Positions 1 through 64,000 of a stretch of DNA of 64,000 nt are shown piece by piece. This DNA is from Nanobdellota archaeon. GTDB lineage: Archaea; Nanobdellota; Nanobdellia; Woesearchaeales; UBA9642. The number at the start of each line of letters is the position of its first letter. The stretch's first letter is position 1. The DNA lies in the NCBI GenBank assembly GCA_021813435.1, contig JAKAKR010000013.1, positions 120,107-184,106 of the forward strand, read 5' to 3'. The position numbers and the translations under genes were made by a program. The notes beneath the pieces are model-generated. The model saw only the letters and a list, made by a program, of their open reading frames with translations, did not search any database and was not told the DNA's origin.

Positions 1-123
1 GAACAGGTGCAGCCCGTACTTGCCGTTGCAGGACACATCCATGAGGCATTTGATGAAGAGGACCACATCAAACATACGCAACTCATCAATCCGGGGCCCC
101 AGGGAAAGATTATCGAATTCTAG
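1..123 (+). CDS. metallophosphoesterase-family protein, C-terminal end (5'-partial, runs off window start)
   Basis: Frame 1 is open from base 1 to TAG at 121-123: EQVQPVLAVAGHIHEAFDEEDHIKHTQLINPGPQGKIIEF*. A GH[IT]HE motif followed by NPG near the C-terminus resembles YfcE/MJ0936-type phosphoesterases. It is absent from the ORF track because it has no in-window start. Confidence 0.4.
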   Translation, partial: EQVQPVLAVAGHIHEAFDEEDHIKHTQLINPGPQGKIIEF

Positions 124-1073
124 AATTGCATGATCCGGTCTTTGCGGTCTTCTTTCATCAGGAGCACGACACGCGAGGATTTCTGCTCGTCAATGAACGT
201 GTAATCACAATGTGTACAAATTTCTGCTGCAAATGCCTTGACCTCTTCATGATACGGCATTGCAGTAATATCGAGACGTTCCCGCGATGAGCCGACATGC
301 ATGTATGCCTTGACCTCAACATAGGTTGCGTTTGCGCGTTCAAGCAATTGCGCGTACTGTTCCGGATGCACCATGTTCATGCCCTTGATGAGCGTGATGC
401 GAACAGCAGTCCGGGTCTTATCCTGCAATGCGTTGAGGACATCAAATGATTCCATGAGCCGCTCCCATCCATCCTTTACTGCGCAGCGATCAATCTTAAA
501 GAATAATTCCTTGTTCGGCGCATCAAGCGAGATATAGAGCTGGGTAGGAAGCGCTTTTTTCTTCTCGAGCATCCGGAGCTGGTCTGGGAGCAGACCATTG
601 GTGACAATGAATGTGGACTTCTTTTTTTCATGCAGTTCTGTGACGAGTTCTGCAAGTTTTGGGTACATGGTCGGCTCACCCGAGAGGGATATCGCAAAGT
701 GCATGGGCTCCTGCGATTCACGATACTTCTTCTTATTCACCTTGCTGTTGCCCGGATATCCGTTGAGCAGGTGATTATGCCCCGTGATGGATTCCTCAAT
801 CACAAATGCCGGATCATCCACCTGCATGTTCTTGCCGGTCTTCTCTGAGCCTTCAAGGTTTCTCCAGCAGAAGATGCAGGCATTCTGGCAGTATTGCACG
901 TCAGGCGTCATCTGGCAGCAGCGATGGGACCTGATGCCATAGAATTTTTCCTTATAGCAGACGCCCTGGTCCTGCAATGATTTCTTGGTCCAGGTGCAGA
1001 TCTTGACTGCTGAATTGTTGCCGAACGGATAATACTGCTGTTTCTTGAGAAGCTTGCGATAGGTTTCATCCAT
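120..1073 (-). CDS. taw1: tRNA 4-demethylwyosine synthase (Taw1/TYW1-type radical SAM)
   Basis: 317 aa. Radical SAM motif CQNACIFC (CX3CX2C). An upstream Cys-rich region (CTW..CYKE..CCQM) could hold a second cluster. SLSGEPT SAM-binding-like motif. Length and layout fit archaeal Taw1. Confidence 0.8.
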   Translation of the reverse strand: MDETYRKLLKKQQYYPFGNNSAVKICTWTKKSLQDQGVCYKEKFYGIRSHRCCQMTPDVQYCQNACIFCWRNLEGSEKTGKNMQVDDPAFVIEESITGHNHLLNGYPGNSKVNKKKYRESQEPMHFAISLSGEPTMYPKLAELVTELHEKKKSTFIVTNGLLPDQLRMLEKKKALPTQLYISLDAPNKELFFKIDRCAVKDGWERLMESFDVLNALQDKTRTAVRITLIKGMNMVHPEQYAQLLERANATYVEVKAYMHVGSSRERLDITAMPYHEEVKAFAAEICTHCDYTFIDEQKSSRVVLLMKEDRKDRIMQF

Positions 1074-1095
1074 ATAGCGATGGAATAAGAGAGGA

Positions 1096-1104
1096 TTTTT
1101 AAAT
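1096..1104 (-). promoter_or_regulatory. TATA-like box for taw1
   Basis: tttttaaat lies 23 nt upstream of the start codon at 1073. This is archaeal TATA geometry for a leaderless mRNA. Confidence 0.45.
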
Positions 1105-1120
1105 GTTTAGAATGATATCA

Positions 1121-1150
1121 GTACAGATATGTTACAGATAGTTACAGATA
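1121..1150. repeat. three tandem 10-nt units (gtacagatat / gttacagata / gttacagata)
   Basis: Read directly from the sequence. The units sit just upstream of the taw1 TATA-like box. Confidence 0.8.
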
Positions 1151-1158
1151 AGCAAATG

Positions 1159-1176
1159 ATAGTTATAGATAACTAT
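1159..1176. repeat. palindrome ATAGTTAT-AG-ATAACTAT
   Basis: Perfect 8-bp inverted arms read directly, between the stop of the nuclease gene (1184) and the taw1 promoter. Confidence 0.8.
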
Positions 1177-1183
1177 AGATATG

Positions 1184-2050
1184 CTACACTGATTCGAGTG
1201 TTTCCTGTGTCGAGGATTTTGCAGGAGGATGTTTCGGGACCGGCTTATTATTGAAGCAGTAATCATAGAAGTCGCATTGCCCACCGGACCATTTGCAGAG
1301 CGGCGAGGGCTTCATCGGATAATCCTCGATGCGATTAGCGCCGTCGGTTGCGGCATGGATCTCCTCGATCTTGACTTTTGCATGCAATAGCAGGTCATCA
1401 TTCACTGGCAGAAGCTGCTCTGTATCCTTCAGGAAATAGATCCCGACATGCTGCGGCCGCTTGCCATGCTTTTCCTCGTAGAGCAGGGCATAGATTGCAA
1501 GCTGCAATCTATAAGCGTCAGTGATGTGCGGTCTACTTGAAGTCTTATAATCCATCAATCGAACTGTGCCCTGATATTCTTCAATCGCGTCAATGAATCC
1601 GTGCACGCCATGTGTGCTGCTCGTATACTCGATTTCAGTAATAGGGCGCAGCGCAGTGAATGCCTCGCTGAATGATAAGCCTGCAGTCTGCATGAGCTGC
1701 TCGATCCGGTTGATGAATTGTTTGAGCCAATTGAGAAGCATCTGCTGCGTCTCGACAAAATAATAATTGAATTCCTGCGGGGTGAGACCCAGCGATTCAA
1801 GCTGCGGCAGTGCCTTGTTCCAATAATTCTTGAGAAGTTCCAAGACAATAATCTGCAGGTCATGTTTATAGGTTGCTGCAATCCCCGAGGGCTTGAGGGT
1901 GAAGAGATGCTCAAGGACAAGATGCGCCACTGATCCGCGGATAAGATGGATCGATGGGCTTGTCGGCATCTTCAGATGATACTGATAATAATATTTTCTC
2001 GGGCACTGCAAGAATGTATTGATCGACGATGGCGACTGGACCCGCTTCAT
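1184..2050 (-). CDS. PD-(D/E)XK nuclease, Cas4/RecB-like with 4-Cys cluster
   Basis: 288 aa. N-terminal Cys (FLQCPRKYYY) plus C-terminal CKWSGGQCDFYDYC give the Cas4/AddB-type four-Cys arrangement. GFIDAIEE...LMDYKTS fits the D..(D/E)xK nuclease core. Confidence 0.65.
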   Translation of the reverse strand: MKRVQSPSSINTFLQCPRKYYYQYHLKMPTSPSIHLIRGSVAHLVLEHLFTLKPSGIAATYKHDLQIIVLELLKNYWNKALPQLESLGLTPQEFNYYFVETQQMLLNWLKQFINRIEQLMQTAGLSFSEAFTALRPITEIEYTSSTHGVHGFIDAIEEYQGTVRLMDYKTSSRPHITDAYRLQLAIYALLYEEKHGKRPQHVGIYFLKDTEQLLPVNDDLLLHAKVKIEEIHAATDGANRIEDYPMKPSPLCKWSGGQCDFYDYCFNNKPVPKHPPAKSSTQETLESV

Positions 2051-2070
2051 GATACACAGAATTTTTCAGC

Positions 2071-2079
2071 ATTTAAATA
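2071..2079 (-). promoter_or_regulatory. TATA-like box for the Cas4-like nuclease gene
   Basis: atttaaata lies 21 nt upstream of the start at 2050. Confidence 0.4.
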
Positions 2080-2294
2080 GGTAATGGATACCTGTCCAGT
2101 GCGCAGGATAGGATTAGAAAAACAGCAGTTTTATCGCGCCGCCAAAAGTGACGATGAGAATGACATAGCGCGCTCACATCACAGAGATAAGAGCAGTAGT
2201 TCACGAGCTATTGTTCCTCACATCTGCTGTTCGAAGGTTCGCAAGGCGCTACTTTTTCGAGCATACCCTGCAATAGATTTACAAAACATAAAAC

Positions 2295-2303
2295 TATTTA
2301 AAT
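2295..2303 (+). promoter_or_regulatory. TATA-like box for the 2324 ORF
   Basis: tatttaaat lies 21 nt upstream of ATG 2324. This favours the internal start over the track start at 2084. Confidence 0.45.
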
Positions 2304-2323
2304 CGCCGGAATTCTTTGAGATT

Positions 2324-2824
2324 ATGGATATAAAGTCATTGATTACGACTATTGAATCATCTCCGGCATTCCAAGAGACTATCCAAAAATTTCCTGAACA
2401 GTATCTGACGCACATCTTTACCATCATGGACAGCCGCAAGGCTGAGGAATGGGATGTCGGGTATTATAGCAAGAAGACTGACCGGATCATTGTGTTCAAG
2501 TATGCTAATAACACAGTTACTGCTGAGCCGCCCCAGGAAGTCTTCAAGGAAAAAGGGTATGTTGAGCCATTGGTCCTTGATGCAGTCACTATCGGAAAAG
2601 ACGAGGCAATCGCCCAGGCAAACGCGGTTCTCAAAGAGAATTATTCAGCAGAATCCATCATGAACGCAATTGTTCTGCTCCAGAACATCAAGGAATACGG
2701 GCAGGTCTGGAATATCACCTTGACCACACTAACCTTTCATGTGATCAATGTCAAGATCAATGCGATTACCGGCGAAGTCGTCAAGCATTCCCGCGAATCA
2801 CTCATCGGATGGAACAAAAAATAA
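2324..2824 (+). CDS. hypothetical protein, PepSY-like repeats
   Basis: Starts MDIKSLITT. The C-terminal ...WNITLTTLTFHVINVKINAITGEVVKHS has the PepSY-like pattern (beta strands then DaxtGev). The N-terminal 80 aa of the track ORF (2084) look non-coding. Confidence 0.4.
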   Translation: MDIKSLITTIESSPAFQETIQKFPEQYLTHIFTIMDSRKAEEWDVGYYSKKTDRIIVFKYANNTVTAEPPQEVFKEKGYVEPLVLDAVTIGKDEAIAQANAVLKENYSAESIMNAIVLLQNIKEYGQVWNITLTTLTFHVINVKINAITGEVVKHSRESLIGWNKK

Positions 2825-2829
2825 TAAAA

Positions 2830-3276
2830 TCAGTCCTTCACATGCTTCTTGCGTAATTCATAGGCGATAATCGTCGGGATATAAAAGATGATGTCAGAGA
2901 GATATTTTCCGATAATAAGACCGATGGTCACATTCCCGATCACGAGCGGGCACCAGTACAAAAAGAATGGTCTGATAAGAAGTGTGTCGAGGAGTTCTGC
3001 GACAGTAAACTCAAGGATGAGGTTGCGTACATTTTTTGCAAAATGGACAAAAGTGTAGTTCTTGCGTTTTGCACGCAATGATTTTCTTGTTGCAAGAATA
3101 TCGCTGATAAGAATAAACCCGTAATATGTAAAGAAGTCGGCAATAGAGGCGATGAAGGCTGCGGCAATGCGGTTTCCTGTTGATTCAAATACCAGCAGTG
3201 CAATAAGAACAGTCAGAATCGTACTAAAGATATTTGCCGGAAGATACCGTTTCAACCATTTCTTCCATTTAGCCAT
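2830..3276 (-). CDS. small polytopic membrane protein (about 4 TM), function unknown
   Basis: Hydrophobic segments run throughout. I chose Met7 (MAKWKKW) as the start because the box ttttataaag at 3297-3306 is 21 nt from 3276 but only 3 nt from the track start at 3294. Confidence 0.5.
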   Translation of the reverse strand: MAKWKKWLKRYLPANIFSTILTVLIALLVFESTGNRIAAAFIASIADFFTYYGFILISDILATRKSLRAKRKNYTFVHFAKNVRNLILEFTVAELLDTLLIRPFFLYWCPLVIGNVTIGLIIGKYLSDIIFYIPTIIAYELRKKHVKD

Positions 3277-3608
3277 AGGCAGACAGAGAGTCATTGTTTT
3301 ATAAAGATGCTGTAAAAAAACAACGCAGACATTGCCGTCACTTCTTCATGGTTTCGTGATTTTGTGCGTAAGTTGTTACTGGACCGATACTCATTGTGTA
3401 CTCCAACCTATAAGTTAATTCATAATGGTTTTTGTTTCTATATTTGCAAGGTTGTTTCTTGGTACAACAGTATTTATAAATAAGTGTACACAGTTAAAGG
3501 TAAACGAAAAAGCATCGACGAGTGTGTGATCAAAGGAAGATTGATCATGAGGAAAGGGGGATTCACATGGGAAAAATAAGTTATAACGCGAAAATGAGTT
3601 CGAGTGCA

Positions 3609-4067
3609 TTAAACACGTTTTTTGATACTACAGAAACTGTAGAAGAGAAAAAAGAAAACTAAATTTTTTTCATAACTATTTTTCTTGAGCATCATATACG
3701 AGAAACTGGGTGATGATATCCAGGATGTTGCGATAAGTGATGTGATGCCCTGATGATGTAAAGATGATTTCGCGTCCATTCTTGCACAGGTGATAACAGG
3801 GATGTGTAATGCGTCAGCCCAGGTTAATTCAATTTTTTGACCTTGCGAATCAAATGATATTTCTGCAAGAATAATAATTTCTGTAGCATGTTTCTCGAAT
3901 AATTCTCTTGTCGGATAAGGATCGTCACTTTGTTCGTGAGGAAGGATAAGGACAAATTGTTGCGCAAGGATGCTTTTACGGAGCGGTGTATAGAATGTTG
4001 AACGATACTGCGGGATTTTTCTTGAATGGGATACATATACAATGGAACGTTGCATGCCATTCCTCAA
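3609..4067 (-). CDS. hypothetical protein, possibly nucleoside 2-deoxyribosyltransferase-like
   Basis: Its start overlaps the tmk stop by 4 nt, suggesting operon coupling. IVYVSHS...ILPHE...EIIILAEIS..GQKIELTWADALHIPVI weakly resembles the NDT-like Rossmann pattern. The C-terminal 25 aa look non-genuine. Confidence 0.3.
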   Translation of the reverse strand: MRNGMQRSIVYVSHSRKIPQYRSTFYTPLRKSILAQQFVLILPHEQSDDPYPTRELFEKHATEIIILAEISFDSQGQKIELTWADALHIPVITCARMDAKSSLHHQGITSLIATSWISSPSFSYMMLKKNSYEKNLVFFFLFYSFCSIKKRV

Positions 4068-4777
4068 TAGTTTTTCAGATTCGGCTCAATAAATTCTGTA
4101 GTGGGGAGTTGAGGTTGTACTGCTTCCCAAACCTTCTCATGGATGTCTTCTTTGGAGATGAATGCATCACCACTATTGCAGTTGATGACAGTCCACTGAT
4201 ACTTTTTTGCGCAGTACAGGAATGCATTTGCAGCAGCGTTCAGGTGTCCAAGATCATTCTCATGGATATCACGCTTTGCATTTCCACCGATGTATGCGCG
4301 CAATTGCTTGCGATCAACAAGGATCTGTCCCATGACTGGGGGAAGGTATAAGAGGATATTGATATCAGGACGGGGTATGCCAAAAATTCCGAATTCCAAT
4401 TCATCCAGCCATGCAAGGAATGCATCGCGTTCCTTGATATCACTGATCTTTCCTGCCTGATGGCCCTGGTTTGCAGAGACATATCGGTCACAGACCACAA
4501 TCTTTCCTTCGCCCAGTGCCGCGCGGATATCAAAGGATGCAGCATAGCGGTCAGCAGCATAGAATATAGAAGCGGCTTTTGGCGCTACCTCGTGCGCTTT
4601 GCCGAATTTTCCGTTCAGGTATTCATCGACGAGTGCAGCACTGGGCTTTCCATGCTGGGGAAAATCAAAATATACTGCAGCATATCCCTCGCGTTCAAGA
4701 TGTCGTATAAGCAATTCTGATTGTGTCTTCTTGCCTGACCCGTCTGTCCCATCAATCACAATAAGTATTCCCTTCAT
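4064..4777 (-). CDS. tmk: thymidylate kinase
   Basis: MKGILIVIDGTDGSGKKTQ P-loop, DRY motif (VVCDRYVSAN) and a lid region. I used the internal Met at 4777; the track start at 4828 adds 17 atypical residues. Confidence 0.85.
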   Translation of the reverse strand: MKGILIVIDGTDGSGKKTQSELLIRHLEREGYAAVYFDFPQHGKPSAALVDEYLNGKFGKAHEVAPKAASIFYAADRYAASFDIRAALGEGKIVVCDRYVSANQGHQAGKISDIKERDAFLAWLDELEFGIFGIPRPDINILLYLPPVMGQILVDRKQLRAYIGGNAKRDIHENDLGHLNAAANAFLYCAKKYQWTVINCNSGDAFISKEDIHEKVWEAVQPQLPTTEFIEPNLKNY

Positions 4778-4814
4778 GAATCCACCCGTATGCGCCTGCA
4801 CTGATACTTTTTCA

Positions 4815-6404
4815 TCAATACCCATCAAGGATCAACTCCTTGTCCTGGGTATAGAGGATGTGTTTCTTTACTGCTATATATGCTTTTTGGATTTCAGCGC
4901 CGATATCCAAGGCATGTGCAATACTGCTGATTGCGTTATCACGCGCAAGTTCCCGCAAGAGTCGTGCAGGTGCAGTTGCCGTGTAGACATTGAGCAGTGT
5001 TCCATTCGGCGCAGTATGTGTTGCAACAATGGCATGATCTCTGGTGGTAATCACGATGTTTCCTGCAGGGTCAGGAGTGAGCGGGTTGAATGTCCGATGT
5101 TTGAGCACTGCATCTGTTGCATCAAAATCTGCAGCATAGACGTGGCCGGACATGGCATTGGTGATGAGCGATCCGAGTCCAAGTCCTAATGCGTTTGCGA
5201 CGCGCGATTGGAGTACGCGCAGTGCAATGGCATTCATGGGCCAGGCTTTCATGACATCATTGCTCCGGATCCATACTGCAAGATTGAGGACATTGTCCTG
5301 GACGAGAAAATTGAGCATGTCAATGCAGGGCGGATTTGGTGAGAGTGGATCGCAGGAGGGATTCCATAGACTGACATAGCATGCGCGGCTCTCTTTATCC
5401 TTTCTGAGTTGCCTGATGATGAGATCGATCTGGTCTATAGCGCTTGCCTGTTCCAATGCGTCAACGAGCATCTGAGCATCAAGACGCGCTGCGGTGAATG
5501 GCGCAAGTTCCTCGTGGAGTTTGGTGAGTGCATGTATCTTTTCCACGAGATGCGGCGCGATTGCGGTATAGGCAAAGATGCGCGAGCCATAGGTGTATTC
5601 GAGGTCACGCGAGGTTCTGCCGCTTGCCACTTCAGGGATATATTTTTCGACATCTTCACGCGTGAAGTGATAGTGTTCAGACCATGCAAGGTTATCCGGA
5701 TCCTCGCGCGTGATGACAGCAACAAGATGCAATAATTCCTGTTGCATTCCATGACGGCTCTGTTTCATGATCCCGAAACGCCGCACTGCATGCAATAATT
5801 CTATCCATGCATCAGCGATAGTTTCTGCGCGGACAGTGTGTGACGCGCCAGCCCAGGGAAATGATTGCGGTGGCGCAACAATGTGATCCGGATAGATGCA
5901 GGTGTGCGGGTCAGCGTAGCGATCACCGGGATGGATTGATTGGAGGAGCGCATCAGTGATGCGTTCTGCAACATGGATGCGAACATTTGCCCTGAAGAGT
6001 TCGATTGCCTCAAGCGGTATTTCCGGCTCGATCATTGCATGATCAATGCCAATGATGTGATGATGCTCATCGACGCCATTTGCACAAAGTCCGATGAGCG
6101 CTTCCTGTGTTCCGGTCTTATTGTTGCCTGTGATGATAATATCAGTGATCCTGCCGTGCAGGAGGCAATTTCTGATGATTGCGCTGATGCCCTGGCTTTT
6201 GGTCACGAGTTGCCCGATAATGCAATAATTTGCTTTTGAAAGATTCTTTGCAACTTCAGAGACCGGGGTCCATAGTGTAACCATGCCGATGTGATGAAGC
6301 GGATTTCCGACAATCAATTTATGGACATGTTCTTGGGGGTAGAGGGGGAATGGTTTGTCAAAGAGGGTCACTGATTCAGGCATCATCATAGGATCACCAC
6401 ACAA
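4815..6404 (-). CDS. thyA: thymidylate synthase (ThyA-type core) with a ~190-aa N-terminal extension
   Basis: Core motifs: YVSLWNP, catalytic-Cys context PPCIDMLNF, RSNDV (matching RSCDV in E. coli ThyA) and SGHVY. At 529 aa it is about twice the length of a normal ThyA. Confidence 0.75.
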   Translation of the reverse strand: MCGDPMMMPESVTLFDKPFPLYPQEHVHKLIVGNPLHHIGMVTLWTPVSEVAKNLSKANYCIIGQLVTKSQGISAIIRNCLLHGRITDIIITGNNKTGTQEALIGLCANGVDEHHHIIGIDHAMIEPEIPLEAIELFRANVRIHVAERITDALLQSIHPGDRYADPHTCIYPDHIVAPPQSFPWAGASHTVRAETIADAWIELLHAVRRFGIMKQSRHGMQQELLHLVAVITREDPDNLAWSEHYHFTREDVEKYIPEVASGRTSRDLEYTYGSRIFAYTAIAPHLVEKIHALTKLHEELAPFTAARLDAQMLVDALEQASAIDQIDLIIRQLRKDKESRACYVSLWNPSCDPLSPNPPCIDMLNFLVQDNVLNLAVWIRSNDVMKAWPMNAIALRVLQSRVANALGLGLGSLITNAMSGHVYAADFDATDAVLKHRTFNPLTPDPAGNIVITTRDHAIVATHTAPNGTLLNVYTATAPARLLRELARDNAISSIAHALDIGAEIQKAYIAVKKHILYTQDKELILDGY

Positions 6405-6504
6405 AATGTGAGATATTCTATGGACCTGTAATCATTTAATAGATTGTTATCAAGAAATATGCTGCAGTGTTGTAGATTCCAAAGACAGATTATCCTCAGG
6501 CAGG

Positions 6505-6774
6505 TTATTCGATCAAGAGTAGTTTTTCCCGTGACCGCATTCCTCGTTTGAGAGAGACTGTTTTCTTCAATAATTTCGAGAAGAACTTGACGATTTCCTC
6601 GTTTGCCTCATTATTGTCCGGCTTTGCATGCACGTCAACCCGCAATGCCTTTGCTGATGCGTCCCAGCCGCGGATCTTCGTTGCCGGACTGTTTGGCCTG
6701 ACGATAATTGCAAGATAACCGCTTGTGGAGATATAAGCGGAAAGTTCCTGAGCATTCATTTCTTTCCCCGCCAT
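6505..6774 (-). CDS. DUF167/YggU-family protein
   Basis: 89 aa. ...ALRVDVHAKPDNNEANEEIVKFFSKLLKKTVSLKRGMRSREKLLLIE matches the YggU pattern (ApP..G.AN.eli.fL...v.i..G..sr.K). Confidence 0.65.
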   Translation of the reverse strand: MAGKEMNAQELSAYISTSGYLAIIVRPNSPATKIRGWDASAKALRVDVHAKPDNNEANEEIVKFFSKLLKKTVSLKRGMRSREKLLLIE

Positions 6775-7427
6775 TCATCCAGGAATTCCCTGACAAATCC
6801 CTGCATATAATCATGTCTTTTTTGCGCCAGTGCTCTTGCAGTCGGAGTGTTCATGGTATCCTTGAGCCGCAAAAGTTTGCTGTAAAAATGATGCAATGTC
6901 GAGGGATCCTTAGGAAGATCTTCATCAAAATATTTTCGTCCCAAGGGGATGTCCGGGTTCCACATCGGAACCTGCAATTGATTCGAAAACCCGAATGTCC
7001 TCCCGATGCCGATGGCGCCCATTGCATCAAGATTGTCTGCATCCTGCACTATACACGTCTCAATGTCACGGGCAGTCTTCCCATTCTTGGAGAATGAATA
7101 TTCTTCATGGAATTCCACTGCATGCAACACTGCAGGAATTTTTTCTTGGGGAAAATGCACTGCGTCTAAAAGCGTTTTGATTTTTGGCAATGACGATTTC
7201 GGATCAGTATACCTGCCTGTTTCAAGCTGCATCACCCGATGGATATCGTGCAGGAATGCTGCAGCGCCGATGACGAGCCTATCACCGCCCTCTTTCTTCT
7301 GGATGTTCAACGCAAGCGTAGAGACCCGGTATAAATGATAGAGGTCATGGCACGAATCCCGGGAGAATTGCGTTCTGATCTTTCTGTCAAGTGCGCCAAT
7401 GTATCTTTTCAGAACAGTGTCAGACAT
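6756..7427 (-). CDS. HD-domain phosphohydrolase
   Basis: FLHDIHR (the H..HD motif) and VQDADNLDAMGAIGIGRTF are typical of YedJ-like HD hydrolases. It overlaps the downstream gene by 19 nt. Confidence 0.75.
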   Translation of the reverse strand: MSDTVLKRYIGALDRKIRTQFSRDSCHDLYHLYRVSTLALNIQKKEGGDRLVIGAAAFLHDIHRVMQLETGRYTDPKSSLPKIKTLLDAVHFPQEKIPAVLHAVEFHEEYSFSKNGKTARDIETCIVQDADNLDAMGAIGIGRTFGFSNQLQVPMWNPDIPLGRKYFDEDLPKDPSTLHHFYSKLLRLKDTMNTPTARALAQKRHDYMQGFVREFLDEWRGKK

Positions 7428-7435
7428 TGTTTCGC

Positions 7436-7765
7436 CTATCGCCCGTCACGCCAGGTATGCTGGCATTTGGTGCATTTGAAAAAATGCGTCTCGGGTTCGT
7501 CTCCTGCGCGCATCTGTTGCGTCCAGGAATATGCTTCCTTGTTCTTGCACTTCGGGCATTCTGCCTCTGCAATGGGATACGCGGATTCCTCTTTTTCGAT
7601 GACATCAAATTTTACTTCGTCAACATTTTTCTTGAATGTGACTGCGTTTGATGCTGCGCTCTTGTCTGCGACATAACCGCACGTACATGCCATGACCTTC
7701 TTGTCGCGCACAACCTTTGGCCGAAGTATCGACCCGCATTTTGGACAAAACTGCATTGAAACCAC
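7436..7765 (-). CDS. tfs: transcription factor S (RNA polymerase subunit M-like)
   Basis: 109 aa. N-terminal Zn ribbon CPKCGS...CTCG, C-terminal Zn ribbon CPKC...RAGDEPET.FFKCTKCQHTWR. SD-like GAGGTGG lies 5 nt upstream of the ATG. Confidence 0.9.
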   Translation of the reverse strand: MVSMQFCPKCGSILRPKVVRDKKVMACTCGYVADKSAASNAVTFKKNVDEVKFDVIEKEESAYPIAEAECPKCKNKEAYSWTQQMRAGDEPETHFFKCTKCQHTWRDGR

Positions 7766-7813
7766 CTCGAATAATCAGATATTGATGATCAGGTAATAAG
7801 TCATTTTTATGTA

Positions 7814-8464
7814 TTAATTGAAACTGCATCCGCTGAATGTGATGCATTGGATGATATCAACAAACCATATCTTTACATACCCCAGATAAGGAATCTTGAA
7901 CCATGCCTTGCCGATTACTTGGTCCTTGGTGATATATTTTTCATTGACTGAAGGATTCACGATCTGCGCCTGGTTATGATCGCCCTTGGTCTCGATGACA
8001 TCATCCTTCTGGACTACGCGATGGATGATAGGGTAAGAGAGGTGTGATTGATAGACGATGATGTCCCCTTTTTTGATCGCGTCATATGGTGCGCCGGTAA
8101 GAATGATAATATCGCCCTTGTTGAATCCATTATGCATGGGATACTGCAAGAAGTCTGCTGCACTGATGTTTTTTTGCTGATACCAGGCCTCCTGCGTGCA
8201 TTTGGTATAGGTGGTCGTGAATGTCTGCTCTCCGCAATACGCAGGACTTGTCCACCAGGTGTTGAAGTTCCCATTATGTTCCATGCTCTCAGAGATGACT
8301 GCGACAATCGGCAGGTTTGTCCCGAGCAGCAGTCCGATTCCTGGATAGATGATGAATTTGATGAGAATGAATGCGATGATGATATTGACTGCCCAACTCC
8401 AGATACTATTCTCTTCCCAGATAAAATGCCAGACCCGTTTCAATAATTTCTTTGTCTCACCCAT
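7814..8464 (-). CDS. signal peptidase I (S26, archaeal/Sec11-like)
   Basis: N-terminal TM segment, SESMEH (catalytic Ser box), GDIIIL/GDIIVY, IIHRVV and TKGDHN. I chose the start at MGETKK because the box aattataaagg (8485-8495) lies 21 nt upstream. Confidence 0.8.
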   Translation of the reverse strand: MGETKKLLKRVWHFIWEENSIWSWAVNIIIAFILIKFIIYPGIGLLLGTNLPIVAVISESMEHNGNFNTWWTSPAYCGEQTFTTTYTKCTQEAWYQQKNISAADFLQYPMHNGFNKGDIIILTGAPYDAIKKGDIIVYQSHLSYPIIHRVVQKDDVIETKGDHNQAQIVNPSVNEKYITKDQVIGKAWFKIPYLGYVKIWFVDIIQCITFSGCSFN

Positions 8465-8580
8465 GCTGCAAAGAGAAATACATGAATTATAAAGGTTATG
8501 ATTTAGAGTACAATACCTCGAGAACAATACAGTGCCGCCGCGCATCACCCGCTGCAGGCCACGCAGGATCGCGCATAATA

Positions 8581-8588
8581 TTTATATA
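8581..8588 (+). promoter_or_regulatory. TATA-like box for the 2H phosphoesterase gene
   Basis: tttatata lies 22 nt upstream of ATG 8610. Confidence 0.45.
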
Positions 8589-8609
8589 GTAAGATGTGTC
8601 TTGCGCAGT

Positions 8610-9242
8610 ATGGACCAATTAGCAATCGATCTTGCAATTATCCCGCCCGATGAGATTATAAAAAAAATTATACAGTTAAACAAGCAATTGACGTACAAAT
8701 CTCCGACATATTTCAATCTTGGAGAAATAGATTACCTGCCTCACATCACGCTTGCCATGGGAAGTGTCAATGCAAGAGACATCCCAAAGATTCAGCGCAG
8801 ACTAAAACAGATTACGGCGATGCATGAACCGATAAAGATCGTTGTAACAAAATGCATTGCACAAAAGAAACCTGATGCGACGTGGAGCTCGAATCTTGCG
8901 CTTCAGAAAACAAAAGCATTGAAAAAGATTCATGCAGATGTCATGGACGCAATGCAGCAGTTCTTTACCGGTGAGTCATCGGAAAACATGTTCATCACTC
9001 CTCCTGCAATAAACGAGAAAGCGTTGCGCTGGGTCGCGCAATACGCAAAAACCTCGGCATACGATAAGTATTACCCGCATATCACGCTCGGCAAGGGCAA
9101 ATCCCCGCAGATCAAACTGCCGATTTCTTTTGTTGTCTCAAGAATCGCGCTCTGCCATTTGGGCACGCACTGCACCTGCCGGCGTATCCTTGCAGAAGAA
9201 CGATTGCAGCGCGCATCGCAAAAAAACAAGAAGAGTCATTGA
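8610..9242 (+). CDS. 2H phosphoesterase (LigT / 2'-5' RNA ligase-like)
   Basis: Two H-x-T-x motifs (PHITLAMG and PHITLGKG) are spaced as in the 2H superfamily. Confidence 0.7.
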   Translation: MDQLAIDLAIIPPDEIIKKIIQLNKQLTYKSPTYFNLGEIDYLPHITLAMGSVNARDIPKIQRRLKQITAMHEPIKIVVTKCIAQKKPDATWSSNLALQKTKALKKIHADVMDAMQQFFTGESSENMFITPPAINEKALRWVAQYAKTSAYDKYYPHITLGKGKSPQIKLPISFVVSRIALCHLGTHCTCRRILAEERLQRASQKNKKSH

Positions 9243-9566
9243 TTACTGCTGCCGCGCGCGAATTGTTGCAATTTTCTGCGTCAGTGCCTGTTCAATATCC
9301 ACATGCATTGCCTTTGCAAGAAGCAGTGTTGCAAGGAGTACGTCTGCAAATTCAGCCGGCAGGTTATCCTTGTCGTGACTTTCGAGTTTCTGCTTGCGCT
9401 GCAATGCATTATACATAAGGACCTCATTGCAGAGTTCGCCGATCTCCTCAGTCAACTTCACTGTTCGCGCAAGAACCCGTTTCTCCTCATCCGGGTATCC
9501 GCCGTAAAGGTTGTGCAGGTACTGGTCTTCAAAGTCAATGAATGCATTCAATTCGGTGAATTCCAT
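9243..9566 (-). CDS. MazG-like nucleotide pyrophosphohydrolase
   Basis: 107 aa all-alpha protein. EEIGELCNEV and EFADVLLATLLLAKAMHVDIEQAL give the MazG-type E..E / E..D pattern. Confidence 0.7.
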   Translation of the reverse strand: MEFTELNAFIDFEDQYLHNLYGGYPDEEKRVLARTVKLTEEIGELCNEVLMYNALQRKQKLESHDKDNLPAEFADVLLATLLLAKAMHVDIEQALTQKIATIRARQQ

Positions 9567-9778
9567 GCCTGAAGAGATGCAGCGGGGTTTAACAAGTTTA
9601 CGCCGTGTCTGACTCTGGTGAAAATTTCACTGGCGTTCGTAGTCGCCATTCGCAGAATAATGTACTTTTTAATGGAAAATTGTCCCATTTGTAATTCTGG
9701 CCAATTTTCTCGCATAGACAATTATCCTGCTCATCTTAAGGCGACTCATATTTTCACCAGAGTGCATTCCCGAACAAA

Positions 9779-9788
9779 ATTTATAAAG
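9779..9788 (+). promoter_or_regulatory. TATA-like box for the NMD3-like gene
   Basis: atttataaag lies 18 nt upstream of ATG 9806. Confidence 0.4.
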
Positions 9789-9805
9789 AAGGCAGCATTC
9801 ATGGG

Positions 9806-10798
9806 ATGATGAAATCAGCACGGCTTTCTGGAAAATTCTGCCCGAAATGCGGAAATCCTGTGAGTGGGACAAAGACATTCTGCAAGGATTGCGCGACACC
9901 GGACTTTGACTTCAAGAAAATCCATATCGTTCTCTGCAATTCCTGCAGATCATACCAGTACAAGAACAAGTGGTCGTCGTATAAAGACATCAATGATGCC
10001 GCGCGCCATGTTGCTGAAGGGAGCATCAAGGCAAAGGTAAAGATTGGAAAGATCGACGATAAGACCTGTGAGGAGATGGCGACATTCAAGGCAGGGGTGC
10101 ATAGGGATTTTACTCTCGAAGTCGATTTCAAGCATGCAGTCTTTGAGATCCCTGCGTCCTATGAGGTCACGCTCTGTCCGAAATGCTCCAAGAAAGGTAC
10201 GAAATATTTCGAGTCAATACTCCAGGTGCGCAATGCGACGCCGGAGATCAATGCGTTCATCAAACATGAGGTCGAAAAACAGAAATCCAAGGGCATCTAT
10301 ATCAACAAGGAAGAGAAATTGAACAAGTATTCTGAAGAGAATGTGGACTACTCGCTCACAGACCAGACCTATGCAAAGGTCCTTGCAGAAAAATTGCACA
10401 AAACATTTGGCGCAACCATCAAGAAGAATGCACAATTATTCTCGATCAACTGGCAGACTGCAAAGAATGTCTACCGGCTCAATGTCCTGGTCGAAATCCC
10501 GGTATACAAGACTGGCGATGTCATCAAGGAAGAGGACACACTCTATAAGATCGTGAGCCTCGGGGCACGGATCGCAGTCAAGAATCTCAAGACTGAAAAG
10601 AAAACATCACTGCCGCACGATAATGAGTACCAGGTGTTAAAATCCGTCGCAGTCCAGGTCATCAAGAAATATCCTGAAGTCGAAGTCCTGGACCCGCAGA
10701 CCTATTATCAGGCGCGGCTCATGAATCCCCCTAAAACACTTGAAATCAACCAGAAGATCAAGGCAGTCATCGATGGATCAGAGGCATGGATGGTCTAA
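9806..10798 (+). CDS. NMD3-like 60S-subunit biogenesis/export factor homologue
   Basis: N-terminal CxxC pairs (CPKCGN...CKDC, CNSC) are followed by a ~250-aa beta-rich region. Size and Cys layout fit archaeal NMD3. Confidence 0.6.
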   Translation: MMKSARLSGKFCPKCGNPVSGTKTFCKDCATPDFDFKKIHIVLCNSCRSYQYKNKWSSYKDINDAARHVAEGSIKAKVKIGKIDDKTCEEMATFKAGVHRDFTLEVDFKHAVFEIPASYEVTLCPKCSKKGTKYFESILQVRNATPEINAFIKHEVEKQKSKGIYINKEEKLNKYSEENVDYSLTDQTYAKVLAEKLHKTFGATIKKNAQLFSINWQTAKNVYRLNVLVEIPVYKTGDVIKEEDTLYKIVSLGARIAVKNLKTEKKTSLPHDNEYQVLKSVAVQVIKKYPEVEVLDPQTYYQARLMNPPKTLEINQKIKAVIDGSEAWMV

Positions 10799-10810
10799 TC
10801 AATTCAGTAG

Positions 10811-12496
10811 TCACTCATCATAATCATTCAAATTGATCTGTCCCTTGCGCTTATTCTCTTTTACCTCAAGATGCTGCGGGTCAAGATCCTGTCCGACCTG
10901 TTTTTTGATGTCGAGCGCGATCGCCTTTCCGATGATCTGCGCAAGTGTTGCAAGGTCAACCTTCTTTACTGCAGCAATATCCTTGATCCTGTTATTGAAT
11001 AATTTTCGTGCACGCATGCGACCAATGCCCTTAAGCTGCAGGAGCGGGATGAGTTCCTCGCGCACCCCGTAATTGAGGCGGAACCGCAGTTTTGCAATAT
11101 CCTTGACAAGTGGATGCATCTTCAATAGTTTTGCGAGTTCCTCAGACGAATAGAGGAGCCAGTCTGCAAGTTCGCGCTTGCTGTTCAATTCTCCCGGCGT
11201 CACATTGAACTGTTCCAGGAGGTATTCCTCATCTTTTTCATCAAGCCATTCCAGAAAGAACTGCGTGGTCTTAAGCGAGGACAGGAATTCGTCATATTCG
11301 TCGCTGAATGGCTCGGCGATTGGAGTGAGCAGTTCTTCCTCGTGCTGGTTCATGAATGCGATGATCCGATCGACTTCTGCAACTTTCACCCGCAGGAGCG
11401 GGCGCAATTCCAGGCATGAAGAGATAAGGTGTGTATAAGAGAGTGGCGTGACTTTCTTTTCTGCAACAGCGGATTGGGCAATGGATGCAGCAGGGGATGC
11501 GATAGAGAATGCCTTTTGCATGTGCACAACCAGAAAGTTTGCAGTGTACGGGTCAAGGTATAATTCTGAGACGCGCCGTCCAACGATTGTTGCGGCAAGC
11601 TTGCGATCACTTGATGCGTCATGCGCAAAAGCGTATTTGAGCGCAGAGACAAAATCCGAATCAGCATCCTGCGCTGTTTTTTTCTCGATAAGGATAAATC
11701 CCCACTCCTCAAGTTGCTCAAGCATGTTCCGGATGATCTTGCGCAGGCGGTTCATGTCGCCGTATTCGTGCGCGTAAAAGGTCTTCTCGAAGAATTGCTC
11801 AAGTTCATAGGTTGTTCTGACGAATGCTGATGCGATGAGGCTCAGGATTGCAGTGCGCATGATGGGCTCGACTGCAAGTTTTGAGACTATTGCTTCAGGG
11901 ACTCCGGAGAGGTATTGCGCGATGAGTTCGCGCTTGTGCGGTTCTGAATCTGCAATGACAATTGCCTCGCCATGATCATCAAAACTTGGACGCCCTGCGC
12001 GGCCTGCCTGCTGTTCATATTCCAGGACCGGGATGTATTGCATTCCCCAATTGCCAAAGCGTTTGAGGTCGCGGATGATGACGCGATATGCCGGCAAATC
12101 AACACCCATTGCAAGGGTTGGCGTTGCGACAATGACCTTGACAATGCCCTTGCGGAAATGCTCCTCGATGAGATCGCGCTGTTTTGCCACAAGTCCGGAA
12201 TGATGGAATGCGACCCCTGCAAGAGCGATATGCGAGAGCCGCTGGCACTGTTTTGTCGGACTGTCAAGTGCATGCAGGATATCCTCAGAAAGTTTTGCAG
12301 TCGCCATTTCATCAATCAATTTTTTCTTTCGGAACTGGACTGCGATCTTTTCTGCAAGTGACTCTGCGGATTTCTTAGTGTTCACAAAGACAATGGCCTG
12401 TTTTTTGAGAAGGATGGTGTCAAGAGCGATATTGATACTTCCTTCACTGGTCTCCTCGGCAATATGCAAAGTCCGCGGCATATCCTTAGGTTTCAT
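10811..12496 (-). CDS. hel308: Hel308/Ski2-type helicase lacking the first RecA domain (RecA2 + WH + ratchet + HhH only)
   Basis: Motifs VAFHHSGL, VIVATPTLAMGVDLPA and QQAGRAGRP are present, plus a C-terminal HhH (LLQLKGIGRMRARKLF). There is no Walker A or DEAH anywhere in the ORF. The start codon is 14 nt from the 3' end of tRNA-Ile. Confidence 0.75.
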   Translation of the reverse strand: MKPKDMPRTLHIAEETSEGSINIALDTILLKKQAIVFVNTKKSAESLAEKIAVQFRKKKLIDEMATAKLSEDILHALDSPTKQCQRLSHIALAGVAFHHSGLVAKQRDLIEEHFRKGIVKVIVATPTLAMGVDLPAYRVIIRDLKRFGNWGMQYIPVLEYEQQAGRAGRPSFDDHGEAIVIADSEPHKRELIAQYLSGVPEAIVSKLAVEPIMRTAILSLIASAFVRTTYELEQFFEKTFYAHEYGDMNRLRKIIRNMLEQLEEWGFILIEKKTAQDADSDFVSALKYAFAHDASSDRKLAATIVGRRVSELYLDPYTANFLVVHMQKAFSIASPAASIAQSAVAEKKVTPLSYTHLISSCLELRPLLRVKVAEVDRIIAFMNQHEEELLTPIAEPFSDEYDEFLSSLKTTQFFLEWLDEKDEEYLLEQFNVTPGELNSKRELADWLLYSSEELAKLLKMHPLVKDIAKLRFRLNYGVREELIPLLQLKGIGRMRARKLFNNRIKDIAAVKKVDLATLAQIIGKAIALDIKKQVGQDLDPQHLEVKENKRKGQINLNDYDE

Positions 12497-12509
12497 AGGA
12501 AGAAAATAA

Positions 12510-12623
12510 TGAGCCCGGGGAGATTTGAACTCCCGACCTCACGATCTCTGTATGGATACTTTCGTATCAACAGGACTGACACATTTATCAGTCGTGCGCT
12601 CCACCAGGCTAAGCTACGGGCTC
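12510..12623 (-). tRNA. tRNA-Ile (anticodon GAU) with a ~40-nt intron after position 37
   Basis: Folded by hand. Acceptor GAGCCCG/CGGGCTC; D stem GCTT/GAGC; anticodon stem CACGA/TCGTG with loop CTGATAA; T arm GGGAG-TTCAAAT-CTCCC; discriminator A; no encoded CCA. Confidence 0.85.
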
Positions 12624-12638
12624 GAATGAATAGATAAG

Positions 12639-12746
12639 CGCCTCCGGGCAGGATCGAACTGCCGACCTCAAGATTGCTGTCGCAAATGTTTAAGAAAACA
12701 CCTGCGTTGTTAACAGTCTCGCGCTCCACCACTAAGCTACGGAGGC
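12639..12746 (-). tRNA. tRNA-Asn (anticodon GUU) with a ~36-nt intron after position 37
   Basis: Folded by hand. Acceptor GCCTCCG/CGGAGGC; D stem GCTT/GAGC; anticodon stem CGAGA/TCTTG with loop CTGTTAA; T arm GGCAG-TTCGATC-CTGCC; discriminator G; no encoded CCA. Confidence 0.85.
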
Positions 12747-12770
12747 GTATCCTAGCGAATTCGGGGGGCA

Positions 12771-12780
12771 TTTATAAATA
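12771..12780. promoter_or_regulatory. near-palindromic TATA-like box between tRNA-Asn and the ncRNA candidate
   Basis: tttataaata lies 25 nt upstream of the tRNA-Asn 5' end (minus strand) and about 19-28 nt upstream of the first helix of the candidate ncRNA (plus strand). Confidence 0.5.
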
Positions 12781-12798
12781 TTTTTGTTTCGAGAAGCT

Positions 12799-12990
12799 GT
12801 GCCGAAATCAGCATCACCATCTTAAGGGCAAACTGCATTACAGCATCCTGCAAATGCGTCGCGAGGTTTGGTCACTAGCGTTCTCAAATCTCTGTGAGAG
12901 GAAGTTCCATACGGGAACGCAGCATCATCCAGGATCAATGCGAACAGTTTGCAGATGGTGACCGCAGCGAAGCGAGGATGATTTCGGCAC
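12799..12990 (+). ncRNA. candidate structured RNA of unknown class (strand tentative)
   Basis: Three colinear, perfectly Watson-Crick helices: 12799-12810/12979-12990 (12 bp), 12815-12822/12953-12960 (8 bp) and 12828-12835/12945-12952 (8 bp). Inner hairpins include GTTCC-ATACG-GGAAC. A TATA-like box lies upstream and a short T-run (12995-12998) downstream. No convincing ORF. Confidence 0.4.
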
Positions 12991-13008
12991 AAAGGTTTTG
13001 AGGATAAA

Positions 13009-13018
13009 CTATTTAAAA
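13009..13018 (+). promoter_or_regulatory. TATA-like box for the DUF5989-SxtJ-carbamoyltransferase operon
   Basis: ctatttaaaa lies 21 nt upstream of ATG 13039. Confidence 0.45.
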
Positions 13019-13038
13019 CAAGGAATAACCAGGTAACT

Positions 13039-13200
13039 ATGACGCATAACCGACCGCTTCTCAGGGAATTATGGGACTTTCTGAAGGTACGCAAGAAGTG
13101 GTGGCTCACGCCCATTATCATCATGCTCATCATTGCCACGCTGCTCATTATCGCAAGCCAGAGCAGCCCGGTCAGCCCATTCATCTACTCATTGTTCTAA
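13039..13200 (+). CDS. DUF5989-family small membrane protein (53 aa, missing from the ORF track)
   Basis: Translated by hand: MTHNRPLLRELWDFLKVRKKWWLTPIIIMLIIATLLIIASQSSPVSPFIYSLF*. The LWxFLxxRKKWWLxPI...PFIY[ST]LF pattern matches my memory of the small protein encoded beside SxtJ/carbamoyltransferase genes. Confidence 0.7.
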   Translation: MTHNRPLLRELWDFLKVRKKWWLTPIIIMLIIATLLIIASQSSPVSPFIYSLF

Positions 13201-13217
13201 AGAGCGCAAGAGGATAC

Positions 13218-13694
13218 ATGAAGACCAGACGCACGCAAACCCGCATATACCCGACAAAAATCTTCCAGATTCTCGGATTTGCAAGTGCAATGCTGATACT
13301 TGCAACCATCCTCTTTTTCTGGCTCGTCCTGCTCAAAAGGATAGCATATTCCTGGAAAATATATGAGTACATCCTTTTCGGAATAATACTTGCAGTAATC
13401 ATATATAGTATTGTCCTCGCATGCAAAAGAGAGAGGATCATGACTGCAGAAGATGCAGGATTCTTTAAAGCATTCAAGAAAGGATTTCTTAACCTCGGAG
13501 AGATCATCGTAACCATGGTCAATTTCATCCTATTGCTCGTCGTGTATATCATCGGCGTCGGGATCACTGCGCTCATCGCAAGAATAACAGGCAAGCATTT
13601 TCTGGAACTCAAAAAACCAGAGCATATAAAGACCTACTGGAAGGAGTATGGACTAAAAAAAGAACCAAAAGAAAGATATTACCGGCAGTTTTGA
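13218..13694 (+). CDS. SxtJ-like membrane protein
   Basis: 158 aa, 3-4 TM, located between the DUF5989 and carbamoyltransferase genes as in the known triad. The His-rich N-terminal part of track ORF 13071 is an out-of-frame overlap with the DUF5989 gene. Confidence 0.55.
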   Translation: MKTRRTQTRIYPTKIFQILGFASAMLILATILFFWLVLLKRIAYSWKIYEYILFGIILAVIIYSIVLACKRERIMTAEDAGFFKAFKKGFLNLGEIIVTMVNFILLLVVYIIGVGITALIARITGKHFLELKKPEHIKTYWKEYGLKKEPKERYYRQF

Positions 13695-13749
13695 ATGATC
13701 ATACGGACAATTGCGGATACATAAAAAAATCAGCATGCGCGAGGAACAA

Positions 13750-15507
13750 ATGTATATTTTAGGGATCAGTTGCTATTATCATGATGCGGCAGCATGTCTC
13801 ATCAAGGACGGAAAGATCATTGCAGCAGCACAGGAAGAGCGCTTCACTAGAGTCAAGCACGACACAGCGTTCCCCCTCAACGCCATCAGATACTGCCTGC
13901 ATGCCGCAGGAATCACGATGCATGCCGTGGAATACTGCGCATTCTATGAAAAACCGCTTCTCAAATTTGAGCGCATCCTCTCGCAGCATCTCGAGATGTT
14001 TCCGCAGAGTTTTTCCACATTCGTCAAGGCGCTCCCTTCCTGGGTCAATGAGAAACTGCGCGTCCCAAAAAAACTCCGCAAGATAGGATACCGGGGCGAT
14101 GTATTCTTCGTCGAGCATCATCTTGCGCATGCTGCGGCAGGATTTCTTGCAAGCCCGTTCAAGAAAGCGGCAATACTTACCATTGATGGCGTCGGCGAGT
14201 GGGCAACAACAACTTACGGCATCGGCAATGGGACTGCAATCACGCTCGAAAAAAAGATTGAGTTCCCGCACTCCATCGGATTATTATACAGCGCAATCAC
14301 TGCATATCTGGGATTCAGTGTCAATAACGCAGAGTATAAGGTCATGGGTCTTGCAGCGTATGGCGCCATGAACAAACAAGAGAATACGTATTATGCAAGA
14401 CTGCGTAAAGTCATTGATATCAAGGATGACGGAAGCTTTTTTCTGGACATGTCCTATTTCACGTATCACTATGCCGACCGCATGCCCAGTAAAAGATTAT
14501 GCGCGCTCCTCGGCGGCAGGATAAGAAAACCGGGCGATGCGCTCACGAAGCGTCATCAGGACATTGCTGCAGCAGTTCAGCTCATCACTGAAGAGGTGAT
14601 CATGAAAATGCTCACTGCACTCGCGAGGAAGAGCCAGTGCACAGCAGTGGTTCTTTCCGGAGGGGTAGCGCTCAACAGTGTCGCCAATGGAAAGATACTC
14701 CAAAAGACCCCGTTCAAAAGAGTCTGGATCCCGCCGAATCCAGGCGATGGTGGCGCAGCGATCGGCGCAGCATATTATCTTTATAGTACAATACTCGGGC
14801 AAGGACGGGTTGCAGCCATGGATTCTGCATTTCTCGGACCAGAATATACTGATGCAGAGATCAGGGAATTTCTCGACCAGAACAACATTGCATATACGCA
14901 GTTTAGAAATACTGCTGAATTGATTGCAGAGACTGCATCACTCATCGCAAAAAACAATGTTGTTGCCTGGTTCCAGGGCAGAATGGAGTGGGGCCCGCGG
15001 GCGCTCGGCGCGCGAAGCATTCTTGCAAACCCCTGCAATCCTCGCATGCAACAAATCCTTAACGCAAAGGTCAAGCATCGCGAATTGTTCAGGCCATTTG
15101 CGCCAGTTGTCTGCCGCGAGGATGCACTGACATATTTTGAGTGCGATTCCCCGCTTCCCCAACCGACAGATTATATGCTCATGGTCTATGTCGTGAGAAA
15201 AACATTCAGAAAAAAATTACCTGCAATCACGCACGTCGACGGCACTGGGCGGCTGCAAACCATTGCCCGATCCCAACATACCAGGTATTATGATCTTATT
15301 AAGGCATTCGGAAAATTATCAGGGATTTCTATACTGATCAACACCTCATTCAATATCCGGGGTGAGCCGATTGTCTGCACCCCAAAAGACGCCTATCAAT
15401 GCATGATGGGAACCGGGATAGATTATCTTGTCATTGGATCATATCTTGTCCAGAGAAGCAGCAACTTGCAGGATGCATGGGATAGTGAACAGTACGCAAG
15501 GGACTGA
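13750..15507 (+). CDS. NodU/CmcH-family carbamoyltransferase
   Basis: MYILGISCYYHDAAACLIKDGKIIAAAQEERFTRVKHD is the canonical N-terminus. The C-terminal THVDGTGRLQT and NTSFNIRGEPIV motifs are present. The box ataaaaaaat ends 20 nt upstream of ATG 13750. Confidence 0.85.
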   Translation: MYILGISCYYHDAAACLIKDGKIIAAAQEERFTRVKHDTAFPLNAIRYCLHAAGITMHAVEYCAFYEKPLLKFERILSQHLEMFPQSFSTFVKALPSWVNEKLRVPKKLRKIGYRGDVFFVEHHLAHAAAGFLASPFKKAAILTIDGVGEWATTTYGIGNGTAITLEKKIEFPHSIGLLYSAITAYLGFSVNNAEYKVMGLAAYGAMNKQENTYYARLRKVIDIKDDGSFFLDMSYFTYHYADRMPSKRLCALLGGRIRKPGDALTKRHQDIAAAVQLITEEVIMKMLTALARKSQCTAVVLSGGVALNSVANGKILQKTPFKRVWIPPNPGDGGAAIGAAYYLYSTILGQGRVAAMDSAFLGPEYTDAEIREFLDQNNIAYTQFRNTAELIAETASLIAKNNVVAWFQGRMEWGPRALGARSILANPCNPRMQQILNAKVKHRELFRPFAPVVCREDALTYFECDSPLPQPTDYMLMVYVVRKTFRKKLPAITHVDGTGRLQTIARSQHTRYYDLIKAFGKLSGISILINTSFNIRGEPIVCTPKDAYQCMMGTGIDYLVIGSYLVQRSSNLQDAWDSEQYARD

Positions 15508-15529
15508 GCAATACGCTAAAATAATACAT

Positions 15530-15961
15530 TCATGACAGGGCATGTGCGGCAGTAGCGCGTAATTGTGCGATCTTCTTTTCTGTCTCCACGACTTCCTGCG
15601 GGATATGGTCAGTGATTTTTATGGTTGAAACACGCACAGTGAGTATGCGTTCATCGGTTTTGCGCGGGAGCGCTTTGAGCGCAGTGATAGTCATATACTC
15701 TTCTGTTGTCCGCGCGACTGCATACTGATGCCATCCGTTCAGCAATACCAATTGCACTGGTTTTTTGTTATGGTCAAGATGCAGTGTGATGACTTGTTCA
15801 AGATCCTCGAATGGACTAAAGAGGTTAAAGATAAAATAATTCCCTTCCTGATGCGGGATCCACAATGTTGATTCTATGGTCAGCCAGCGGAATGGCGCTC
15901 CATGCTCTAGTTCAGCCTCAAAGATTCCCCGTACACCCCAATAGTCTTCAATCATCGGCAT
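15530..15961 (-). CDS. stand-alone 'FRW' module protein (type A), unknown function
   Basis: 143 aa. GIFEAELEHGAPFRWLT...FNLFSPFEDLEQV...NGWHQYAV...RILTVRVSTIKITD aligns residue-for-residue with internal segments of the 19808 and 34549 ORFs. Confidence 0.6.
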   Translation of the reverse strand: MPMIEDYWGVRGIFEAELEHGAPFRWLTIESTLWIPHQEGNYFIFNLFSPFEDLEQVITLHLDHNKKPVQLVLLNGWHQYAVARTTEEYMTITALKALPRKTDERILTVRVSTIKITDHIPQEVVETEKKIAQLRATAAHALS

Positions 15962-16007
15962 ATTGTTCTCCGGTCATTCCTCTTGTTGTTTTTCTATTTT
16001 AATTATA

Positions 16008-17351
16008 TTATCTTAATTGTTGCTCCTTGAGTTGCCCAAGGGCAAGATGCGTCTTTCCTGCAGCGACAGTATAATAGAGCGCAAGATGCTGCTTGAGCAG
16101 TTCATCGGACTGGAAATATTCCTGACGCTTTCGTGCATGCGCGATGATGCGCCCTTTTTCTGCAGGAGAGAGTGCAAGCGCCTTCTCCATCTGTTTTTCA
16201 AGGCTGCGCGAATCCTTATTCTTGAACAACAATCCATTGACTCCTGAACGCGCGATCTGTTCAGCATAACCGCTGCCGTCTGCCGCGACAACGAGCGCTC
16301 CTGTAGCCATGGCCTCAGTGCAGGTATACCCGAAGGGTTCCATGATACTTGGCAGGACGACGAATTCGCAGGATCGCATGAGCGCATAGACGCGTGACCG
16401 GATTGTTGATGGCCTGAAATGAATCCGGTCCTGCAGGTCGCTAAGCTCCTGCATATAGTACTTGATGATTGCAACAGTCTCTTCCTCAGTATTGAATCCT
16501 ACGATATAGAGATGAAGATTAGGATGTCTGCGCAGGACTGGACCTATTGCACGCGCAAGTACCATAAGACCTTTCCGGTACTCGATTCTCCCCACATACA
16601 GGATAAATGGAGTCGTGATGCGCAGTGACTGCAGCGTCTCCTCACGTTCGGTAAATATTGATTGCGCATGAAGCGCATAATGCGGAATGTAGAGATAGGA
16701 AAAGTTTTTTCCTTTATGTCCCTGCAGATGATACACGGATTGCGTGAGCTGCATTGTCGCTTTGGAATTTGCGACTACGAGCGCAGATCGACGGTATTGA
16801 AGCGATTCCATATAATAGACAAGCCGCGACTGGATCCTGTCCATGAATTTTTCTTTGTGTTTTGCGTGAGCAGTGGTCGCGGCGGTCGCAGTGGTTGCGA
16901 TTGCATTGGCAGCATTCCTATTCAACCATTCGACAAGAAAACTGCTCCCGTGCGCGCGGGTGATGACTGGTTTTTTGCAGAAGAGCGTGATGAGCAGTGA
17001 TGAACCGGAAACATCGTCGGACTCGATGATGTCAAAATCGTATTGTCGTTCTAACTCTTTGAACCGCTTATAGAGTATGATATCCTCGATGAAAAAGGTG
17101 ACAAATTTCGGCATAAAGAAATAGCGCAGTTGTTTCACAAGGCGCATCTTCTTATTGTCCTCAGGAATACGGATCCCATGGATATGCACGCCATTTACTT
17201 CGTAATCTTCCTCTTTACCGTACGAGAGCGAGATGATGTGGACAGTATGCCCGTGCCCTGCAAGATACGGTGTGATGGATTCAAGATAGGTTGCAATCCC
17301 CCCTGCATAAAATCTCCAGGGTTGGTCCTTTGCGATAAAGCAGATATTCAC
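16008..17351 (-). CDS. GT4-family glycosyltransferase
   Basis: 447 aa with a GTG start. The C-terminal EPFGYTCTEAMATGALVVA (E-x7-E region) is typical of GT-B/GT4 enzymes. Confidence 0.8.
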   Translation of the reverse strand: MNICFIAKDQPWRFYAGGIATYLESITPYLAGHGHTVHIISLSYGKEEDYEVNGVHIHGIRIPEDNKKMRLVKQLRYFFMPKFVTFFIEDIILYKRFKELERQYDFDIIESDDVSGSSLLITLFCKKPVITRAHGSSFLVEWLNRNAANAIATTATAATTAHAKHKEKFMDRIQSRLVYYMESLQYRRSALVVANSKATMQLTQSVYHLQGHKGKNFSYLYIPHYALHAQSIFTEREETLQSLRITTPFILYVGRIEYRKGLMVLARAIGPVLRRHPNLHLYIVGFNTEEETVAIIKYYMQELSDLQDRIHFRPSTIRSRVYALMRSCEFVVLPSIMEPFGYTCTEAMATGALVVAADGSGYAEQIARSGVNGLLFKNKDSRSLEKQMEKALALSPAEKGRIIAHARKRQEYFQSDELLKQHLALYYTVAAGKTHLALGQLKEQQLR

Positions 17352-17374
17352 AAGAGAAAAAGGCTTTATTCGTC

Positions 17375-17384
17375 TATTTAAATA
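17375..17384. promoter_or_regulatory. shared divergent TATA-like box
   Basis: tatttaaata lies 24 nt from the GT4 start (17351, minus strand) and 19 nt from GTG 17403 (plus strand). A second box, tatttaaaaa at 17437-17446, lies 20 nt upstream of ATG 17466. Confidence 0.4.
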
Positions 17385-17465
17385 TTGTGACTGAAAGATG
17401 CAGTGTATTTTCCGACAAGCCTATTAAAACGAAAAGTATTTAAAAAGTTTTACGGTGTGCGTACC

Positions 17466-19817
17466 ATGGGGGTACACCATAAAGCAAACGATAGTGTGAG
17501 TACTATAAATGCAGAGAGTATGCACGCGGCAGATACCCTGTTCTTGTTCAAGGGAAAGGAATCTTTTGCGCGCATCACGCGCAGGATATCACTCACCCCG
17601 CAATCGATCAATCGCACGATTTCTGTCATCATACCGACCATGAATGAGGATACTGCGGTGCTCGAAGAGCAAATCGCATTCTTACAGCAGCAATCCTACG
17701 CGCCAATGGAGATCATCATTGTTCTTGACAATCCTAAAAGAAAATTTTCGCGAGAATTTTCCAGAGCGCATCATGTGCGTATCATCACCCACCATAAAAA
17801 TCTTGGACGGTCTGCGGCGCGCAACACTGGCGCAAGAAACGCGCAGGGAGAGCTCCTGGTGTTTGCAGATACAGGAGTAGTATTCCATAACAGTGATACG
17901 CTCGAGCGCATCAACAGGTTCTACAGCAATCCACACAACAGCAGGGTCATCCTCAAGCCGCGGGTGCTTCCTCATATCGAGCATTATGGGACGCATGCAT
18001 TCATCTGCGGCACTGATGCTGCAAAGGCAAAATTTGCGCGGCAGGAAAACTTCAGCGAGGAACGCTTCAGTGCAGTGCAGGATTTTGAAAGCAATTTTTT
18101 TGCAGTTGCTAAGCAGCAATTTGAAAAATATCCTTTTGACGAGGAATATGGCACGCGATGGGGATGGGAAGACACGGACTGGATACGCGGACAGCTCGTA
18201 CAGGACAGCATACTGGTACCCACTGGAACCATTGTTGCAAAAACCGGACTGCATGCAATAGAAGAAGACATCATTGCGCTTATCCATAAGCAGGTTCTCG
18301 GCATTGCAAATCTTAGACGATATGAACGCCGCTGGAAAAAGAAATTTCCGAAAGAGACTGCACTACTCGCCAAGGAATATCTCTACGGCAAGCACAAAAC
18401 AGCGCAAGAGTATCGCAAACTCTTCAGAAAATCATCCATTGCAGGGATCATGGCGCAACTCATCAGCACGTACCGCGATATCCATGCGCGAAACGCCGCG
18501 TTATATCTGATTCCCAAACGATTGTCTTACCGTGAATCCGAGGTGCTCTGGGAGATTATCCGCACTGCAATGGCATATACCTACCATCATGATGAGAAAG
18601 AACTTCATACGATTGTTACGCATCTTGCGCCGCTCATGCAAAAAAATACCCGCAACCCATTCAGGATACTCAGAGATTCCCTGCATCGCAGGAGGATACA
18701 GCGACTTGCGCCACAGGGGCCTATGTGCACTCCGAATGATTTCGCGCTCTGGGAACGATTCTCCTGCGCAATCAAAAAACAGCGCCGGATAAGCATCATC
18801 ATACCGACCATGGGTGAATGCGATGAACTGGCGCAGCAGATTGCGACAATCACAAAACAATCCTACGCGCCGATGGAAATTATCATTGTCCTTGACAATC
18901 CGTTAGAAGCAGAGCGCATGCAGGAATGCGCCCAGAAAGAGGGGGGGATTGTGCGCGTCATCACGCATCCTCAAAATCTTGGACGGTCTGCGGCGCGCAA
19001 TACTGGCGCAAGAAACGCGCGTGGGGATATTCTCGTATTTCTCGACACGGGCGTACTCCTCCATGACACCGACATTCTCGAACGTATCAACGCATTCTAT
19101 GGCGATCCCAGAAATGAGAATGTTATCCTCAAACCGCGCGTACTCGCAAATATCGAGGAATACGGGACATATGAATTCCTCACGAATAACTACGAGTATC
19201 CTTTCAGGTTCAGCGTGGAAGAAGGCACTGAGGAAAGGACAATTGATAATTTCCCAGCATTCCTGAGTAATTTTTTCATCATAAGAAAGGAACGGTTCCA
19301 GAGATACCCATTTGCTGAAGAGTTCGGGACGCGTTGGGGAGCTGAAGATTGTGACTGGGCAATAGGCCAGATCAACACGAGCTCAACGATCATACACACC
19401 AACAGTATTGTCGGGTTGCAGCAAAAAGCGCATACACAATCTCTTGAGCGCCATATCCATAGCAAACTCGAGGGGATATATAACCATATCCTTTGCGGAA
19501 GGAAATGGGAGAGGAGCGTATTTTCGAAGATACTCACGAGCTGCAGGCATTACTATATTTTTACCGAGGACTGGTATCGCAGTAGAGTGATTGCCACCTG
19601 CAATGACCCGCAGGCAGAACAGCATATCAGAAGGTATGTAGAGGCATATCGCGCGTTGCGCAAAGAATACGCACAGTACTCGCTCATCCCTCAGGTATGC
19701 GCGATGCATGAGATGCGTCTCTACCGGTTCATCACTGCGCTCATCACCTATTATGCCTCAACACATTTCTCGACATGGGAAGAATATCAGGCATGGGGTG
19801 ATGCCCTATGTCGTTAG
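17466..19817 (+). CDS. tandem double GT2 glycosyltransferase (internal duplication)
   Basis: Two ~340-390-aa modules each contain I(I/V)IPTM..., QSYAPMEIIIVLDNP, NLGRSAARNTGARNA, LVF.DTGV and YPF.EE.GTRWG.ED.DW. The start is ambiguous (GTG 17403 or ATG 17466). Confidence 0.8.
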   Translation: MGVHHKANDSVSTINAESMHAADTLFLFKGKESFARITRRISLTPQSINRTISVIIPTMNEDTAVLEEQIAFLQQQSYAPMEIIIVLDNPKRKFSREFSRAHHVRIITHHKNLGRSAARNTGARNAQGELLVFADTGVVFHNSDTLERINRFYSNPHNSRVILKPRVLPHIEHYGTHAFICGTDAAKAKFARQENFSEERFSAVQDFESNFFAVAKQQFEKYPFDEEYGTRWGWEDTDWIRGQLVQDSILVPTGTIVAKTGLHAIEEDIIALIHKQVLGIANLRRYERRWKKKFPKETALLAKEYLYGKHKTAQEYRKLFRKSSIAGIMAQLISTYRDIHARNAALYLIPKRLSYRESEVLWEIIRTAMAYTYHHDEKELHTIVTHLAPLMQKNTRNPFRILRDSLHRRRIQRLAPQGPMCTPNDFALWERFSCAIKKQRRISIIIPTMGECDELAQQIATITKQSYAPMEIIIVLDNPLEAERMQECAQKEGGIVRVITHPQNLGRSAARNTGARNARGDILVFLDTGVLLHDTDILERINAFYGDPRNENVILKPRVLANIEEYGTYEFLTNNYEYPFRFSVEEGTEERTIDNFPAFLSNFFIIRKERFQRYPFAEEFGTRWGAEDCDWAIGQINTSSTIIHTNSIVGLQQKAHTQSLERHIHSKLEGIYNHILCGRKWERSVFSKILTSCRHYYIFTEDWYRSRVIATCNDPQAEQHIRRYVEAYRALRKEYAQYSLIPQVCAMHEMRLYRFITALITYYASTHFSTWEEYQAWGDALCR

Positions 19818-22800
19818 ACAAGTCCGCGCGATCAATCTGTTTTATCATTGTCTACCTGGGAGCGTTTCCTGCATACTTACGCGTATTTCTCGAGGGATGC
19901 AAACGTAATAGCGATATTGACTGGATTATATTCCATGATCACGACCCGCATATCACTCCGCCTGCAAATGTCCGATTCGTCCCATTGGATCATACGGCAC
20001 TCATTAATCGCATCAAGGAAAAGACAGGTTTTGATGCAAAGATTTCTCATCCCTATAAATTAGTGGACTGCAAACCGCTCTATGGACATCTCTTCGAGGA
20101 GTATCTCACGGGCTACGCATTCTGGGGAATCACTGACCTTGACGTGATCTATGGATCAGTGCGGCGATTCATTACCGACGGTATCCTGCGGCAGTATGAC
20201 ATTATCACTGCATACGAAACATTTCTTGCAGGGCACTTCACACTGTTCCGGAACACCCCATTCATCACCCGATTGTATCTGAATAATCCTATGAGTAAGC
20301 GCGTTATAGAAAGTCCTGACCGATTTGTCTCAGTCTATGATGAGCGCAGTTTTGACTTGCTTGTCCGTAAAGAAGAGCAGAAAGGATTATTGCGCGTCTA
20401 TCGCAAGGACTTGGTGCTTGCCTGTACTGATGAGCGTTGGTATTTTGAATGGTACAAGAATACAGTGACCACGCACCAACAATATTACCCTGAACCGGAT
20501 GAAGTGCATCAACCGCTCGTTGATAAAACAGTGCGTGAGCGGGATTATGGGCCTGCAGACATTCGGGATGGCGGGGTGTTTCATCATAAGACAGGAAGAG
20601 AATATCTCTACATGCATCTTAAGGAATGGAAAGAAAATCTATCCCTGCATGCAATCCCCGGAATCGATTATGCGCAGTGTCATATTGATGATAAAGGGAT
20701 CTATGCATTGACAGGAAACAAGAGTATTGACCGGATATTGCCCCGCATCTATCGCATTGCAGCAGGGATGAATGTCCAGGGCAAAAGAGGACGCCGCAAT
20801 GCATTAACAATGCGCGGGACACCGATCAGGCGCAGGAAGAAAGCGATTGTGACGTTTGCTGACAGGAAATATATTGAACAGGCAAAACAGGTCTACACAA
20901 GTATTGCAACACATGCCGGATGGGATGGCGATTATATCCTGCTTACACCAGGTATCCCTGCGTATGCAGCAACATGGTTCGAAAAGCGGGGGGTTATTGT
21001 AAAGCAATGCTATGAATTCATGACAACTGAGGAAAAAGAAAAGACAGACACTGAAGCAAGACTTGATCCTGTTGCATTCATGAAGTGCTGCCTTTTTAGT
21101 CCATGGTTTACGCAATGGAAACATATCATCTACGTCGATGCAGACACGATTGTCAATGGCCCGCTGGATGAACTTGCAAGAGTCAAGGGACTATATGCAG
21201 TGCGGGATTATGTGGTTGATTATGCAACCCCGCTTCGCTATCAATTCATGAGTCGCAGGAACAAAACCGAGCATCAAAAGCATAAGCTCATCGCTGAACT
21301 CGAGCAGCGGATGGATTTTGACCAGCCCGCATTCAACAGCGGCGTCATGGCGTTCTCGACAGACATCATACGGCCCGATACATTTGCAACACTCATCGCG
21401 CTTGCACGAAAATATCTTGAGGTCGCCTTATACCATGACCAGGGGATACTCAATATCTACTTTTATGATCAATGGAAAGAACTACCGATCCCCTACAATT
21501 TCAATCCCCATGCAATCAGCGAGTACACTGACCTCACGCAGGAAAAGATCGATAAGATTAATGTCATCATCTATCATTTTCCCACACCGATGGATAAGCC
21601 CTGGAATCCGGGGCATCCGTATTATCAGCTCTGGACTGATCATTATAATAATCGTGAGTCCTTGGGATCATTCACCGCGCGCCCTTTGCGTAAACCGCGG
21701 GTGAATCACGCAATGATTGCTGCAGGGGATCGCGCGCTGCGCGCCGCATTGCGTTCCCATTATCATATCCTTGAAGGGATATTTGAAGAGGAGAATGATC
21801 ATGGAACGGCATTTCGCTGGATGACACGCCGGGCAAGAGTAATCTTGCCGGAGACTGCAGGATCCTCTATTATATTCAAACTCTTCAGTCCGTTTCCTGA
21901 CTATGAACAGATGCTGACCATCACTTCGCCGGATACCGAAGTGCATCATCTGAAATTGCGCAGCGGCTGGCATACGTATGCAGTGCCGCGAGAGAGAGGA
22001 AATACCTGTACACTCGAAGCTATGCAAACGCTTTCTGAAGATATTGATGATCGCATTCTTGCAGTGCGGATTGCATCAATAACCACCAGTGACACTGTTC
22101 CTGAAGGATCAATATCTGAGACAGGAGACAGCAGAGGCAGGATGATTACACATACGCGGGAAATACAATCACGGCTCGACCCGCTCAGGAGCGATGGGAT
22201 CTTTCCGATCATTGATGTCGAGGTCACGCTGAAATGTAACCAGTCATGCATGAACTGCATAAAATTCTGCAACAAACAGGATATGACCGGGATTGATTAT
22301 AGTGCATCAGCGCTGACTGAAAAGCAGATACAAAAATTTATTGATGATGTCAAACGCGTGTATCAACGCACTGGCAAAAAGGTTGCAGGAATCATATACC
22401 TTACGGGTGGCGAGCCGCTGCTCCATCCGAAGATCGTGGAATTTTTCTTTATGATCAAAAAGGAATTATGTGATACTGGTATATGCAACGGCGTATTCAT
22501 CAACTCCAATCTTACTGTACCGATTCCTGCAGTGCTCGAGCCATTCATTGTAAATTTTGTGCCGATCAGCGAGAAATCCCAAGCGCATCAGGCAGTCTTT
22601 GCGCATCCATTGGATTATGGACAGAAAGCTCCTACATATCAGACATGCACGCATTATCGCAAATGGACTGTCGTGTATCATTATGGCGGGTATAATGTCT
22701 GCTGCGCTGCTGACGGATATATTCGATTGTTTAATCGCACCGCATTGTTCTGTGACACGCTTCCGGATAATTTTGCAGGATTTCCTCTGGACAAGATGGA

Positions 22801-22972
22801 TGAGGTATGCCAGCATTGCGCCTTTGGCTGTCCTGAACCAGTCCTTGAAAGAAATCATGGAATGCCGGTATCGGATATCTATCTTCGCGCAGGAATAGAG
22901 AACAAGAAACGCCATCACGACGAAATAAACACAAAAACACAACAAAGATCCAACAGAAATAGACTGGAATAA
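19808..22972 (+). CDS. four-domain fusion: DUF6625-like putative GT + GT8 + FRW type-A module + radical SAM with Cys-rich C-terminal (SPASM/twitch-like) region
   Basis: 1054 aa. aa 8-290: YKLVDCKPLYGHLFEEYL..YAFWGITDLDVIYG. aa 345-605: DADTIV (DxD), FNSGVMAF, HDQGILN (GT8). aa 650-762: FRW module. aa 800-1015: CNQSCMNC (CX3CX2C), YLTGGEPLL, then C-rich CTHY..VCCAADG..CQHCAFGC. The start overlaps the upstream stop by 10 nt. Confidence 0.75.
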   Translation: MSLDKSARSICFIIVYLGAFPAYLRVFLEGCKRNSDIDWIIFHDHDPHITPPANVRFVPLDHTALINRIKEKTGFDAKISHPYKLVDCKPLYGHLFEEYLTGYAFWGITDLDVIYGSVRRFITDGILRQYDIITAYETFLAGHFTLFRNTPFITRLYLNNPMSKRVIESPDRFVSVYDERSFDLLVRKEEQKGLLRVYRKDLVLACTDERWYFEWYKNTVTTHQQYYPEPDEVHQPLVDKTVRERDYGPADIRDGGVFHHKTGREYLYMHLKEWKENLSLHAIPGIDYAQCHIDDKGIYALTGNKSIDRILPRIYRIAAGMNVQGKRGRRNALTMRGTPIRRRKKAIVTFADRKYIEQAKQVYTSIATHAGWDGDYILLTPGIPAYAATWFEKRGVIVKQCYEFMTTEEKEKTDTEARLDPVAFMKCCLFSPWFTQWKHIIYVDADTIVNGPLDELARVKGLYAVRDYVVDYATPLRYQFMSRRNKTEHQKHKLIAELEQRMDFDQPAFNSGVMAFSTDIIRPDTFATLIALARKYLEVALYHDQGILNIYFYDQWKELPIPYNFNPHAISEYTDLTQEKIDKINVIIYHFPTPMDKPWNPGHPYYQLWTDHYNNRESLGSFTARPLRKPRVNHAMIAAGDRALRAALRSHYHILEGIFEEENDHGTAFRWMTRRARVILPETAGSSIIFKLFSPFPDYEQMLTITSPDTEVHHLKLRSGWHTYAVPRERGNTCTLEAMQTLSEDIDDRILAVRIASITTSDTVPEGSISETGDSRGRMITHTREIQSRLDPLRSDGIFPIIDVEVTLKCNQSCMNCIKFCNKQDMTGIDYSASALTEKQIQKFIDDVKRVYQRTGKKVAGIIYLTGGEPLLHPKIVEFFFMIKKELCDTGICNGVFINSNLTVPIPAVLEPFIVNFVPISEKSQAHQAVFAHPLDYGQKAPTYQTCTHYRKWTVVYHYGGYNVCCAADGYIRLFNRTALFCDTLPDNFAGFPLDKMDEVCQHCAFGCPEPVLERNHGMPVSDIYLRAGIENKKRHHDEINTKTQQRSNRNRLE

Positions 22973-22998
22973 ACCGTGAAACTGGCGCGCATAACGGT

Positions 22999-23166
22999 TA
23001 GTTGCGGACATAACTACGCTATCATTTAGCGTCTTCTCGCTCTCATCGAAGTGTAAACGGAGTATTGTCATCTCCGAAGGAGCCAACCCTCTGACAATGT
23101 TCTAAAATTGTCGGATATTCGCTCGCCTTAGGACGCTAAATGATAAGAAACTTTTGTCTGCAACTA
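22999..23166. repeat. 168-nt element bounded by 35-nt imperfect terminal inverted repeats (28/35 matches)
   Basis: Left arm tagttgcggacataactacgctatcatttagcgtc. Reverse complement of the right arm tagttgcagacaaaagtttcttatcatttagcgtc. The interior contains nested or alternative hairpins (ATTGTCA/TGACAAT, CTCC-GAA-GGAG). It lies between the stop at 22972 and the next TATA-like box (23179-23188). Confidence 0.6.
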
Positions 23167-23210
23167 GGTTTGAGTAATCTTTTTAAAGACGGGGATGATT
23201 TGCAGAACAT

Positions 23211-23492
23211 ATGGGGGTCAGTGCAATATTACTGGTAATTTTAGGAACAGCAGTAGGAGTTATACCGGGGATTCTTGCAGTCATGGCATTTTTCAGGCAT
23301 CAATCACGCATAGAAAAAATCGTGTACAGCATCATGATCAGCATCAGCATTGCAATAATCATCGGATTGGCGCTCGGATATTTGCGATTATTCACCCTGG
23401 TCAATGTCGTCATCGCGTATCTTTTTATCGTCGCAGCGCTGATCCTTGCGCTTTTGACAAAAAAACACCTGCATCACAGGCGTAGGTCGTAG
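23211..23492 (+). CDS. small membrane protein (3 TM), unknown function
   Basis: 93 aa, hydrophobic, basic C-terminal tail HLHHRRRS. The box ctttttaaag lies 23 nt upstream. Confidence 0.45.
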   Translation: MGVSAILLVILGTAVGVIPGILAVMAFFRHQSRIEKIVYSIMISISIAIIIGLALGYLRLFTLVNVVIAYLFIVAALILALLTKKHLHHRRRS

Positions 23493-23504
23493 GGAGAACA
23501 GCAC

Positions 23505-24629
23505 ATGAAATATTCACTCGTATTGCCCTGCAAGGATGAAGAACAGAGTGTCGGGGTATGCATCAAGAAAGCGCAGGATGCATTGCGAAAACTTCACATC
23601 CAAAAAGAAGAGTATGAGATCATTGTTGTTGATAATAATTCTGTCGATCATTCTGCAACGATTGCTGCAGCGCAGGGCGCAAGTGTCCTGCGTGAACCTG
23701 TCCAGGGCTATGGCGCAGCATTGCTGCGTGGATTTAGACAGGCAAAGGGAGAGTATATCATCATGTGTGACGCGGATAACACGTATGATCTTGAGGAATT
23801 GCCGCTTCTTATCAAACATGTGACAACGCACGACATTGTCGTCGGCAATCGCTTCAATAAGCGCATGAAACCGCATGCAATGCCGCTCATGCACCGTTAC
23901 ATCGGCAACCCATTCTTCTCAAGGCTTTCACGATTATTCTTCAAGATTCCCTGCACTGATATCCACTCAGGATTCCGTGTCATGAGACGTGATGCACTGC
24001 AAAGACTCGATCTGCAGTCATCCGGCATGGAGATCTCCTCAGAGATGCTCATTAAGGCAACACAGTTGCATCTGCGTATCAAAGAAGTGAATATCACCTA
24101 TTCAAGACGCACCGGCCAGTCCAAGATGCGCAGTTTCAATGATGGCTGGCGTCATCTCAAGATGATGCTTCTCTACTCGCCCGAATACCTCTTTCTTTTT
24201 CCCGGAAGCGTCCTTGCAATCGTCGGTATGCTTGCGCTCATTGGTCTTGTCATCAGCAGTGCAGTACTGCAACAGCGCATTGCCGGCATTCATTTCATCA
24301 TTCTGAGCAGCATACTTGCAATTCTTGGCTATCAACTCATATTATTATGGCTGTATACCAAGACGTATCGCATCACGCAGCTCCATGAACAGGATCGTGT
24401 TGTCGAGTATATCCACAACAATATCACGCTCGAGAAAACCATCAGCATAGGCATTGGGATTGTCTGTGTCGGCATCATTGCAGGTGCAGCGCTTTTTATC
24501 CGATGGCCGCAGGGGAATAATCTCATTGATTCTGTAGCATTCAGTATCTTTGCGCTCACCATGATTGTGATCGGTGTGCAGACCATCGCTGCAGGATTCA
24601 TGCTCAGCATCCTTGGCAACAGGCGATGA
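23505..24629 (+). CDS. GT2 polyprenyl-phosphate glycosyltransferase-like (GtrB/ArnC/DPM1-like) with C-terminal TM domain
   Basis: LVLPCKDEE, EIIVVDNNSVDHS, GYGAALLRGF and MCDADNTYD motifs, followed by about 4 TM helices. Confidence 0.8.
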   Translation: MKYSLVLPCKDEEQSVGVCIKKAQDALRKLHIQKEEYEIIVVDNNSVDHSATIAAAQGASVLREPVQGYGAALLRGFRQAKGEYIIMCDADNTYDLEELPLLIKHVTTHDIVVGNRFNKRMKPHAMPLMHRYIGNPFFSRLSRLFFKIPCTDIHSGFRVMRRDALQRLDLQSSGMEISSEMLIKATQLHLRIKEVNITYSRRTGQSKMRSFNDGWRHLKMMLLYSPEYLFLFPGSVLAIVGMLALIGLVISSAVLQQRIAGIHFIILSSILAILGYQLILLWLYTKTYRITQLHEQDRVVEYIHNNITLEKTISIGIGIVCVGIIAGAALFIRWPQGNNLIDSVAFSIFALTMIVIGVQTIAAGFMLSILGNRR

Positions 24630-24767
24630 TGCATAAACGCTGCAGAACTATGCCGCTGCATCGTGAGGGATGCAAATTAAAAAAATTTAAATAACAAGAA
24701 AAAAATAATGCAACATCGAGAATGATCAGGGATCATCCTGGAATAAAAAGGTGTGGGGGGTTTAAAG

Positions 24768-26837
24768 ATGGTAAGAGTCAAGAAACATACTGGACTGATT
24801 GTACTGACGCGCATGACCATGATCATCGCGTTTGCAGCATTACTCGTATTTTCAATCGTCGCACTCAGCGGTTGCACTCTAAAATCAGAAGGCACCACGA
24901 CAGGCAGCACTGCATCTTCGGAAAATAAGTATCCGCAGAAACTTGATTGGTTCATCCCTGACGGGATGCGCGCAGATCCTGATCTCTTTAATATTTATCA
25001 ATGGGCGCAGGAGGGAAAGCTCCCGAATATCAAGCGCATGATGGACGAGGGATCCTATGGGTATTCGATACCGACCTATCCCTCTCATACACCGGTCAAT
25101 TTTGCAACACTGCTTACCGGAGCATATCCGAAGACAACCGGCATTGCAGACGGTCCTATGCGCATCGAAGGGTATAGTCTTGAAAAACCTTCTGTTGCAG
25201 GATTCAGTTCAAGTGCAAGAAAAATCCCTGCGATCTGGACAACATTCGAGGAAGAAGGCAAAAGCGTCGTACTCCTCTCAGTACCAGGTTCTACACCGCC
25301 TGAACTCAAGCAGAACGGCATCACGATCCGCGGAAGATGGGGCGGTTGGGGCGCAGATTTCAATTCACTCGTATTTGAGAAAAAATCAGTCGAGCAGCGC
25401 AAGAAACTTGCACGCAACGCGCGCCTATTCTATCTCGGACTTGAACTCACGGCATTTGTCGACCCGGTGATGAATGCATCCTGGGATATCACTGACCCTG
25501 ATGTGCAATCCATCGGCAATACGACTAAGATCGAGATGAAGATGTATGGCACTACATTCTATGCAAAAATGGTCGACAGCAGCGCAAACCCGCAAGCCGG
25601 ATATGATACTGTTCTCTTTTCCATCGATAGGAACACGACTGTTGCAACGCTCAAACAGGGTGAGTGGAGCATGTGGATCCCGGTCACATTCTTCTGGAAC
25701 AATAAGAGTGTTGCATCCCATGTCAAATTCAATGTGATCAAGATCGACAATGACGGATTCTACCGCTTCCGTGTTGTCGTCGATAATATGAATGAGTATA
25801 TCACTGAGCCGCAGGCAGTATCGCAGGAGATGGAAAAGGCGACAGGACCAATGGTTGATTTTGTGGATAATTTCCCGCCGCAACTCATCTATTATCCTGA
25901 AGACAAGGATACATTCATGCGTGAATCAGAATTATCATTTGACTGGCATGCGCGCGCAGTTGACGCCGTATACCGACTCTATCACCCGGATATCTTTATC
26001 CACGATATCTATTCGCCAAACCAGATGCTGACCAGCAGATGGTGGATGGGATATATTGATCCTGAGAGCAAGCGATATAATGATGTATCCGATGTCCAGC
26101 GCGAGCAATTATGGAGTGAGACCCAGGACATGTACAAGGAACTCGACCGTATCGTCGGTAAAATGCTGGACAATGCAGACAACAACACCATCATTGTCCT
26201 CAGTTCTGACCATGGCGCAGTTCCCTTTAATCGCGCAGTCAAGTTGAACAATCTCTTTGCAAAAAAAGGATGGATCAACTATACCATCAATCCCCAGACG
26301 GGAGAGCATGTGATTGATTGGACGCACTCACAAGTCGTCTTCCTCAAGATGGACAGCGTCTATGTCAACCCGAATGGCCTGGGGCCGAACTGGACGCGCG
26401 GGAGCGGACCTGCGTACGAGAAACTGCGCAGTGAGGTCATTGCAACACTGGAAAATATCACTGACACTAACGGGTCAAAACCGCTTGCCGCAGCAGTCAA
26501 ATGGGAAGATGTCAAAGCGTATCTCGACCTTCCGCCAGACCGCACAGGAGATATTGTGATTGCAAACAATGCAGGGTATGGATGGGATGAAGAGATCAGC
26601 GCTGACGGCGCCTTGTTCGCAACACCGCTCGAATCAGGATATAAACAGGCGATATTTGCAAATACGACGAAAGGACTCTGGACCCCCTTCATCATCGTCG
26701 GAAAAGGGATCAAGAAAGGATATCGCATCCCTGAACCCATCAATCATGTCGATCAGGTACCGACAATCCTGCATGCCATGAACCGGCCTATTCCTACAAC
26801 TGTCGAAGGGAGAGTGGTGAATGAGATCTTCGAATAA
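24768..26837 (+). CDS. lipobox-anchored alkaline-phosphatase-superfamily enzyme (type I phosphodiesterase/NPP-like)
   Basis: Signal peptide ending ALSGC. DGMRADP, PTYPSHTPVNFATLLTG (Thr nucleophile context) and SSDHG motifs. SD-like GGTGTGGGGGG lies upstream of ATG 24768. Confidence 0.75.
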   Translation: MVRVKKHTGLIVLTRMTMIIAFAALLVFSIVALSGCTLKSEGTTTGSTASSENKYPQKLDWFIPDGMRADPDLFNIYQWAQEGKLPNIKRMMDEGSYGYSIPTYPSHTPVNFATLLTGAYPKTTGIADGPMRIEGYSLEKPSVAGFSSSARKIPAIWTTFEEEGKSVVLLSVPGSTPPELKQNGITIRGRWGGWGADFNSLVFEKKSVEQRKKLARNARLFYLGLELTAFVDPVMNASWDITDPDVQSIGNTTKIEMKMYGTTFYAKMVDSSANPQAGYDTVLFSIDRNTTVATLKQGEWSMWIPVTFFWNNKSVASHVKFNVIKIDNDGFYRFRVVVDNMNEYITEPQAVSQEMEKATGPMVDFVDNFPPQLIYYPEDKDTFMRESELSFDWHARAVDAVYRLYHPDIFIHDIYSPNQMLTSRWWMGYIDPESKRYNDVSDVQREQLWSETQDMYKELDRIVGKMLDNADNNTIIVLSSDHGAVPFNRAVKLNNLFAKKGWINYTINPQTGEHVIDWTHSQVVFLKMDSVYVNPNGLGPNWTRGSGPAYEKLRSEVIATLENITDTNGSKPLAAAVKWEDVKAYLDLPPDRTGDIVIANNAGYGWDEEISADGALFATPLESGYKQAIFANTTKGLWTPFIIVGKGIKKGYRIPEPINHVDQVPTILHAMNRPIPTTVEGRVVNEIFE

Positions 26838-27495
26838 GAAGTACCTCAAGCAGGGAATAGTTCTTGTTTTTTTTTCAGTGATCACACTAGTCATGTTCGG
26901 ATCCCTTATCAGCATCTCCGGATGCGCAACCTCCGGGACTATCTCGAGTCAGAATGCAAGCACTGCATCGCAGGATAAGGATCTAGGGAATCACAACATA
27001 CTCGGCCGAGTATTTATTGCAAGCAGGTCTCTTTTCAACCAGACCTATTATGAGTTTGATGATGGCAATGAGAGCATCACGCTCAAGAGCATTCCTCATG
27101 TTGATGCAGTGGTTGCAGAATCATTGGTCTCTGACCGGCTCACACTGTTCAGATCAATCTTTGAACCCAAACGTGTCGACTATCCCGGGGCCTACACGCA
27201 AACCATCATCTGCCCTGAGGAATACAAGCCGAAATATGATGAGATAAATCTTACCGCGCAATCCGCGAGTACTGAGAACAGCGGCGCATACCTTAAGTAT
27301 TTTGTGGGATACGCCAACAGCAATAAAGTCGCAGGGGCATGCAGTGCTGACCTCATCGCCTACCATTACGCCTATGGATTCATGTACTGCCCAGGAGCGC
27401 AATCACTTGTCGAGATTGAATATTACGCAGTGCTTCCGCTCAATACCACGCAATCATTCATGAAAAACCTTGATTGCACGATGCTCAAAGAATAA
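26821..27495 (+). CDS. putative lipoprotein, unknown function
   Basis: Signal peptide with lipobox SISGC. It overlaps the upstream gene by 17 nt. I recognise no motif. Confidence 0.5.
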   Translation: MRSSNKKYLKQGIVLVFFSVITLVMFGSLISISGCATSGTISSQNASTASQDKDLGNHNILGRVFIASRSLFNQTYYEFDDGNESITLKSIPHVDAVVAESLVSDRLTLFRSIFEPKRVDYPGAYTQTIICPEEYKPKYDEINLTAQSASTENSGAYLKYFVGYANSNKVAGACSADLIAYHYAYGFMYCPGAQSLVEIEYYAVLPLNTTQSFMKNLDCTMLKE

Positions 27496-27506
27496 TAAGA
27501 ATAAGT

Positions 27507-29396
27507 ATGATGACAACACGAAAACAGGCGCTCACGCAAGACCGACCATACGCATTGTTCTGGTGCATTGTACTTCTTATTATCGTCATGATCACTGCCG
27601 GATGCGCGACAAAGGATACGCCCCCGCCACAAGAAGGATCCATCAATCTCTCCTGCCCGAACTGCAATATTATCCTACTTAATGTTGAGTTATTCCGCGC
27701 AGATTACATCGATCTCATCAGTACCGAGCATGGAAACAACACCCCGAATATCGACAGGTTCTTCAATAATTCAATCATATTCACTGATGCCTCAGCGCCT
27801 GCAGGATCGACCATCCAGAGCAATATTGCAGTCCTCACTGCCGAAAATCCTTTTATCATTAACCAGATACTTACCAAGAGATACCCGGGATATAATATTC
27901 TTCTCGACAAGAACGTTGATTATTTTACCGCATACCCGACGATCATACAATTGCTCAACAACGAAGGGTATTATACGGTTAATATCAATGAGGGCGGGCA
28001 TACCGGAAGATTCACATACATGGATAAGGGCGTTGACAATTATATTGAAGAGAGCGCATACGAGATGATGGGGATAAAATCTGCAAGAATGTTTCCGGCT
28101 ATTGCACGCACCATCACAGATCTCGAGAAGAATGAATCCCAAAAAAACAAGTTCTTCCTTCTTGCCCACAGCAACATCCTGCATAGTTCCCCGTATATTT
28201 ACCCCCTCAATCGATCACGGATCAATAGCTCGCTGATCAGGTATATCCCGATTTATGAAACAGGACAATACATGGTATTCGAGAATATCAGTACGGGAAA
28301 CCGCACCCCGGAATCATATGATAGCCCGGGATTCCACACCTGGTTTGAGGATTATGGATCAAAATTTCATGATATACCGCACTGGACCACTCAAAAGGAC
28401 AACACGCAGTATAAAGAAATAACGCAGCAACTGTATATACAGCAGGTGAAATACGTTGATGAAGAATTCGGAAAAATATTCGATCAGCTCGAAGAGAACA
28501 ATATGACTGACAATACCATCATCGTATTGTATGCAAACCATGGTGACGGACTCTTTGACAATGACGTGCCCGTGCATGACGTCGAATACCAATCATGCAT
28601 CCATGTCCCGATACTGATCAGGCATCCGCGAATCAATAAGACAATCGTTGTCACAACACCGGTCGCGCTCATTGACCTTATGCCTACAATCTATCATATG
28701 GTTTCTGAAAAAGAGCAGAATGGCACATTTGCAACCGCAGGACTTGCGGACGCCATGAGCGCAAAAAATTACACTCAAAAATATATCTTCGGTTTGAGCC
28801 AAAACCACGGCGATGAGTATGTACGAGATGGAGATATGAAATTACTCATACAAGCAAACAATGAAAAGACGCTCTATAATATCACCGCAGACCCGCATGA
28901 AGAGCACAATATTGCCGCGCAATATCCTGAGAAAGTAAAAGAATTAGACGATCTACTCATCACGCAGGAGATCGAATCAGAAAAAGAATACTATCGGCGG
29001 GAGGGACGCGATATAAACCTGACTGCAGCGCAGTATGAGATCATGAACGATGCATCATTTTATCACGGCTACGACAAGGAGCATAATGATGAGATATGGT
29101 ACCGATGGATAAGCGGGAATCATTCAGTCATAAGTCTTCCTGATAAGTATCATGGAAAGACTATCGAGATCCACGGAGGGTTTTTCTATTGCGAAAAGAA
29201 CCAGATGCGCCCGCAAATACGCATCAACGGGATCACAGTCACTGCATTCCCATTCAATACCACGCTCAATTCAACAAATATCACGTTCGAATCGCAAAAA
29301 GCCATGCGACCCATTGACTGCACAGTAAGCGCGAAAAGCGACGACACGAGATACCTTGCAGTATACATCGACAGCAACACACGAGTGATAAATTAA
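27507..29396 (+). CDS. lipobox-anchored sulfatase-like AP-superfamily enzyme with C-terminal FRW type-B module (paralogue 1)
   Basis: Lipobox ITAGC. ADYIDLISTEHGNNTPNIDRFF, APAGSTIQSNIAVLT, LYANHGDGL and DPHEEHNIA motifs. The last ~117 aa form the type-B module (WYRWISG...GGFFYC...RPIDC...TRYLAVYIDSNT). Confidence 0.75.
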   Translation: MMTTRKQALTQDRPYALFWCIVLLIIVMITAGCATKDTPPPQEGSINLSCPNCNIILLNVELFRADYIDLISTEHGNNTPNIDRFFNNSIIFTDASAPAGSTIQSNIAVLTAENPFIINQILTKRYPGYNILLDKNVDYFTAYPTIIQLLNNEGYYTVNINEGGHTGRFTYMDKGVDNYIEESAYEMMGIKSARMFPAIARTITDLEKNESQKNKFFLLAHSNILHSSPYIYPLNRSRINSSLIRYIPIYETGQYMVFENISTGNRTPESYDSPGFHTWFEDYGSKFHDIPHWTTQKDNTQYKEITQQLYIQQVKYVDEEFGKIFDQLEENNMTDNTIIVLYANHGDGLFDNDVPVHDVEYQSCIHVPILIRHPRINKTIVVTTPVALIDLMPTIYHMVSEKEQNGTFATAGLADAMSAKNYTQKYIFGLSQNHGDEYVRDGDMKLLIQANNEKTLYNITADPHEEHNIAAQYPEKVKELDDLLITQEIESEKEYYRREGRDINLTAAQYEIMNDASFYHGYDKEHNDEIWYRWISGNHSVISLPDKYHGKTIEIHGGFFYCEKNQMRPQIRINGITVTAFPFNTTLNSTNITFESQKAMRPIDCTVSAKSDDTRYLAVYIDSNTRVIN

Positions 29397-29417
29397 ATGT
29401 AGGCAAAGGCAAACAAC

Positions 29418-31331
29418 ATGAAAGCACGGAAAAAAACATCGCGGAGAAGATATCTTGTACTTGCATTGCTCATGAGCTGCATGTTCATCATTGCAGGATG
29501 CTCAGGGGATCATGTACGCACACAAAAGGAAGAGCTAATTGATCTCTCCTGCCCGAACTGCAATGTCATCTTTCTTAATATCGAACTATTACGCGCAGAC
29601 TACGTAGACCTCATCAGCACCGAGCACGGCAACAACACTCCAAATATCGACAAATTCTTCAATAATTCAATTATATTCACTGATGCATCAGCACCTGCAG
29701 GATCAACAATCCAGAGCAACATCGCAACACTTACTGACACCGATCCCTACATTATCGATCAGATCATCAAGCAAGGGTATAAACAACAAGAGGCATCCCC
29801 CCATGCTATTTCGCTTGGAAACACCTCATACCACAACAACCTCTTGAACCGGACCATTGCAGAGAGATTATCCGCCGAGGGGTATCACACTATCGATGTC
29901 AATGATGGCATACACGCAGGACGATATACTTCCATGGATGTAGGATTCAATGAATATAATGAAGAAACAGAATCAGGAACGCCAGAGGGCATGCGATTAA
30001 ATGCAGCACTGGTACGCACACAGGAGATAATCCAGAAAGAGAGCACGATACTTTACAAGAGCGATAACCTCCAACCCCTGAACAGAACCAATCACACTAC
30101 AAATAAATTCTTTCTTTTGCTCCACAGTAATCTCCTGCACGCGCTCCCCTATGCATATCCACTCAATCGATCAAGAATCATCGCACCGGAATTAGCATAT
30201 CTTAAATATGATGGCCTGCAATATAAATTATTTCTCGATTATCATCCCGAACAAGAACGCCCGAAGGACATGCAGGACAGTATGTTTAAGGAGTGGGCAT
30301 TACAGCACACCTGCAGTTATGGACAGACATGCTATACGAGTGAATCAGCATACCAACGCTACCATGCACTTGCGCATCAAGCCTATGCACAACAAGTACA
30401 ATATATTGATGAGGAGCTCGGAAAGATATTTGATGAGATTGAATCGCAGGGATTGATGAATAACACTATTATCGTCCTCTACTCCAATCATGGCGACGGA
30501 CTACTCGATAATAATGTTACGAATCATGATGTGTCCTACCAATCCTGCATCCACGTACCGCTCCTCATCAGACATCCCAAAGTCCACCGGCAATTACGGG
30601 TGGAGACGCCGGTTGCAATGCGTGATCTTGTGCCAACAATTACTGCGATGGTGCAAACGAAAAATACTACAACAGAAAGAAGTGTTGATCAGGGATTATT
30701 GCCCGCAATAACCAATCAGACGTATACACAGGAATATCTCTTCGGGCTCAGCAACGGGAAGTATGTCCGGCAGGGCGACATGAAATTGATCCTATTCTCG
30801 AGAAATAATCGTGAACTTTACAATATTACCGCAGACCCTCATGAAGAGCATAATATTGCAGCGCAGTATCCAGAAATCGTAAAAGAACTGAGCGATGCAT
30901 TATTTGCGCATGATATTGCAATGCAAGAAATACTCAAGAAAGAATTCAACATCAACGCGATATACCCCTACACCGTATATGACGAGGCAACATTCAAGAA
31001 TTTCTATGAGTGGGAATATGCCGCAGAAACACGTTTCCAATGGACAAGCGGTAAGCATGCTAGTATAGAGATCCCTGCAGTATACCTCGGAAGAACCATC
31101 GATATCCACGGAGGATTTTTCTATTGCGAGAATAACCAAACGCGCGCTCAAGCAAGGATCAATGGGGTCCCCATCACTGCATTCCCATTCAACATCACAC
31201 TAAACACGACAACACTGGATTTCGAATCCGATGATGCGATGCGACCGATAGATTGCGCGGCGAGTACGAAAAGCGACGACACGAGATACCTTGCAGTATA
31301 CATCGACAGCAATACACACATCATCAACTGA
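29418..31331 (+). CDS. lipobox-anchored sulfatase-like AP-superfamily enzyme with C-terminal FRW type-B module (paralogue 2)
   Basis: Lipobox IIAGC. It carries the same motif set as paralogue 1, and the two genes share long identical DNA stretches. Confidence 0.75.
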   Translation: MKARKKTSRRRYLVLALLMSCMFIIAGCSGDHVRTQKEELIDLSCPNCNVIFLNIELLRADYVDLISTEHGNNTPNIDKFFNNSIIFTDASAPAGSTIQSNIATLTDTDPYIIDQIIKQGYKQQEASPHAISLGNTSYHNNLLNRTIAERLSAEGYHTIDVNDGIHAGRYTSMDVGFNEYNEETESGTPEGMRLNAALVRTQEIIQKESTILYKSDNLQPLNRTNHTTNKFFLLLHSNLLHALPYAYPLNRSRIIAPELAYLKYDGLQYKLFLDYHPEQERPKDMQDSMFKEWALQHTCSYGQTCYTSESAYQRYHALAHQAYAQQVQYIDEELGKIFDEIESQGLMNNTIIVLYSNHGDGLLDNNVTNHDVSYQSCIHVPLLIRHPKVHRQLRVETPVAMRDLVPTITAMVQTKNTTTERSVDQGLLPAITNQTYTQEYLFGLSNGKYVRQGDMKLILFSRNNRELYNITADPHEEHNIAAQYPEIVKELSDALFAHDIAMQEILKKEFNINAIYPYTVYDEATFKNFYEWEYAAETRFQWTSGKHASIEIPAVYLGRTIDIHGGFFYCENNQTRAQARINGVPITAFPFNITLNTTTLDFESDDAMRPIDCAASTKSDDTRYLAVYIDSNTHIIN

Positions 31332-31437
31332 AAGAGGCATAACGTAACGCGATGACAGCAGAAGAGATTAAGCAATATTACTCAGGGGTAAACATTTATA
31401 AAGTCTGCCACAGCGTAGCAAAGTGAAGTGAATTATC

Positions 31438-32463
31438 ATGAAAATACTTATCATTAACCCGCTTGACGAGACGAATCTCGACGGGAAAAAAGGCGGCAAT
31501 CAACGTTTTGCAGAGGCACTTGCAAAAAATATCCGCAAGCACACCACCCACACGGTCGTTGAGAAATACACCCACTTTGATGACCATAAGCTGCGCAATA
31601 TCATCAATGCCTATATTGAGAATCGGAAGATCAATTGCCGCGGATATGACGTAGTCATTTCCATAAAATTCCCGAGTTATGTTATCCGGCACAAGAATCA
31701 TATATCACTCATCAATCATCGCATGCGGCGATACTATGATCTCTGGCCTGAATATAAAAAATCACTCCAGGGCGCCAAGCTTTGGGGGCAGATGCTAGCG
31801 CGCATGCTCTTTCATGTCGTCGATTCCTATTATCTCAAGAGGGTGAAAAGAATCTATGCGCAATCAGGAGTCATCAAGCATCGGCTTGCGCGTTCAGGCA
31901 TCCCATCACAAGTCCTCAATCCGCCAGAGACTATGCGTGGACTTACAAAGGGAAAATACCAGTACTTCCTGCTTCCCGGAAGACTCTACGATACAGGAAA
32001 GCGCGTCAGTCTTGCTATCGACGCGATGAAACAGGTCAAGGGCAATGTCAAACTGATCATTACTGGTGACGGGGGAGATGCTGCGGCGCTGCGTGAGCGT
32101 GCACGCAGTGATCCACGGATAATGTTTACAGGCTATATCAGCGAAAGAAAGCTTGCAGCACTCTACAAGGACGCACTTGCAGTCATCTTTATTCCTGTAG
32201 CAGAAGATTATGGCCTTGTCGCAGTCGAGGCGATGAAATGCGCAAAGCCTGTCATTACCTGCACGGATTCCGGCGGACCGACTGAACTTATCAAGAATCG
32301 TCGTAATGGTTTTATCTGCCCTCCACGTCCTGACCGCATCGCTTCCTGCATGACATACTTTGCAAAGAACAAAGCTGCAGCAAAGCGCATGGGCGCGCAG
32401 GCATACGCAGACACCCAATCCATCAACTGGAAGGATTATATCAGGAAAATCCTGCAACCATAA
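31438..32463 (+). CDS. GT4-family glycosyltransferase
   Basis: 341 aa. EDYGLVAVEAMKCAKPVI and TGGPTELI are typical of GT-B/GT4 enzymes. Confidence 0.8.
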   Translation: MKILIINPLDETNLDGKKGGNQRFAEALAKNIRKHTTHTVVEKYTHFDDHKLRNIINAYIENRKINCRGYDVVISIKFPSYVIRHKNHISLINHRMRRYYDLWPEYKKSLQGAKLWGQMLARMLFHVVDSYYLKRVKRIYAQSGVIKHRLARSGIPSQVLNPPETMRGLTKGKYQYFLLPGRLYDTGKRVSLAIDAMKQVKGNVKLIITGDGGDAAALRERARSDPRIMFTGYISERKLAALYKDALAVIFIPVAEDYGLVAVEAMKCAKPVITCTDSGGPTELIKNRRNGFICPPRPDRIASCMTYFAKNKAAAKRMGAQAYADTQSINWKDYIRKILQP

Positions 32464-32474
32464 CTTTTTTAACA

Positions 32475-33227
32475 ATGATCGATGTGAACCTTATCAAGGA
32501 ACTGGTGAAGACTGATTTCAAACTGAAATATTACGGATCATTCCTCGGATTTTTCTGGTCGCTGCTCAAGCCCTTTCTCATGCTCGGAATCCTCTACTAT
32601 GTATTCACCTATTTCATCAAGGTCCAGATAGAGAATTTTGCACTCTTCCTGCTCCTCGGCATCATCATCTGGAACTATTTTGTCGATACCACCTATGATA
32701 GCATGAATGCGATCACCGGCAAGAGATCAATACTGAGCAAGACAAAACTATCGCCTGCAATCATTGTCGTCAGCGCATCAATCCAACCTGAAATCACACT
32801 TTTCCTGAACCTTGTCGTCTTTTTCCTCATCTTTTTTTTCAGCGGGCATGCTATCGGAATGGAATTCTACTATTTCATCATCCTCATGGCACTCCTGATG
32901 CTCACGGCAACCGCGATATCGCTTGTCCTTATCTTTTTCCATGTCCGATTCATGGATTTCCGTCATATCTGGGATGTGTTCATCCAGATACTCTTCTGGG
33001 CGACGCCAATCGTCTACAATCTCGATTATGTCTCCCTCAATTTCCAGCGATGGTTCCTGCTCAACCCCATTGCACGCATAATCGTCGATGCGCGGGCAGT
33101 CATCCTCTATAATACGCTTCCAGAACCAAAGCAGATGATGATCACGCTCATTATTGTATTCATCATCAGTGTCGGATGCTATTATATCTACCGCATGACC
33201 CGCAACCGGATGGCTGATCTCCTATGA
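32475..33227 (+). CDS. ABC-2 type polysaccharide/teichoic-acid exporter permease (Wzm/TagG-like)
   Basis: 250 aa, 6 TM. The N-terminal DFKLKYYGSFLGFFWSLLKP motif is typical of ABC-2 permeases. It overlaps the ATPase gene by 4 nt. Confidence 0.8.
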   Translation: MIDVNLIKELVKTDFKLKYYGSFLGFFWSLLKPFLMLGILYYVFTYFIKVQIENFALFLLLGIIIWNYFVDTTYDSMNAITGKRSILSKTKLSPAIIVVSASIQPEITLFLNLVVFFLIFFFSGHAIGMEFYYFIILMALLMLTATAISLVLIFFHVRFMDFRHIWDVFIQILFWATPIVYNLDYVSLNFQRWFLLNPIARIIVDARAVILYNTLPEPKQMMITLIIVFIISVGCYYIYRMTRNRMADLL

Positions 33228-33991
33228 TCACTGCAAAAAAGATATCCAAAGAATATTACATCCCGCATATCAGAAAGACAACGCTATTTGAGAAACTGCT
33301 CAGTCTTGTGCGGGAACATCGCAAGATGGAAAAGTTCTATGCATTAAAGGATATTTCGTTCGAGGTGCAGAAAGGAGAGATCTTTGGCATCATCGGAAAG
33401 AACGGGAGCGGCAAGACAACACTGCTCAAGATCATCGGAGGGATTATCCCGCCAACGACAGGAACAGTCACTGCGACCGGAAAGGTTGTCCCATTTCTCG
33501 ACCTTGGCATCGGATTCCACCCAGAACTCACGGCGCGGGAGAACATCTACCTGTATGGCGCAATCATGGGCATGAGCCGTGAACAGATTACGCGGGAATT
33601 CAAGGAGATCCTGCGATTTGCAGGGGTCGAACGTTTCGCAGACATGAAACTCAAGCATTTCTCTGCAGGAATGGCCATGCGACTCGCATTCTCGACCATG
33701 ATCCGCACTGCATTCGACGCCATTATCCTTGACGAGGTCTTTGCGGTCGGCGATGGCGAATTCCAGAAGAAGTGTATGATAGAATTGCTTAAATTCAAAA
33801 AGCAGGGCAAGACCATCATCATCACGAGCCATGCCATGGATCCCATCATGGACTTTTGCGACCGCGCAATGCTTCTCGAGAATGGGACTGTCAAGATCAT
33901 CGGAAAGCCGCGGGATGTAGTCATGGCATACGACCCTGAGAGTGTCACGAAGAGAAGAAGATTGCGAAAATCCGCAGATAGTATCATATGA
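33224..33991 (+). CDS. ABC exporter ATP-binding protein (Wzt/TagH-like, no C-terminal carbohydrate-binding extension)
   Basis: Walker A GKNGSGKTTLLK, signature FSAGMAMRLAF and Walker B AIILDE. It is only 255 aa long. Confidence 0.85.
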   Translation: MITAKKISKEYYIPHIRKTTLFEKLLSLVREHRKMEKFYALKDISFEVQKGEIFGIIGKNGSGKTTLLKIIGGIIPPTTGTVTATGKVVPFLDLGIGFHPELTARENIYLYGAIMGMSREQITREFKEILRFAGVERFADMKLKHFSAGMAMRLAFSTMIRTAFDAIILDEVFAVGDGEFQKKCMIELLKFKKQGKTIIITSHAMDPIMDFCDRAMLLENGTVKIIGKPRDVVMAYDPESVTKRRRLRKSADSII

Positions 33992-34111
33992 AAAAAGTAA
34001 TGCATACCATGCATGCACTGACAAAGCAGCAAGAGAGCGCGCCAGCATCACCAACGATCTCGATCACCCTAATACTTTGCGCAGGACTAATTATACTGCT
34101 GCTTATCACTT

Positions 34112-34372
34112 CTACAGATTGCAGCCGCAGAGCAAGCGCAGTGCAAACCCGCGTCCCCGAGTTTCGAGCCGCAAGTAGCGGACTGTACGCAGTGCCTGCG
34201 CCAGACGCCGGCCAATCCGTGCAGTGGCGTCGGTGCGGATATTATCTGCGATGAGAATCGTGTACGTGTAGGGGAATCGCGATGATTTGAGAAAATCGAT
34301 GAGTGTGCGCACACTTGCAGCTAGCTGCTTCTCTTCATTGTAGACCGGTAGGACGATGAGGACACACGCCAA
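34112..34372 (-). pseudogene. GT2 glycosyltransferase N-terminal fragment
   Basis: VLIVLPVYNEEKQL...ILIADNIRTDAT...RGRGFAL, then a premature stop. A full GT2 would continue for about 150 more residues. TTG start. Confidence 0.55.
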
Positions 34373-34548
34373 ATGATATCTATAGTTTTTTATAGTTTTT
34401 TGAAAAATAGATCAGGGATCATTCCCAAAAAAACTCATTACAGAAAAATATTGTTTAAAAATGTTGCGACAAGATTGACGTGACGCAGTATCTGTGATCA
34501 GTATCTGGATAGATAGCATTTACCAAGCGTTCACCAAGATGAGTATAA

Positions 34549-36303
34549 TCAGTGCACTAATTTTCGGAATAGGCCGTGTACCTTGCGCGGCATAACCTCA
34601 TGAATCGTCTTGACCTCGGCTTCAGGATGCTCAGTGAGATATTTTTGCACGATCGGACAGGATTTGCTCTCCAGACAGTACTTGCTGAACCCTCCCTGCG
34701 CAAGGTGCGCGCGGATTTCCTGCATCATATCACAATTCCATAATTCTTTATATTTATCCATCGGACCGAGCGGCCGGTAACTGTAACAGCAGAATTTCAC
34801 TCCTGCACGCAAGATGTAACCTGATTCCCAGGGTTCGCGACAAATGGGCGGCGCAGAAACAAGTTTTGTGTCGCGGCGAAAAATTTTTGATGCAGATGCC
34901 GCAAGTTTTGCAGTCTTTGCAGAAAACGTAGACCTTTGGGGAGAAGGCGCTGCATGCGCAGAAGCTGATGAGGCAACAGGAGTGGCAGAATCGCCGGAAG
35001 AATCACGAAGAGAGTCATGAGGAGAATCACCGGAAGAACCAGAAGAAGAATCGCAAGCAGAATCGCATTGTGCAAAGCATGTTCGCACTGCAGACTCATC
35101 CGGCGCCGCCGTATCCTGTTCTGAAGCGAGCAGTTCCTCCTCAATACTGTTCTGGAAGTTGAGTTGGTCAACAAGGCGCACACCATACTTTTTTGCGAGT
35201 TTTCGCGCTTTGATAGATATCGGGATGCGCTCTTCACGACTGAATTTTTCCTTATGATAATCAAAGACATGACCTCCCCGTGGCTCGAGTGGCCCGGGAG
35301 TGAATGAATCATATAATGGTCGCAGTATCATGACATCGACTTTGAGATCGGCGCATAACTTGATAAAATCCTCGAGTTCATGGACATTGAGCCGCATGGG
35401 CATGAATACCAGATAGACTGCAGGCGCGCTTTGCAAGCCCCGCTCCTGAATCAATGCACGGATATTGTCAATAATGCGCGTGAAGGCATTGGATCGTAGT
35501 TTTGCGTAGGTTTCAGGGGTTGCAGCATCGATTGAGATATAGAGATTGATGTGTTTCCCGATGAGGAGCGCGCGATTTTTCGCATTGAGAAGAATTCCAT
35601 TCGTCGACATCTCAAGCATTTTCCCGTTCGTTTCAAACGCGTCAAGTATTTCTGCGATCTGCGGTGAGAGGAATGGTTCGCCAATCGAACAATTCGTCAA
35701 TTGCGCGCAGTGCGTAAAAAATGATCCGTATTCTTTTAGGGTATCTAGAGTGAATGGTGCATGGGTGAATGCCCCCTCCTTTCGCTTTGCATCATCAAAC
35801 TCGCAATAGACGCAGGAAGGCTTGATATTGCAGGTCCCGTTGATGTCAATCCCGAGACGCACCGGATAGGATTGCAGTACTATTTTTCCCTGCATGAATT
35901 CTTCGGTATTCAGTAGGGTATTCTGTGTGATGATGCTTTTCGGAGTTTCGGGAGTATCACTGAACTCCACGTTCCCTAATCGTACCGTGAGCGTTCGTGG
36001 ATCCAGCGGCGCTTCGATCTTTTTGTTTATCTTGAGAACAAGACGTTTGCCCGGAATTCGCGGAATAGTGTAAGTGTTCCAGAGAAAGGCTAATTGCAGT
36101 CGTTTCACGAGTTTTCCATCGATAAAACATTCGACCACTTGTGATCGGTCAAAAAAGTCGCTGTACAGGTCAAGGTGGATATATGCGCCAGGAGCATCCA
36201 GAAGCAGGATGCTGGCTTCAAAAGTGCACCATCGAAATTTGATAGTCCCGTCAGTTTCAGGATTATGGAATCCATACTCATAACATTCTTCTGCAAGAGA
36301 CAT
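34549..36303 (-). CDS. FRW type-A module + radical SAM + SPASM-domain protein with a Ser/Asp-rich insert
   Basis: aa 1-115: FRW module. CNIKPSCVYC cluster motif (CX5CX2C). CSIGEPFL. aa ~393-478: low-complexity region. C-terminal SPASM-like PICREPW..GVKFCCYSY..WNCD..KYCLESKSCPI. Confidence 0.75.
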   Translation of the reverse strand: MSLAEECYEYGFHNPETDGTIKFRWCTFEASILLLDAPGAYIHLDLYSDFFDRSQVVECFIDGKLVKRLQLAFLWNTYTIPRIPGKRLVLKINKKIEAPLDPRTLTVRLGNVEFSDTPETPKSIITQNTLLNTEEFMQGKIVLQSYPVRLGIDINGTCNIKPSCVYCEFDDAKRKEGAFTHAPFTLDTLKEYGSFFTHCAQLTNCSIGEPFLSPQIAEILDAFETNGKMLEMSTNGILLNAKNRALLIGKHINLYISIDAATPETYAKLRSNAFTRIIDNIRALIQERGLQSAPAVYLVFMPMRLNVHELEDFIKLCADLKVDVMILRPLYDSFTPGPLEPRGGHVFDYHKEKFSREERIPISIKARKLAKKYGVRLVDQLNFQNSIEEELLASEQDTAAPDESAVRTCFAQCDSACDSSSGSSGDSPHDSLRDSSGDSATPVASSASAHAAPSPQRSTFSAKTAKLAASASKIFRRDTKLVSAPPICREPWESGYILRAGVKFCCYSYRPLGPMDKYKELWNCDMMQEIRAHLAQGGFSKYCLESKSCPIVQKYLTEHPEAEVKTIHEVMPRKVHGLFRKLVH

Positions 36304-36323
36304 GTATCTGCAATCAGTGGAGT

Positions 36324-36333
36324 GTTTTTATAG
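36324..36333 (-). promoter_or_regulatory. TATA-like box for the 34549-36303 gene
   Basis: The minus strand reads ctataaaaac, 21 nt upstream of the start at 36303. Confidence 0.45.
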
Positions 36334-36350
36334 TTTATGGTTCGTATCAA

Positions 36351-36409
36351 AAAATATACGTCCAGATAATATACGTTCGGATAATATACGCTTGGATAAT
36401 ACGCGCTGG
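36351..36409. repeat. four tandem ~15-nt units (aaaatatacgtccag / ataatatacgttcgg / ataatatacgcttgg / ataatacgcgctgg)
   Basis: Read directly. The units lie immediately distal to the TATA-like box of the minus-strand radical SAM gene. Confidence 0.75.
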
Positions 36410-36498
36410 AGTGAGAGTGGCATGGCGTAAAAGAAATATTTTGAACAACATGCTAATAGGAGCAGAATATTTATATAGTGCAGCGGCACATCGGAGCG

Positions 36499-36657
36499 AT
36501 GGATACATTCAAGGAATGCTGGAATGGCGAGGAGATCCAAGAGATTCGAAGGAATTTAGCGGAGGGAAGGTTCAGCGAGTATTGTCTTAAAAGCAAATCT
36601 TACCGCTTATCCGAAAACATTTTTCAGAATTTGATGAAGACAGAATCGAAGGAATGA
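36499..36657 (+). pseudogene. 52-codon ORF homologous to the extreme C-terminus of a SPASM radical SAM protein (remnant or micro-protein)
   Basis: MDTFKECWNGEEIQEIRRNLAEGRFSEYCLKSKSYRLSENIF... aligns with KYKELWNCDMMQEIRAHLAQGGFSKYCLESKSCPIVQKYL of the 34549 ORF. The box atatttatata lies 22 nt upstream. Confidence 0.45.
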
Positions 36658-36672
36658 GATCGTCATAAAGAG

Positions 36673-37239
36673 ATGACACGAAGATCATCCATAAAGGCAA
36701 AAAAGATGAAATCCAAATATCGCATCAACAGAACGATGTTACTGTTGCTAATGAGCGTTGCAATCATCAGCATACTTATCAATATTGCGCTCATACTCCT
36801 TTTGATGAATTCTGAAAGGTTGCTACATCCGACAACTACTGTGGATTCGGACATGTCGACAGGGTGGATATCAACGCATCCGATCATTGATGATATGACA
36901 TTCCAAAATTTCTTCGAACAAGAGACCGACCAAAAAATACGATTCCGATGGAGTAGTGATAATTATTCTTCGATTACACTGCCTAAGAAATATGTTGGAA
37001 GGACACTTGAGATTGACGGGTTTTTTTTCGTTTGCCAAAAGAATAATACTCACCCCCATATTGTCGTAAATGGCGCCGCCATTGATGCATTCCCGTTTAA
37101 AATCCGGCTTAATTCAACAACGCTCACATTCCGCTCAAACGACGGGATGCGACCAGTGGATTGTTATACGGAAAACAGTACCTATGATAGACGGACTCTT
37201 ACATTCATGATCACTAATGAGACAAGAATTGTGGGTTAA
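36673..37239 (+). CDS. membrane-anchored stand-alone FRW type-B module protein
   Basis: 188 aa with one N-terminal TM. The remainder aligns with the C-terminal modules of the sulfatase-like paralogues (IRFRWSS...DGFFFVC...MRPVDC...RRTLTFMITNET). Confidence 0.6.
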   Translation: MTRRSSIKAKKMKSKYRINRTMLLLLMSVAIISILINIALILLLMNSERLLHPTTTVDSDMSTGWISTHPIIDDMTFQNFFEQETDQKIRFRWSSDNYSSITLPKKYVGRTLEIDGFFFVCQKNNTHPHIVVNGAAIDAFPFKIRLNSTTLTFRSNDGMRPVDCYTENSTYDRRTLTFMITNETRIVG

Positions 37240-37336
37240 GATTAGAGCACAACACATCGTAAGGGAAAAAGTTATGAGGTTGTTGATTTCCGATAATAAG
37301 AGTGCAAGACAGAAAACGGATATACCGTATCTTAAC

Positions 37337-38827
37337 ATGGATAAGAATAAAAAAAAGATAGCACGAACATTCGTTCTCATAGGCAGTGTCATGATTGGCA
37401 TCCTGCTCATCATTTCCGGATGCACAAATAATGCACAAGAGAAAAAATCAAACGATCCTTTCTGCAAGGATTGTAATGTCATATTCATCAATATTGAACT
37501 CCTCCGCGCAGATTACGTAGACCTCATCAGTACCGAACACGGCAACAACACCCCAAACATCGACAGATTCTTCAAGAACGGCATCATATTCGAGGATGTC
37601 ACCGCTTCAGCAGGAGAGACAGGGATCAGTAATATCGCCACACTCACCAATACAGATTCTTACTTCGTAAACCAGATTGTCAGCATATTCTATAAATCAC
37701 TCAATCAACTCGAACAAGGCAATAAGACTGGAGATCATTCATTGGTGAGTAAATTCACAAAATACTTGACGATTGCGCAGATTCTTCAAGCTAATGGATA
37801 CCGGACCATCTGTATAAATGATGGTGCATTTTCCGGGAAGTACACGTTTATGGATGCGGGATGCGAAAAATATTATGATGTGACAAACGACCCCTCATAC
37901 AATGCAGGGATAACTACCACAGTAAAGAATATCATGTTGCTTGAGAATCTCAAAGGGAAAGAGCAGAATAAATTCTTTTTATTATATCATAGCGATGCGC
38001 TTCACGCATTGCCCTATAAGTATCCTCTTGCACGCGAACATGATACCAATCCATTGATAGAATACATCCATCCTGAGAATAGCGATTACTATGAAACGCG
38101 GTTCCATATCGCTAAGAATGGGACAATCCTTAATAAGGGAGAACTTCGTGCAGAGTTATTCAATACTGATTGGATGGATAATACCACATTCAACACCTAC
38201 CATCAACTTGCGCACACCGTATATGCACAACAAGTAAGATATGTCGATACGGAGTTAGGGAAGATCTTTTCAGAACTAGAACAGAGCGGAATGCTCAAAA
38301 ATTCCATTGTTGTCCTCTACGCAAATCATGGAGACGGATTGTATGATAATAATATACCTAATCATGGAGTCACATATCAATCATGTGTCCATGTGCCGCT
38401 ACTCATCAGACTTCCAAGTAGTACCAGGCAGGAACGTATCACTACCCCGGTCGCATTAATTGACCTCGCGCCGACCATCTATCAGATGACAAGAGTTGAA
38501 AAAAGGAATATATCCGATCTTTCGCCAGACGCGGCCACTGCACGCGCAGGATTACTTCCGGCGATACTGAACGGCACTTATGATCGTGAGTATATCTTTG
38601 GTATGAATAATGGAGAATTTGTGCGATACCAGGATATGAAACTTCACCTCCTCACGGATAATCAGAAAGAATTGTATAATATCACCAGTGACCCGCACGA
38701 AGAGCATAACATCGCAGCGCAATACCCTGAAATCGTTAAAGCATTAAATGATATCATCAGTGCGCATGATATACAAGTGCAGAAAGAGTTTAATGATCGA
38801 TTTGAGAACAGGACTATAGGCAGATAA
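37337..38827 (+). CDS. lipobox-anchored sulfatase-like AP-superfamily enzyme (paralogue 3, no type-B module)
   Basis: Lipobox IISGC. ADYVDLISTEHGNNTPNIDRFF, SAGETGISNIATLT, LYANHGDGL and DPHEEHNIA motifs. It ends shortly after the catalytic domain. Confidence 0.75.
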   Translation: MDKNKKKIARTFVLIGSVMIGILLIISGCTNNAQEKKSNDPFCKDCNVIFINIELLRADYVDLISTEHGNNTPNIDRFFKNGIIFEDVTASAGETGISNIATLTNTDSYFVNQIVSIFYKSLNQLEQGNKTGDHSLVSKFTKYLTIAQILQANGYRTICINDGAFSGKYTFMDAGCEKYYDVTNDPSYNAGITTTVKNIMLLENLKGKEQNKFFLLYHSDALHALPYKYPLAREHDTNPLIEYIHPENSDYYETRFHIAKNGTILNKGELRAELFNTDWMDNTTFNTYHQLAHTVYAQQVRYVDTELGKIFSELEQSGMLKNSIVVLYANHGDGLYDNNIPNHGVTYQSCVHVPLLIRLPSSTRQERITTPVALIDLAPTIYQMTRVEKRNISDLSPDAATARAGLLPAILNGTYDREYIFGMNNGEFVRYQDMKLHLLTDNQKELYNITSDPHEEHNIAAQYPEIVKALNDIISAHDIQVQKEFNDRFENRTIGR

Positions 38828-38851
38828 CCAAAGATAAATGCGATGTACGGA

Positions 38852-40753
38852 TCAGGTTACCTGTAGAGGAATAGTGAGTGGGGAACTGCCCTTATCTTCA
38901 AACCAAAATTTATTTTCAACAACTAAATCAAATTTAAACAGATACATTCCGGGAGATAGTGTCTTATTGAAAATAAACTCTGTATGGAAGAGTGATCCGG
39001 GGGTAATCCCCCCTTCGGGGATTGCTTGTCGTAATTCAAGAACAGGAGTGATTGGATCCTGCGCAGCGTAGACCCTACATCCGACACGCAGGGAATGATC
39101 AGACATCCATGTCTCTTTTCCAGTATTTTTTATCTTTAGCATGAAAGAATTCTTATGAGCAATGAGTTTTTTCTGGATGATTCGCGCAGAGTAAGGGATT
39201 TTTTGTCGGTGATTGGGTGCGGGTATCTTCAAAGATAACACCTTGGTGATTGGATGAGCAAGTAAAGAGATATATCTCTTGAAGAAAGTGGATGTTTTTG
39301 GGAGCATATGCAATTTTGATTGGGGAAATGAGGGAGTGCCACCCCATGCATGCACCATTAGGGATATTCCTGATTGATCGAGATGTTTTTGCATGCGACT
39401 GACAAGTGTCAAACGCCATTCAAGAGTGCTTTTCTTATCAGCAGATTCCCAAATGTCAGGTTTTCTAAATAACGATTCCTGATTCAAGCGATAACACTCG
39501 AGATGTTCGTGGATTCCAGAACCTGGGCAGATTACGACTTCGGCAACATGTCCGACCCCTGAAATGTACGCCTTGTGTTTTGTGATGAATGAGATCGATT
39601 CCTGAAATGTGGCTTCAGTCTCTCCAGGATACCCTACCATGAGATATATCATCACCGGCAAACCTGCAGTATGTGCATCTTTCAGGTTTTTTCCAATGGT
39701 CTCGATACGTACCCCTTTTTTCATCGCATTAAGGATAGACTGAGAAAAACTTTCAGTTCCGAATGCGATAAGTGTAAACCCCGCTTTTTTTAATAGGGTA
39801 AATGTTTTTTGCGTCAATAATGGCGAATGGCGGAATTGTGCGAAGATGAATTCCACATCAAGTTTTGCTGCGATGATGAGTTCGCACAATCGTTCAATCT
39901 GGCTTATGCTTGCATTCGCGCAGAGATCGCTTACTTGGAATTTGCGGTAACCTTCTTGTATCCGCAGTTGGATTTCTGCAAGGATCTGTTCAGGATTTCG
40001 TATCCTCACCCGTTCACCCATTTCATCGCTGTCGACACAATATTCACAGACACCGGGGCATCCACGATTAAATTTTATCCTCACAAAATCTCCGAGGTAC
40101 GCAGAACGGTCATAATCAGAGAAATAAGGAAAGGGTATGGTATCGATATCGCTGATAGGCGGGCGATCACCGCAATCCACAAACGTATCGTCGATCTTGA
40201 GGGATGTTCCTAAACAGTGCCGTGGAACCGTTCCATTTTTGAGAGTATCAACGACTTCACGGAGTGTCTCTTCGCCTTCATTCTTCACAATGCAATCGAC
40301 GAATGGGAATTCATGTTTGTGCAGCGCAGTCACTTGATAACGCCATTTTTTCCGAAAGCAGAAAGTCCTCCCGCCGTAGATGATATATGTCGATGGTGAG
40401 CGTGATTTTATTTTTTGAGCAACATAATCAGTGTATCGCCGATTATAATTCGTCACTGAAAATCCTAAGGCATCCGCATGTTCTGCCAATAAGAGGTCAA
40501 TGAACTGATCCAATAATCCTTGAACATCCGGTGAGATTTCTGCCAATGTATCGCTTGATGACATCCGTGCAAAATATTCGTTTTCGCTCTTATTGATTAC
40601 TGTCGATTCGAAGAATAATTTTTCCAGGTCTACAATGCGCACAAGGATATCAGGATCGCGTGCAACATATCCTTTCAGATATGCAAGACCGAGCGGAGGG
40701 GCGTGGACATGATTACCGAAGGGAAGCATCGCCAACACAAGTTTAAAAGACAT
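38852..40753 (-). CDS. cobalamin-binding-type (class B-like) radical SAM protein with C-terminal Ig-like beta-sandwich
   Basis: N-terminal Rossmann-like LAMLPFG..PPLGLAYLKGY, RGCPGVCEYC (CX3CX2C), and a C-terminal ~115-aa domain (KIKNTGKETW...PGMYLFKFDLVVENKFWFED). Confidence 0.7.
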   Translation of the reverse strand: MSFKLVLAMLPFGNHVHAPPLGLAYLKGYVARDPDILVRIVDLEKLFFESTVINKSENEYFARMSSSDTLAEISPDVQGLLDQFIDLLLAEHADALGFSVTNYNRRYTDYVAQKIKSRSPSTYIIYGGRTFCFRKKWRYQVTALHKHEFPFVDCIVKNEGEETLREVVDTLKNGTVPRHCLGTSLKIDDTFVDCGDRPPISDIDTIPFPYFSDYDRSAYLGDFVRIKFNRGCPGVCEYCVDSDEMGERVRIRNPEQILAEIQLRIQEGYRKFQVSDLCANASISQIERLCELIIAAKLDVEFIFAQFRHSPLLTQKTFTLLKKAGFTLIAFGTESFSQSILNAMKKGVRIETIGKNLKDAHTAGLPVMIYLMVGYPGETEATFQESISFITKHKAYISGVGHVAEVVICPGSGIHEHLECYRLNQESLFRKPDIWESADKKSTLEWRLTLVSRMQKHLDQSGISLMVHAWGGTPSFPQSKLHMLPKTSTFFKRYISLLAHPITKVLSLKIPAPNHRQKIPYSARIIQKKLIAHKNSFMLKIKNTGKETWMSDHSLRVGCRVYAAQDPITPVLELRQAIPEGGITPGSLFHTEFIFNKTLSPGMYLFKFDLVVENKFWFEDKGSSPLTIPLQVT

Positions 40754-40776
40754 AGATGATAGACAATAAGAATATC

Positions 40777-40784
40777 TTTATAAA
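40777..40784 (-). promoter_or_regulatory. TATA-like box for the 38852-40753 gene
   Basis: tttataaa lies 24 nt upstream of the start at 40753. Confidence 0.45.
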
Positions 40785-40970
40785 TATTACTGATACCGCA
40801 ACAATGCCGCATCATACGATAACATTTAAATAATCGCCGATAAAGAGAAAGATAAGAGAAGAATAAGAGGACAACCGACAAGCATAAAGAATGGCGATAA
40901 TAAAGATATGCACAGACATCAAATTCATATCAGATGAAAGATCAGTATCAAATAAAAAAGAAAGTAGAAA

Positions 40971-42890
40971 ATGATTGATCGAAAAAATATCATCATACTA
41001 ACAATCATCGTAGTGCTCTATACCGCTTTTTTATTCTATGTAAGCTACCAATCACCGTATTATCTTGTCCCCGACGATGCAAACCACGTGCAGGAATCAT
41101 ATCTGCTCTCTCAGGGAAATATCCAATATGCGGTAAGAAATTGGACGAGACCGCTCTATGCCATTCCCTGCGCAACATTGATAACACTATTCGGATATAG
41201 CCTGCAATCCTGCAGGCTAATCGAAATTTTCTCGACTATTGGAACAATCATCCTACTCTATCTCATCATCTATCATTTTACAAAGTCAAAAATGTTTGCG
41301 ATGAGTGGGGTAGTATTGTTCGGTATGATCCCTATGGTCATTGTTCTTGCTACTTCAAATTTTGCTGAACCCCTATTCGCATTCATCTTGCTCCTCGGGA
41401 TCTATTTTCTGATACGAGAGAAATGGGCATTATCTGCAATAACGATCGGCCTTCTCCCATTAGTACGTACAGAAGGATTTCTGATGATTGCCGCATGGAT
41501 AGTATATTATATGTCTTTACGCCTTTTTGTGTATGAAGAAAAGACCCGCAGCGGCGTAAAGGTAAAGATAAAAGGCATTCATCTCAAAGAGACGGCGAAC
41601 CATCCGCACATCGCTTTCATCATAGCACTCATCTTGTTACCGACAATTATCTGGTGCATCGCAAGTCTATTCATCCTCGGGAATATATTTAACCCATTCC
41701 AGACATATTCACTTCAAGTATTCAAAGAGACAGAAATATTTATCCCCTTATGGTTCGTCCCCGTACGCATAGCATATTGCATAGGGATTCTTACTTCAGC
41801 ATTATTCATCTTAGCGATGATACGTCTACGCAAGATCCCCGACACTGTACGATTTGCCGCGTATATTGCATTAGGGTTTATCATCATTCTATCAGTATCA
41901 GCAGAATTCCGATTTCTTGGGCAGGGGATGGCAGAACACGCGATGATCATCGCCCCGCTCCTCATACTTACCGGCATCCTATCCATCACTACACTCCCAT
42001 TCAAAAAAAGAACACTCATCATACTCTGCATAATAATCATTCTCGCGCAAGGGATAGAACTATACTCATGGAGTATTGGACATAATACTGATATCACTAA
42101 ATGGCCCGGAATCCTGAATGGACCGACCGGACATAATCGGGAAATCATCAGAGGAAACAGTTCTCCAGAATGGTTTATCGGAGAATCATATAACAAACTC
42201 ACACTCTTCTATGACAAGACCATTCCACAGAATGAAACAATCCAACTTTGTTATATCACGATCATGACCAATTATGCAAATCAATATCCGAAGTATCGAA
42301 TTATCCACACAATAAACGATGTTGAGACACGCAGATTATGCCCCATGTGCGTCCCGAGTTGCGATTTTACAAACAGCGAGTGGATTGTCAGGCATAAGGG
42401 GATACCCCTTGACCTGTCTGACGCCATAAAGGCACGATATGCCATAGTATACGATTCTGAGATGACACAAGTGCTTAAAAAAAATGATGAAGAATTCGAG
42501 CCGGTATTCAATAATCTCACATTCATCAATTTCAGTCAAAAGGGAACTTACGTTAATTTCAGGAATGAAACCATCAGTTTCCGGCAATCGAACAGCACAT
42601 CGTTTGCGATAACCGTTCCCCGATCATTCGTCGGCAAAACAATGGTAATCAGCGGATCTCCATTCTACTGTTTTAGAAATAAGACATATGCAGATATTCG
42701 AGTGAATGGCAATCCGATCAAAGTTTTCCCGTATGAGATTTATCTTAATTCAACAACCGTCATGTTCTCGTCTCCTAATCCTATGATGCCCGCATTTTGC
42801 GAACCGATCACAGAAAATCCATCCAAACAAAACACCGATACCCGAGAGATTGCATTTACCATCAATAATAACACCGTCCTTCTCAAATAG
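40971..42890 (+). CDS. polytopic GT-C-like (ArnT/PMT-like) membrane protein with C-terminal FRW type-B-like module
   Basis: About 11 TM in the first 380 aa, with an acidic first-loop motif YYLVPDDANH. The C-terminal ~128 aa (ISFRQSN...GSPFYCF...IRVNGNPIKVFPYEIYLNSTT...REIAFTINNNT) align with the type-B modules. Confidence 0.6.
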   Translation: MIDRKNIIILTIIVVLYTAFLFYVSYQSPYYLVPDDANHVQESYLLSQGNIQYAVRNWTRPLYAIPCATLITLFGYSLQSCRLIEIFSTIGTIILLYLIIYHFTKSKMFAMSGVVLFGMIPMVIVLATSNFAEPLFAFILLLGIYFLIREKWALSAITIGLLPLVRTEGFLMIAAWIVYYMSLRLFVYEEKTRSGVKVKIKGIHLKETANHPHIAFIIALILLPTIIWCIASLFILGNIFNPFQTYSLQVFKETEIFIPLWFVPVRIAYCIGILTSALFILAMIRLRKIPDTVRFAAYIALGFIIILSVSAEFRFLGQGMAEHAMIIAPLLILTGILSITTLPFKKRTLIILCIIIILAQGIELYSWSIGHNTDITKWPGILNGPTGHNREIIRGNSSPEWFIGESYNKLTLFYDKTIPQNETIQLCYITIMTNYANQYPKYRIIHTINDVETRRLCPMCVPSCDFTNSEWIVRHKGIPLDLSDAIKARYAIVYDSEMTQVLKKNDEEFEPVFNNLTFINFSQKGTYVNFRNETISFRQSNSTSFAITVPRSFVGKTMVISGSPFYCFRNKTYADIRVNGNPIKVFPYEIYLNSTTVMFSSPNPMMPAFCEPITENPSKQNTDTREIAFTINNNTVLLK

Positions 42891-42999
42891 CATAAAAAAA
42901 TTAATAAAGAATCGAAAATCATTGGAAAGTTAAAGGGGTATTGAGGGGTTTATTGCATAGAGGAAGACGCGCGTTAGCGGAACCATAGACAAACACGAT

Positions 43000-44019
43000 A
43001 TGAAACAATCAAGATATATCAATATCGGTATAACCATCGTTGCAATAATCATCATGCTTTTCCTTTTCGAGACCGTTCTACAAATAATGCATTATCATTA
43101 TAGTCCGATTACGCTCAAGATGGATAACATCACTGCAAAAACTGACTTTAGGAATGCGCATGCATTCGAAGATGTATACACTACCTATGATGCAAAGCTT
43201 CTGTGGAAAGCAAGAGCGGGCAGCAGAGCGTTTAATGATCAAGGATTTATCGGAAGGGAGATAAACAATACGAACGCACAATACTATAGGATAATTGTGA
43301 TCGGAGATTCAAATGTTGCAGGAATCCCTCTCAATCCGATAACATGGCCTGAAGCATTGAACCAAGAATTAGAGAAGAATAATCACAAGGTCATAGTATT
43401 GAACGCAGGCATGTGGGGATATTCTGCGTACCAAGGGCTTGAACGGTTTAAACAAGTAGAATCCGAATACAAACCGGATATGATTCTTGTAAGTTTCGGA
43501 TCCAATGATGCGCAGCAGGTTAAGATTTCTGATAAATCGTGGAGGGGTGCGAGTACGTTGCAGAATATCACCGTACCACTAATCGAATACAGCAAGGTTG
43601 CCCAGTTTATCCTTTCAATAACCGACAGGATTCGTGCAAGAAGCGGGGGTAATACCACACTTACCCCCCGAGTATCAGTAGCGGATTATAAAACATACCT
43701 CGAAGAGATGATTCTTGGTTCAAGAAAATATAACACTACCATCGTTCTGCTTACGAGACCGTACCGATTCTTTCCGGGAGAGAGAGAAAATCCTGATCCT
43801 ACCGTCTGGAAGACATATGCTGCAGATTATCGTAATGCAACGATAGCGATCGGCGAGAAGTACAATGTAACAGTCATCGATGTCTATGCACTTTTCGAGA
43901 ATAAAACGGAATATTTCAGGGATGAATCACATTTTACTGATGAAGGTGCAAGCATTGCAGGAGAACTTATTGCCAAGCAGATTGATATACCCATTATGAC
44001 GCCCCGCACTACAAATTAA
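43000..44019 (+). CDS. SGNH/GDSL-family hydrolase, membrane-anchored
   Basis: N-terminal TM. Block I VIGDSNVAG, block III FGSNDA, block V DESHFTDEG. Confidence 0.7.
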   Translation: MKQSRYINIGITIVAIIIMLFLFETVLQIMHYHYSPITLKMDNITAKTDFRNAHAFEDVYTTYDAKLLWKARAGSRAFNDQGFIGREINNTNAQYYRIIVIGDSNVAGIPLNPITWPEALNQELEKNNHKVIVLNAGMWGYSAYQGLERFKQVESEYKPDMILVSFGSNDAQQVKISDKSWRGASTLQNITVPLIEYSKVAQFILSITDRIRARSGGNTTLTPRVSVADYKTYLEEMILGSRKYNTTIVLLTRPYRFFPGERENPDPTVWKTYAADYRNATIAIGEKYNVTVIDVYALFENKTEYFRDESHFTDEGASIAGELIAKQIDIPIMTPRTTN

Positions 44020-44039
44020 ACTGACCGGAGTACAAGAGA

Positions 44040-45047
44040 GTGAAAACCAAAAAGGCAAGAACAACAATGCAAAAGAATCCGAAGACCAAAAAACAACGTA
44101 AATACCTCCTACTAAAGATAGTGCTCATCGCAATACTTGTCCTCGGAGCGATAGAGATCACATTACGTATCGTCGGAAATGAGTATATCACCAAAAATTA
44201 TGTGCAAGATATTAAAGGCAGGGATATCGCAAATGCGACAGTCATCATGGCTGTCGGAGAATCATCAACCGTGGGACTATGGCTTCCATATCGTGAATCA
44301 TATCCTGCGCAACTTGAAAGCAGGTTGCAGAAAACATACCTGGATAAAAATGTCAGGATAATTGTTCCGATGTTTGTGGGCCAGAACACCGACCAAGTCG
44401 CTAATCGCATTGAAAAACATATCCAGATGTATCATCCAAAGATTATCCTGCTCATGGTCGGATATAATAATGAGTGGTCGCTTGCAGAAAGCCGTATCGG
44501 AAACTTTGTCAAAGGGCCGGAAAGTGCAAAGATCAAACTCGCCGTTTTCCTGAGTGAGTTCAGAATCTTTCGTGTATTGCGGTACGGGTACATCGCACTT
44601 CGGGTAAACAAGGACAATTTATATCGTCAACAAATTGAAGGGCAGAAATATATCTGGGGTGGGCCGGAACTTGTACGCACTCCTCCGCCGAATGAGGTAT
44701 ATGAATTTGCAAAGGCGCATCAACCCGAATTTGTCGAGTTATGGGATTATGACATGCATGAGATCATACGCGTCGCAAAAGAAAACAATGTCACCGTTAT
44801 CATCATGACCTATCACATCAATCCGACGTATCTCAACGCAAGTGAGTTTGAGAAGATGGCCATAGCAGAACAGGTATATCTGGTAAGGAATGATATCTCA
44901 TTTCGACCATTGATAGAGAATAATACCATCGACGATTATCTCCTGAGTGATCATTGGCATCCCAATGCGCAAGGATATGCGATCATTGCGGATAATGCAT
45001 ATCAAATGATAGTGGAGAATCAGTTGCTCAATAGCAGTGGAGAATAA
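44040..45047 (+). CDS. SGNH-like hydrolase, membrane-anchored (divergent blocks)
   Basis: N-terminal TM. AVGESSTVG, VGYNNEW and SDHWHPNAQG motifs. GTG start; an alternative ATG lies at 44067. Confidence 0.6.
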   Translation: MKTKKARTTMQKNPKTKKQRKYLLLKIVLIAILVLGAIEITLRIVGNEYITKNYVQDIKGRDIANATVIMAVGESSTVGLWLPYRESYPAQLESRLQKTYLDKNVRIIVPMFVGQNTDQVANRIEKHIQMYHPKIILLMVGYNNEWSLAESRIGNFVKGPESAKIKLAVFLSEFRIFRVLRYGYIALRVNKDNLYRQQIEGQKYIWGGPELVRTPPPNEVYEFAKAHQPEFVELWDYDMHEIIRVAKENNVTVIIMTYHINPTYLNASEFEKMAIAEQVYLVRNDISFRPLIENNTIDDYLLSDHWHPNAQGYAIIADNAYQMIVENQLLNSSGE

Positions 45048-45077
45048 AGAGAGTTATAGAAGGGCAAAGAACAGCGA

Positions 45078-45764
45078 TTAGCGTGACAGTCGTAGCTTTA
45101 TCATGACAATGAATGAGCGTATTCCAACGCCGATAGAATTCTTCTTTCCTTCATTTCTGTCCCGCGAGCGATAATGGATCGACAGTTCTATCACGCGGTT
45201 TTTCTTGATGGAGAGCTTAGCTGCAATTTCGGGGTCAATCTCAAAACCGCACTCTTTTAGTGAAGAAACATCGATTGCGGATTTCCTGAACAGTTTATAA
45301 CAGGTCAAGACATCAGAAAATGTCGTCTTAAAAAGGACATTAAATGCATGGGTAAGGAACCAATTCCCGAATCGGTAAGTAAAAGACATACGCGTTTTTC
45401 CCTGAAGGAATCGCGATCCGAACACGACATCCGCTGTTCCGCGCAGGATCGGTTTCAAAAGCGCGGGAATATCTTTAGGGGAGTATTCAAGGTCTGCGTC
45501 ATGAATAAGGATAATCTCTCCACGGGCGATTGCAAGTCCTTTACGCACCGCGTTGCCTTTTCCAAGATTTTTTTTGCAATGGATGATTCGGATGTGTGGG
45601 CGGTGGTTAAATGTCAAAAGCACCTTGCGGGTATTATCTGTACTTCCATCATTGACAATGATGATTTCGTATTCAAGAGGGAATCTTGTTGAAGAAATCT
45701 CCTCGATAGCATGGGATATGAACTGCTGTTCATTATAAACCGGAACGATAATAGAGAGCATCAT
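45078..45764 (-). CDS. GT2 glycosyltransferase (DPM1-like, soluble)
   Basis: LSIIVPVYNEQ, IIIVNDGSTDNT, NLGKGNAVRKG and IHDADLEYSP motifs. Confidence 0.8.
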   Translation of the reverse strand: MMLSIIVPVYNEQQFISHAIEEISSTRFPLEYEIIIVNDGSTDNTRKVLLTFNHRPHIRIIHCKKNLGKGNAVRKGLAIARGEIILIHDADLEYSPKDIPALLKPILRGTADVVFGSRFLQGKTRMSFTYRFGNWFLTHAFNVLFKTTFSDVLTCYKLFRKSAIDVSSLKECGFEIDPEIAAKLSIKKNRVIELSIHYRSRDRNEGKKNSIGVGIRSFIVMIKLRLSR

Positions 45765-45804
45765 GTAAATGGCATTATCCGATCCTATGCAGGATTATAT
45801 CTTC

Positions 45805-47208
45805 TTAAGATTTTTCTTTCATCTGTCGATGAAGTGTCTTTCTTAAACGACGTACCCGTGATTTTAAAAATGTTGTCACATAACGTGGCCGAAAATAATA
45901 CTCCCTAAACGCGAGGGAGAGCATTTCCGAAATATCTTTCGGGTTGAGATCCGGATGTCTGATAACAGGAGATAACAGATTATATGTTTCATAGTCATAA
46001 GTCAGAATGCGATTGCTTTTTTTCATATCCGCAAAGAGTGGTGTTCCGGGGTAGGGTGTAAAGATTGAAAATTTTGCAAGAGTGGTGTTCAATGTTTTTG
46101 CATAGGTTAATGTTGCACGCATTGATTCTTTGGTATCTGTATCATATCCGAAGATGTAGAATGCGGCGATAGTGATCCCGTTCTTTTCTGCAAATCGTAT
46201 CAATGATTCATCACGGGGAGAGCAATTGATGACGCGCTTATTATGGATTCCTACTTTAGCGTTTATTGTTTCCATACCGACATTGATATTGCAGAGTCCA
46301 ACATCGCGCATCATAAGGATCTTTTTTTCGTCAAGGATAGATAACCTTGTCTCTATTCCCCATTGCAGGGGAAGTCTGTGCTTGCGTAGTTCGGCGCAGA
46401 ATTCTTCAATATAGCCCGGGGTCAGACCAAAGACCGGATCTCGAAACTGGAATCCTCGAATGCCGAATTTCGTGTAGAGATAATGCATATCCCCGACTAC
46501 TTTTTTTGGCGAGCGTAGATTGATTTTCGAACCTTGAAAATGCGGGTATAGACAGTAATAGGAACAACTGAAAGGACAGCCTTTTGAACTCTGCAATGTA
46601 AAAAAAGGTCTACGGGTTATTGCAGGATAATAGTTATAGCTTCGTATAGGGAATCCTTCAAGTTCAGGACGGGGGAGTGAGTCCATGTCAACATTCCCAT
46701 GAACAGTAATTACGTCACGAAGTTCAGCGATGTCCGCAAAAATGTTGAGGAAATATTTTTCAAAATCTCCTTTGATGATGAAATCAGCATTGGTAAAAAG
46801 TTCAGGCATTGTCGAAGGGAATGGGCCGATAAATCCTATTCTTGAATGAGGAAACCGTTCTTTCAATTCCCGGCAGACCTTATTTTCATGAGTATAATCA
46901 ACGATTGATCCGAAGATTAATATGACGGTAAACTCCTCTTGCGGCAGCGTCCCTTCAAAATAGGTTGCACGGATTCCTCGCGCTTTGAAAATACCCATCA
47001 GGAATGCAAGAGAGATGATGGGCAATTTCACCATACGTTTTTTGAAGGACCCGATGATTTTTTCAAAAACCGTGTTAGAATGATCGTCAGCAGTCCCGAA
47101 ACCGCAAAGATCCTTATTCATTGCATAATGCTTTTTCGTATTTACGATATTTACGACTGCAAAAGAAGGTTTCGAAGATCCATAAAAAGAATTTTTTTGG
47201 CGGAGCAT
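45805..47208 (-). CDS. class B-like radical SAM protein with unusual CX3CX3C motif
   Basis: N-terminal Rossmann-like domain. KGCPFSCSYYC was verified from the DNA (46552-46578). The downstream radical SAM core includes GIETRL.. and NVGMET. Confidence 0.65.
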   Translation of the reverse strand: MLRQKNSFYGSSKPSFAVVNIVNTKKHYAMNKDLCGFGTADDHSNTVFEKIIGSFKKRMVKLPIISLAFLMGIFKARGIRATYFEGTLPQEEFTVILIFGSIVDYTHENKVCRELKERFPHSRIGFIGPFPSTMPELFTNADFIIKGDFEKYFLNIFADIAELRDVITVHGNVDMDSLPRPELEGFPIRSYNYYPAITRRPFFTLQSSKGCPFSCSYYCLYPHFQGSKINLRSPKKVVGDMHYLYTKFGIRGFQFRDPVFGLTPGYIEEFCAELRKHRLPLQWGIETRLSILDEKKILMMRDVGLCNINVGMETINAKVGIHNKRVINCSPRDESLIRFAEKNGITIAAFYIFGYDTDTKESMRATLTYAKTLNTTLAKFSIFTPYPGTPLFADMKKSNRILTYDYETYNLLSPVIRHPDLNPKDISEMLSLAFREYYFRPRYVTTFLKSRVRRLRKTLHRQMKEKS

Positions 47209-47520
47209 GGTGTTTGTTTGAGGTAAAATGTAAATGCCAGAGACATCTTATGGACGCAATATCTGCAAGATTCAAAGGCATATGTCCTGCCATGATAAAA
47301 CAATGTAAATTTATAAAGCTGTTGTTACAGTATTGTCACAGCGTATTATATAACTATAACCGCCGATAGTAAGACTGATGATAGCAATGCAGATAATTGC
47401 GATCGATAATAATAATGACCCAGATAACCGCGATATTGGCAGCATCAATCAGTTTCAACAATTTTATAAACATCATCCCATTAATAGAACGATTGAGATA
47501 ATCAATCACGATAGAAGACA

Positions 47521-49008
47521 ATGATTCAAAAGGACCGACATCACAACGTATTAAGAACAGACATTCTATTTGTAAGTCTTCCTCTATCATTGAAAGAACG
47601 GCATGGTACGAACGCGCAAGAAGTGGGGGGTTATCTTCCGCCCCTCGGAATCGCGTATCTTGCAGCATATGCTCGATCCCATGGATTCAGTGTCGGAATC
47701 ATCGATAATGCTATCGAAAATAATACGACAGCAACACTCATCAATAAGGTTCTTAAAGCGCATCCAAAAGTCGTCGGGATATCCGCATTAACACCGCACT
47801 ATTTTAAGGCGGTAGAATTTGCCCAAGGACTGAAGAAACAAGATAAAGATATCGTAATCATTCTTGGCGGACCCCACGCAACGATTATGCCAAAGGAATC
47901 CATAAACGAAGGATGTTTTGATATACTGGTCCGCGGCGAGGGAGAGTTGACCATAAAAGAAGTACTAGATGCATTAAAGAGACAGCGATGGAATAAAGAT
48001 AATTTTTTGAAAGATCATGATACATTACAACAGATTAAAGGGATTGTATTCCGGAAACATAAAGAGATCATCATTACACCCCCACGAGAACGGATCGCGG
48101 ATCTCGATGAACTTCCCTTTCCGGCATGGGATTTACTGCCCATGGAAAAATATCTTCCATTACCTAATCAATACAAAAGAAAGCCCGTAACAAGCCTGGT
48201 CGTCATAAGAGGATGCCCATTCAATTGTAGTTTCTGCTCAAGCAGCCAGTTCTTCGGTCGAAAAGTTCGAGCGATGAGCCCTGAACGGGTCATAGAACTT
48301 ATGCGCCACTTAAAGAAGACATATCATATCAAAGAGATAGATTTTTGGGATGATATGCTCACCATAGACAAGAAATGGATGCATAGATTATGTCGATTGA
48401 TGATCAGTAAAAAGATCGATATGAGCTGGACATGTTATGCACGTGTCGATTCAGTCGATGAAAAACTATTGGCGCATATGAAGAATGCGGGATGTTGGAG
48501 TATTTTTTTCGGGTATGAATCAGGAAGCCAGGAATTATTGGATAATATCGGCAAGGGCATCACGATAGAACAGATAATACGTACAAACGCATTATGTAAA
48601 AAAGTAGGGATAGAGATAAGAGCGGCATTTATGTTGGGACTTCCAGGAGAGACTCCCGAATTAGGGAGAAAGACCATCGAATTCGCAAAGAAGTTAAATC
48701 CTGATTATGCGCAATTTGCAATCACAACCCCATTTCCGGGAACAAAACTATATGCTGATGCAAAAAGATACGGTACGTTAAAAAAAAATTTTACTGCATA
48801 CACGGGATGGAAAGCAGTATTTGTTCCATACGGATATAAAAATGCGGAGCAGATAGAAGAATTAAAGATAATGGCAATAAAAGAATTCCATATCAGGCTC
48901 GCATATATGATGAATCGACTTCAAAAGATCGACAGCCTAGAAGACATTTCACGGTACGTGAAGGGGATGAGACTGCTTGCAGGGTTTAGACAAAAGAAAA
49001 AGAGATGA
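47521..49008 (+). CDS. cobalamin-binding (class B) radical SAM protein
   Basis: GGYLPPLGIAYLAAY... and VVGISALT.. (B12-binding-like domain), then RGCPFNCSFC and FGYESGS. Confidence 0.8.
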   Translation: MIQKDRHHNVLRTDILFVSLPLSLKERHGTNAQEVGGYLPPLGIAYLAAYARSHGFSVGIIDNAIENNTTATLINKVLKAHPKVVGISALTPHYFKAVEFAQGLKKQDKDIVIILGGPHATIMPKESINEGCFDILVRGEGELTIKEVLDALKRQRWNKDNFLKDHDTLQQIKGIVFRKHKEIIITPPRERIADLDELPFPAWDLLPMEKYLPLPNQYKRKPVTSLVVIRGCPFNCSFCSSSQFFGRKVRAMSPERVIELMRHLKKTYHIKEIDFWDDMLTIDKKWMHRLCRLMISKKIDMSWTCYARVDSVDEKLLAHMKNAGCWSIFFGYESGSQELLDNIGKGITIEQIIRTNALCKKVGIEIRAAFMLGLPGETPELGRKTIEFAKKLNPDYAQFAITTPFPGTKLYADAKRYGTLKKNFTAYTGWKAVFVPYGYKNAEQIEELKIMAIKEFHIRLAYMMNRLQKIDSLEDISRYVKGMRLLAGFRQKKKR

Positions 49009-49069
49009 ATATAAGAAAAGAGGTGAATATAAGAATTGATAAGATATGATCCAGAAAAACAGCCCAATA

Positions 49070-49591
49070 TCATTCATGGACTCCATCAGATCGTTCTAAC
49101 ACCATAAAATTATTAAGACCGCATTGAAAAGAAGAATACGTAACGACGCGGAATCCACACGCATCGGCAAGTGCATATAATTCATGTTTACGCCAATACT
49201 TTTTATGTTCTAGAATATTTTTTCTATCAACAATCCGCAAGAATGAAAGTACTTCAAGGATCGGTTTAGCTGCAGGAGCAGGTGTTGTCAGGATAAGGAA
49301 TCCATCCTTTCTCAGATGAGTCTTTAGCATCGACAATACAGGCTTAACACGACTCACCGTAATATGTTCCAGTACGCCAAGCATAATGATACGATCGAAT
49401 CGTTTATGTTTGAGGACAGCATAATTCTTATTGCAAAGCGTATATGTTCCCGAAACAAGGGGCCGTAACTCTCCTTTATTACCGCCGAAATCTAAAACAT
49501 CACCGTTGAGATATTTACGCGCCTGCCTAAAGCGCCGAAGTTGAAGGAAACGTTCAAGAATATTAGTGTCAGTAGGGATCATCATCACCAT
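49070..49591 (-). CDS. class I SAM-dependent methyltransferase
   Basis: VLDFGGNKG (motif I-like), RFDRIIMLGVLEHI and DGFLILTTP. I chose an internal start; the 65-aa N-terminal extension in the track looks non-coding. Confidence 0.65.
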   Translation of the reverse strand: MVMMIPTDTNILERFLQLRRFRQARKYLNGDVLDFGGNKGELRPLVSGTYTLCNKNYAVLKHKRFDRIIMLGVLEHITVSRVKPVLSMLKTHLRKDGFLILTTPAPAAKPILEVLSFLRIVDRKNILEHKKYWRKHELYALADACGFRVVTYSSFQCGLNNFMVLERSDGVHE

Positions 49592-49801
49592 AAGACAGGT
49601 ACATTTTAAAATATTGCTATTTCCAATAACCAAAAAGCGTGTGCAATCAGGGCGAGTAATAACATTGCTGCCAAGTAAATAAGTGATGCAGACACAATAC
49701 TGACCGCAATGATCATGACTTGACTTTCTCTGCAAGGAGAAGAATTTATAAAGAAAAGTAATATAAAAAAAGAAAGAATAACACATAGAACGTGTAATGC
49801 C

Positions 49802-50890
49802 ATGGCGTCAATAAAAAATAATCTTGCACATCTGAGATTCATACAACGAAAACCATTAGTGATGTTGCGAATCATAAATGGATTCTTCAGGACAATAATT
49901 CTGCGGAAGAATACGCTGCGAAGCGTGGATTGGGCAATGACCTATCGATGTAATTTTAATTGTCAATACTGCTCAGCAAAAGATCTTCAAGAACACACGG
50001 TAAAAACCGCGGAATTATCCGTTGATGAAATCAAGAAAATAGGAAGAGAAGCAAGTGCATTAGGAGCCATCCATTTCAATCTTACCGGCGGTGAACCGAC
50101 ACTCCGCGGCATTGAAACATTATGCGCCATCATCCGATCACTACGTCCAAAACAACATCTGATATCGATGGTCACCAATGCATCACTATTAAAAAAAGAG
50201 GATATCAAAAAACTTAAAGATGCAGGATTGGACACCATCCAATTATCCATTGAGAGTGTGGATCCACAAGTCCATGATACAATCCGAAGAACCGTTGACA
50301 ACCATAACAAGATCCTTGAAGTCATGCAATGGGCTAAGGCACAGAAACTCAATATCTGCCTGAGTGGTGTTCTGACAAGACATAATTTCCATGATATGCA
50401 GAAACTTATTGATTTCGCAAGAAAAGAGAAGGTCTTTTTCTTGATCAACCTCGCATCATCATCCGGAAATTGGAAATCCAATGATGACGTAAAACTTACG
50501 ACGGCGGATCTTAAGGCGTATTATGCATTATTCAAAGAAGGGCATGTACGGACAGACACCATCCTTAATTTCAGAGGAAGAAGCGGATGCCCCGCAGGAG
50601 TAGAGCGTATCTATATCAGCGCAAACGGGGAAGTTATGACCTGTCCTCATGTACAGGTCTCTTATGGCAATGTGAGGACAGAACCATTGGCAAAAATCTA
50701 TTATCGGATATCACATTTTCCTGTATTGAAGAAATTTGAAAAACATTGTCGGCACGTATTTAATAAAGCATATATCCAAGATTATGTATACCCTCAGAAA
50801 CATGCATCCCGATTGCCCGTATCCATCTTTGATCTTAAGACAGTCAAGGAACACAAAGAATTACAGGAGTTTCTTGATTCAACAAAATAA
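49802..50890 (+). CDS. radical SAM protein with SPASM/twitch-like C-terminal Cys region
   Basis: TYRCNFNCQYC (CX3CX2C), NLTGGEPTL, and C-terminal GRSGCPAG...GEVMTCPH. Confidence 0.75.
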   Translation: MASIKNNLAHLRFIQRKPLVMLRIINGFFRTIILRKNTLRSVDWAMTYRCNFNCQYCSAKDLQEHTVKTAELSVDEIKKIGREASALGAIHFNLTGGEPTLRGIETLCAIIRSLRPKQHLISMVTNASLLKKEDIKKLKDAGLDTIQLSIESVDPQVHDTIRRTVDNHNKILEVMQWAKAQKLNICLSGVLTRHNFHDMQKLIDFARKEKVFFLINLASSSGNWKSNDDVKLTTADLKAYYALFKEGHVRTDTILNFRGRSGCPAGVERIYISANGEVMTCPHVQVSYGNVRTEPLAKIYYRISHFPVLKKFEKHCRHVFNKAYIQDYVYPQKHASRLPVSIFDLKTVKEHKELQEFLDSTK

Positions 50891-50930
50891 GGGATGAAAA
50901 AACTGTTCACTGAAAGATATCAGCAGAACT

Positions 50931-52358
50931 ATGAAAGGAATATCCATGAAAACCGTATTGATAAGCCCGCCCACTAAACATATGCTCAAGACCACACTTC
51001 CTAAATACATCGAGGAAGAACGAGGAGCATATCCGCCACTCGGTCTTATGTATCTCGCATCATATCTTAAAGAGCGAGGAGAAGATATCACTGTTCTTGA
51101 CGGACAATTTCTTGATTATTCGCAGATTGAATCAGCATTGAGAAGGATCAAGCCGGATATTGTAGGTATCCAAGCATTAAGCTTTACATTGATTGATGCA
51201 TTATATGTTGCACGGATCGTAAGAAAGATTGATAAGAGGATCATTATCGTATTTGGAGGTCGACATCCGACATTATTCCCGCAGGAGACAGTGAATCTTC
51301 CTGAAGTGGATATTGTCGTGCAGGGTGAAGGAGAAATCCCCTTTCATGGATTGGTAAAGAATATCCACAACAAGGATGCATTGAAAAAGGTTAAAGGGTT
51401 GGTATTTATGGACGGAAAGCAGATCATCAATACCGGATTTGCAACAATACCAGAATTAGATACACTCCCATTTCCCGATATCGACAGTCTTCTCCTGAAG
51501 AAGTATAAGTGCCTCATCTCAAAAAAAGGCGGATTTATGACGATGATAACCAGCAGAGGCTGTCCATTCAACTGCACATTCTGCGATGAAAAACATAGCG
51601 TATTCCGATCCCGAAGCGCAAAAAATGTTGTCGATGAGATCGAAACGTACGTCGCGTCAGGAATCAAAAACATCTTTTTCTATGATGCTACATTTAGCAT
51701 CAATAAGACACGGGCCATTGCAATTTGCGATGAGATCATAACGCGGAACATCAAAGTCAATATTGAATTACGGACGCGGGTCGACTTAGTCGACGACGAC
51801 ATACTCAAAAAATTAAAACAGGCCGGATGCATCAGGATACAATACGGCATAGAATCGGGAAGCGACCACATCCTAAAGAATCTCAATAAACATACCACGG
51901 TAGAGAAGATTACCGCAGTTGTTCAGAAAACAGAAAAATACGGGTTTGAGATCCTTGCAGATTTTATGATCGGATGCCCCGGAGAAAAAAAGGAGGATAT
52001 TGAAAGGACCATCGCATTCGCATGTGCATTACCGATCGATTATGCACACTTCACGATTTTGACACCATACCCGGCGACTGAATTATATCATGAGGGACTA
52101 AAGAGAGGCATCATCAAAACAGATTATTGGAGAAGATTTGCAGAACATCCCCAAGAGGATTTTGAACCGAAGATTTGGGAAGAGCACTTCAAGAGGGAAG
52201 AACTTACAGAACTCCTCAACACCGCATATAAACGATTCTATACCAGACCGACGTATATCGCAAAACAATTCCTGAAGATGCGCTCATTCCATGAATTGAA
52301 GAAAAAGACTAAAGCAGGATTAATACTGCTTAAACATACCTCGCGTCAGAGAATGTAG
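50931..52358 (+). CDS. cobalamin-binding (class B) radical SAM protein (paralogue of 47521)
   Basis: GAYPPLGLMYLASYL and IVGIQALSF.., then SRGCPFNCTFC and YGIESGS. Confidence 0.8.
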   Translation: MKGISMKTVLISPPTKHMLKTTLPKYIEEERGAYPPLGLMYLASYLKERGEDITVLDGQFLDYSQIESALRRIKPDIVGIQALSFTLIDALYVARIVRKIDKRIIIVFGGRHPTLFPQETVNLPEVDIVVQGEGEIPFHGLVKNIHNKDALKKVKGLVFMDGKQIINTGFATIPELDTLPFPDIDSLLLKKYKCLISKKGGFMTMITSRGCPFNCTFCDEKHSVFRSRSAKNVVDEIETYVASGIKNIFFYDATFSINKTRAIAICDEIITRNIKVNIELRTRVDLVDDDILKKLKQAGCIRIQYGIESGSDHILKNLNKHTTVEKITAVVQKTEKYGFEILADFMIGCPGEKKEDIERTIAFACALPIDYAHFTILTPYPATELYHEGLKRGIIKTDYWRRFAEHPQEDFEPKIWEEHFKREELTELLNTAYKRFYTRPTYIAKQFLKMRSFHELKKKTKAGLILLKHTSRQRM

Positions 52359-52410
52359 ACGGGTACTTGATTCTCGAGATAGGCGGCATACCTATACCAC
52401 ATGATATTAA

Positions 52411-52908
52411 TCAAAAATACTCATTAAGGATATTGCGCAGTGATTCTTTCCAGAATGATAACCGCACCCGCATAAGCGAAGGGGTAAATTCAATCATGCC
52501 ATACCCGAGATTAAAACGGGAATCGCCATCGTCAGTCCAATGCACATCAATCTGTTTGATGCGCATACGTTTTCGCTCTGCAAGGAGCAAGAGTTCTGTA
52601 TCAAAAAACCAATTATCATTCTTGATATGATGAGCGATCTTTCGGAAGCGTTTCGAATTCATCGCCTTGAAACCACATTGATAATCAGCGATAGGGTTCA
52701 TAAACAGGATCTTGACTAAAAAATTGTATGCACGAGAACAAGCATTTCTTACAGGATACTCAGGCCTTCAGGCCTGAGAGGTTCATTTTTTAAGAAATTG
52801 AATGAGTTGCATAGTGGCCCGCGTCAAAGAATGTTCTTCATTATAGACGGGGATAATGATGACGACAAGGTCTTTTGTACGGCCTACATGATGTCCGCCG
52901 GGGGTCAT
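52411..52908 (-). pseudogene. GT2 glycosyltransferase with internal deletion (N-terminal 41 codons plus C-terminal ~96 codons)
   Basis: Hand translation of 52783-52908 gives MTPGGHHVGRTKDLVVIIIPVYNEEHSLTRATMQLIQFLKK*. 52411-52701 encodes ...CGFKAMN...FFDTELLLLAE...IDVHWTDDGDS. The middle of the fold (DxD region) is absent. A TATA-like box is retained at 52930-52938. Confidence 0.6.
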
Positions 52909-52982
52909 AGCATCAGGTAATGATTAAAACTTATAAATCTGCCGCTCGATCAGATCAAGATACATAATAATACATCGCTTCA

Positions 52983-53225
52983 TTAAAACATCACTTCATC
53001 AAAATAGCACGCCATTAAAACAAGCTTACAATACCCTTGATCGAAAGGTATCCTACAAAGATGTAACTTACTGTCTCTATACACTGTCTCTATACAGAAT
53101 AAAATCATAAGGAGCATATAAATCCCGACGATACCGTCAATGACGCTGAAGAAATCGCCGAAGAAGAGTATCGCTTTGAGCAATAGATAAAATGCGAAAG
53201 CCATGACGATATGATCGGGAACCAT
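52983..53225 (-). CDS. small membrane protein, start uncertain
   Basis: The 80-aa track ORF is hydrophobic. The same frame stays open upstream to about 53366 and encodes another TM-like segment (GKLLGIFDISAGIVILLY) without an ATG, GTG or TTG. It is either a decayed gene or uses a non-standard start. Confidence 0.3.
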   Translation of the reverse strand: MVPDHIVMAFAFYLLLKAILFFGDFFSVIDGIVGIYMLLMILFCIETVYRDSKLHLCRIPFDQGYCKLVLMACYFDEVMF

Positions 53226-53353
53226 CGTATGCTGATAGAGAAGGATAACGATGCCTGCACTGATATCAAATATCCCTAATAGTTTTCCGATTATAAGACG
53301 ATACCTACGCGATAATTCAATGACGACACCAGATAAGGCATGGTAATGAACGG

Positions 53354-54463
53354 TTAATGAGATGTTTTAATACGTTTTTTTATTTTTCGTATAAATACCT
53401 GCGTATCAAATTCCTTTGCACGCTGCAGGCAGGCATCGGTGTATTTGTCAGGATTCTTTTCCAATTGCATATTAATTTTCTCGATTGCATGGATGAGCTT
53501 CGCTGAATTAATATCACCTATCAGTATTCCTGTCTTTCCATTGATGACTGTCTCTTTGTATCCGCCCTCATTTGCTGCAATGACCGGCTTTCCGGATGCC
53601 ATTGCCTCGACCGGCGTCATGCCGAAATCCTCGTCCTGCGCTGTCGTGATGAATCCCTTACAATGTGCGTAGAGCTTGCGAAGTTTCTCGTCAGTTATCC
53701 AGCTCAGGACAGTGACGTTTTTGGGTTTGGTGCGTATCATGCGCGTCGCGTATTCCTCGAACTGGATTGAGGGTTCATAGCATCCGACGACGATCAATCG
53801 CTCGTGAGGGAGCGAGCTGAATGCATCCCATTGCATCTCGATGCGTTTATGATAATAGAGCCGGTTGACGGAAAGCCAGTATCCGCGTGATTTCTTGCAG
53901 GAATATTTCTTGTTCTCTATCGGCGGGTTGATGACAATGGCGCTGCGCCCGAGGAATCTTTTTATCCGTTGCTGCACATTCTGCGAGTTGCAGGCGATCT
54001 GCTGCGCATGGGCAACGTATCTGCGGTAGAGGAACCGGTAATAGTAAACCCAGAGATCATAGCTTGCTCGCGAGATGAAGTTTGTAAGGAAGGTTTTTCT
54101 GATGTGCGAATACAGGTCGAATAATTCCCGGACAGGAGAGTGCGAGTACCAGAGGTTTGGTTTGTTGTTGACTGCGCCGGATATCGCCCAATCACCGGCG
54201 ATGATATAATAATCATACTTGCGCCCCAGATTGAGTCTTCTAAAGTAAAAAAGTGTAAGTTGTTGGCGGAGCGGTGCATTGATAGGAACCTTGCCGATGG
54301 ATATGATGCGCGGCAGGACATCTGCAAATCCCATTGCGCGGATCTTTTGTTTGTCATAATTTGTCGTGTAGACATCAGCATGCAATTCACGCGCGAGCGT
54401 GAGAACGACAATCTCTGCGCCGCCGATATGCTCGAGATAATTGTGGAATACTGCGATTTTCAT
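53354..54463 (-). CDS. GT4-family glycosyltransferase
   Basis: 369 aa. EDFGMTPVEAMASGKPVIAANEGGYKE is the GT-B/GT4 hallmark. Confidence 0.8.
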   Translation of the reverse strand: MKIAVFHNYLEHIGGAEIVVLTLARELHADVYTTNYDKQKIRAMGFADVLPRIISIGKVPINAPLRQQLTLFYFRRLNLGRKYDYYIIAGDWAISGAVNNKPNLWYSHSPVRELFDLYSHIRKTFLTNFISRASYDLWVYYYRFLYRRYVAHAQQIACNSQNVQQRIKRFLGRSAIVINPPIENKKYSCKKSRGYWLSVNRLYYHKRIEMQWDAFSSLPHERLIVVGCYEPSIQFEEYATRMIRTKPKNVTVLSWITDEKLRKLYAHCKGFITTAQDEDFGMTPVEAMASGKPVIAANEGGYKETVINGKTGILIGDINSAKLIHAIEKINMQLEKNPDKYTDACLQRAKEFDTQVFIRKIKKRIKTSH

Positions 54464-54529
54464 GGGATCAGGGGAAATGACGGATAGTGCAGATGCATCA
54501 GGAGTGCTTATGCATCATCATATCATTGT

Positions 54530-56107
54530 TTATCGTATCTGTACCTCATAGACATAACGTTCCTTGTTGTAGACTTCTCGGAGAAAGTCGCAACGCAGTG
54601 GAGTCATGGAATAGACGAGTTTTGGCACAGGAGTGACACTGAGCAGTACTTGTTTGCGCTCGGCGCATGTCGATGCGCCATTATAGAATCGCGGGATTGC
54701 AGTCACATCGCCTGCGCCTGCAGCAGAGAATGGCAGGGCAACAATCTGCGTGTATGCAATCGGGTAAGAGATTGGCGCAGTCACTGCATCAACCATCATC
54801 ATGGTGTTCTGTGGATAATTGTTCCTTATCCAGAGGAGCGCGTAATAATCCTTCATCTCAGTGAGTTGGAGCGGTGTTTGCAGGGAATCAGTCGGGTTCT
54901 GCATTGACGGTTGCAGTGCAAGAATGATCGCAAGAATCAAAAGCATTGTTCCGACCGCAACAACATGATGCATAGTCTGCTGTTGTTTTACGCGCAAGCA
55001 TGCCCAATCGGCAATCGCGACTATCCCTGCAGCGCTCAAGGGGATCAGAAAGACCAGAAGATAAAAATATGCGCGTGCAGCAGGGATCATGATTGTTGCA
55101 TTGATTGAAGCAAAGAGGAGGAGTTCTCCCATAAGAACGCCTACTATCCCCAAAAGGAATAGGGTATATTTTTTTCTGATGAATGTGTATATGCCGACAA
55201 ATGCAAGCAGCATGAGCGGTATACCGAGTCCAGTGAGCGGATTATAATCAGATGCAAGACTTCCTGCCTGCTGGTCATAGCTGATGAGGAGCGGGAATTG
55301 GGAGAGTTTTCCGTGAAATACGACAAGTATTACTGCAAAAAGAAGCAGGATACCGATGCCGATAATGATAAGGAATGTTCGTGAATGCTTGAAGCGATGC
55401 TGGATGGATTTTCGGTATGCAGGATCACTGAGGTAGAGGTATAATTCCATGCAAAGTATCCCGAGCGCGATCATGACTGATGCAAGCGGGTACGTGAAGA
55501 GTGTGACTATGAATATGAAAAGTGTCAGCCAGCGCATTCTTCCACGAGCAAGGTATGTCGCGTACGCAGTCAGGATAAAAAATAGTCCGAATGTTGCAGG
55601 GACAAAAAACCAGAATCCTAATGAGAGATTGTTGCTCCTGATAAAAAAGAGGAGGAGCGGCGCCATGAGCGCAATCGCGTACCTTCGGGTCATGAAGAGT
55701 GTGAAGAGGAACAGTGCAAGTCCGACAAGAACAATAGTGATAGTGGGAAGATACTGATAGGAAAGTACCGGGTCAAAACCAGTCAAGAGAAAAAAGAGTG
55801 CAGCAAACGTCGATACTCCTGCCTCGATATTGACATGATTTGCGTATTGCACATAGGGATTGAATGTGGGGATATAGTGTTCATTGATGAGAAACGTCGC
55901 ATAGGCAAGATGTATCCATTCGTCAGCATGATAGGGAAAAGGGTATTGCGTATGGTTGCCGATGATGATATCATTACTTGCCCGGGGATCACGGTACGGT
56001 CCGGAATAATCTACATGAAGTTGCAGGGTATGTGCGGCAATAATCAAGAGCACTCCTGCAAGAAGTATCCACTGCCACCATTGCAATGCGAAAACTGAAT
56101 CCCCCAT
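54530..56107 (-). CDS. large polytopic membrane protein (GT-C or polymerase-like), unknown function
   Basis: About 13 TM with no WWDYG-type STT3 motif. I chose the start at MGDSVF because the box ttatttaaag (56128-56137) lies 21 nt upstream. Confidence 0.55.
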   Translation of the reverse strand: MGDSVFALQWWQWILLAGVLLIIAAHTLQLHVDYSGPYRDPRASNDIIIGNHTQYPFPYHADEWIHLAYATFLINEHYIPTFNPYVQYANHVNIEAGVSTFAALFFLLTGFDPVLSYQYLPTITIVLVGLALFLFTLFMTRRYAIALMAPLLLFFIRSNNLSLGFWFFVPATFGLFFILTAYATYLARGRMRWLTLFIFIVTLFTYPLASVMIALGILCMELYLYLSDPAYRKSIQHRFKHSRTFLIIIGIGILLLFAVILVVFHGKLSQFPLLISYDQQAGSLASDYNPLTGLGIPLMLLAFVGIYTFIRKKYTLFLLGIVGVLMGELLLFASINATIMIPAARAYFYLLVFLIPLSAAGIVAIADWACLRVKQQQTMHHVVAVGTMLLILAIILALQPSMQNPTDSLQTPLQLTEMKDYYALLWIRNNYPQNTMMMVDAVTAPISYPIAYTQIVALPFSAAGAGDVTAIPRFYNGASTCAERKQVLLSVTPVPKLVYSMTPLRCDFLREVYNKERYVYEVQIR

Positions 56108-56393
56108 ACTCTCCCAAACCACAGCAGTTATTTAAAGATTGCTGTTGTAAAAGGTTCTTCTCAAAAAAAATTTTATTGTCCTGTGAACCTTCAGATGGCT
56201 ATTGCGATTGCAAATATCTCTAAGGGATATACGAACGCAGTAAATATCGCCGTTGCACAATGATGCATTGCTGCGCGGTGAGCAGCAAAAAAACGAGCTA
56301 GAGGAAAAGGTTCTAAAAAGAGTCCATGAAAATAGCTAACTTTTTAAACATGCGTCCCCTAGAGCGTATTATCAAAAAGCAGGTGGTCTTGGC

Positions 56394-58256
56394 GTGAAGA
56401 GCTTTATTGTTATTATATTGTTGCTGGTGCTTCTTGTCATCCCTGTTGCTGTTGCGATTGTGCCGGGGTGTCTTTGTTCTGATTGCAGCAACTGTGACTT
56501 GTCCGATCCATGCTGTTCGGCTGGTGGTGGTAATTCGGTTTGTACTGCTGTTGAAAATACTGCTGTTGCAGGATGTTATCTCAGTAATCCTGGTGATGCA
56601 CATACGGTGAGTGTTGGTTGCCTGATCGCCGGGAAGGCGTGCTATGTTTGTGATGATGGGTATTATTATGATGGGAAGGGCGGTTGTGTTCTAGGGACAT
56701 GTACTGATACTGATTATAAGCAGCCACAATTTTTGATTGATGCGAATGGTTATGCTCCCTGTTGTACTGGCACTGTTAGTGGTCATCTTGCAACGCGTGC
56801 TGGTGGGTCAACAACGCTTGCGATTCCTGCAAATGGGGTGTATAGTTATACTGATAGTTGTGCAAGCACTGGTTTAAATGGTCAATTATTTGAGTATTAT
56901 TGCGCAAACAATTCTCCCGATGCTGTTACTGACGTAAAGTTTTATACTTATAACTGTGGTGCAACATATCTTTGTTCTAATAGTCCTGATAGTTTCGGCA
57001 TTTCCGGCGGGCATTGTGAGTGTCCACCGCACATGGTTGATACTGGTGATGGGAATGGGTGTTCTACTTGCGCATCCGGATATGCAAATTGTAATGGTCA
57101 GCAGGACGATGGTTGTGAAGTGAATCTTAATACTGATGTCAATAATTGTGGTTCTTGCGGTGCAAAGTGTACTGGCGTGTCGCTTAATGGAAATGCGGTC
57201 TGTGATCAGGGGCATTGTTGTCCACCAAATGGAGTCACCAGTACCACTCAATATCAGAATCAGTGGTATCATTGGATTTCTGGATTGCCGTATAATGGAA
57301 AATGCGCGCAGTGTGGTGATGCAACGCATACCTGCGCGACTGCAACGGATTACACCACGTGCGATACCAGTGATGCTGTTCGAACATGCCAATGTCCATT
57401 GCATGCAGAATGGAATGGTACACATTCTCCTGCAGGATGTTTTGCCTGTAATCAGAACTATGGCAATTGTGATAGCAATTGGGCTAATGGCTGCGAAACA
57501 AATACTGCAGCAAATTCCGCCAATTGTGGTTCTTGTGGTACTGTATGCTCGAGCCTTGCTCCTCCTCCTGCAAATTGTACGAGCAGTACTACGAAGACAA
57601 CATATGGAATGTCCGGGTATTGTTCTGGCGGGATATGCACATTGAACAAGGTAAATACAGTCTGTTCACAACGCAATGCAGTATGTTATGATACTGCAAC
57701 AATAATAGATTATTCATCAACCAGCTGCACAAATAACGATTGCAGTTCGGCATATCCACAAGCATGCCCTGCAAATCCCGCTGAGCCGATATGTCAGCCG
57801 GGTGTATGCACGACAAATAATGGCGTTGCAAGCTGCGCGTATAGTAAGGCAGCAAACGGAACTGCATGCACCGGAGGAACATGCCAAGGAGGAATATGCA
57901 CGGCGGCAGATAATTGTCCTGTTGGCGGGTCATCGCCGAACAGTTATACGAATTGCACTTCAACAGCACCGCTTCACGCGACAATAGATAATACTTATAC
58001 TTGTAGTTCCGGAAGAGCATGCTACAAATGCAACGCAGGATACGAATGGATTGCTGATGCAACTGGTATAAAAAAATGTTCTCCTGTTTCTACGGTTTGT
58101 ACTGCTAGTGGGGATTTTAGTGCTGTTTGTATGCCTTGGGATAAGGGTTGTGTCGCTTTTGGTGCGCAGTATGGTTCTTATGGTACTGCGTGTTGTAGTG
58201 CGTGTGGTTCGAAGAATTATGATTACGCGTGTGTAATAGATGTTGTTCGTTACTGA
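56394..58256 (+). CDS. secreted cysteine-rich protein (about 71 Cys in 620 aa by my count)
   Basis: GTG start with SD-like AGGTGG 8 nt upstream. Signal peptide MKSFIVIILLLVLLVIPVAVA. Two copies of a C..GY.NC......GCE.N...D..NCGSCG..C module. Confidence 0.65.
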   Translation: MKSFIVIILLLVLLVIPVAVAIVPGCLCSDCSNCDLSDPCCSAGGGNSVCTAVENTAVAGCYLSNPGDAHTVSVGCLIAGKACYVCDDGYYYDGKGGCVLGTCTDTDYKQPQFLIDANGYAPCCTGTVSGHLATRAGGSTTLAIPANGVYSYTDSCASTGLNGQLFEYYCANNSPDAVTDVKFYTYNCGATYLCSNSPDSFGISGGHCECPPHMVDTGDGNGCSTCASGYANCNGQQDDGCEVNLNTDVNNCGSCGAKCTGVSLNGNAVCDQGHCCPPNGVTSTTQYQNQWYHWISGLPYNGKCAQCGDATHTCATATDYTTCDTSDAVRTCQCPLHAEWNGTHSPAGCFACNQNYGNCDSNWANGCETNTAANSANCGSCGTVCSSLAPPPANCTSSTTKTTYGMSGYCSGGICTLNKVNTVCSQRNAVCYDTATIIDYSSTSCTNNDCSSAYPQACPANPAEPICQPGVCTTNNGVASCAYSKAANGTACTGGTCQGGICTAADNCPVGGSSPNSYTNCTSTAPLHATIDNTYTCSSGRACYKCNAGYEWIADATGIKKCSPVSTVCTASGDFSAVCMPWDKGCVAFGAQYGSYGTACCSACGSKNYDYACVIDVVRY

Positions 58257-58261
58257 CTTTT

Positions 58262-59821
58262 TTATTTGTAGTATTCTAATAGTTTTGGGTTTCGTTCTAA
58301 GAAGTAGAGTATTTTTCTTGCGTTTATTTCTTTTTCGCTTCCAAAATCCGTAAAATGGCTGTATCGGGATAATACGTCTAGGTATATTATGTCTTTCATG
58401 TATTGGCTGTGTTCTCCGCTTGAGAATATTGCGTGTTCTGCTTCGTGTGCTACGACGTATGGTACTATTATTGGTTGTAATAGGCTTGTGCTTCCTGGTG
58501 GTCCTCTGATGTTTATGTCCCAGTTTTTGATGTATGGTCCTTGTTCGTCTGATCCGCCGATGAGGTTTGTTCCGTTTCCTACGTTTGGATTGGTGTAGAG
58601 CATGTGTATTTGCGCTGCTGTTGAGTCTGTTGTTTCTTCGAATTTTAGTTGGTCGTTTTCTATGTGTTTGAATCCTGCGTATGCGGAGTCCGGGTACCAT
58701 GAGTTGGGTGCATTCTTTCTATTCAAATATACCAGTATTGTCTTATTTTTGAATCGCGGCGTAGTATTAATATATGTTGGATTATCGAGCCATTTGCTTT
58801 TTATATCTGTTATTTTTTGTGTGAATTCTATTTCGTCTTCTTTGTTGTCTGGGTCAGTATATCGTTGTATCATTGGTGTTCCTGTGTTGTCGTTGAATGC
58901 TGTGGTGTTGTTTTTTCCTTGTTGTATGTTTATGGGGTGTTTCCAGTTGTAGTATGTTGTGTCTTCTATTATTAGTGTGTCTGTTCCGCTGTTTGCTGTT
59001 TTTAGTGTGTAGTTTCCGTTGTTGTCTGATAGTGCACTTTTTTCTGGTGTTGATTTTAGGTATATTTTTGCTCCTGTTATTCCTTTTTTTGTGGTGAATT
59101 TTGTGTCGAGGTCGTAGAGGTGTCCTGTGATTGTGTTTTTTCCTTCTGTGTATATTGTTCCTACGTTATAGTTTGTTCCTGTTTGTGGTGGGTAGTTTTT
59201 TGTTATGGTGTCTTCAATGTTTGCTCCGCTGACTTTTATGCTGTCTATTTGCCATGTTCCTGCGATTTTTTTTATTCTTTTTATGTCGTTTGGTGTGGTG
59301 AGGTATGTGTTTATTGGTGTTTTTCCTGGTGTGATGTATCCTTCGGTGTTTATGAATTTTTGTGGTTGGTGTATTCCTTTTTCGTCTTCTATGGCGTAGA
59401 GGTATATTCCGCTTGCGATGTTTTTTAGTGGGATGTGTATTTCTTGTATTCCGTTTCCCTTGATTTTTTGTTCTTCTATTTTTTGTCCGATGATGTTGTA
59501 TATGGTGATTTTTCCGTTTCCGTTGATGATGTCTGTGAGGTGTAGTTGGTTGTATGCGCTGTATGCTCCAACTTTCACTGTTTGTGTTTCGTTTTGTATG
59601 TCTGTGAGTGTGGTGTTGAATTCTCCGTTGTTGTTTGTTGTGGTGATGTCTGGGGTTTTTATGTTGTTGCTGTAGATTTCTATTCTGGCGTTTGGTATGG
59701 GGTTGTTGTTTGTTTCTTTTTCTATGACTCTTCCGGTAATATTCTGCCCACTAATGATGCTTTGGGCGAATAACCATCCAGCAGCAACATATGGTGCTAT
59801 CTTCTTGAGGAACGCATTCAT
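58262..59821 (-). CDS. secreted protein with CarboxypepD_reg-like repeats, an internal T9SS-CTD-like beta-sandwich and a C-terminal HEXXH motif
   Basis: Signal peptide MNAFLKKIAPYVAAGWLFAQS; the box tatttataaa lies 21 nt upstream of ATG 59821. ITGRVIE..ARIEIY; GKITIYNIIGQKI...IASGIYLYAIEDE. VAHEAEHAIF was verified from the DNA at 58433-58447. Confidence 0.65.
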   Translation of the reverse strand: MNAFLKKIAPYVAAGWLFAQSIISGQNITGRVIEKETNNNPIPNARIEIYSNNIKTPDITTTNNNGEFNTTLTDIQNETQTVKVGAYSAYNQLHLTDIINGNGKITIYNIIGQKIEEQKIKGNGIQEIHIPLKNIASGIYLYAIEDEKGIHQPQKFINTEGYITPGKTPINTYLTTPNDIKRIKKIAGTWQIDSIKVSGANIEDTITKNYPPQTGTNYNVGTIYTEGKNTITGHLYDLDTKFTTKKGITGAKIYLKSTPEKSALSDNNGNYTLKTANSGTDTLIIEDTTYYNWKHPINIQQGKNNTTAFNDNTGTPMIQRYTDPDNKEDEIEFTQKITDIKSKWLDNPTYINTTPRFKNKTILVYLNRKNAPNSWYPDSAYAGFKHIENDQLKFEETTDSTAAQIHMLYTNPNVGNGTNLIGGSDEQGPYIKNWDINIRGPPGSTSLLQPIIVPYVVAHEAEHAIFSSGEHSQYMKDIIYLDVLSRYSHFTDFGSEKEINARKILYFLERNPKLLEYYK

Positions 59822-59951
59822 GCCCTCTTCCAAGGCCCCAGTATTTATAAACTTTACGGTTGTTACCACTAAGAAGAGACTATTTAAATGGTTTCCTGCA
59901 TTCTACAGGTATCTCTTAAAATACCTACTTAGTAGTAAGAATTTTCAGCAA

Positions 59952-59961
59952 AATTTATAAA
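59952..59961 (+). promoter_or_regulatory. TATA-like box for the Tat-signal protein gene
   Basis: aatttataaa lies 19 nt upstream of ATG 59980. Confidence 0.45.
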
Positions 59962-59979
59962 GGAGCATACTTCCATGCA

Positions 59980-61392
59980 ATGATGGACAGAAGGGAATTT
60001 CTCAAGAAAGCAGCAACAATTTCCATAGGTACTGCTGCGTATCTCTCGCTACCGCGCGCACTCCGCGCAGACGCGTTTCTCAAAGTCATCTGCCCGGAAC
60101 TTGAGGGCAGAACCTACAACAATTCCTTGGTCGAAGTCTTTGATACCACAACCGGAAAAAAACTCGGCGAGGGCACCACAATAAAATCTGAGGCGATCAT
60201 CTCTTCTCCTCCACCGACTGGCGTAAAGAATACGCAGGACAACACCGGATTACTTGCAAAAATCAACGCAGAAAATGCCGGCGGACATATTGTCATCAAT
60301 TATCCAGTGCATCGCGAATCAAAAGTTGATATCGGACTCTATGATATACTCGGCCGCAGGATCACAGCGTGGAGCGGGAATGAAAGTCGCGGAAATCATG
60401 CATTCGAGATGCAGACAAGAGACCTTAACCTTGCCCAAGGAAGATATATCATCCGGGTAAATACCGACTCCTATGACGGAGCAATCATGATACCCATTAT
60501 CGGAAACACTATCGCTACCCCGCCAGGAACTGCGCTTAGCGGCAGTGTAGTCAGCACGCAATCAAAGCAGGAGATTCACCGGCTCGACAAGATGTACACT
60601 GGAGAATACAAGATCGTCATGAGTCCTGACAAGAATAATCCGCAACATTTCATCCGCACGCTCTATACTGTTCCTCCTGCAACAAATATTGTCCATGACA
60701 AGGTCACTGGATACGTCGATCAGCCCGGGGTCACGCCGGATATATTCAGATCACTTGCAGGACAGGTCAACTTTGGCTCGATCACCGGAGTGCATAATGT
60801 GCAGGGATGCGATTATGAAGGAATGAAGACCTATCTGCAAAAAAAGAATAAACTTATCTGGATAGGATTCGAGGATCCTGGACATTTCCATAAACAGACT
60901 CCGGAGAGTCAGGCATATGTCAAGAATCTTATTACGCAAAAGATTTTTCCCGCAATCAGCACTGCAGACCAGCCAGATATATATGTCGTTGATCCTGCAA
61001 AACCCGAGGATATCCCGAGTGATTGGGATGGAAAAATAATAATAGTACCAACAACGTATACATTCTATAACTGGGCAATCATCAGCCAGGATGTTCTCAC
61101 AGGTAAGAGTAGCAACGGATATATCGATACTGCAACACTTTTTTTTGGCGGTGGAGACAACTCGGGCAGCGGAAGCACCTGGGCTGATCCTGCCTATGAT
61201 CAGAAAAAAATCACACTCTTTATGCGCGCGTTCTGCGCGCCGGCAGATACTGCAGACCCGACATTCAACAACCTGACTGCTCTCTCGACCAATGCACCTG
61301 CATCAGAATTGACTGCGATGGACAAAAAACTCATCAAAGTGTCAGAGTATTATACGCCGAAATCATCAATCGACGATATTCTTAAGATATAA
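59980..61392 (+). CDS. Tat-signal secreted protein with internal T9SS-CTD-like beta-sandwich
   Basis: MMDRREFLKKAATISIGTAAYL is a twin-arginine motif. aa 91-174: HIVINYPV..VDIGLYDILGRRI...LAQGRYIIRVNTD. Confidence 0.65.
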   Translation: MMDRREFLKKAATISIGTAAYLSLPRALRADAFLKVICPELEGRTYNNSLVEVFDTTTGKKLGEGTTIKSEAIISSPPPTGVKNTQDNTGLLAKINAENAGGHIVINYPVHRESKVDIGLYDILGRRITAWSGNESRGNHAFEMQTRDLNLAQGRYIIRVNTDSYDGAIMIPIIGNTIATPPGTALSGSVVSTQSKQEIHRLDKMYTGEYKIVMSPDKNNPQHFIRTLYTVPPATNIVHDKVTGYVDQPGVTPDIFRSLAGQVNFGSITGVHNVQGCDYEGMKTYLQKKNKLIWIGFEDPGHFHKQTPESQAYVKNLITQKIFPAISTADQPDIYVVDPAKPEDIPSDWDGKIIIVPTTYTFYNWAIISQDVLTGKSSNGYIDTATLFFGGGDNSGSGSTWADPAYDQKKITLFMRAFCAPADTADPTFNNLTALSTNAPASELTAMDKKLIKVSEYYTPKSSIDDILKI

Positions 61393-61790
61393 ATCAGAGG
61401 AGTATATTTCATTCTTGAAAAGTGCGTTCAAAATATTTTCCTTACGCCATGCCGCTCGCATTCGTATCGCGCTTTGATTGCTGACAGTTATTCTTGGAAT
61501 ATTTTATGTCAGCTTGCAGAAATAATCCTTAAGATGCTCGCACATTGGCATTGGCGTATTTTTTGAACACGCCCCTTTCACAACAAGAAACTATTTAAAC
61601 CAAAAGAATTCTTAAGAAAGCGGGGTATAGCATGATGCGATGCATATGTATCATGCATATACAGTCGATCATAACAACTATTCTTGCAGGCGCAATTTTC
61701 CTCAAGTCACAAAAAGGTATACTACTTACAAAGTAAGTATACTAGTTCTTTTCAAAACAAGGCAATTCTTAGACGATAAAAAGCAAAACC

Positions 61791-61798
61791 TTTATAAA
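61791..61798 (+). promoter_or_regulatory. TATA-like box for the HTH gene
   Basis: tttataaa lies 32 nt upstream of GTG 61830. Confidence 0.4.
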
Positions 61799-61829
61799 TG
61801 AAAACCTACAATGTAAGTGTTATTATGTT

Positions 61830-62078
61830 GTGGGTGGGGCTGTGAAGGAAAAAGCGCAACATGCGCGGGAGGAATTGACAGAAATCCCGGTCATTCACGT
61901 AGACAGCTTTATCTTCAAGGACCGCTCATTATCAGTTCTCGAATCACTCGTCTTTTATCTTAAAGAGGTCAAGAAATATTCTTATCATGAGATCGCAGTC
62001 ATCCTCAACCGCGACGATCGCACCATCTGGACAGTCCACAACCGTGCGATAAAAAAGAGAAAACGCAATGGATCATAA
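61830..62078 (+). CDS. small HTH DNA-binding protein (sigma-70 region 4 / LuxR-like)
   Basis: 82 aa. LSVLESLVFYLKEVKKYSYHEIAVILNRDDRTIWTVHNRAIKK fits a helix-turn-helix with a recognition helix. Its stop overlaps the next ORF's start by 11 nt. Confidence 0.55.
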   Translation: MGGAVKEKAQHAREELTEIPVIHVDSFIFKDRSLSVLESLVFYLKEVKKYSYHEIAVILNRDDRTIWTVHNRAIKKRKRNGS

Positions 62079-64000
62079 AGAGCAACTTGCAGCGCTGGAA
62101 AAAGAAAAAGAGCAGTTCACAAGACTTCTTGAAGCAACAGACAGAAAAGTCCAGCGCAAGGAGATGACGACATACGAACAGGAATTTCTCATCCGCGGCG
62201 CAACACGCGGGCTTGATCGCAAGAAATATCTGGAACTACTCAACACAAAAATCAAGGATGCGCGTGATGCCATTGACGTGCAAAAAGAGCGCGCACCATT
62301 CCGGCATAAACAGTTAATCATCAGCAGCGCTGCAATAGTTCTCGTCCTCATTATAGCATCATTCATCATCACAAACAGCGCGTTCACCGGATTATTCACT
62401 TATACAGTCACCAATACCTCAACGCAGGATATCAACCAGTCGTTTAATTCTGGAATGCATACATTACCGATCGACCTCGGCAAAGGGGTCATCACATCCC
62501 TGGGGATTGATGCACGGTACAGTGGGGATTTCAAGATCTTTCTGGTCAATGACAATGCCACCTATCTTGTCTATGATACTGCAACAACGCATACCGGCCT
62601 TGGAGGGATAACCGGCAATGTCATCCAGGAAAACAATTCTGGAAATGAGACCAGCGCAGGATTGAATGAATCAATGAATGCATCAATACTGCCTGCAGCA
62701 TCCATCAACACGACCCCTGAAAATATCAGCAACACCACAAGTACGCTGCCTGCAGAAAATCAAACCGGCAATACTACAACCAACAGCACGATAAATTCTA
62801 CGGCAATCATCACCAATGCATCAAACAACACTACAGAAAATACCACAAGCAATGCCACATCAAATATCGAGACAGGAAATCTCACTGCAAATAGCACAAC
62901 AAACAGTACAGAAAACAGCACAATCAACGCTACGTTCACGCCCGTGCAAAACAGTACGAATAGCACAGAGATAAAAACTAATATCACAACAAACACGACA
63001 AACACTCCACCGTCCCAGACAGGAGAAGCTGTTCCCGGACAAGAGGTTCAGGCGCCAACAAAGACTCAGCAAACACCAGTACAAACACCATCCGAGAACA
63101 ATACCTACACCAAGGAACTGCTCATACTCTCCAATGCCTGCAAGGAAACATGCTTAGTAAATATCAAGCCAAAAAAATTATCCTTAAGAATAGAAGTCGC
63201 GCAAGGTGGTTCATTGGAATTGCAGCGCATCCAATACCAACAGGAAGCAGCGCCAGTATCCCTTACGCAGACCGCAAATATCAGCGACATCAACCTTTTC
63301 GGCAGCACCACACTTGATCTCTCACAATACTTCCAGGACGAGAACAATGCAGGAATCATCTATGACACCAGTACATTGCAAGGGATCACTGTCAAGATTG
63401 AGGGATCAAAGATCACCTATACACTCCAGGAAGGGTATTCTTATCAGGATAGTTATGACGCATTCATCTATGCCACCAATGGCAAGACCATCATCACGTC
63501 TAACACATTCAAGATTTATATCAGGCCAAAAACAGAAACCAATGCATCATTAAGTATCCCATTCAATAATTCCAATACTACAGGACTCGTTACAACGCTT
63601 ACTCCAGAGACTCCGCAGGTTTCTGCAAATGCAACAGTAAACGCAAGCACTGCGCTGCCATTCATTGTCGATAAAAAGATCAGTGAAGCAATCAATGCAA
63701 ATATCTCAATCAAAAAACGTATCATCATCAAATACAAGGATAATCAGGTGAATGCGCCGCGAACCCAGCAGTATCTTGAGGATCTCAAGGCAAATGTGAC
63801 CCGGGAAGCAAAAAAGAACAGGAATGATTACAATATCACTGTTCTTGAAAAAGAAAAGAGCGCGCTTGTCCAGACCGCAGGGGCAAAGACTCCTGCCGCA
63901 GGAAATCTCATCACAGGAAATGTCGTCGGAGAAAATCCATCGCAAGTAGCAGATAATGTGACTGCAGCGATTGCGACCATCGATCAAAAAATCGAGCAGG
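62068..64000 (+). CDS. type II membrane / surface protein, N-glycosylation-sequon-rich (3'-partial, runs off window end)
   Basis: I translated it codon by codon from ATG 62068. The frame is open to base 64000, so it is absent from the ORF track. N-terminal coiled-coil-like region, one TM (LIISSAAIVLVLIIASFIITNSAF), then a long Asn/Thr/Ser-rich tract with dozens of N-x-S/T sequons. Confidence 0.7.
   Translation, partial: MDHKEQLAALEKEKEQFTRLLEATDRKVQRKEMTTYEQEFLIRGATRGLDRKKYLELLNTKIKDARDAIDVQKERAPFRHKQLIISSAAIVLVLIIASFIITNSAFTGLFTYTVTNTSTQDINQSFNSGMHTLPIDLGKGVITSLGIDARYSGDFKIFLVNDNATYLVYDTATTHTGLGGITGNVIQENNSGNETSAGLNESMNASILPAASINTTPENISNTTSTLPAENQTGNTTTNSTINSTAIITNASNNTTENTTSNATSNIETGNLTANSTTNSTENSTINATFTPVQNSTNSTEIKTNITTNTTNTPPSQTGEAVPGQEVQAPTKTQQTPVQTPSENNTYTKELLILSNACKETCLVNIKPKKLSLRIEVAQGGSLELQRIQYQQEAAPVSLTQTANISDINLFGSTTLDLSQYFQDENNAGIIYDTSTLQGITVKIEGSKITYTLQEGYSYQDSYDAFIYATNGKTIITSNTFKIYIRPKTETNASLSIPFNNSNTTGLVTTLTPETPQVSANATVNASTALPFIVDKKISEAINANISIKKRIIIKYKDNQVNAPRTQQYLEDLKANVTREAKKNRNDYNITVLEKEKSALVQTAGAKTPAAGNLITGNVVGENPSQVADNVTAAIATIDQKIEQ

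Follow-up and report, generated by a model that had tools for sequence, protein, structure and literature searches.

A rod-like inverted-repeat element beside a tRNA pair of a Nanobdellota archaeon and the conserved fold of its family

The intergenic region between a tRNA pair and a glycan locus in a Nanobdellota archaeon (GenBank assembly GCA_021813435.1, contig JAKAKR010000013.1) contains a rod-like sequence of about 190 nt, and the question arises whether such a fold marks a structured RNA or an element of different origin. The window analysed here is a stretch of 64,000 nt of this contig (positions 120,107 to 184,106, forward strand), and coordinates given without a contig refer to it. A preliminary description, made from the letters of the window, has placed the candidate at 12799-12990 and has considered a reduced SRP-like RNA, a novel sRNA and a MITE-like inverted repeat. 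Further copies and an empty site in a congener support the last of these readings, as do the terminal inverted repeats and a 9-bp duplication. We regard it as highly probable that positions 12795-12994 (+ strand) represent one copy of a miniature inverted-repeat transposable element (MITE), which is 200 bp long, non-autonomous and non-coding. In the following, this element is called W, its relatives in the same genome (G000, 1.41 Mb) are called A, D, C and E, and G002 denotes the genome of a congeneric sister species. H0 stands for the outer helix formed by the terminal repeats, and R1 and R2 are two covariance models of the family.

The element at 12795-12994 and its insertion site

The extent of W has been defined by its absence from the orthologous spacer of G002 and by its sister copies, and all of its parts are given on the + strand. 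The left terminal inverted repeat (12795-12810, AGC followed by TGTGCCGAAATCA) is conserved in copies A, D and C according to the copy alignment, while other subfamilies carry GGGGTTGTCGGAAAAT, GGCTTAGTAGAAAAT and similar sequences at this place. It provides the 5' strand of H0, a perfect helix of 13 bp (12798-12810 with 12979-12991, TGTGCCGAAATCA/TGATTTCGGCACA, 13/13 complementary), whose 3' strand belongs to the right terminal inverted repeat (12979-12994, TGATTTCGGCACA followed by AAG), as seen from pairing and the copy alignment. Further inside, the 5' strand of H1 (TCACCATCT, 12814-12822) pairs at 9/9 positions with 12953-12961, and in a sister subfamily H1 reads TTGCC/GGCAA instead of TCACC/GGTGA, which amounts to two compensatory pairs. 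A 5-nt bulge TAAGG (12823-12827) follows, at the position at which the alignment of 43 family cores has TTAAG or AATGT, and leads to the 5' strand of a third helix (GCAAACTG, 12828-12835, 8/8 with 12945-12952). The 3' strands of the third helix and H1 fill 12945-12961 (CAGTTTGC, A, GATGGTGA) and have been assigned from the helix pairing. Between H1 and H0, a 3' insert (CCGCAGCGAAGCGAGGA, 12962-12978) forms a small hairpin and creates a three-way junction; it is kept in 4/4 copies of the subfamily, and at the corresponding position the mini-hairpin of other subfamilies and distant genomes covaries and has GAG at its end. The interior (12836-12944) is specific to the subfamily of W and A, being common to copy A only; it is partly paired in the fold, has no family loop AGGATTGCAAGTG and is not matched by R2.

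The three nested perfect helices of the preliminary description are thus real and slightly longer than noted there (13, 9 and 8 bp instead of 12, 8 and 8). Folding of a 201-nt stretch has confirmed the rod as the minimum free energy structure, with -74 kcal/mol (z = -4.0) on the + strand and -78.1 kcal/mol (z = -5.2) on the - strand, and none of 200 shuffled sequences folded as well on either strand. That both strands fold equally well indicates an inverted-repeat origin of W. The element has no coding capacity: its 200 bp are covered by mutually overlapping open reading frames alone, which the ORF list confirms as spurious, as had been supposed.

The insertion site has been resolved by comparison with G002, which aligns to 12350-12794 and to 13006-13151 with only 2 nt between the blocks, so that the stretch 12795-13005 is missing from the orthologous tRNA-to-gene spacer. 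The empty site reads ...TTTATAAATATTTTTGTTTCAAGAGCAAAGTATTTAAAA... and holds a single target 9-mer, GTTTCAAGA. At the same spacer, the window reads ...GTTTCGAGA, the element AGC-TGTG...CACA-AAG, and GTTTTGAGGATAAACTATTTAAAA, and has two copies of the target, one on the left (GTTTCGAGA, 12786-12794) and one on the right (GTTTTGAGG, 12995-13003, assigned from the G002 comparison). To judge from this alignment, the single 9-mer of the empty site became two around W. The duplication has decayed, as the two copies agree at 7/9 positions. The three bases outside TGTG...CACA are the tips of W itself, because identical recent copies elsewhere end exactly at GGGGTTGTCGG...CCGACAACCCC. Empty sites in G002 have also been found for copies A and D. 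Based on the 7/9 duplication, the 86% identity to the nearest sister and the lack of an identical twin, W appears to be an old copy that probably no longer moves. Four sequencing runs contain this DNA, all of them DNA runs of one mine-drainage study, and they may be the source of the assembly; their contigs break inside W, as expected of a repeat, and hold no joint across an empty W site.

The signals that seemed to belong to an RNA gene are explained by the neighbourhood. On the left lie two intron-bearing tRNAs on the minus strand, which have been detected by Rfam only (no tRNA was called here by ARAGORN) and whose anticodons have been read from the Rfam alignment. The first (12510-12623, 54.8 bits) has the anticodon GAU and a 41-nt intron after it, and the second (12639-12746, RF00005, 52.7 bits) has the anticodon GUU for Asn, followed by a 37-nt intron. 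The TATA-like box described upstream of the candidate (TTTATAAATA, 12771-12780) is present, but it is not the promoter of the candidate RNA: it is found unchanged at the element-free site of G002 and is located 24 nt upstream of the 5' end of the tRNA at 12746, and therefore predates W and serves this tRNA. The TTTT run, previously placed at 12995-12998 behind the last helix, actually occupies 12996-12999 within the right target duplication and is no terminator of W. On the right side, a 53-aa gene (13039-13200, +, from the ORF list) has a TATA-like box of its own (TATTTAAAA, 13010-13018), which is conserved in G002; the gene has been assigned to DUF5989 by the Pfam tag on an identical gene in another assembly. 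W has been inserted into the gap of ~27 bp between the TATA box of the tRNA and that of the divergent DUF5989 gene, leaving both intact.

The comparison with known RNAs has refuted the proposed SRP-like or RNase P-like nature, for which a loose resemblance of motifs by eye (AGG..AGCAG for SRP RNA, GAGGAAGUUCC for the CR-I region of RNase P RNA) had been the reason. Rfam gave no match over W at gathering thresholds or at E<=10, and over the locus and ten sister loci only tRNAs appeared at E<=10. Full-length genuine RNAs are encoded elsewhere, namely a canonical archaeal SRP RNA at contig C16:4944-5216 (115.3 bits, gathering score 96.5) and a canonical RNase P RNA at contig C11:48058-48375 (119.3 bits, gathering score 84). 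A canonical SRP RNA elsewhere together with no model match at the locus had been named beforehand as speaking against an SRP-like RNA, and both have been found. Moreover, W is multi-copy, is absent at the G002 site and yields no BLAST match in 12 congeners. We consider it next to impossible that W is a reduced SRP RNA or RNase P-like RNA.

Relatives of the element and the family fold

A search for extra copies, as proposed in the preliminary description, has revealed relatives scattered over the genome, some family copies being identical at different loci. BLAST against the 1.41-Mb genome returned three further matches to W: copy A (contig C15:2375-2569), which is full-length and 86% identical, and copies D (contig C7:64695-64898, E = 5e-7) and C (contig C3:33937-34134, E = 6e-6), which share only the ends of W. 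The ends of all four align across the copies. A shorter fifth relative, copy E (contig C7:179785-179924), has a perfect CGCATAACC duplication on both sides. The identical recent copies that end at GGGGTTGTCGG...CCGACAACCCC are located at four loci of G002 and, in G000, at contigs C8:7330-7483, C16:1246-1399 and C13:54841 to the contig end, so that C13 terminates in a family element; perfect 9-bp duplications at such copies are TAAAATTTG, GAAAAAAGA, GATAAATTC, CTATAAAAG and CTTATTTTA. An nhmmer search of the own genome gave 38 match rows, counted as about 33 loci; adding W, its relatives A, D, C and E and the element at 22999-23166 brings the family to roughly 40 copies or ~0.4% of the genome. 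All of the copies checked for gene context (27/27) are intergenic, in every gene arrangement and with no orientation bias; at contig C1:38524-38634, for example, a copy separates two tandem genes.

Three of these members lie on the minus strand elsewhere in the window. The core at 9639-9748 (R2 75.8 bits) is placed inside a 14-bp inverted repeat (9612-9763) and has the outer helix ACTCTGGTGAAAAT/ATTTTCACCAGAGT and the 3' insert, with no clear target duplication, and a further core has been found at 61446-61555 (R2 43.2 bits, E = 3e-7). The element at 22999-23166 is a diverged relative of 168 nt with 35-nt inverted ends; it shows the family H1 (TTTAGCGTC/GACGCTAAA) and GAGCG motifs, and R2 matches it weakly (23025-23140, 20 bits, E = 0.055). 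Another copy adjoins the orc1/cdc6 gene (contig C2:91979-92089, minus strand, R2 88.4 bits). The nested repeats upstream of orc1/cdc6, CTGGAGAAA/TTTCTCCAG and AAAATGTTCAC/GTGAACATTTT, have also been considered as an ORB-like origin; matched by sequence, they correspond to H0 and P3 of the family copy.

Two observations concern the arrangement of repeats along the contigs. At contig C2:90416-90525, the 3' strand of H1 runs directly into what appears to be the start of a second copy (TGCCATCAATGCGCAAACATC), so that tandem family members are possible. Contig C14 (11,325 bp) bears the same sequence of ~120 nt at both ends in inverted orientation, and this sequence recurs where C12 starts and where C15 ends. 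An invertible or duplicated segment could explain it, as could an assembly-graph artefact; the contig ends that look similar are short overlaps of about 120-150 nt.

Beyond the own genome, the family has been followed with R1, built from six G002 loci that match the interiors of D and C, and with R2. With R1, 24 matches came from G000, 41 from G002 (which thus has at least 41 copies) and 9 from G006; a few other genomes contributed one to three each, and 7 of the 12 congeners gave no match. Among 150 further genomes from across the order Woesearchaeales, in each of which up to 25 candidates were scored, R2 has matched 8, several with many copies (at least 11 in G119 and at least 6 in G076). 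The spread of the family across the order is patchy. Copies of distant genomes keep the whole plan, with ends that fit GG(C/G)N5-7GAAAAT and the covarying 3' mini-hairpin, and perfect 9-bp duplications occur there as well (CTCAGTAAC in G144, TACCAAATC in G119). Perfect 9-mers flank 6 of 43 cores, compared with 1.3% in controls with shuffled flanks. A clear outer repeat has been recognised in only 13 of the 43 cores, and most copies are therefore not demonstrably mobile; other subfamilies than that of W show 10/10 outer repeats, and the 70% of cores that lack a recognisable one still keep the fold. From one subfamily to another, the terminal repeats take very different forms (TGTGYCGAAATCAT, GGGGTTGTCGGAAAAT, GGCTTAGTAGAAAAT, GTATTTACTTAG and others), and yet the interior plan stays the same. 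In a remnant of ~55 bp in G002 (L286:3306-3358, contig C2:~154805-154857), a left family end adjoins a right one almost directly; this remnant is a deletion derivative of a GGGGTTGTCGG-type element.

Since neither R1 nor R2 matches W, its membership rests on the shared outer module and not on the core. W has H1 and the bulge without a matched core, and the outer module of H0, the 3' hairpin and H1 is common to D and C, which do carry the family core. The membership chain has three steps: W shares its ends with D (E = 5e-7) and C (E = 6e-6), the centres of these two copies are shared with the 160-nt forms of G002, and the latter share their ends and P3 with the basic form. The centres of W and A have diverged from the family, and the outer module has been kept.

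Most R1 matches correspond to a basic form of 110 nt. It starts with H1, a helix of 9 bp (e.g., GTTACCGTC/GACGGTAAC), which is followed by a 5-nt bulge (AATGT or TTAAG) and by P2 (GCGAGCATC/GATGCGAGC), whose tandem G.A/A.G pairs are kept in 40-42 of 43 copies. Past P2, an internal loop of variable sequence leads to P3, a helix of 11 bp that is capped by the 13-nt loop AGGATTGCAAGTG with the palindrome TTGCAA at its centre. In longer forms, extra hairpins are inserted at the loop centre, exactly between TTG and CAA, and a subset including W adds the outer helix H0 as terminal inverted repeat and the small 3' hairpin between H1 and H0. In the loop, positions 3 and 11 covary (AGGATTGCAAGTG vs AGAATTGCAAATG, e.g., in L233, G000 contig C1:43461-43570). 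As TTGCAA is self-complementary, two family loops could in principle pair with each other. The tandem G.A pairs have been compared with a K-turn, which has been rejected because the alignment reads no 3-nt loop beside a C-stem in front of them, and a mini-ORF starting at the ATG of the bulge has been discarded, since the frame behind this ATG is not conserved; the 43 family cores have no conserved ORF.

The pairing itself is strongly maintained. Among 43 distinct cores, 96.7% of the cells form standard pairs, compared with 34-48% when the partners are slid by 1-3 columns; both sides have changed in 23 of 26 pairs, and none of 500 shuffles reached any of the pairing measures. P2 shows the same covariation pattern even though it lies outside the model behind the alignment. 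The compensatory changes sought in the preliminary description are therefore found, in the family cores. Only 16 of 1118 cells hold a G.U pair, and in H1 and P3 these are matched in number by A.C, which exceeds G.U at one edge of P2 only. Such low and balanced numbers fit pairing at the DNA level or in both strands; the conserved G.A/A.G, however, is strand-specific.

The evolution of resident copies can be followed at 15 copies of G002 whose flanks both map to one G000 contig, with positions confirmed by flank alignments: 5-6 of them have a G000 family copy at the same intergenic spot. In five such pairs, differences affect 68 of 260 stem positions and 111 of 283 unpaired positions; among the changes that affect base pairs, 28 are compensatory, 4 are wobble changes and 6 break the pair. 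In some of these copy pairs the drift is confined to internal loops, and in others a whole helix has been swapped, so that both conversion between copies and point changes seem to have occurred. Judged by these substitution patterns, the pairing in resident family copies is under selection.

Mobility and function of the family core

The selected fold raises the possibility that W is a functional structured ncRNA gene of a paralogous family, i.e., a mobile RNA gene whose ends and duplications reflect its spread. The very strong covariation in three helices, the conserved tandem G.A/A.G and 13-nt loop, the retention at the same spot in two species with the predominance of compensatory over breaking changes described above, the fold kept in cores without outer repeats and the lack of a conserved ORF all agree with it, and a plain selfish-element view needs less than 5-6 of 15 G002 copies with a same-spot partner and a kept fold. 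However, W itself is devoid of the conserved family centre and unmatched by the family models, the apparent promoter and terminator beside it are the box of the tRNA and the duplicated target, the copies have no preferred orientation relative to genes, the rare G.U pairs with their A.C balance in H1 and P3 better fit DNA-level or two-strand pairing, and the family is missing from most congeners and hence not essential. Such an RNA gene is in our view an unlikely explanation of W.

A fold that is conserved while the sequence is not, together with few wobble pairs, is also expected of a folded single-stranded DNA recombination site as in attC, and W might correspondingly be an integron attC-like site, a REP/RAYT repeat or an IS200/IS605-type palindrome. 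The 3' insert of W contains GCGAAGC, which the literature describes as a very stable DNA mini-hairpin and which would suit a site of this kind. Yet attC, REP/RAYT and IS200/IS605 make no 9-bp duplication and have no terminal inverted repeats, both of which are present here; the copies are single, scattered and in both orientations with no cassette arrays, and the outer end of H1 (GTT...AAC) has the reverse of the R''/R' order of attC. We thus rate a recombination site as very improbable, well below the RNA gene.

Reading W as a MITE copy, one may consider how the family has moved. The inverted ends, the strict 9-bp duplication and the AT-rich, promoter-like targets suggest mobilisation by a DDE-type enzyme acting in trans, by either cut-and-paste or copy-in. 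In this scheme, a trans-acting transposase would make a 9-bp staggered cut to which the element ends would be joined, and our best guess is that the element would require, in cis, a folded single strand of either DNA or RNA. Copies of long residence may also have been retained for the hairpins that they form between genes at the level of transcripts.

The search for a corresponding transposase has covered six families (rve, DDE_Tnp_1, DDE_Tnp_IS240, Transposase_mut, DDE_Tnp_ISL3 and ISLre2), among which there is no candidate common to the copy-rich genomes. An rve gene occurs neither in G000 nor in G002, with sub-threshold matches only inside the IS6-type genes of G000, and DDE_Tnp_1, IS256 (Transposase_mut), DDE_Tnp_ISL3 and ISLre2 are absent from both genomes. 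The search with DDE_Tnp_IS240 has identified IS6-type genes in G000 only and not in G002 (contigs C3:58255-59184, C12:20419-21348 and, at the contig start, C10:162-581). Two of these copies are 91% identical over 930 bp, and according to a self-BLAST of G000 the IS6-type pair is the sole repeated coding element. They have been rejected as partner, as their ends are unlike the family repeats and they are present in G000 only, and the single DDE_Tnp_1 gene of G006 has been dismissed as well, having no family-like ends. In G002, the terminal-repeat motif occurs only as pairs about 152 bp apart, and of three lone repeat-like sites one is a tiny deletion derivative and the other two are chance matches that lie within ORFs. 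A scan of metagenome contigs with GGGGTTGTCGGAWAATAG returned the source contigs of G002 itself and ~20 unrelated matches, near a rough estimate of chance, and the ORFs between apparent repeat partners in these matches are not transposase-like. The scan of genome contigs with GAAGCGAGGATGATTTC gave 106 matches where ~70 are expected by chance (an estimate), and the two archaeal ones inspected are unrelated. Because the genomes are MAGs and repeats break contigs, the partner may be unassembled, unbinned or borne by a virus or host.

The compensatory fold across distant genomes and at syntenic copies, the free variation of the terminal repeats and the lack of a known accompanying transposase keep a further reading in play, in which the family core is a functional folded nucleic acid. 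It would be either a structural signal, read in place of sequence by an unknown archaeal transposition system, or a mobile RNA or DNA module kept by the host at fixed intergenic sites across speciation. We put this forward tentatively, as a possibility that we hold to be somewhat less probable than its opposite.

Recognising W as a MITE copy removes a false ncRNA candidate from the locus and traces its apparent promoter to a neighbouring gene's TATA box and its apparent terminator to a duplicated target. The rod-like fold is a signature of the family and not of an SRP-like RNA. A single family now unites the nested inverted repeats upstream of tRNA-Ser, the orc1/cdc6 repeat, the repeat at 9612-9763 and the element at 22999-23166, and it occupies ~0.4% of a 1.4-Mb DPANN genome. 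With its compensatory evolution, its syntenic retention and no recognisable transposase, it offers a test case for mobility in reduced, symbiont-like archaea and bears on the question whether hosts use mobile-element hairpins.

Comparison with known systems

The family is a new, unusually structured member of the MITEs, which is the ordinary explanation for the W locus; a limited literature search has turned up no account of this family or its conserved fold. Reviewed examples of MITEs are the SM elements of Sulfolobus, QMITE2 of Coxiella and the Correia elements of Neisseria, and MITE transcripts form stable stem-loops while the target duplications fade over time (PMC10969869). A census has listed a Woesearchaea genome among the MITE-densest archaea, with 105 elements per Mb (PMC11602168). 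Like prokaryotic MITEs, the family is 110-200 bp long and non-coding, has terminal inverted repeats, a target duplication of fixed length and AT-rich intergenic targets, and is characterised by many copies, predicted stable stem-loops and duplications that fade with age. It differs from usual MITEs in that no parent IS with matching ends has been found for it, its terminal repeats diverge widely while the interior architecture is constant, which is the reverse of the usual situation, and its interior helices evolve by compensatory change, most copies being without ends and still keeping the fold.

The 9-bp duplication and ends beginning with GG are shared with the insertion sequences that duplicate 9 bp (IS10/IS50 of IS4, the IS903 group of IS5, IS1, IS256 and ISLre2). 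What we take to be the IS903 inverted repeat resembles GGGGTTGTCGGAAAATA at ~11 of 17 positions, which is a lead only. Unlike these insertion sequences, the family is accompanied by no DDE_Tnp_1 (IS4/IS5), IS256 or ISLre2 transposase gene in G000 or G002. With archaeal SRP RNA (RF01857) and RNase P RNA (RF00373), W has the rod-like fold and short motif look-alikes in common, whereas it is unmatched by their models, half their length, multi-copy, mobile and absent from the sister species.

ERIC/IRU and REP/BIME are dispersed intergenic repeats of bacteria, the hairpins of which are kept by compensatory substitutions and some of which are located at orthologous sites; the present family resembles them in being dispersed and intergenic, with compensated hairpins that are in part syntenic. 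ERIC is confined to enterobacteria and vibrios, and REP elements, to our knowledge, have neither terminal repeats nor target duplications and travel with RAYT genes. Both ERIC and REP are devoid of the tandem G.A motif, the 13-nt loop and the 9-bp duplication of this family. Integron attC sites, finally, form cassette arrays of the same orientation without target duplication, whereas the family copies are single, occur in both orientations and carry the 9-bp duplication.

Follow-up and report, generated by a model that had tools for sequence, protein, structure and literature searches.

A predicted jelly-roll module repeated in an archaeal glycan cluster and at the N terminus of putative radical SAM enzymes

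Introduction

Carbohydrate-binding modules (CBMs) typically occur in tandem arrays and fused to polymer-tailoring enzymes. In bacterial ABC-dependent O-antigen pathways, the C-terminal domain of Wzt recognises the finished end of the polymer; as a CBM, it reads the modification at this end and controls whether export proceeds (PMC9445017; PMC11231755). The polymerase WbbM contains two glycosyltransferase (GT) modules (PMC11231755). Here we describe a 64-kb window (the whole stretch of archaeal DNA that was analysed, 64,000 nucleotides), an ABC-transporter-type glycan cluster with GT2, GT4 and GT8 enzymes, a carbamoyltransferase and an exporter:

32475–33991, + strand: Wzm/Wzt-like ABC-2 exporter (permease at 32475–33227, ATPase at 33224–33991)

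The Wzt-like ATPase (255 aa) consists of ABC_tran only, with no C-terminal binding-domain extension. The formylglycine motif C/S-x-P-x-R is absent from all four sulfatase/phosphodiesterase-family proteins of the window, and an anSME–sulfatase system was rejected on this ground.

Three close copies of an unnamed module

The original prediction placed an unnamed 'FRW' module in three ORFs of the window, in two of them directly before a radical SAM (rSAM) core. The module comprises about 120 residues, and we refer to these close copies as type A. The E values given for modules below come from a profile built solely from sequences outside the window.

15530–15961, − strand: stand-alone module gene, ORF of 143 aa (141 aa in the public gene call, P0001)
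~15593–15949, − strand: type A module of the stand-alone gene (E = 1.9e-20)
19808–22972, + strand: multidomain ORF of 1054 aa with DUF6625, GT8, module and radical SAM/SPASM-like C terminus
19841–20626, + strand: DUF6625, aa 12–273 of the 19808 ORF (Pfam, E = 8.8e-50)
20846–21607, + strand: GT8, aa 347–600 (Pfam, E = 3.5e-22)
21749–22105, + strand: type A module, aa 646–768 (E = 3.5e-25)
22235–22258, + strand: CNQSCMNC, aa 810–817, which together with a GGEP motif marks the radical SAM/SPASM-like C terminus (aa ~800–1054)
34549–36303, − strand: radical SAM ORF of 584 aa with module, conserved linker of ~37 aa, rSAM core and Cys-rich twitch/SPASM-like C terminus
35941–36300, − strand: type A module, aa 1–121 of the 34549 ORF (E = 8.7e-26)
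35803–35832, − strand: rSAM motif CNIKPSCVYC, aa 158–167, a non-canonical Cx5Cx2C (canonical, Cx3Cx2C)

The three segments are homologous and lie where they had been placed, with pairwise BLASTP E values of 1e-14 to 3e-30, all far under the threshold of 0.01 above which the original prediction was to be abandoned. The stand-alone copy is 40% identical to the 19808 copy over 116 aa (E = 2.8e-30) and 27% identical to the 34549 copy over 117 aa (E = 1.3e-14); the latter two share 33% identity over 110 aa (E = 5e-18). Invariant in the three-copy alignment are G12, E17, F24-R25-W26, T28, G40, L47, S49, F51, D53 and Q56 in the N-terminal part and L71, L73, W77, Y80, R84, D103, R105, L107, V109, R110, D118 and P121 in the C-terminal part. 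These columns are essentially those predicted, except that 'GW' reads 'LW' in the 34549 copy. In both fusions the Fe–S motif follows about 40 residues past the module, as proposed (module end at ~aa 767 and CNQSCMNC at aa 810; ~aa 121 and aa 158).

Type A copies have neither transmembrane (TM) segments nor N-x-S/T sequons, and two of the three are fused to Fe–S enzymes, all of which agrees with the cytoplasmic character assigned to them. The claim that none has a signal peptide holds for the stand-alone and 34549 ORFs, which lack an N-terminal signal-like segment, but the 19808 ORF has a hydrophobic stretch at aa 9–27; this sits within the DUF6625 match, which begins at aa 12.

The module was rightly called unnamed. 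The three segments have no Pfam match at E ≤ 10 and no NCBIfam match, none of 80 homologous proteins has a Pfam family over the module, and the PDB holds no meaningful sequence match. The nearest relatives are named 'hypothetical protein' or 'radical SAM protein' at NCBI. The 'FRW' segment appears to be a domain family that previously had no model in the databases searched. On these Pfam and PDB comparisons, which cover CAZy/dbCAN models in so far as they are in Pfam, membership of an existing CBM family was rejected by sequence.

A conserved unit with radical SAM cores

An exhaustive HMMER scan over 1.84 billion representative proteins matched 81, of which 80 were non-self, and an iterated family profile recovered one to five tandem copies in 78 of these 80. 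An rSAM Cys motif lies close to the module in at least 43 of the 78 proteins, 13–72 residues (median, 39) past the last copy; 35 of the 43 carriers have Cx5Cx2C and seven Cx3Cx2C, and in one the rSAM lies N-terminal to the module. Among the 80 genomic loci found with a 34549-type protein, the rSAM ORF bears one to three modules in 78, and the association is general, not peculiar to this window. Other fusion partners are PMT_2 (GT-C), sulfotransferase and FkbM methyltransferase in homologues, and GT8 and sulfatase-family proteins in the window.

A loop motif, S-x-[FY]-x-[DN]-x-x-Q, distinguishes modules next to the rSAM core (29 of 43 proximal versus 2 of 42 distal modules), and this concentration indicates a specific role beside the catalytic domain. 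The corresponding loops read SPFPDYEQ in the 19808 ORF, SDFFDRSQ in the 34549 ORF and SPFEDLEQ, the rSAM-proximal signature, in the stand-alone gene; all three type A copies of the window probably belong to the rSAM-proximal subtype that the motif marks. Orthologue-like stand-alone genes (P0002 and P0004) are present in one Woesearchaeota metagenome-assembled genome (MAG).

The 34549 ORF has both the three-Cys motif and rSAM profile matches (best NCBIfam match, E = 2e-19, with every match under its family cut-off), which place it among radical SAM proteins, and its homologues exceed the Pfam Radical_SAM cut-off. Assignment to NCBIfam N_Twi_rSAM was rejected (40.5 and 24.4 bits against a 170-bit cut-off, with matches that begin past the N-terminal region of the model). 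Membership is weaker for the 19808 ORF, which scores 22.8 bits against Pfam Radical_SAM, under the 29.5-bit cut-off, and matches NCBIfam rSAM models at E ~1e-5; its CNQSCMNC is a canonical Cx3Cx2C. The two ORFs align from the module through the linker into the N-terminal half of the rSAM domain (aa 657–900 with aa 11–241; BLASTP, E = 3.9e-15).

Relatives of the 34549 type, with module, Cx5Cx2C core and twitch-like end, occur in at least 301 species genomes, chiefly of Acidobacteriota, and the nearest comes from a Woesearchaeota MAG in which the cluster is syntenic. C158, C164, C167 and NCSIGEP are invariant across the family, and in the archaeal ORF a Ser/Asp-rich insert separates the core from the C-terminal domain. 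The rSAM-adjacent module, linker and rSAM core form one conserved unit that defines a whole enzyme family, with the module as the standard N-terminal domain of this large, uncharacterised group. Bacterial loci of this type lie mostly outside recognisable glycan clusters and have mixed neighbours (acetolactate synthase, methyltransferases and oxidoreductases); of the 80 loci, 11 have sulfatase-like genes, which are among the most frequent neighbours, and 12 have B12-rSAM genes. Clustering of neighbouring ORFs of at least 70 aa, a length that leaves out small ORFs of precursor size, yielded no conserved adjacent gene. Most bacterial genomes have a single module-bearing gene within ±10 kb, and an adjacent ABC-2 exporter is absent from the genomes and loci of most family members.

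Distant copies predicted outside the cytoplasm

Three is the correct number for the close subtype alone; the window also has four more distant copies, type B:

29040–29387, + strand: type B module, C terminus of the sulfatase-family protein 27474–29396 (E = 1.6e-5, HMM positions 13–121)
30981–31319, + strand: type B module, C terminus of the sulfatase-family protein 29418–31331 (E = 8e-6)
36889–37227, + strand: type B module, which accounts for the entire ectodomain of a small membrane-anchored ORF, 36673–37239 (E = 7.2e-7)
42498–42887, + strand: type B module, C terminus of the polytopic membrane protein 40971–42890 (BLASTP to other type B copies, E = 6.5e-22 to 2.6e-14)

The external-only profile finds three of the four (E = 7e-7 to 1.6e-5); the copy at 42498–42887 has no direct match with the type A-derived profile and is tied in through the other type B copies. 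Type B copies have three to seven sequons and two conserved Cys, and signal or TM segments are present in the proteins that bear them. The first sulfatase-family protein has an N-terminal TM-like segment, with four sequons and two Cys in its module; the small ORF has a TM-like segment at aa 17–35, five sequons and weak tblastn matches; and the polytopic protein has at least ten TM-like segments and seven sequons. Types A and B belong to one superfamily, which appears to serve the cytoplasm as well as the outside of the membrane and has seven copies in this archaeal cluster (three of type A and four of type B).

Predicted fold

The AlphaFold2 model of the module (pLDDT 91.3) is an all-beta jelly-roll of eight strands. 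Its best Foldseek matches in the PDB are jelly-roll binding domains, namely CBM29, CBM6, CBM4, the CBM-containing Ape1, CDTb RBD1 and iota-toxin Ib. The comparison with CBM folds that the original prediction had called for thus returns a jelly-roll typical of carbohydrate-binding modules, and the likeness is remote (E from 2.5e-4, TM-scores of 0.45–0.59, 10–15% identity).

Proposed role and alternatives

We propose that the module is a non-catalytic, CBM-like substrate-targeting domain that holds its enzyme on a polymer, most likely a glycan or lipid-linked glycan, and we give this reading an even chance; ligand binding, the identity of the ligand and the reaction catalysed are what we infer from fold and domain architecture. 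In the proximal subtype, the module, the conserved linker of ~37–43 residues and the rSAM core with its twitch/SPASM-like end form one evolutionary unit, in which the module would sit beside the barrel opening and present substrate to the radical chemistry. ORF 19808 has this unit behind DUF6625 (a putative GT) and GT8, an arrangement that would couple the making of one polymer to its tailoring by radical chemistry. The stand-alone gene may be a proximal-type module whose enzyme was lost or is partnered in trans, and type B copies could have this targeting role extracellularly, on the sulfatase-family and membrane proteins of the cluster.

The CBM-like reading draws on the predicted fold and the glycan-cluster setting of the window, and on the tandem arrays and the fusions to polymer-tailoring enzymes, which are how CBMs usually occur. 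It is also supported by the recurrence elsewhere of several module-bearing proteins per cluster: locus L082 has three, with GT2, rSAM/SPASM, sulfatase and PS_pyruv_trans genes, and L085 has two, beside four B12-rSAMs, methyltransferases and a SPASM rSAM. It is weakened by the position of most bacterial 34549-type loci outside recognisable glycan clusters, by locus P0089, whose genes (SDR, MaoC dehydratase and aminotransferase) suggest a lipid or a small molecule, by the remoteness of the fold likeness, and by the use of jelly-rolls in protein–protein and other functions. Peptides or small molecules are, moreover, commoner substrates of SPASM/twitch rSAM enzymes than polysaccharides, which counts against a glycan.

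The module could instead be a docking or oligomerisation domain that assembles pathway enzymes or dimerises rSAMs without binding substrate, with the stand-alone copy as adaptor or scaffold. Several enzymes of one cluster share it, both the window and the related MAG have stand-alone copies, and the loop specific to rSAM-adjacent modules, which is kept in the stand-alone copy, could mark a module–rSAM interface; the Wzt jelly-roll domain, too, forms dimers. We nevertheless consider docking unlikely. Mutual docking of all carriers is impossible if types A and B lie, as they appear to, on opposite sides of the membrane, and because one fold serves both sides, a common exported polymer is favoured over one protein complex. 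Avidity towards a ligand with repeats would explain arrays of up to five copies better than a defined protein interface would, and the lone module-bearing gene of most bacterial neighbourhoods has no obvious partner.

Peptide or protein recognition, in the manner of an RRE or of anSME and sulfatase, would make the rSAMs maturases, for example of the neighbouring sulfatase-family proteins. Peptide maturases have this architecture, in which an N-terminal recognition domain precedes an rSAM core and a SPASM/twitch end, maturases (W_rSAM_matur, SCM and mycofactocin) are the most similar NCBIfam entries, and sulfatase-family genes are abundant in the window as well as recurrent near the 34549-type loci. 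This seems quite improbable given the missing formylglycine motif, the all-beta module, the lack of a conserved neighbour among ORFs of at least 70 aa and the fusions to GT-C, GT8, sulfotransferase and FkbM, enzymes that do not modify peptides. A still different possibility is that cytoplasmic modules act as a specificity checkpoint for export, a trans-acting or enzyme-borne equivalent of the Wzt CBM that reads an rSAM-made terminal modification. The short Wzt-like ATPase of the cluster and the cytoplasmic features of type A point this way, as does the precedent of O-antigen export. Many Wzt proteins, however, function without any CBM, no sequence similarity to the Wzt C-terminal domain emerged (the Pfam comparison had no matches at all), Wzt structures are absent among the 50 best fold matches, and most family members have no adjacent ABC-2 exporter; we regard a checkpoint as very improbable.

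Comparison with known systems

Substrate targeting, our preferred reading, brings the module close to the jelly-roll CBMs (CAZy CBM6, CBM29, CBM4 and CBM35-like). Like them, it is a domain of ~120 aa with a confident all-beta jelly-roll model that occurs singly or in tandem, appended to polymer-acting enzymes, including carbohydrate-active ones (DUF6625 plus GT8 in the window; PMT_2 and sulfotransferase in homologues). It differs in being attached not to glycoside hydrolases but to enzymes of biosynthesis or tailoring, above all radical SAM proteins, which are its commonest partners and no classical CAZymes, and in that many of its copies are cytoplasmic.

The Wzt C-terminal domain, too, is a beta-sandwich module that works in the cytoplasm as part of a glycan pathway of the ABC-transporter type, but our modules sit on rSAM or GT enzymes or alone, not on the 255-aa ATPase, and also occur outside the cell. 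Membership of Pfam Wzt_C was rejected (no profile match at E ≤ 10; no module at an ATPase C terminus). With the RRE of radical SAM/SPASM peptide maturases, the module shares the position of an N-terminal, non-catalytic recognition domain before an rSAM core and SPASM/twitch end. Identity with the RRE was rejected on the modelled fold (all-beta versus winged helix-turn-helix), and the module differs further in being repeated up to five times and in partners that include glycosyltransferases and sulfotransferases. ORF 19808 resembles WbbM-type polymerases with two GTs, as it starts with DUF6625 (assumed to be a GT) and GT8 in one chain, but unlike them it goes on with an FRW module and a radical SAM/SPASM-like domain.

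Copies of the module in the window

Three type A copies of the unnamed, roughly 120-residue 'FRW' module are present at the sites originally predicted.

Type A copies of the module
15530–15961, (−): stand-alone module ORF, 143 aa
19808–22972, (+): 1054-aa ORF (the 19808 ORF), module at aa 646–768
34549–36303, (−): 584-aa ORF (the 34549 ORF), module at aa 1–121

Pairwise BLASTP relates all three segments (E = 2.8e-30 at 40% identity, 5e-18 at 33% and 1.3e-14 at 27%), and their alignment is near-gapless, as claimed, with 24 invariant columns that include F-R-W and D-x-R-x-L-x-V-R. The proposed spacing of about 40 residues between the module and a three-cysteine motif holds in both fusions. This motif is CNQSCMNC (aa 810) in the 19808 ORF and CNIKPSCVYC (aa 158–167; nt 35803–35832), that is, Cx5Cx2C, in the 34549 ORF; the canonical radical SAM (rSAM) cluster motif is Cx3Cx2C. 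On these alignments, the type A observation is real and statistically solid. A tblastn match at 46495–46755(−) (E = 0.018), inside a B12-rSAM gene, was not confirmed by the family profile and is attributed to chance.

An all-against-all comparison of the window proteins brought out a second repeated segment, type B, which raises the total in the window from the three copies of the original prediction to seven.

Type B copies of the module
27474–29396, (+): C-terminus of a sulfatase-family protein (all-against-all and external profile)
29418–31331, (+): C-terminus of a sulfatase-family protein (all-against-all and external profile)
36673–37239, (+): small ORF (all-against-all and external profile)
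40971–42890, (+): polytopic membrane protein (BLASTP tie to the other three type B copies)

Direct profile–profile comparison of the type A and type B window alignments (hhalign) was not significant (probability 8%), and the link emerged solely with a larger family profile. To avoid circularity, we repeated the test with a profile built exclusively from family members outside the window, which matched three type B segments across almost the whole length of the profile (out of 555 six-frame segments; E = 7e-7, 8e-6 and 1.6e-5). N-x-S/T sequons are absent from the type A copies, the carriers of which lack a signal-like segment. Type B copies have 3–7 sequons and two conserved cysteines, and their carriers have an N-terminal transmembrane or lipobox-like segment, or many transmembrane segments. 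The module thus appears to be reused in two topological versions inside one archaeal glycan cluster.

The window encodes four exported sulfatase/phosphodiesterase-family proteins (24753–26837, 27474–29396, 29418–31331 and 37217–38827, all (+)), the N-termini of which close with a lipobox-like '…AGC' or '…SGC'. The C/S-x-P-x-R formylglycine motif is absent from all four, and three carry 'L[NI][IV]EL[LF]RADY' in place of the 'LDTQRAD' seen in a bacterial neighbour of the family. Given the missing motif and this changed region, these proteins may be other transferases or hydrolases, or may be catalytically altered.

A domain family frequently fused to radical SAM enzymes

The description of the module as unnamed is borne out by Pfam, NCBIfam and PDB sequences. 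No Pfam family matches the three type A segments even at E ≤ 10, NCBIfam gives no match to the stand-alone ORF and matches only the radical SAM core of the two fusions, and PDB sequence searches with 3- and 50-sequence module profiles return no meaningful relative; matches to designed Ig proteins at E of about 1e-3 were discounted as not meaningful. In 80 homologous proteins, no Pfam family covers the module region, and the only recurrent Pfam families are Radical_SAM (27 proteins) and SPASM (6). The nearest relatives are labelled 'hypothetical protein' or 'radical SAM protein' at NCBI, and no relevant literature turned up on the motif, the architecture or DUF6625.

Relatives were nevertheless found with an HMM of the three segments. 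Word-indexed protein searches with the stand-alone ORF and with 3- and 50-sequence alignments recovered nothing beyond the protein of the window itself and a single fragment; the word prefilter misses this family, so that only an exhaustive HMMER scan is informative. Among 1.84 billion representatives, that scan identified 81 proteins at E ≤ 1e-3, including 21 at E ≤ 1e-10. After local iteration, 85 proteins hold 160 module copies, with 1–5 in tandem, and of the 80 non-self matches, 78 again showed the module when searched with the iterated profile. Fusion to radical SAM domains, noted in two window proteins, is widespread: in at least 43 of these 78 proteins an rSAM cysteine motif lies 13–72 residues (median, 39) past the last module, and metagenomic fragments account for many of the rest. 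The motif is Cx5Cx2C in 35 of the 43 and Cx3Cx2C in seven; one has its rSAM domain N-terminal to the modules. Other fusion partners are a PMT_2 (GT-C) glycosyltransferase, a sulfotransferase and an FkbM methyltransferase.

A loop motif, S-x-[FY]-x-[DN]-x-x-Q, marks modules next to the enzyme: it occurs in 29 of 43 modules directly before an rSAM domain, whereas among the distal modules of tandem arrays just 2 of 42 have it. In the window it is present on each of the three type A copies, and two stand-alone proteins (P0002 and P0004) of a related Woesearchaeota metagenome-assembled genome (MAG) also carry it. Its presence on the stand-alone copy indicates that this gene encodes, by sequence signature, a proximal-type module without its enzyme.

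A predicted jelly-roll fold

A model predicted from the three sequences was mediocre (pLDDT, 72.6), whereas a 50-sequence alignment yielded a confident one (pLDDT, 91.3; pTM, 0.83) with eight β-strands and no helix. Foldseek searches of the PDB returned only remote matches (best E = 2.5e-4; TM, 0.45–0.59; identity, 10–15%), but these were consistently jelly-roll binding domains or proteins that contain one. They include CBM29, CBM6 and CBM4, together with the peptidoglycan esterase Ape1, iota-toxin Ib and CDTb binding-component chains (CDTb RBD1 among them) and full-length Cry toxins. The modelled module therefore falls in the fold class of the β-sandwich CBMs, with no close solved relative. 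We regard the module, with this predicted CBM-like fold and no meaningful match in Pfam, NCBIfam or PDB sequences, as a new domain family.

The 34549-type radical SAM family

An alignment of 34549-type proteins shows a common order of one or more modules, a conserved linker (N..LN..E...G...L.S.P..LGID), a Cx5Cx2C rSAM core that contains NCSIGEP, and a Cys-rich twitch/SPASM-like end (C.EPW...YILR.G...CC...C.....CP). Across the family the cluster motif reads CN[IV]KPPCVYC; the module–rSAM unit of the 19808 ORF retains Cx3Cx2C. A Ser/Asp/Ala-rich low-complexity insert (around aa 395–470) separates the rSAM core of the 34549 ORF from its Cys-rich C-terminal domain; the insert varies greatly in length and sequence among homologues and is missing from some.

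Relatives of the 34549 ORF occur in 301 genomes of a scan with one genome per species. Among the best 80 of these 301, about 65 are labelled Acidobacteriota (Vicinamibacteria, Thermoanaerobaculia and Aminicenantes) and the rest include Eubacteriales, Opitutaceae, proteobacteria, Gemmatimonadota and Limnocylindria; the rSAM ORF carries 1–3 modules in 78 of the 80 loci. The closest relative, at 58% identity, is from the Woesearchaeota MAG. No curated NCBIfam model matches the 34549 ORF at its cut-off, and a PDB sequence search with the whole protein gave no usable match. A sizeable radical SAM family, as yet uncharacterised, has this module as its hallmark. According to a review (PMC9477430), RadicalSAM.org has a Cx5Cx2C 'Megacluster-4-10'; it may or may not be this family.

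In the 19808 ORF, the module–rSAM unit is fused behind DUF6625 and GT8 domains. Module, linker and the N-terminal half of the rSAM domain align with the 34549 ORF as one block (E = 3.9e-15), which makes the module–rSAM pair an ancestral unit.

Gene neighbourhoods

The host is an archaeon, and the flanks of the window encode TYW1, an archaeal-type signal peptidase I, a Hel308-type helicase and a methanogen-type thymidylate synthase. One ORF (4815–6404(−)) is an apparent fusion, in which an N-terminal MtrA-like region (aa 27–143) precedes a methanogen-type thymidylate synthase (aa 190–428). Also present are a 288-aa ORF (1184–2050(−)) with a nuclease domain of Cas4 type (57 bits to TIGR00372, slightly under the 65-bit cut-off), a bin of strongly skewed base composition at 58–60 kb (GC skew, +0.25; AT skew, −0.46) and, in that region, an ORF (58262–59869(−)) that matches, weakly, only a T9SS-type sorting domain. 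Such a domain is unexpected in an archaeon, and this ORF may encode a repetitive surface protein.

The window holds a large glycan-assembly cluster, syntenic in its entirety with a contig of the Woesearchaeota MAG (protein identity, 50–75%). It includes a carbamoyltransferase, GT2, GT4 and GT8 enzymes, the sulfatase/phosphodiesterase-family proteins, SGNH hydrolases and a Wzm/Wzt-like ABC-2 exporter, the ATPase of which has no C-terminal binding domain. A further block (45805–52358) comprises three B12-binding rSAM genes, a class I methyltransferase gene and a SPASM rSAM gene, and a fourth B12-rSAM gene lies at 38852–40753.

The theme of modules among tailoring genes recurs on two unrelated low-GC contigs. 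On one (metagenomic locus L082, 8001–17646), three consecutive module genes with 4, 1 and 5 copies, two of them PMT_2 glycosyltransferases and the five-copy protein 1074 aa long, are surrounded by genes for GT2, rSAM/SPASM, sulfatase, epimerase, pyruvyl-transferase and deacetylase; nowhere else did we see the module used so densely. On the other (L085), two module-bearing proteins adjoin four B12-rSAMs, two methyltransferases and one SPASM rSAM, a block very similar to that at 45805–52358. At a further locus (L083), a B12-rSAM immediately precedes a four-module rSAM.

For the bacterial 34549-type genes, with GC3-guided ORF calling in high-GC loci, we looked for a conserved gene neighbourhood and found none. 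Their neighbours are heterogeneous (acetolactate synthase, HEAT, Rieske, methyltransferases, oxidoreductases and a sugar nucleotidyltransferase), which disfavours a universal link to glycans. Sulfatase-like genes occur in only 11 and B12-rSAM genes in 12 of the 80 34549-type loci, and one locus (that of P0089) looks lipid- or small-molecule-like.

Possible function

The finding is larger than originally described. The earlier suggestion of a recognition domain that recruits rSAM enzymes is broadly sensible, although we infer, rather than observe, binding, the identity of the ligand and the radical reaction. Fold class, tandem repetition, varied polymer-tailoring partners and the use of copies on either side of the membrane in the same cluster make a CBM-like substrate-targeting module the most economical reading. 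The fixed, conserved linker of about 40 residues and the subtype-specific loop suggest that the rSAM-proximal module would be placed at the opening of the rSAM barrel, where it would present the substrate, and the 19808 ORF could couple polymer synthesis by its two GT-type domains to radical tailoring.

In its full form, our proposal is tentative and rather doubtful: that the Cx5Cx2C, twitch-ended family performs radical chemistry (epimerisation, dehydrogenation or C–C/C–X bond formation) directly on a cell-envelope glycopolymer, targeted by a dedicated CBM-like module; that archaea use the one module family on both faces of the membrane to bring in all of the pathway's tailoring enzymes; and that the stand-alone cytoplasmic copy is a recognition factor that acts in trans and can be compared with the Wzt binding domain. 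An export checkpoint would be a very unlikely role for that copy. It is unlikely that the modules serve protein docking or oligomerisation, and distinctly unlikely that they recognise peptides or proteins in the manner of an RRE or of anSME: the predicted fold is not that of an RRE, and the absence of C/S-x-P-x-R from the sulfatase-family proteins of the window led us largely to reject an anSME-like maturase.

If substrate targeting is correct, it defines a domain that annotation pipelines now leave blank. Several hundred entries now labelled 'radical SAM protein' or 'hypothetical protein' would become easier to interpret, above all those from Acidobacteriota, a group of abundant soil bacteria about which little is known. 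This reading would also imply that radical SAM enzymes act on polymers, probably glycans, a kind of chemistry with few characterised examples to our knowledge, and that recognition is through a CBM-like module instead of a peptide-binding RRE. In the assembly of glycans on the archaeal cell surface, a single binding fold, in cytoplasmic and exported versions, would tether tailoring enzymes to their common product, a testable design principle.

Known systems offer partial parallels. With its two GT-type domains, the 19808 ORF recalls WbbM, a protein with two GT modules (PMC11231755). Among functional precedents for a jelly-roll that reads glycans in the cytoplasm, the nearest is the binding domain of Wzt, from ABC-dependent O-antigen export (PMC9445017; PMC11231755). 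Unlike that domain, the module is not carried on the exporter ATPase, and it has no profile match that would make it a member of the same family. An appended binding module is a kind of arrangement already known; what is new is the domain family itself, with its predicted CBM-like fold.

Follow-up and report, generated by a model that had tools for sequence, protein, structure and literature searches.

Results

Gene content and membrane anchoring

The window is a 64,000-nt stretch of contig JAKAKR010000013.1 (GCA_021813435.1, positions 120,107 to 184,106) from a Nanobdellota archaeon; the ribosomal protein S28e marker identifies the genome as archaeal. The window holds a co-directional string of a GT2, A, B, C, D, a GT4, Wzm and Wzt, where A denotes an NPP-like enzyme, B a small lipoprotein, and C and D, together with the more distant J, sulfatase-fold proteins (Table 1). 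The GT2 and A are separated by 139 nt, A and B share 17 nt where they overlap, and the stop and start codons of the permease and the ATPase overlap. A type-B module forms the C terminus of C, D and L and the whole of I (alignment A6). Radical-SAM/SPASM genes are plentiful around the cassette in the window.

Table 1. Coordinates and supporting evidence for the genes discussed (positions within the window)
Feature	Position	Strand	Evidence
AglJ-like GT2, four C-terminal TM helices	23505..24629	+	PF00535 99 bits; TM scan
A, 689-aa NPP-like lipoprotein	24768..26837	+	PF01663
B, 224-aa lipoprotein	26821..27495	+	no Pfam family; four conserved Cys
C, Thr-type sulfatase-fold lipoprotein	27507..29396	+	GSTIQSN, ELFRAD, NHGDG; C-terminal type-B module
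D, paralogue of C	29418..31331	+	51% identity; motifs and C-terminal module as in C
GT4 glycosyltransferase	31438..32463	+	PF00534 91 bits
Wzm-type ABC-2 permease	32475..33227	+	PF01061 34 bits
Wzt/TagH-type ABC ATPase, 255 aa	33224..33991	+	PF00005; without C-terminal carbohydrate-binding domain
I, 188-aa membrane-anchored protein, type-B module alone	36673..37239	+	alignment A6; TM scan
J, third Thr-type sulfatase-fold lipoprotein	37337..38827	+	GETGISN; without C-terminal module
L, polytopic GT-C-like membrane protein ending in C/D-style type-B module	40971..42890	+	alignment; TM scan

The first-pass annotation had assigned a signal peptide and an [AS]GC lipobox to five open reading frames, and the N-terminal sequences bear out all five: in each, a charged N-region and then a hydrophobic stretch precede a lipobox that ends in VALSGC (A), SISGC (B), ITAGC (C), IIAGC (D) or IISGC (J). 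A crude genome-wide scan returned 17 lipobox-like N termini among the 1394 open reading frames of at least 100 aa, four of them in the A–J stretch (D was not caught by the scan filter), and this clustering is far above chance. The genome also encodes homologues of Lgt (E 9e-71) and LspA (E 2e-31). An extracytoplasmic, lipid-anchored location of A, B, C, D and J is supported.

The nucleophile sites

Both enzyme families expected from the first reading were recovered above cut-off, with A scoring 95 bits against PF01663 (cut-off 23) and C, D and J scoring 90, 74 and 114 bits against PF00884 (cut-off 25). The PSHTPVN motif noticed earlier lies at residues 105–111 of A, in which D65, T108 and D481-H482 are conserved and the lipobox Cys36 is the sole cysteine. 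As in the NPP/ENPP enzymes (ENPP1, 4b56; Xanthomonas NPP, 2gsn), PF01663 is matched above cut-off, and A aligns to ENPP1 at the D-G-x-R-A-D, P-S-x-T-P-x-N (Thr nucleophile) and S-D-H-G motifs. It differs from them in having approximately 250 residues inserted between the halves of the Pfam match, in always travelling with B and a sulfatase-fold enzyme, and in that the D-x-x-x-H second-metal ligands are not evident in alignment A2.

For C, D and J, pairwise and profile alignments to solved sulfatases placed GSTIQSN (C and D) and GETGISN (J) on the formylglycine motif (C-x-P-S-R or C-x-A-S-R), with Thr in the Cys/fGly column and Asn in the Arg column, confirming the threonine that had been put at the nucleophile site of the three paralogues. 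J was modelled with AF2 (pLDDT 90), and in this model T95 opens the helix following strand 2, where the superfamily has its nucleophile. Across 84 aligned sequences (C, D, J and 81 search hits, database copies of the three included), the column reads G-x-[T/S]-x-x-S-N, with two rows gapped there, and about 80 relatives keep Thr or Ser. In about 70 relatives this residue, the first acidic ligand, N-H-G and further pocket residues are near-invariant, which points to a site under selection.

The sequence [CS]-x-[PA]-x-R, which elsewhere in the proteins would have marked true sulfatases, is absent from the full length of A, C, D and J. The sulfate-pocket Lys and His are altered in C, D and J in the alignments to solved sulfatases, and in their family Asn takes the place of the metal-ligand Asp in the D-H dyad (N-H-G-D-G). 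No formylglycine-generating enzyme (FGE) was found in the genome, the best anSME-like match there reached 41 bits (cut-off 349), and none of the radical-SAM proteins here reached the anSME cut-off. The defining S1 signature is Cys/Ser plus Arg, and some Thr-bearing members of the PF00884 seed are without it (PMC5066984). Since a Thr nucleophile in the alkaline-phosphatase superfamily leads one to expect phosphoryl rather than sulfuryl transfer, A, C, D and J are, on their sequences, probably threonine-type phosphoryl-transfer enzymes and not sulfatases.

In overall fold, C, D and J nevertheless resemble the S1 sulfatases (SulfAtlas; PMC5066984): they have the PF00884 fold with its C-terminal subdomain, match many S1 sulfatases in Foldseek (probability 1.0, E about 1e-19, TM about 0.6) and share with them the first of the acidic metal ligands as well as the His in the D/N-H dyad. 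They are not S1 sulfatases, however: T-x-x-S-N stands in place of C/S-x-P/A-x-R, and neither FGE nor anSME was found in the genome.

Protein B and its pairing with C

The B family numbers over 1000 representative clusters. Modelled by AF2 (pLDDT 87.6), B is Mog1/PsbP/DcrB-like, with Z 9.7 against DcrB (6e8a; rmsd 3.5 Å over 111 residues) and Z 8.3 against cyanobacterial PsbP (2xb3), values that barely exceed the tool's stated background of 7–8; Foldseek gave no match at E ≤ 0.001. Like the lipoproteins of this fold, which include mycobacterial LpqN (6e5d), B is small and extracytoplasmic and, as they often are, lipid-anchored, but it is without sequence similarity to them and is set apart by its four conserved cysteines and its strict linkage to Thr/Ser-type sulfatase-fold enzymes.

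This linkage extends to gene fusion: B is joined to a PF00884 domain in six proteins, in both domain orders, and the nucleophile site is Thr or Ser in all six. Co-folding of B with C gave an ipSAE of 0.66 (median of three runs) versus 0.00 for the best of three controls, with at least 75% contact agreement among runs and a partner pLDDT of 81–82. For comparison, 58 of 80 solved complexes and two of 110 mismatched pairs attain this ipSAE mark, counts that apply only approximately because we used our own alignments. B is very likely, by prediction, a partner of the sulfatase-fold enzyme C, a role that the first-pass annotation missed.

The cassette across genomes

The A-B-C cassette is found in Woesearchaeota, Altiarchaeota, Planctomycetes, Proteobacteria and Oligoflexia, among which A homologues are 43–73% identical (55–60% between archaea and bacteria). 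A, B and a sulfatase-like gene are syntenic in 13 genome loci from two domains, and the stop codon of one gene often overlaps the start codon of the next. Of the 27 non-redundant cassette loci that are readable on both sides, 26 contain the sulfatase-like gene, which adjoins B in 22, and 24 contain A, which is adjacent to B in 19. In gammaproteobacterial loci B adjoins the sulfatase-like gene and A lies elsewhere in the locus; next to the cassette are an SBF symporter and an ABC importer whose binding protein is of the NMT1 type. One metagenome locus has carbamoyltransferase and SGNH genes nearby, and another (two near-identical copies) has radical-SAM genes, which are absent from most cassette loci. 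No phosphate-regulon genes or nucleoside transporters were found among the conserved neighbours. The cassette is patchy and accessory, with only three of 201 genomes of the class carrying it; the genome of the same genus that was searched is without it. A-B-C is a conserved set of three proteins whose genes have passed between bacteria and archaea.

Glycosyltransferase and exporter neighbours

The GT2 upstream of A in the window has AglJ as its best NCBIfam match, below cut-off (150 bits; cut-off 325), suggesting a polyprenyl-phosphate glycosyltransferase type; its counterpart in locus L001 (66% identity) is also upstream of A. In L003 and L004, a QRRRW GT2 with C-terminal TM segments (best NCBIfam match PgaC/IcaA) immediately precedes A, the two genes overlapping or being separated by 4 nt, and such a GT2 is the gene upstream of A in 11 further loci, some of them near-duplicates. 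Overall, 14 of the 27 non-redundant loci have a GT2 and one has Wzm/Wzt, so the commoner partner of the cassette is a membrane GT2, often of the processive synthase type with QRRRW.

Wzm/Wzt genes near the cassette were seen in the window and in only three other fetched loci, two of those being one contig, and the GT4 beside them is conserved in L001 and L073. The permease best matches galactan Wzm/RfbD (52 bits; cut-off 380) and the ATPase TagH and Wzt (176 and 162 bits, below cut-offs). The PF01061 and PF00005 matches agree with the earlier description of an ABC-2 permease paired with an ATPase lacking a carbohydrate-binding domain: PF00005 covers ATPase residues 41–173, and the approximately 80 residues left without a Pfam match are too few for the C-terminal domain of O-antigen Wzt. 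The proposed tie between enzymes and exporter holds as one string in the window but is local to Woesearchaeota-type loci.

Discussion

The closest known systems are BcsG, the phosphoethanolamine transferase of the E. coli and Salmonella cellulose synthase (PMC11379886, PMC11470070), and OpgB/MdoB, the phosphoglycerol transferase of periplasmic glucans (PMC3249071). Both are alkaline-phosphatase-superfamily enzymes with a hydroxyl nucleophile that act outside the cytoplasmic membrane, are encoded beside a processive GT2 synthase and attach a phospho head group to the GT2-made glycan; the most frequent cassette order, a QRRRW-type GT2 followed by A, B and the sulfatase-like gene, follows the same logic. 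In BcsG and OpgB, a polytopic membrane domain forms the N-terminal part and the transferred group comes from membrane phospholipid, whereas A and C have a signal peptide or lipobox only; the cassette also combines two different superfamily enzymes with partner B. C, D and J further resemble GacH, the glycerol-phosphate transferase decorating streptococcal rhamnose polysaccharide (bioRxiv 10.1101/337519), and LtaS (PMC4192460), Thr-nucleophile PF00884 enzymes that modify or build a surface glycopolymer outside the membrane. The likeness to LtaS and EptA drawn in the first-pass annotation stands for the Thr nucleophile, but C, D and J are nearer S1 sulfatases by both sequence and fold: they keep the sulfatase C-terminal subdomain, have N-H for D-H and lack the five-helix membrane domain, and profile E-values to sulfatases were 1e-34 to 1e-15, while LtaS reached only 8.5e-4, in the single-sequence search. 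The ABC transporter that exports streptococcal rhamnan is of the Wzm/Wzt type, and GacH would therefore be the nearest precedent for the window arrangement.

By analogy with these systems, we favour, at about an even chance, the reading that A, B and C/D/J form one extracytoplasmic, lipid-anchored accessory module that phospho-decorates or trims an exported glycan. It would consist of the NPP-like, phosphodiesterase-type A, the Mog1/PsbP-like B and the Thr-nucleophile, sulfatase-fold C (three copies here), with the C-terminal helix of C as the modelled docking site for B; the cassette has been exchanged between bacteria and archaea and usually shares an operon with a membrane GT2. Phosphoester groups would be transferred or hydrolysed through a phospho-Thr intermediate, on a glycan made and exported by the neighbouring glycosyltransferases rather than on a cytoplasmically polymerised teichoic acid, much as BcsG acts on cellulose, OpgB on periplasmic glucans and GacH on rhamnan. 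In its favour are the Thr site without sulfatase signature, the conserved synteny, the B-C fusions, the GT2 partnership, the lipoboxes with Lgt and LspA homologues, and the C-terminal module that C and D share with the GT-C-like L. LtaS, EptA, OpgB, GacH and BcsG reach phospholipid donors through a polytopic membrane domain, however, which a TM scan found absent from C, D and J, and since the genome has no phospholipid head-group enzymes, any lipid donor would come from a host. The Asn at the D-H metal-ligand position, and a D-x-x-x-H motif that is not evident for A in alignment A2, also count against it.

The cross-domain identity of A would be just as compatible with nutritional uptake of a soluble, universal substrate, for instance nucleotides or phosphodiesters. 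A would then cleave such extracellular compounds and C, D and J strip the resulting monoester phosphate, feeding a DPANN cell unable to make nucleotides or lipids, and the position in a glycan locus would be incidental. The importer and symporter beside gammaproteobacterial cassettes, the patchy distribution and the lack of a CDP-alcohol phosphatidyltransferase suit scavenging, but we consider it unlikely: GT2 genes precede A in the loci described above, a co-directional run of glycosyltransferase and exporter genes encloses the cassette in the window, C and D have a module in common with a GT-C-like membrane protein, and phosphate-regulon and nucleoside-transporter neighbours are lacking. Cross-domain conservation would also be explained by carrier lipids, common to bacteria and archaea, if A and/or C cleaved polyprenyl-(pyro)phosphate-linked glycan or recycled the carrier at the outer face in place of bacterial LCP, UppP or PAP2 activities. 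NPP-type enzymes cleave pyrophosphate and phosphodiester bonds (PMC3249071), and the AglJ-like GT2 precedes A in the window and L001. Most other loci pair with a QRRRW synthase, however, and characterised relatives of that type (cellulose, chitin and PNAG synthases) work without a carrier lipid; three paralogues and a partner protein also seem too many for recycling, and we hold this to be quite improbable.

Similarly low is our estimate for the teichoic-acid-like polymer proposed at first reading, a poly(alditol- or sugar-phosphate) built on a polyprenyl carrier, exported by Wzm/Wzt as by TagGH and remodelled by the superfamily enzymes. The TagH and Wzt matches of the ATPase and the Thr-type enzymes adjoining the exporter, an arrangement retained in L001 and L073, speak for it. 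In the 96%-complete genome, searches recovered no TagF/TagB-type glycerophosphotransferase, no LicD and no CDP-alcohol phosphatidyltransferase; Wzm/Wzt is rare at cassette loci, and the searched same-genus genome is without the cassette; such a pathway is not supported, the missing enzymes and the rarity of the exporter weighing against it. The broader idea, that the locus builds or remodels a phosphodiester-containing surface polymer, retains the anchored, Thr-type enzymes beside glycosyltransferases and an exporter but loses the teichoic machinery. Least probable is that C, D and J are real sulfatases, their Thr modified by a neighbouring radical-SAM enzyme, or catalytically dead binding proteins. 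Their closest solved structures and sequences are S1 sulfatases, C-terminal subdomain included, and radical-SAM/SPASM genes abound nearby, but the signature Arg is Asn, the sulfate pocket is changed, the catalytic residues are near-invariant in relatives, most cassette loci have no radical-SAM gene and no such protein here reaches the anSME cut-off.

The A-B-C cassette has not been described before, and both it and its mobility had escaped the first-pass annotation. As the cassette usually lies beside a sugar-polymer synthase, its probable role is to attach phosphate-linked groups to a surface sugar polymer or to take them off.

A Conserved Cassette in Archaea and Bacteria

The main new result of our analysis is a conserved cassette consisting of the NPP-like lipoprotein A, the small lipoprotein B, and a sulfatase-fold gene (Sulf). 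In the window, it is embedded in a string of eight co-directional genes that extends from a GT2 to an ABC ATPase at 23.5–34 kb, with short or overlapping junctions, and that contains two sulfatase-fold lipoprotein paralogues, C and D; a third paralogue, J, lies further on. Glycan-modification genes are dense in the surrounding 45 kb of the window, which contain GT2, GT4, GT8, carbamoyltransferase, SGNH, and several radical-SAM genes. A search of the source genome (1.41 Mb, 96% complete) found no SSU rRNA, and the domain was assigned from ribosomal protein S28e, whose family matches, among the controls, only archaeal ones. The nearest relative loci come from Woesearchaeota MAGs.

Locations of the genes and features discussed in the text (window positions unless another source is named)
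Feature	Position	Strand	Remark
AglJ-like membrane GT2	23505-24629		First of eight co-directional genes
A	24768-26837		689 aa, PF01663
B	26821-27495		224 aa, no Pfam family; 17-nt overlap with A
C	27507-29396		PF00884
D	29418-31331		PF00884
GT4	31438-32463
ABC-2 permease	32475-33227		PF01061
ABC ATPase	33224-33991		255 aa, PF00005
J	37337-38827		Third PF00884 paralogue
C-x-x-C-N of C	27654-27665		Directly before first beta-strand
C-x-x-C-N of D	29550-29561		Directly before first beta-strand
C-x-x-C-N of J	37463-37474		Directly before first beta-strand
C-terminal module of C	28986-29396		~110 aa
C-terminal module of D	30921-31331		~110 aa
Same module in I	36880-37239
Same module in L	42510-42890
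Lgt homologue, own genome	G000:C15:3775-4503	(-)	PF01790
LspA homologue, own genome	G000:C3:34726-35094	(+)	PF01252
Compact cassette, L014 (Methanosarcinales MAG)	1737-7653		Distant version

Scanning one genome per species with a family alignment, we identified 13 close loci in Woesearchaeota, Altiarchaeota, another archaeon, Planctomycetes, beta- and gammaproteobacteria, Oligoflexia, and an "Asaia" MAG. In nearly all of these, a sulfatase-like gene neighbours B and A homologues, the stop and start codons often overlapping, and the identity of A across the taxa is 43–73%. A metagenome scan with the B alignment gave 46 further loci. Among 27 nonredundant loci with at least 1.5 kb on either side of B, the sulfatase-like gene was present in 26 and adjoined B in 22, A was present in 24 and adjoined B in 19, and a GT2 was detectable in 14.

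The B family was found in 3 of the 201 genomes of the taxonomic class of the window and not in the same-genus genome searched. In a midpoint-rooted tree of A from a quick search, archaeal and bacterial rows were interleaved, and the sister group of the window and the relative locus L001 (SH-aLRT 99) was a bacterial clade, its labelled members being a betaproteobacterium, an Oligoflexia bacterium, and the "Asaia" MAG. Together, the synteny across taxa, the patchy presence, and the interleaved tree indicate that the cassette is an accessory module that has crossed domains. Searches of open-access papers and preprints yielded no account of the cassette or of the B family.

The composition of the loci varies around this core. 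In the gammaproteobacterial loci, B still adjoins a sulfatase-like gene, A is found elsewhere in the locus, and a kinase-like gene and a short GT2-like gene replace the upstream GT2; in one such variant (L007, L009–L012, and L093), the protein-kinase-fold gene and the GT2-like gene precede two sulfatase-like genes, and the loci also carry an NMT1-type ABC importer and an SBF symporter. One metagenome locus has the cassette near carbamoyltransferase and SGNH genes and another, represented by two near-identical copies, near radical-SAM genes, both as in the window.

Glycosyltransferase and Exporter Neighbours

At two loci (L003 and L004), a GT2 of 369–399 aa immediately precedes A, the two genes overlapping or being separated by 4 nt, and it also occupies the upstream position in another 11 loci, some of them near-duplicates. 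Its D-A-D and QRRRW motifs and the hydrophobic segments at its C terminus mark it as a predicted processive-synthase type; its best NCBIfam match, PgaC/IcaA, scores 68 bits and is far below the cut-off. In the window and L001, the gene upstream of A is instead an AglJ-like GT2 unrelated to this one. As BLASTP detected no significant similarity between the GT2 of the window and the QRRRW-type GT2 of the bacterial loci, the GT2 partner is not one orthologous gene.

The first-pass annotation had placed the enzymes next to a Wzm/Wzt exporter. Such a pair is indeed present: an ABC-2 permease and an ABC ATPase stand within the glycosyltransferase cluster, and their stop and start codons overlap by 4 nt. 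They do not reach the NCBIfam equivalog cut-offs of the named Wzm, Wzt, and TagH, and membership thus holds at the family level only. As a conserved partner of the cassette, however, the exporter did not stand up, with Wzm/Wzt found in 1 of the 27 nonredundant loci. Beyond the filtered set, Wzm/Wzt also adjoin the cassette in L073; L067 and L001 represent a single contig.

Threonine-Type Enzymes of Sulfatase Descent

All that the first-pass annotation had read from the sequence was borne out, including the active sites. C, D, and J match PF00884 at 74–114 bits and also, below the cut-offs, SGSH_C and Sulfatase_C, in line with a fold that includes the C-terminal subdomain; for A, C, D, and J alike, no NCBIfam family scored above its own cut-off. 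When aligned to solved sulfatases, both pairwise and by profile, the three paralogues have the Thr of G-[SE]-T-x-x-S-N at the formylglycine (fGly) Cys and the Asn at the signature Arg, which confirms the Thr noted earlier at the fGly position. The AlphaFold2 (AF2) model of J (pLDDT 90) agrees: T95 opens the helix 95–104 after strand 2, the first acidic ligand E53 ends strand 1 (47–53), and N330-H331 follow the strand 323–328, a modelled geometry that is canonical for the alkaline-phosphatase (AP) superfamily.

S1 sulfatases are defined by a signature with Cys/Ser and Arg (PMC5066984). C, D, and J have T-x-x-S-N where [CS]-x-[PA]-x-R would align; the latter motif is absent from the whole of A, C, D, and J and found in only 1 of 74 family rows. 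The Thr/Ser nucleophile and a D/E as the first acidic ligand are conserved across the family, with G-x-[T/S]-x-x-S-N or a near variant in 82 of 84 aligned sequences, the other two being gapped there and none having Cys. The enzymes making fGly could not be found either: FGE (PF03781) had no match in the 96%-complete genome, and the best match to anSME (TIGR03942) in the genome search reached 41 bits against a cut-off of 349. The two outcomes that could have overturned the earlier reading, a sulfatase motif elsewhere in the proteins or a Thr not conserved among homologues, were thus not encountered, and C, D, and J are, as judged from sequence, not formylglycine sulfatases. Database labels such as "arylsulfatase A-like" or "sulfatase" are wrong for the whole clade that keeps Thr or Ser instead of formylglycine.

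Maturation of the Thr by a radical-SAM enzyme, in the way that anSME matures Ser, was considered and rejected: the local radical-SAM proteins all fall below the anSME cut-off, and radical-SAM genes are missing from most cassette loci.

The comparisons place the origin of C, D, and J among true S1 sulfatases and not with LtaS or EptA. The J model resembles S1 sulfatases with Foldseek probability 1.0, E ~1e-19, and TM ~0.6 to many structures, the best matches being carbohydrate and choline sulfatases; the family profile matched sulfatases at 1e-34 to 1e-15, and a single-sequence search reached LtaS only at E 8.5e-4, compared with 3e-14 for sulfatases. With LtaS, EptA, OpgB, and GacH, the family shares the Thr nucleophile at the N terminus of the helix after strand 2 and the acidic first metal ligand. 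It differs from them in having a single N-terminal hydrophobic segment ending in a lipobox, and it lacks the N-terminal polytopic membrane domain, of five helices, by which the phospholipid-dependent transferases reach their lipid donor. Three further features set it apart from S1 sulfatases and LtaS/EptA alike: the Asp-His metal dyad is replaced by N-H within a nearly invariant A-N-H-G-D-G, K/R-[YF]-T stands in place of the sulfate-pocket Lys-x-His, with the second Lys aligning with His, and a nearly invariant C-x-x-C-N, which could be a disulfide or metal site of an extracytoplasmic enzyme, precedes strand 1. C, D, and J may resemble those transferases in the way they work but are outside their family.

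C and D have acquired, in this genome, a C-terminal module of ~110 aa that also ends L, a GT-C-like polytopic membrane protein, and constitutes the small protein I (188 aa). The module has two invariant Cys and a conserved L-N-[ST]-T sequon and no Pfam match; its presence in all four proteins suggests a common surface target.

The NPP-Like Enzyme

A belongs to the NPP/ENPP enzymes by its Pfam match (PF01663 at 95 bits against a cut-off of 23), its Thr motif, and its D...D-H site, and it carries the PSHTPVN recognized in the first-pass annotation. Its motifs D-G-x-R-A-D, Thr, and S-D-H-G align with the metal ligands and nucleophile of ENPP1; in the alignment of A homologues, D65 and D481-H482 do not vary, and position 108 holds either Thr or Ser. 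For the second metal site, which in NPPs has D-x-x-x-H plus a distal His, the motif is not evident in the A-type sequences of this alignment and is present only in the distant L014 homologues. A phmmer search of A against the PDB gave nothing at E ≤ 0.001, and a sub-fragment search for the second metal site returned chance matches only. In the compact L014 cassette, one B gene and two sulfatase-like genes are enclosed by genes for short A-like proteins (~430 aa), in which D-x-x-x-H is kept and the nucleophile position is Ser.

B as Probable Partner of the Sulfatase-Fold Enzymes

A profile search of 1.84 billion representatives found 1014 members of the B family at E ≤ 0.001. Six long matches are fusions of B and a PF00884 domain, three in each order; the nucleophile is Thr or Ser in every one of them, and C-x-P-x-R is absent. 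Tandem B-B proteins of ~380 aa (P0134 and P0171) show the domain also duplicated without an enzyme domain.

Co-folding supports binding between C and B. For C (34–629) with B (52–224), the median ipSAE of three runs was 0.66, while the best of three controls gave 0.00; 58 of 80 solved complexes and 2 of 110 mismatched pairs attained this mark, counts that apply only roughly here because alignments of our own were used. The runs agreed in at least 75% of contacts, partner pLDDT was 81–82, and the predicted interface has the C-terminal helix of C (478–496) against helix 94–113 and the sheet of B.

B is modelled by AF2 (pLDDT 87.6) as a Mog1/PsbP-like alpha/beta sandwich. Foldseek found no match at E ≤ 0.001, and a wide VIA-align search gave DcrB (Z 9.7, rmsd 3.5 Å, 111 residues) and PsbP (Z 8.3), values only modestly above the background of the tool that make the Mog1/PsbP-type match a moderate one. 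Four conserved Cys suggest two disulfides.

Probable Lipoprotein Anchoring

The five lipobox signal peptides proposed earlier are all borne out: the N termini of A, B, C, D, and J have a positive segment, a hydrophobic stretch, and the lipobox LSGC, ISGC, TAGC, IAGC, and ISGC, respectively. A crude scan found lipobox-like N termini in 17 of the 1394 ORFs genome-wide, 4 of them within the A–J stretch (D was missed by the filter), a clustering far beyond chance. A profile search of the genome identified homologues of the two bacterial lipoprotein enzymes, Lgt (E 9e-71, on a 159-kb contig) and LspA (E 2e-31); neither family was matched in four archaeal control genomes. As both homologues are encoded, the lipoboxes are probably in use.

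Possible Function of the Cassette

What the analysis shows directly is the type of nucleophile, the lost sulfatase signature, the synteny and gene fusions, the signals for anchoring, and the pairing with a GT2; all functional statements draw on sequence, models, and gene context. The best explanation, to which we give an even chance of being right, is that phosphoester groups are added to or removed from an exported glycan outside the cytoplasm, with a substrate class that we infer. The rating follows from a logic shared with known systems, in which a membrane GT2 or an ABC-exported glycan is paired with an extracytoplasmic AP-superfamily enzyme with a hydroxyl nucleophile: BcsA with BcsG (PMC11379886), OpgH with OpgB (PMC3249071), and GacH with the streptococcal rhamnan (10.1101/337519). 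Nutrient scavenging by a pair of ecto-phosphodiesterase and phosphatase is the main rival; the conservation of A across domains and the importers adjoining the gammaproteobacterial cassette versions speak for it, and the close pairing with GT2 genes speaks against it.

The teichoic-acid-like route of the first-pass annotation is unsupported in its canonical version, given that the 96%-complete genome has no match to a TagF/TagB-type CDP-glycerol/ribitol phosphotransferase (PF04464) or LicD (PF04991), that no CDP-alcohol phosphatidyltransferase was found in it, and that Wzm/Wzt is not conserved. A further possibility, which we regard as improbable, is that the cassette uses a carrier lipid rather than a phospholipid as the donor in a chemistry like that of LtaS. 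The phosphodiester attacked by A or C would be that of a polyprenyl-phosphate-sugar produced by the neighbouring AglJ-like GT2 or that of a lipid from the host; transfer of the sugar-1-phosphate or the head-group phosphate to the exported glycan would follow, and B would serve as a subunit that presents the lipid or the glycan. If true, this would mean a phosphodiester-linked surface glycopolymer in an archaeon and a new three-component class of extracytoplasmic phosphotransferases common to bacteria and archaea.

The analysis delimits a compact module of three to four genes (GT2, A, B, and Sulf). B represents a previously unnamed protein family with more than 1000 representative clusters at 50% identity, for which we propose a testable role, that of obligate partner to sulfatase-fold enzymes of the Thr/Ser type. 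With the module found in a genome that also has Lgt and LspA homologues, DPANN surface biology may borrow bacterial envelope machinery wholesale.
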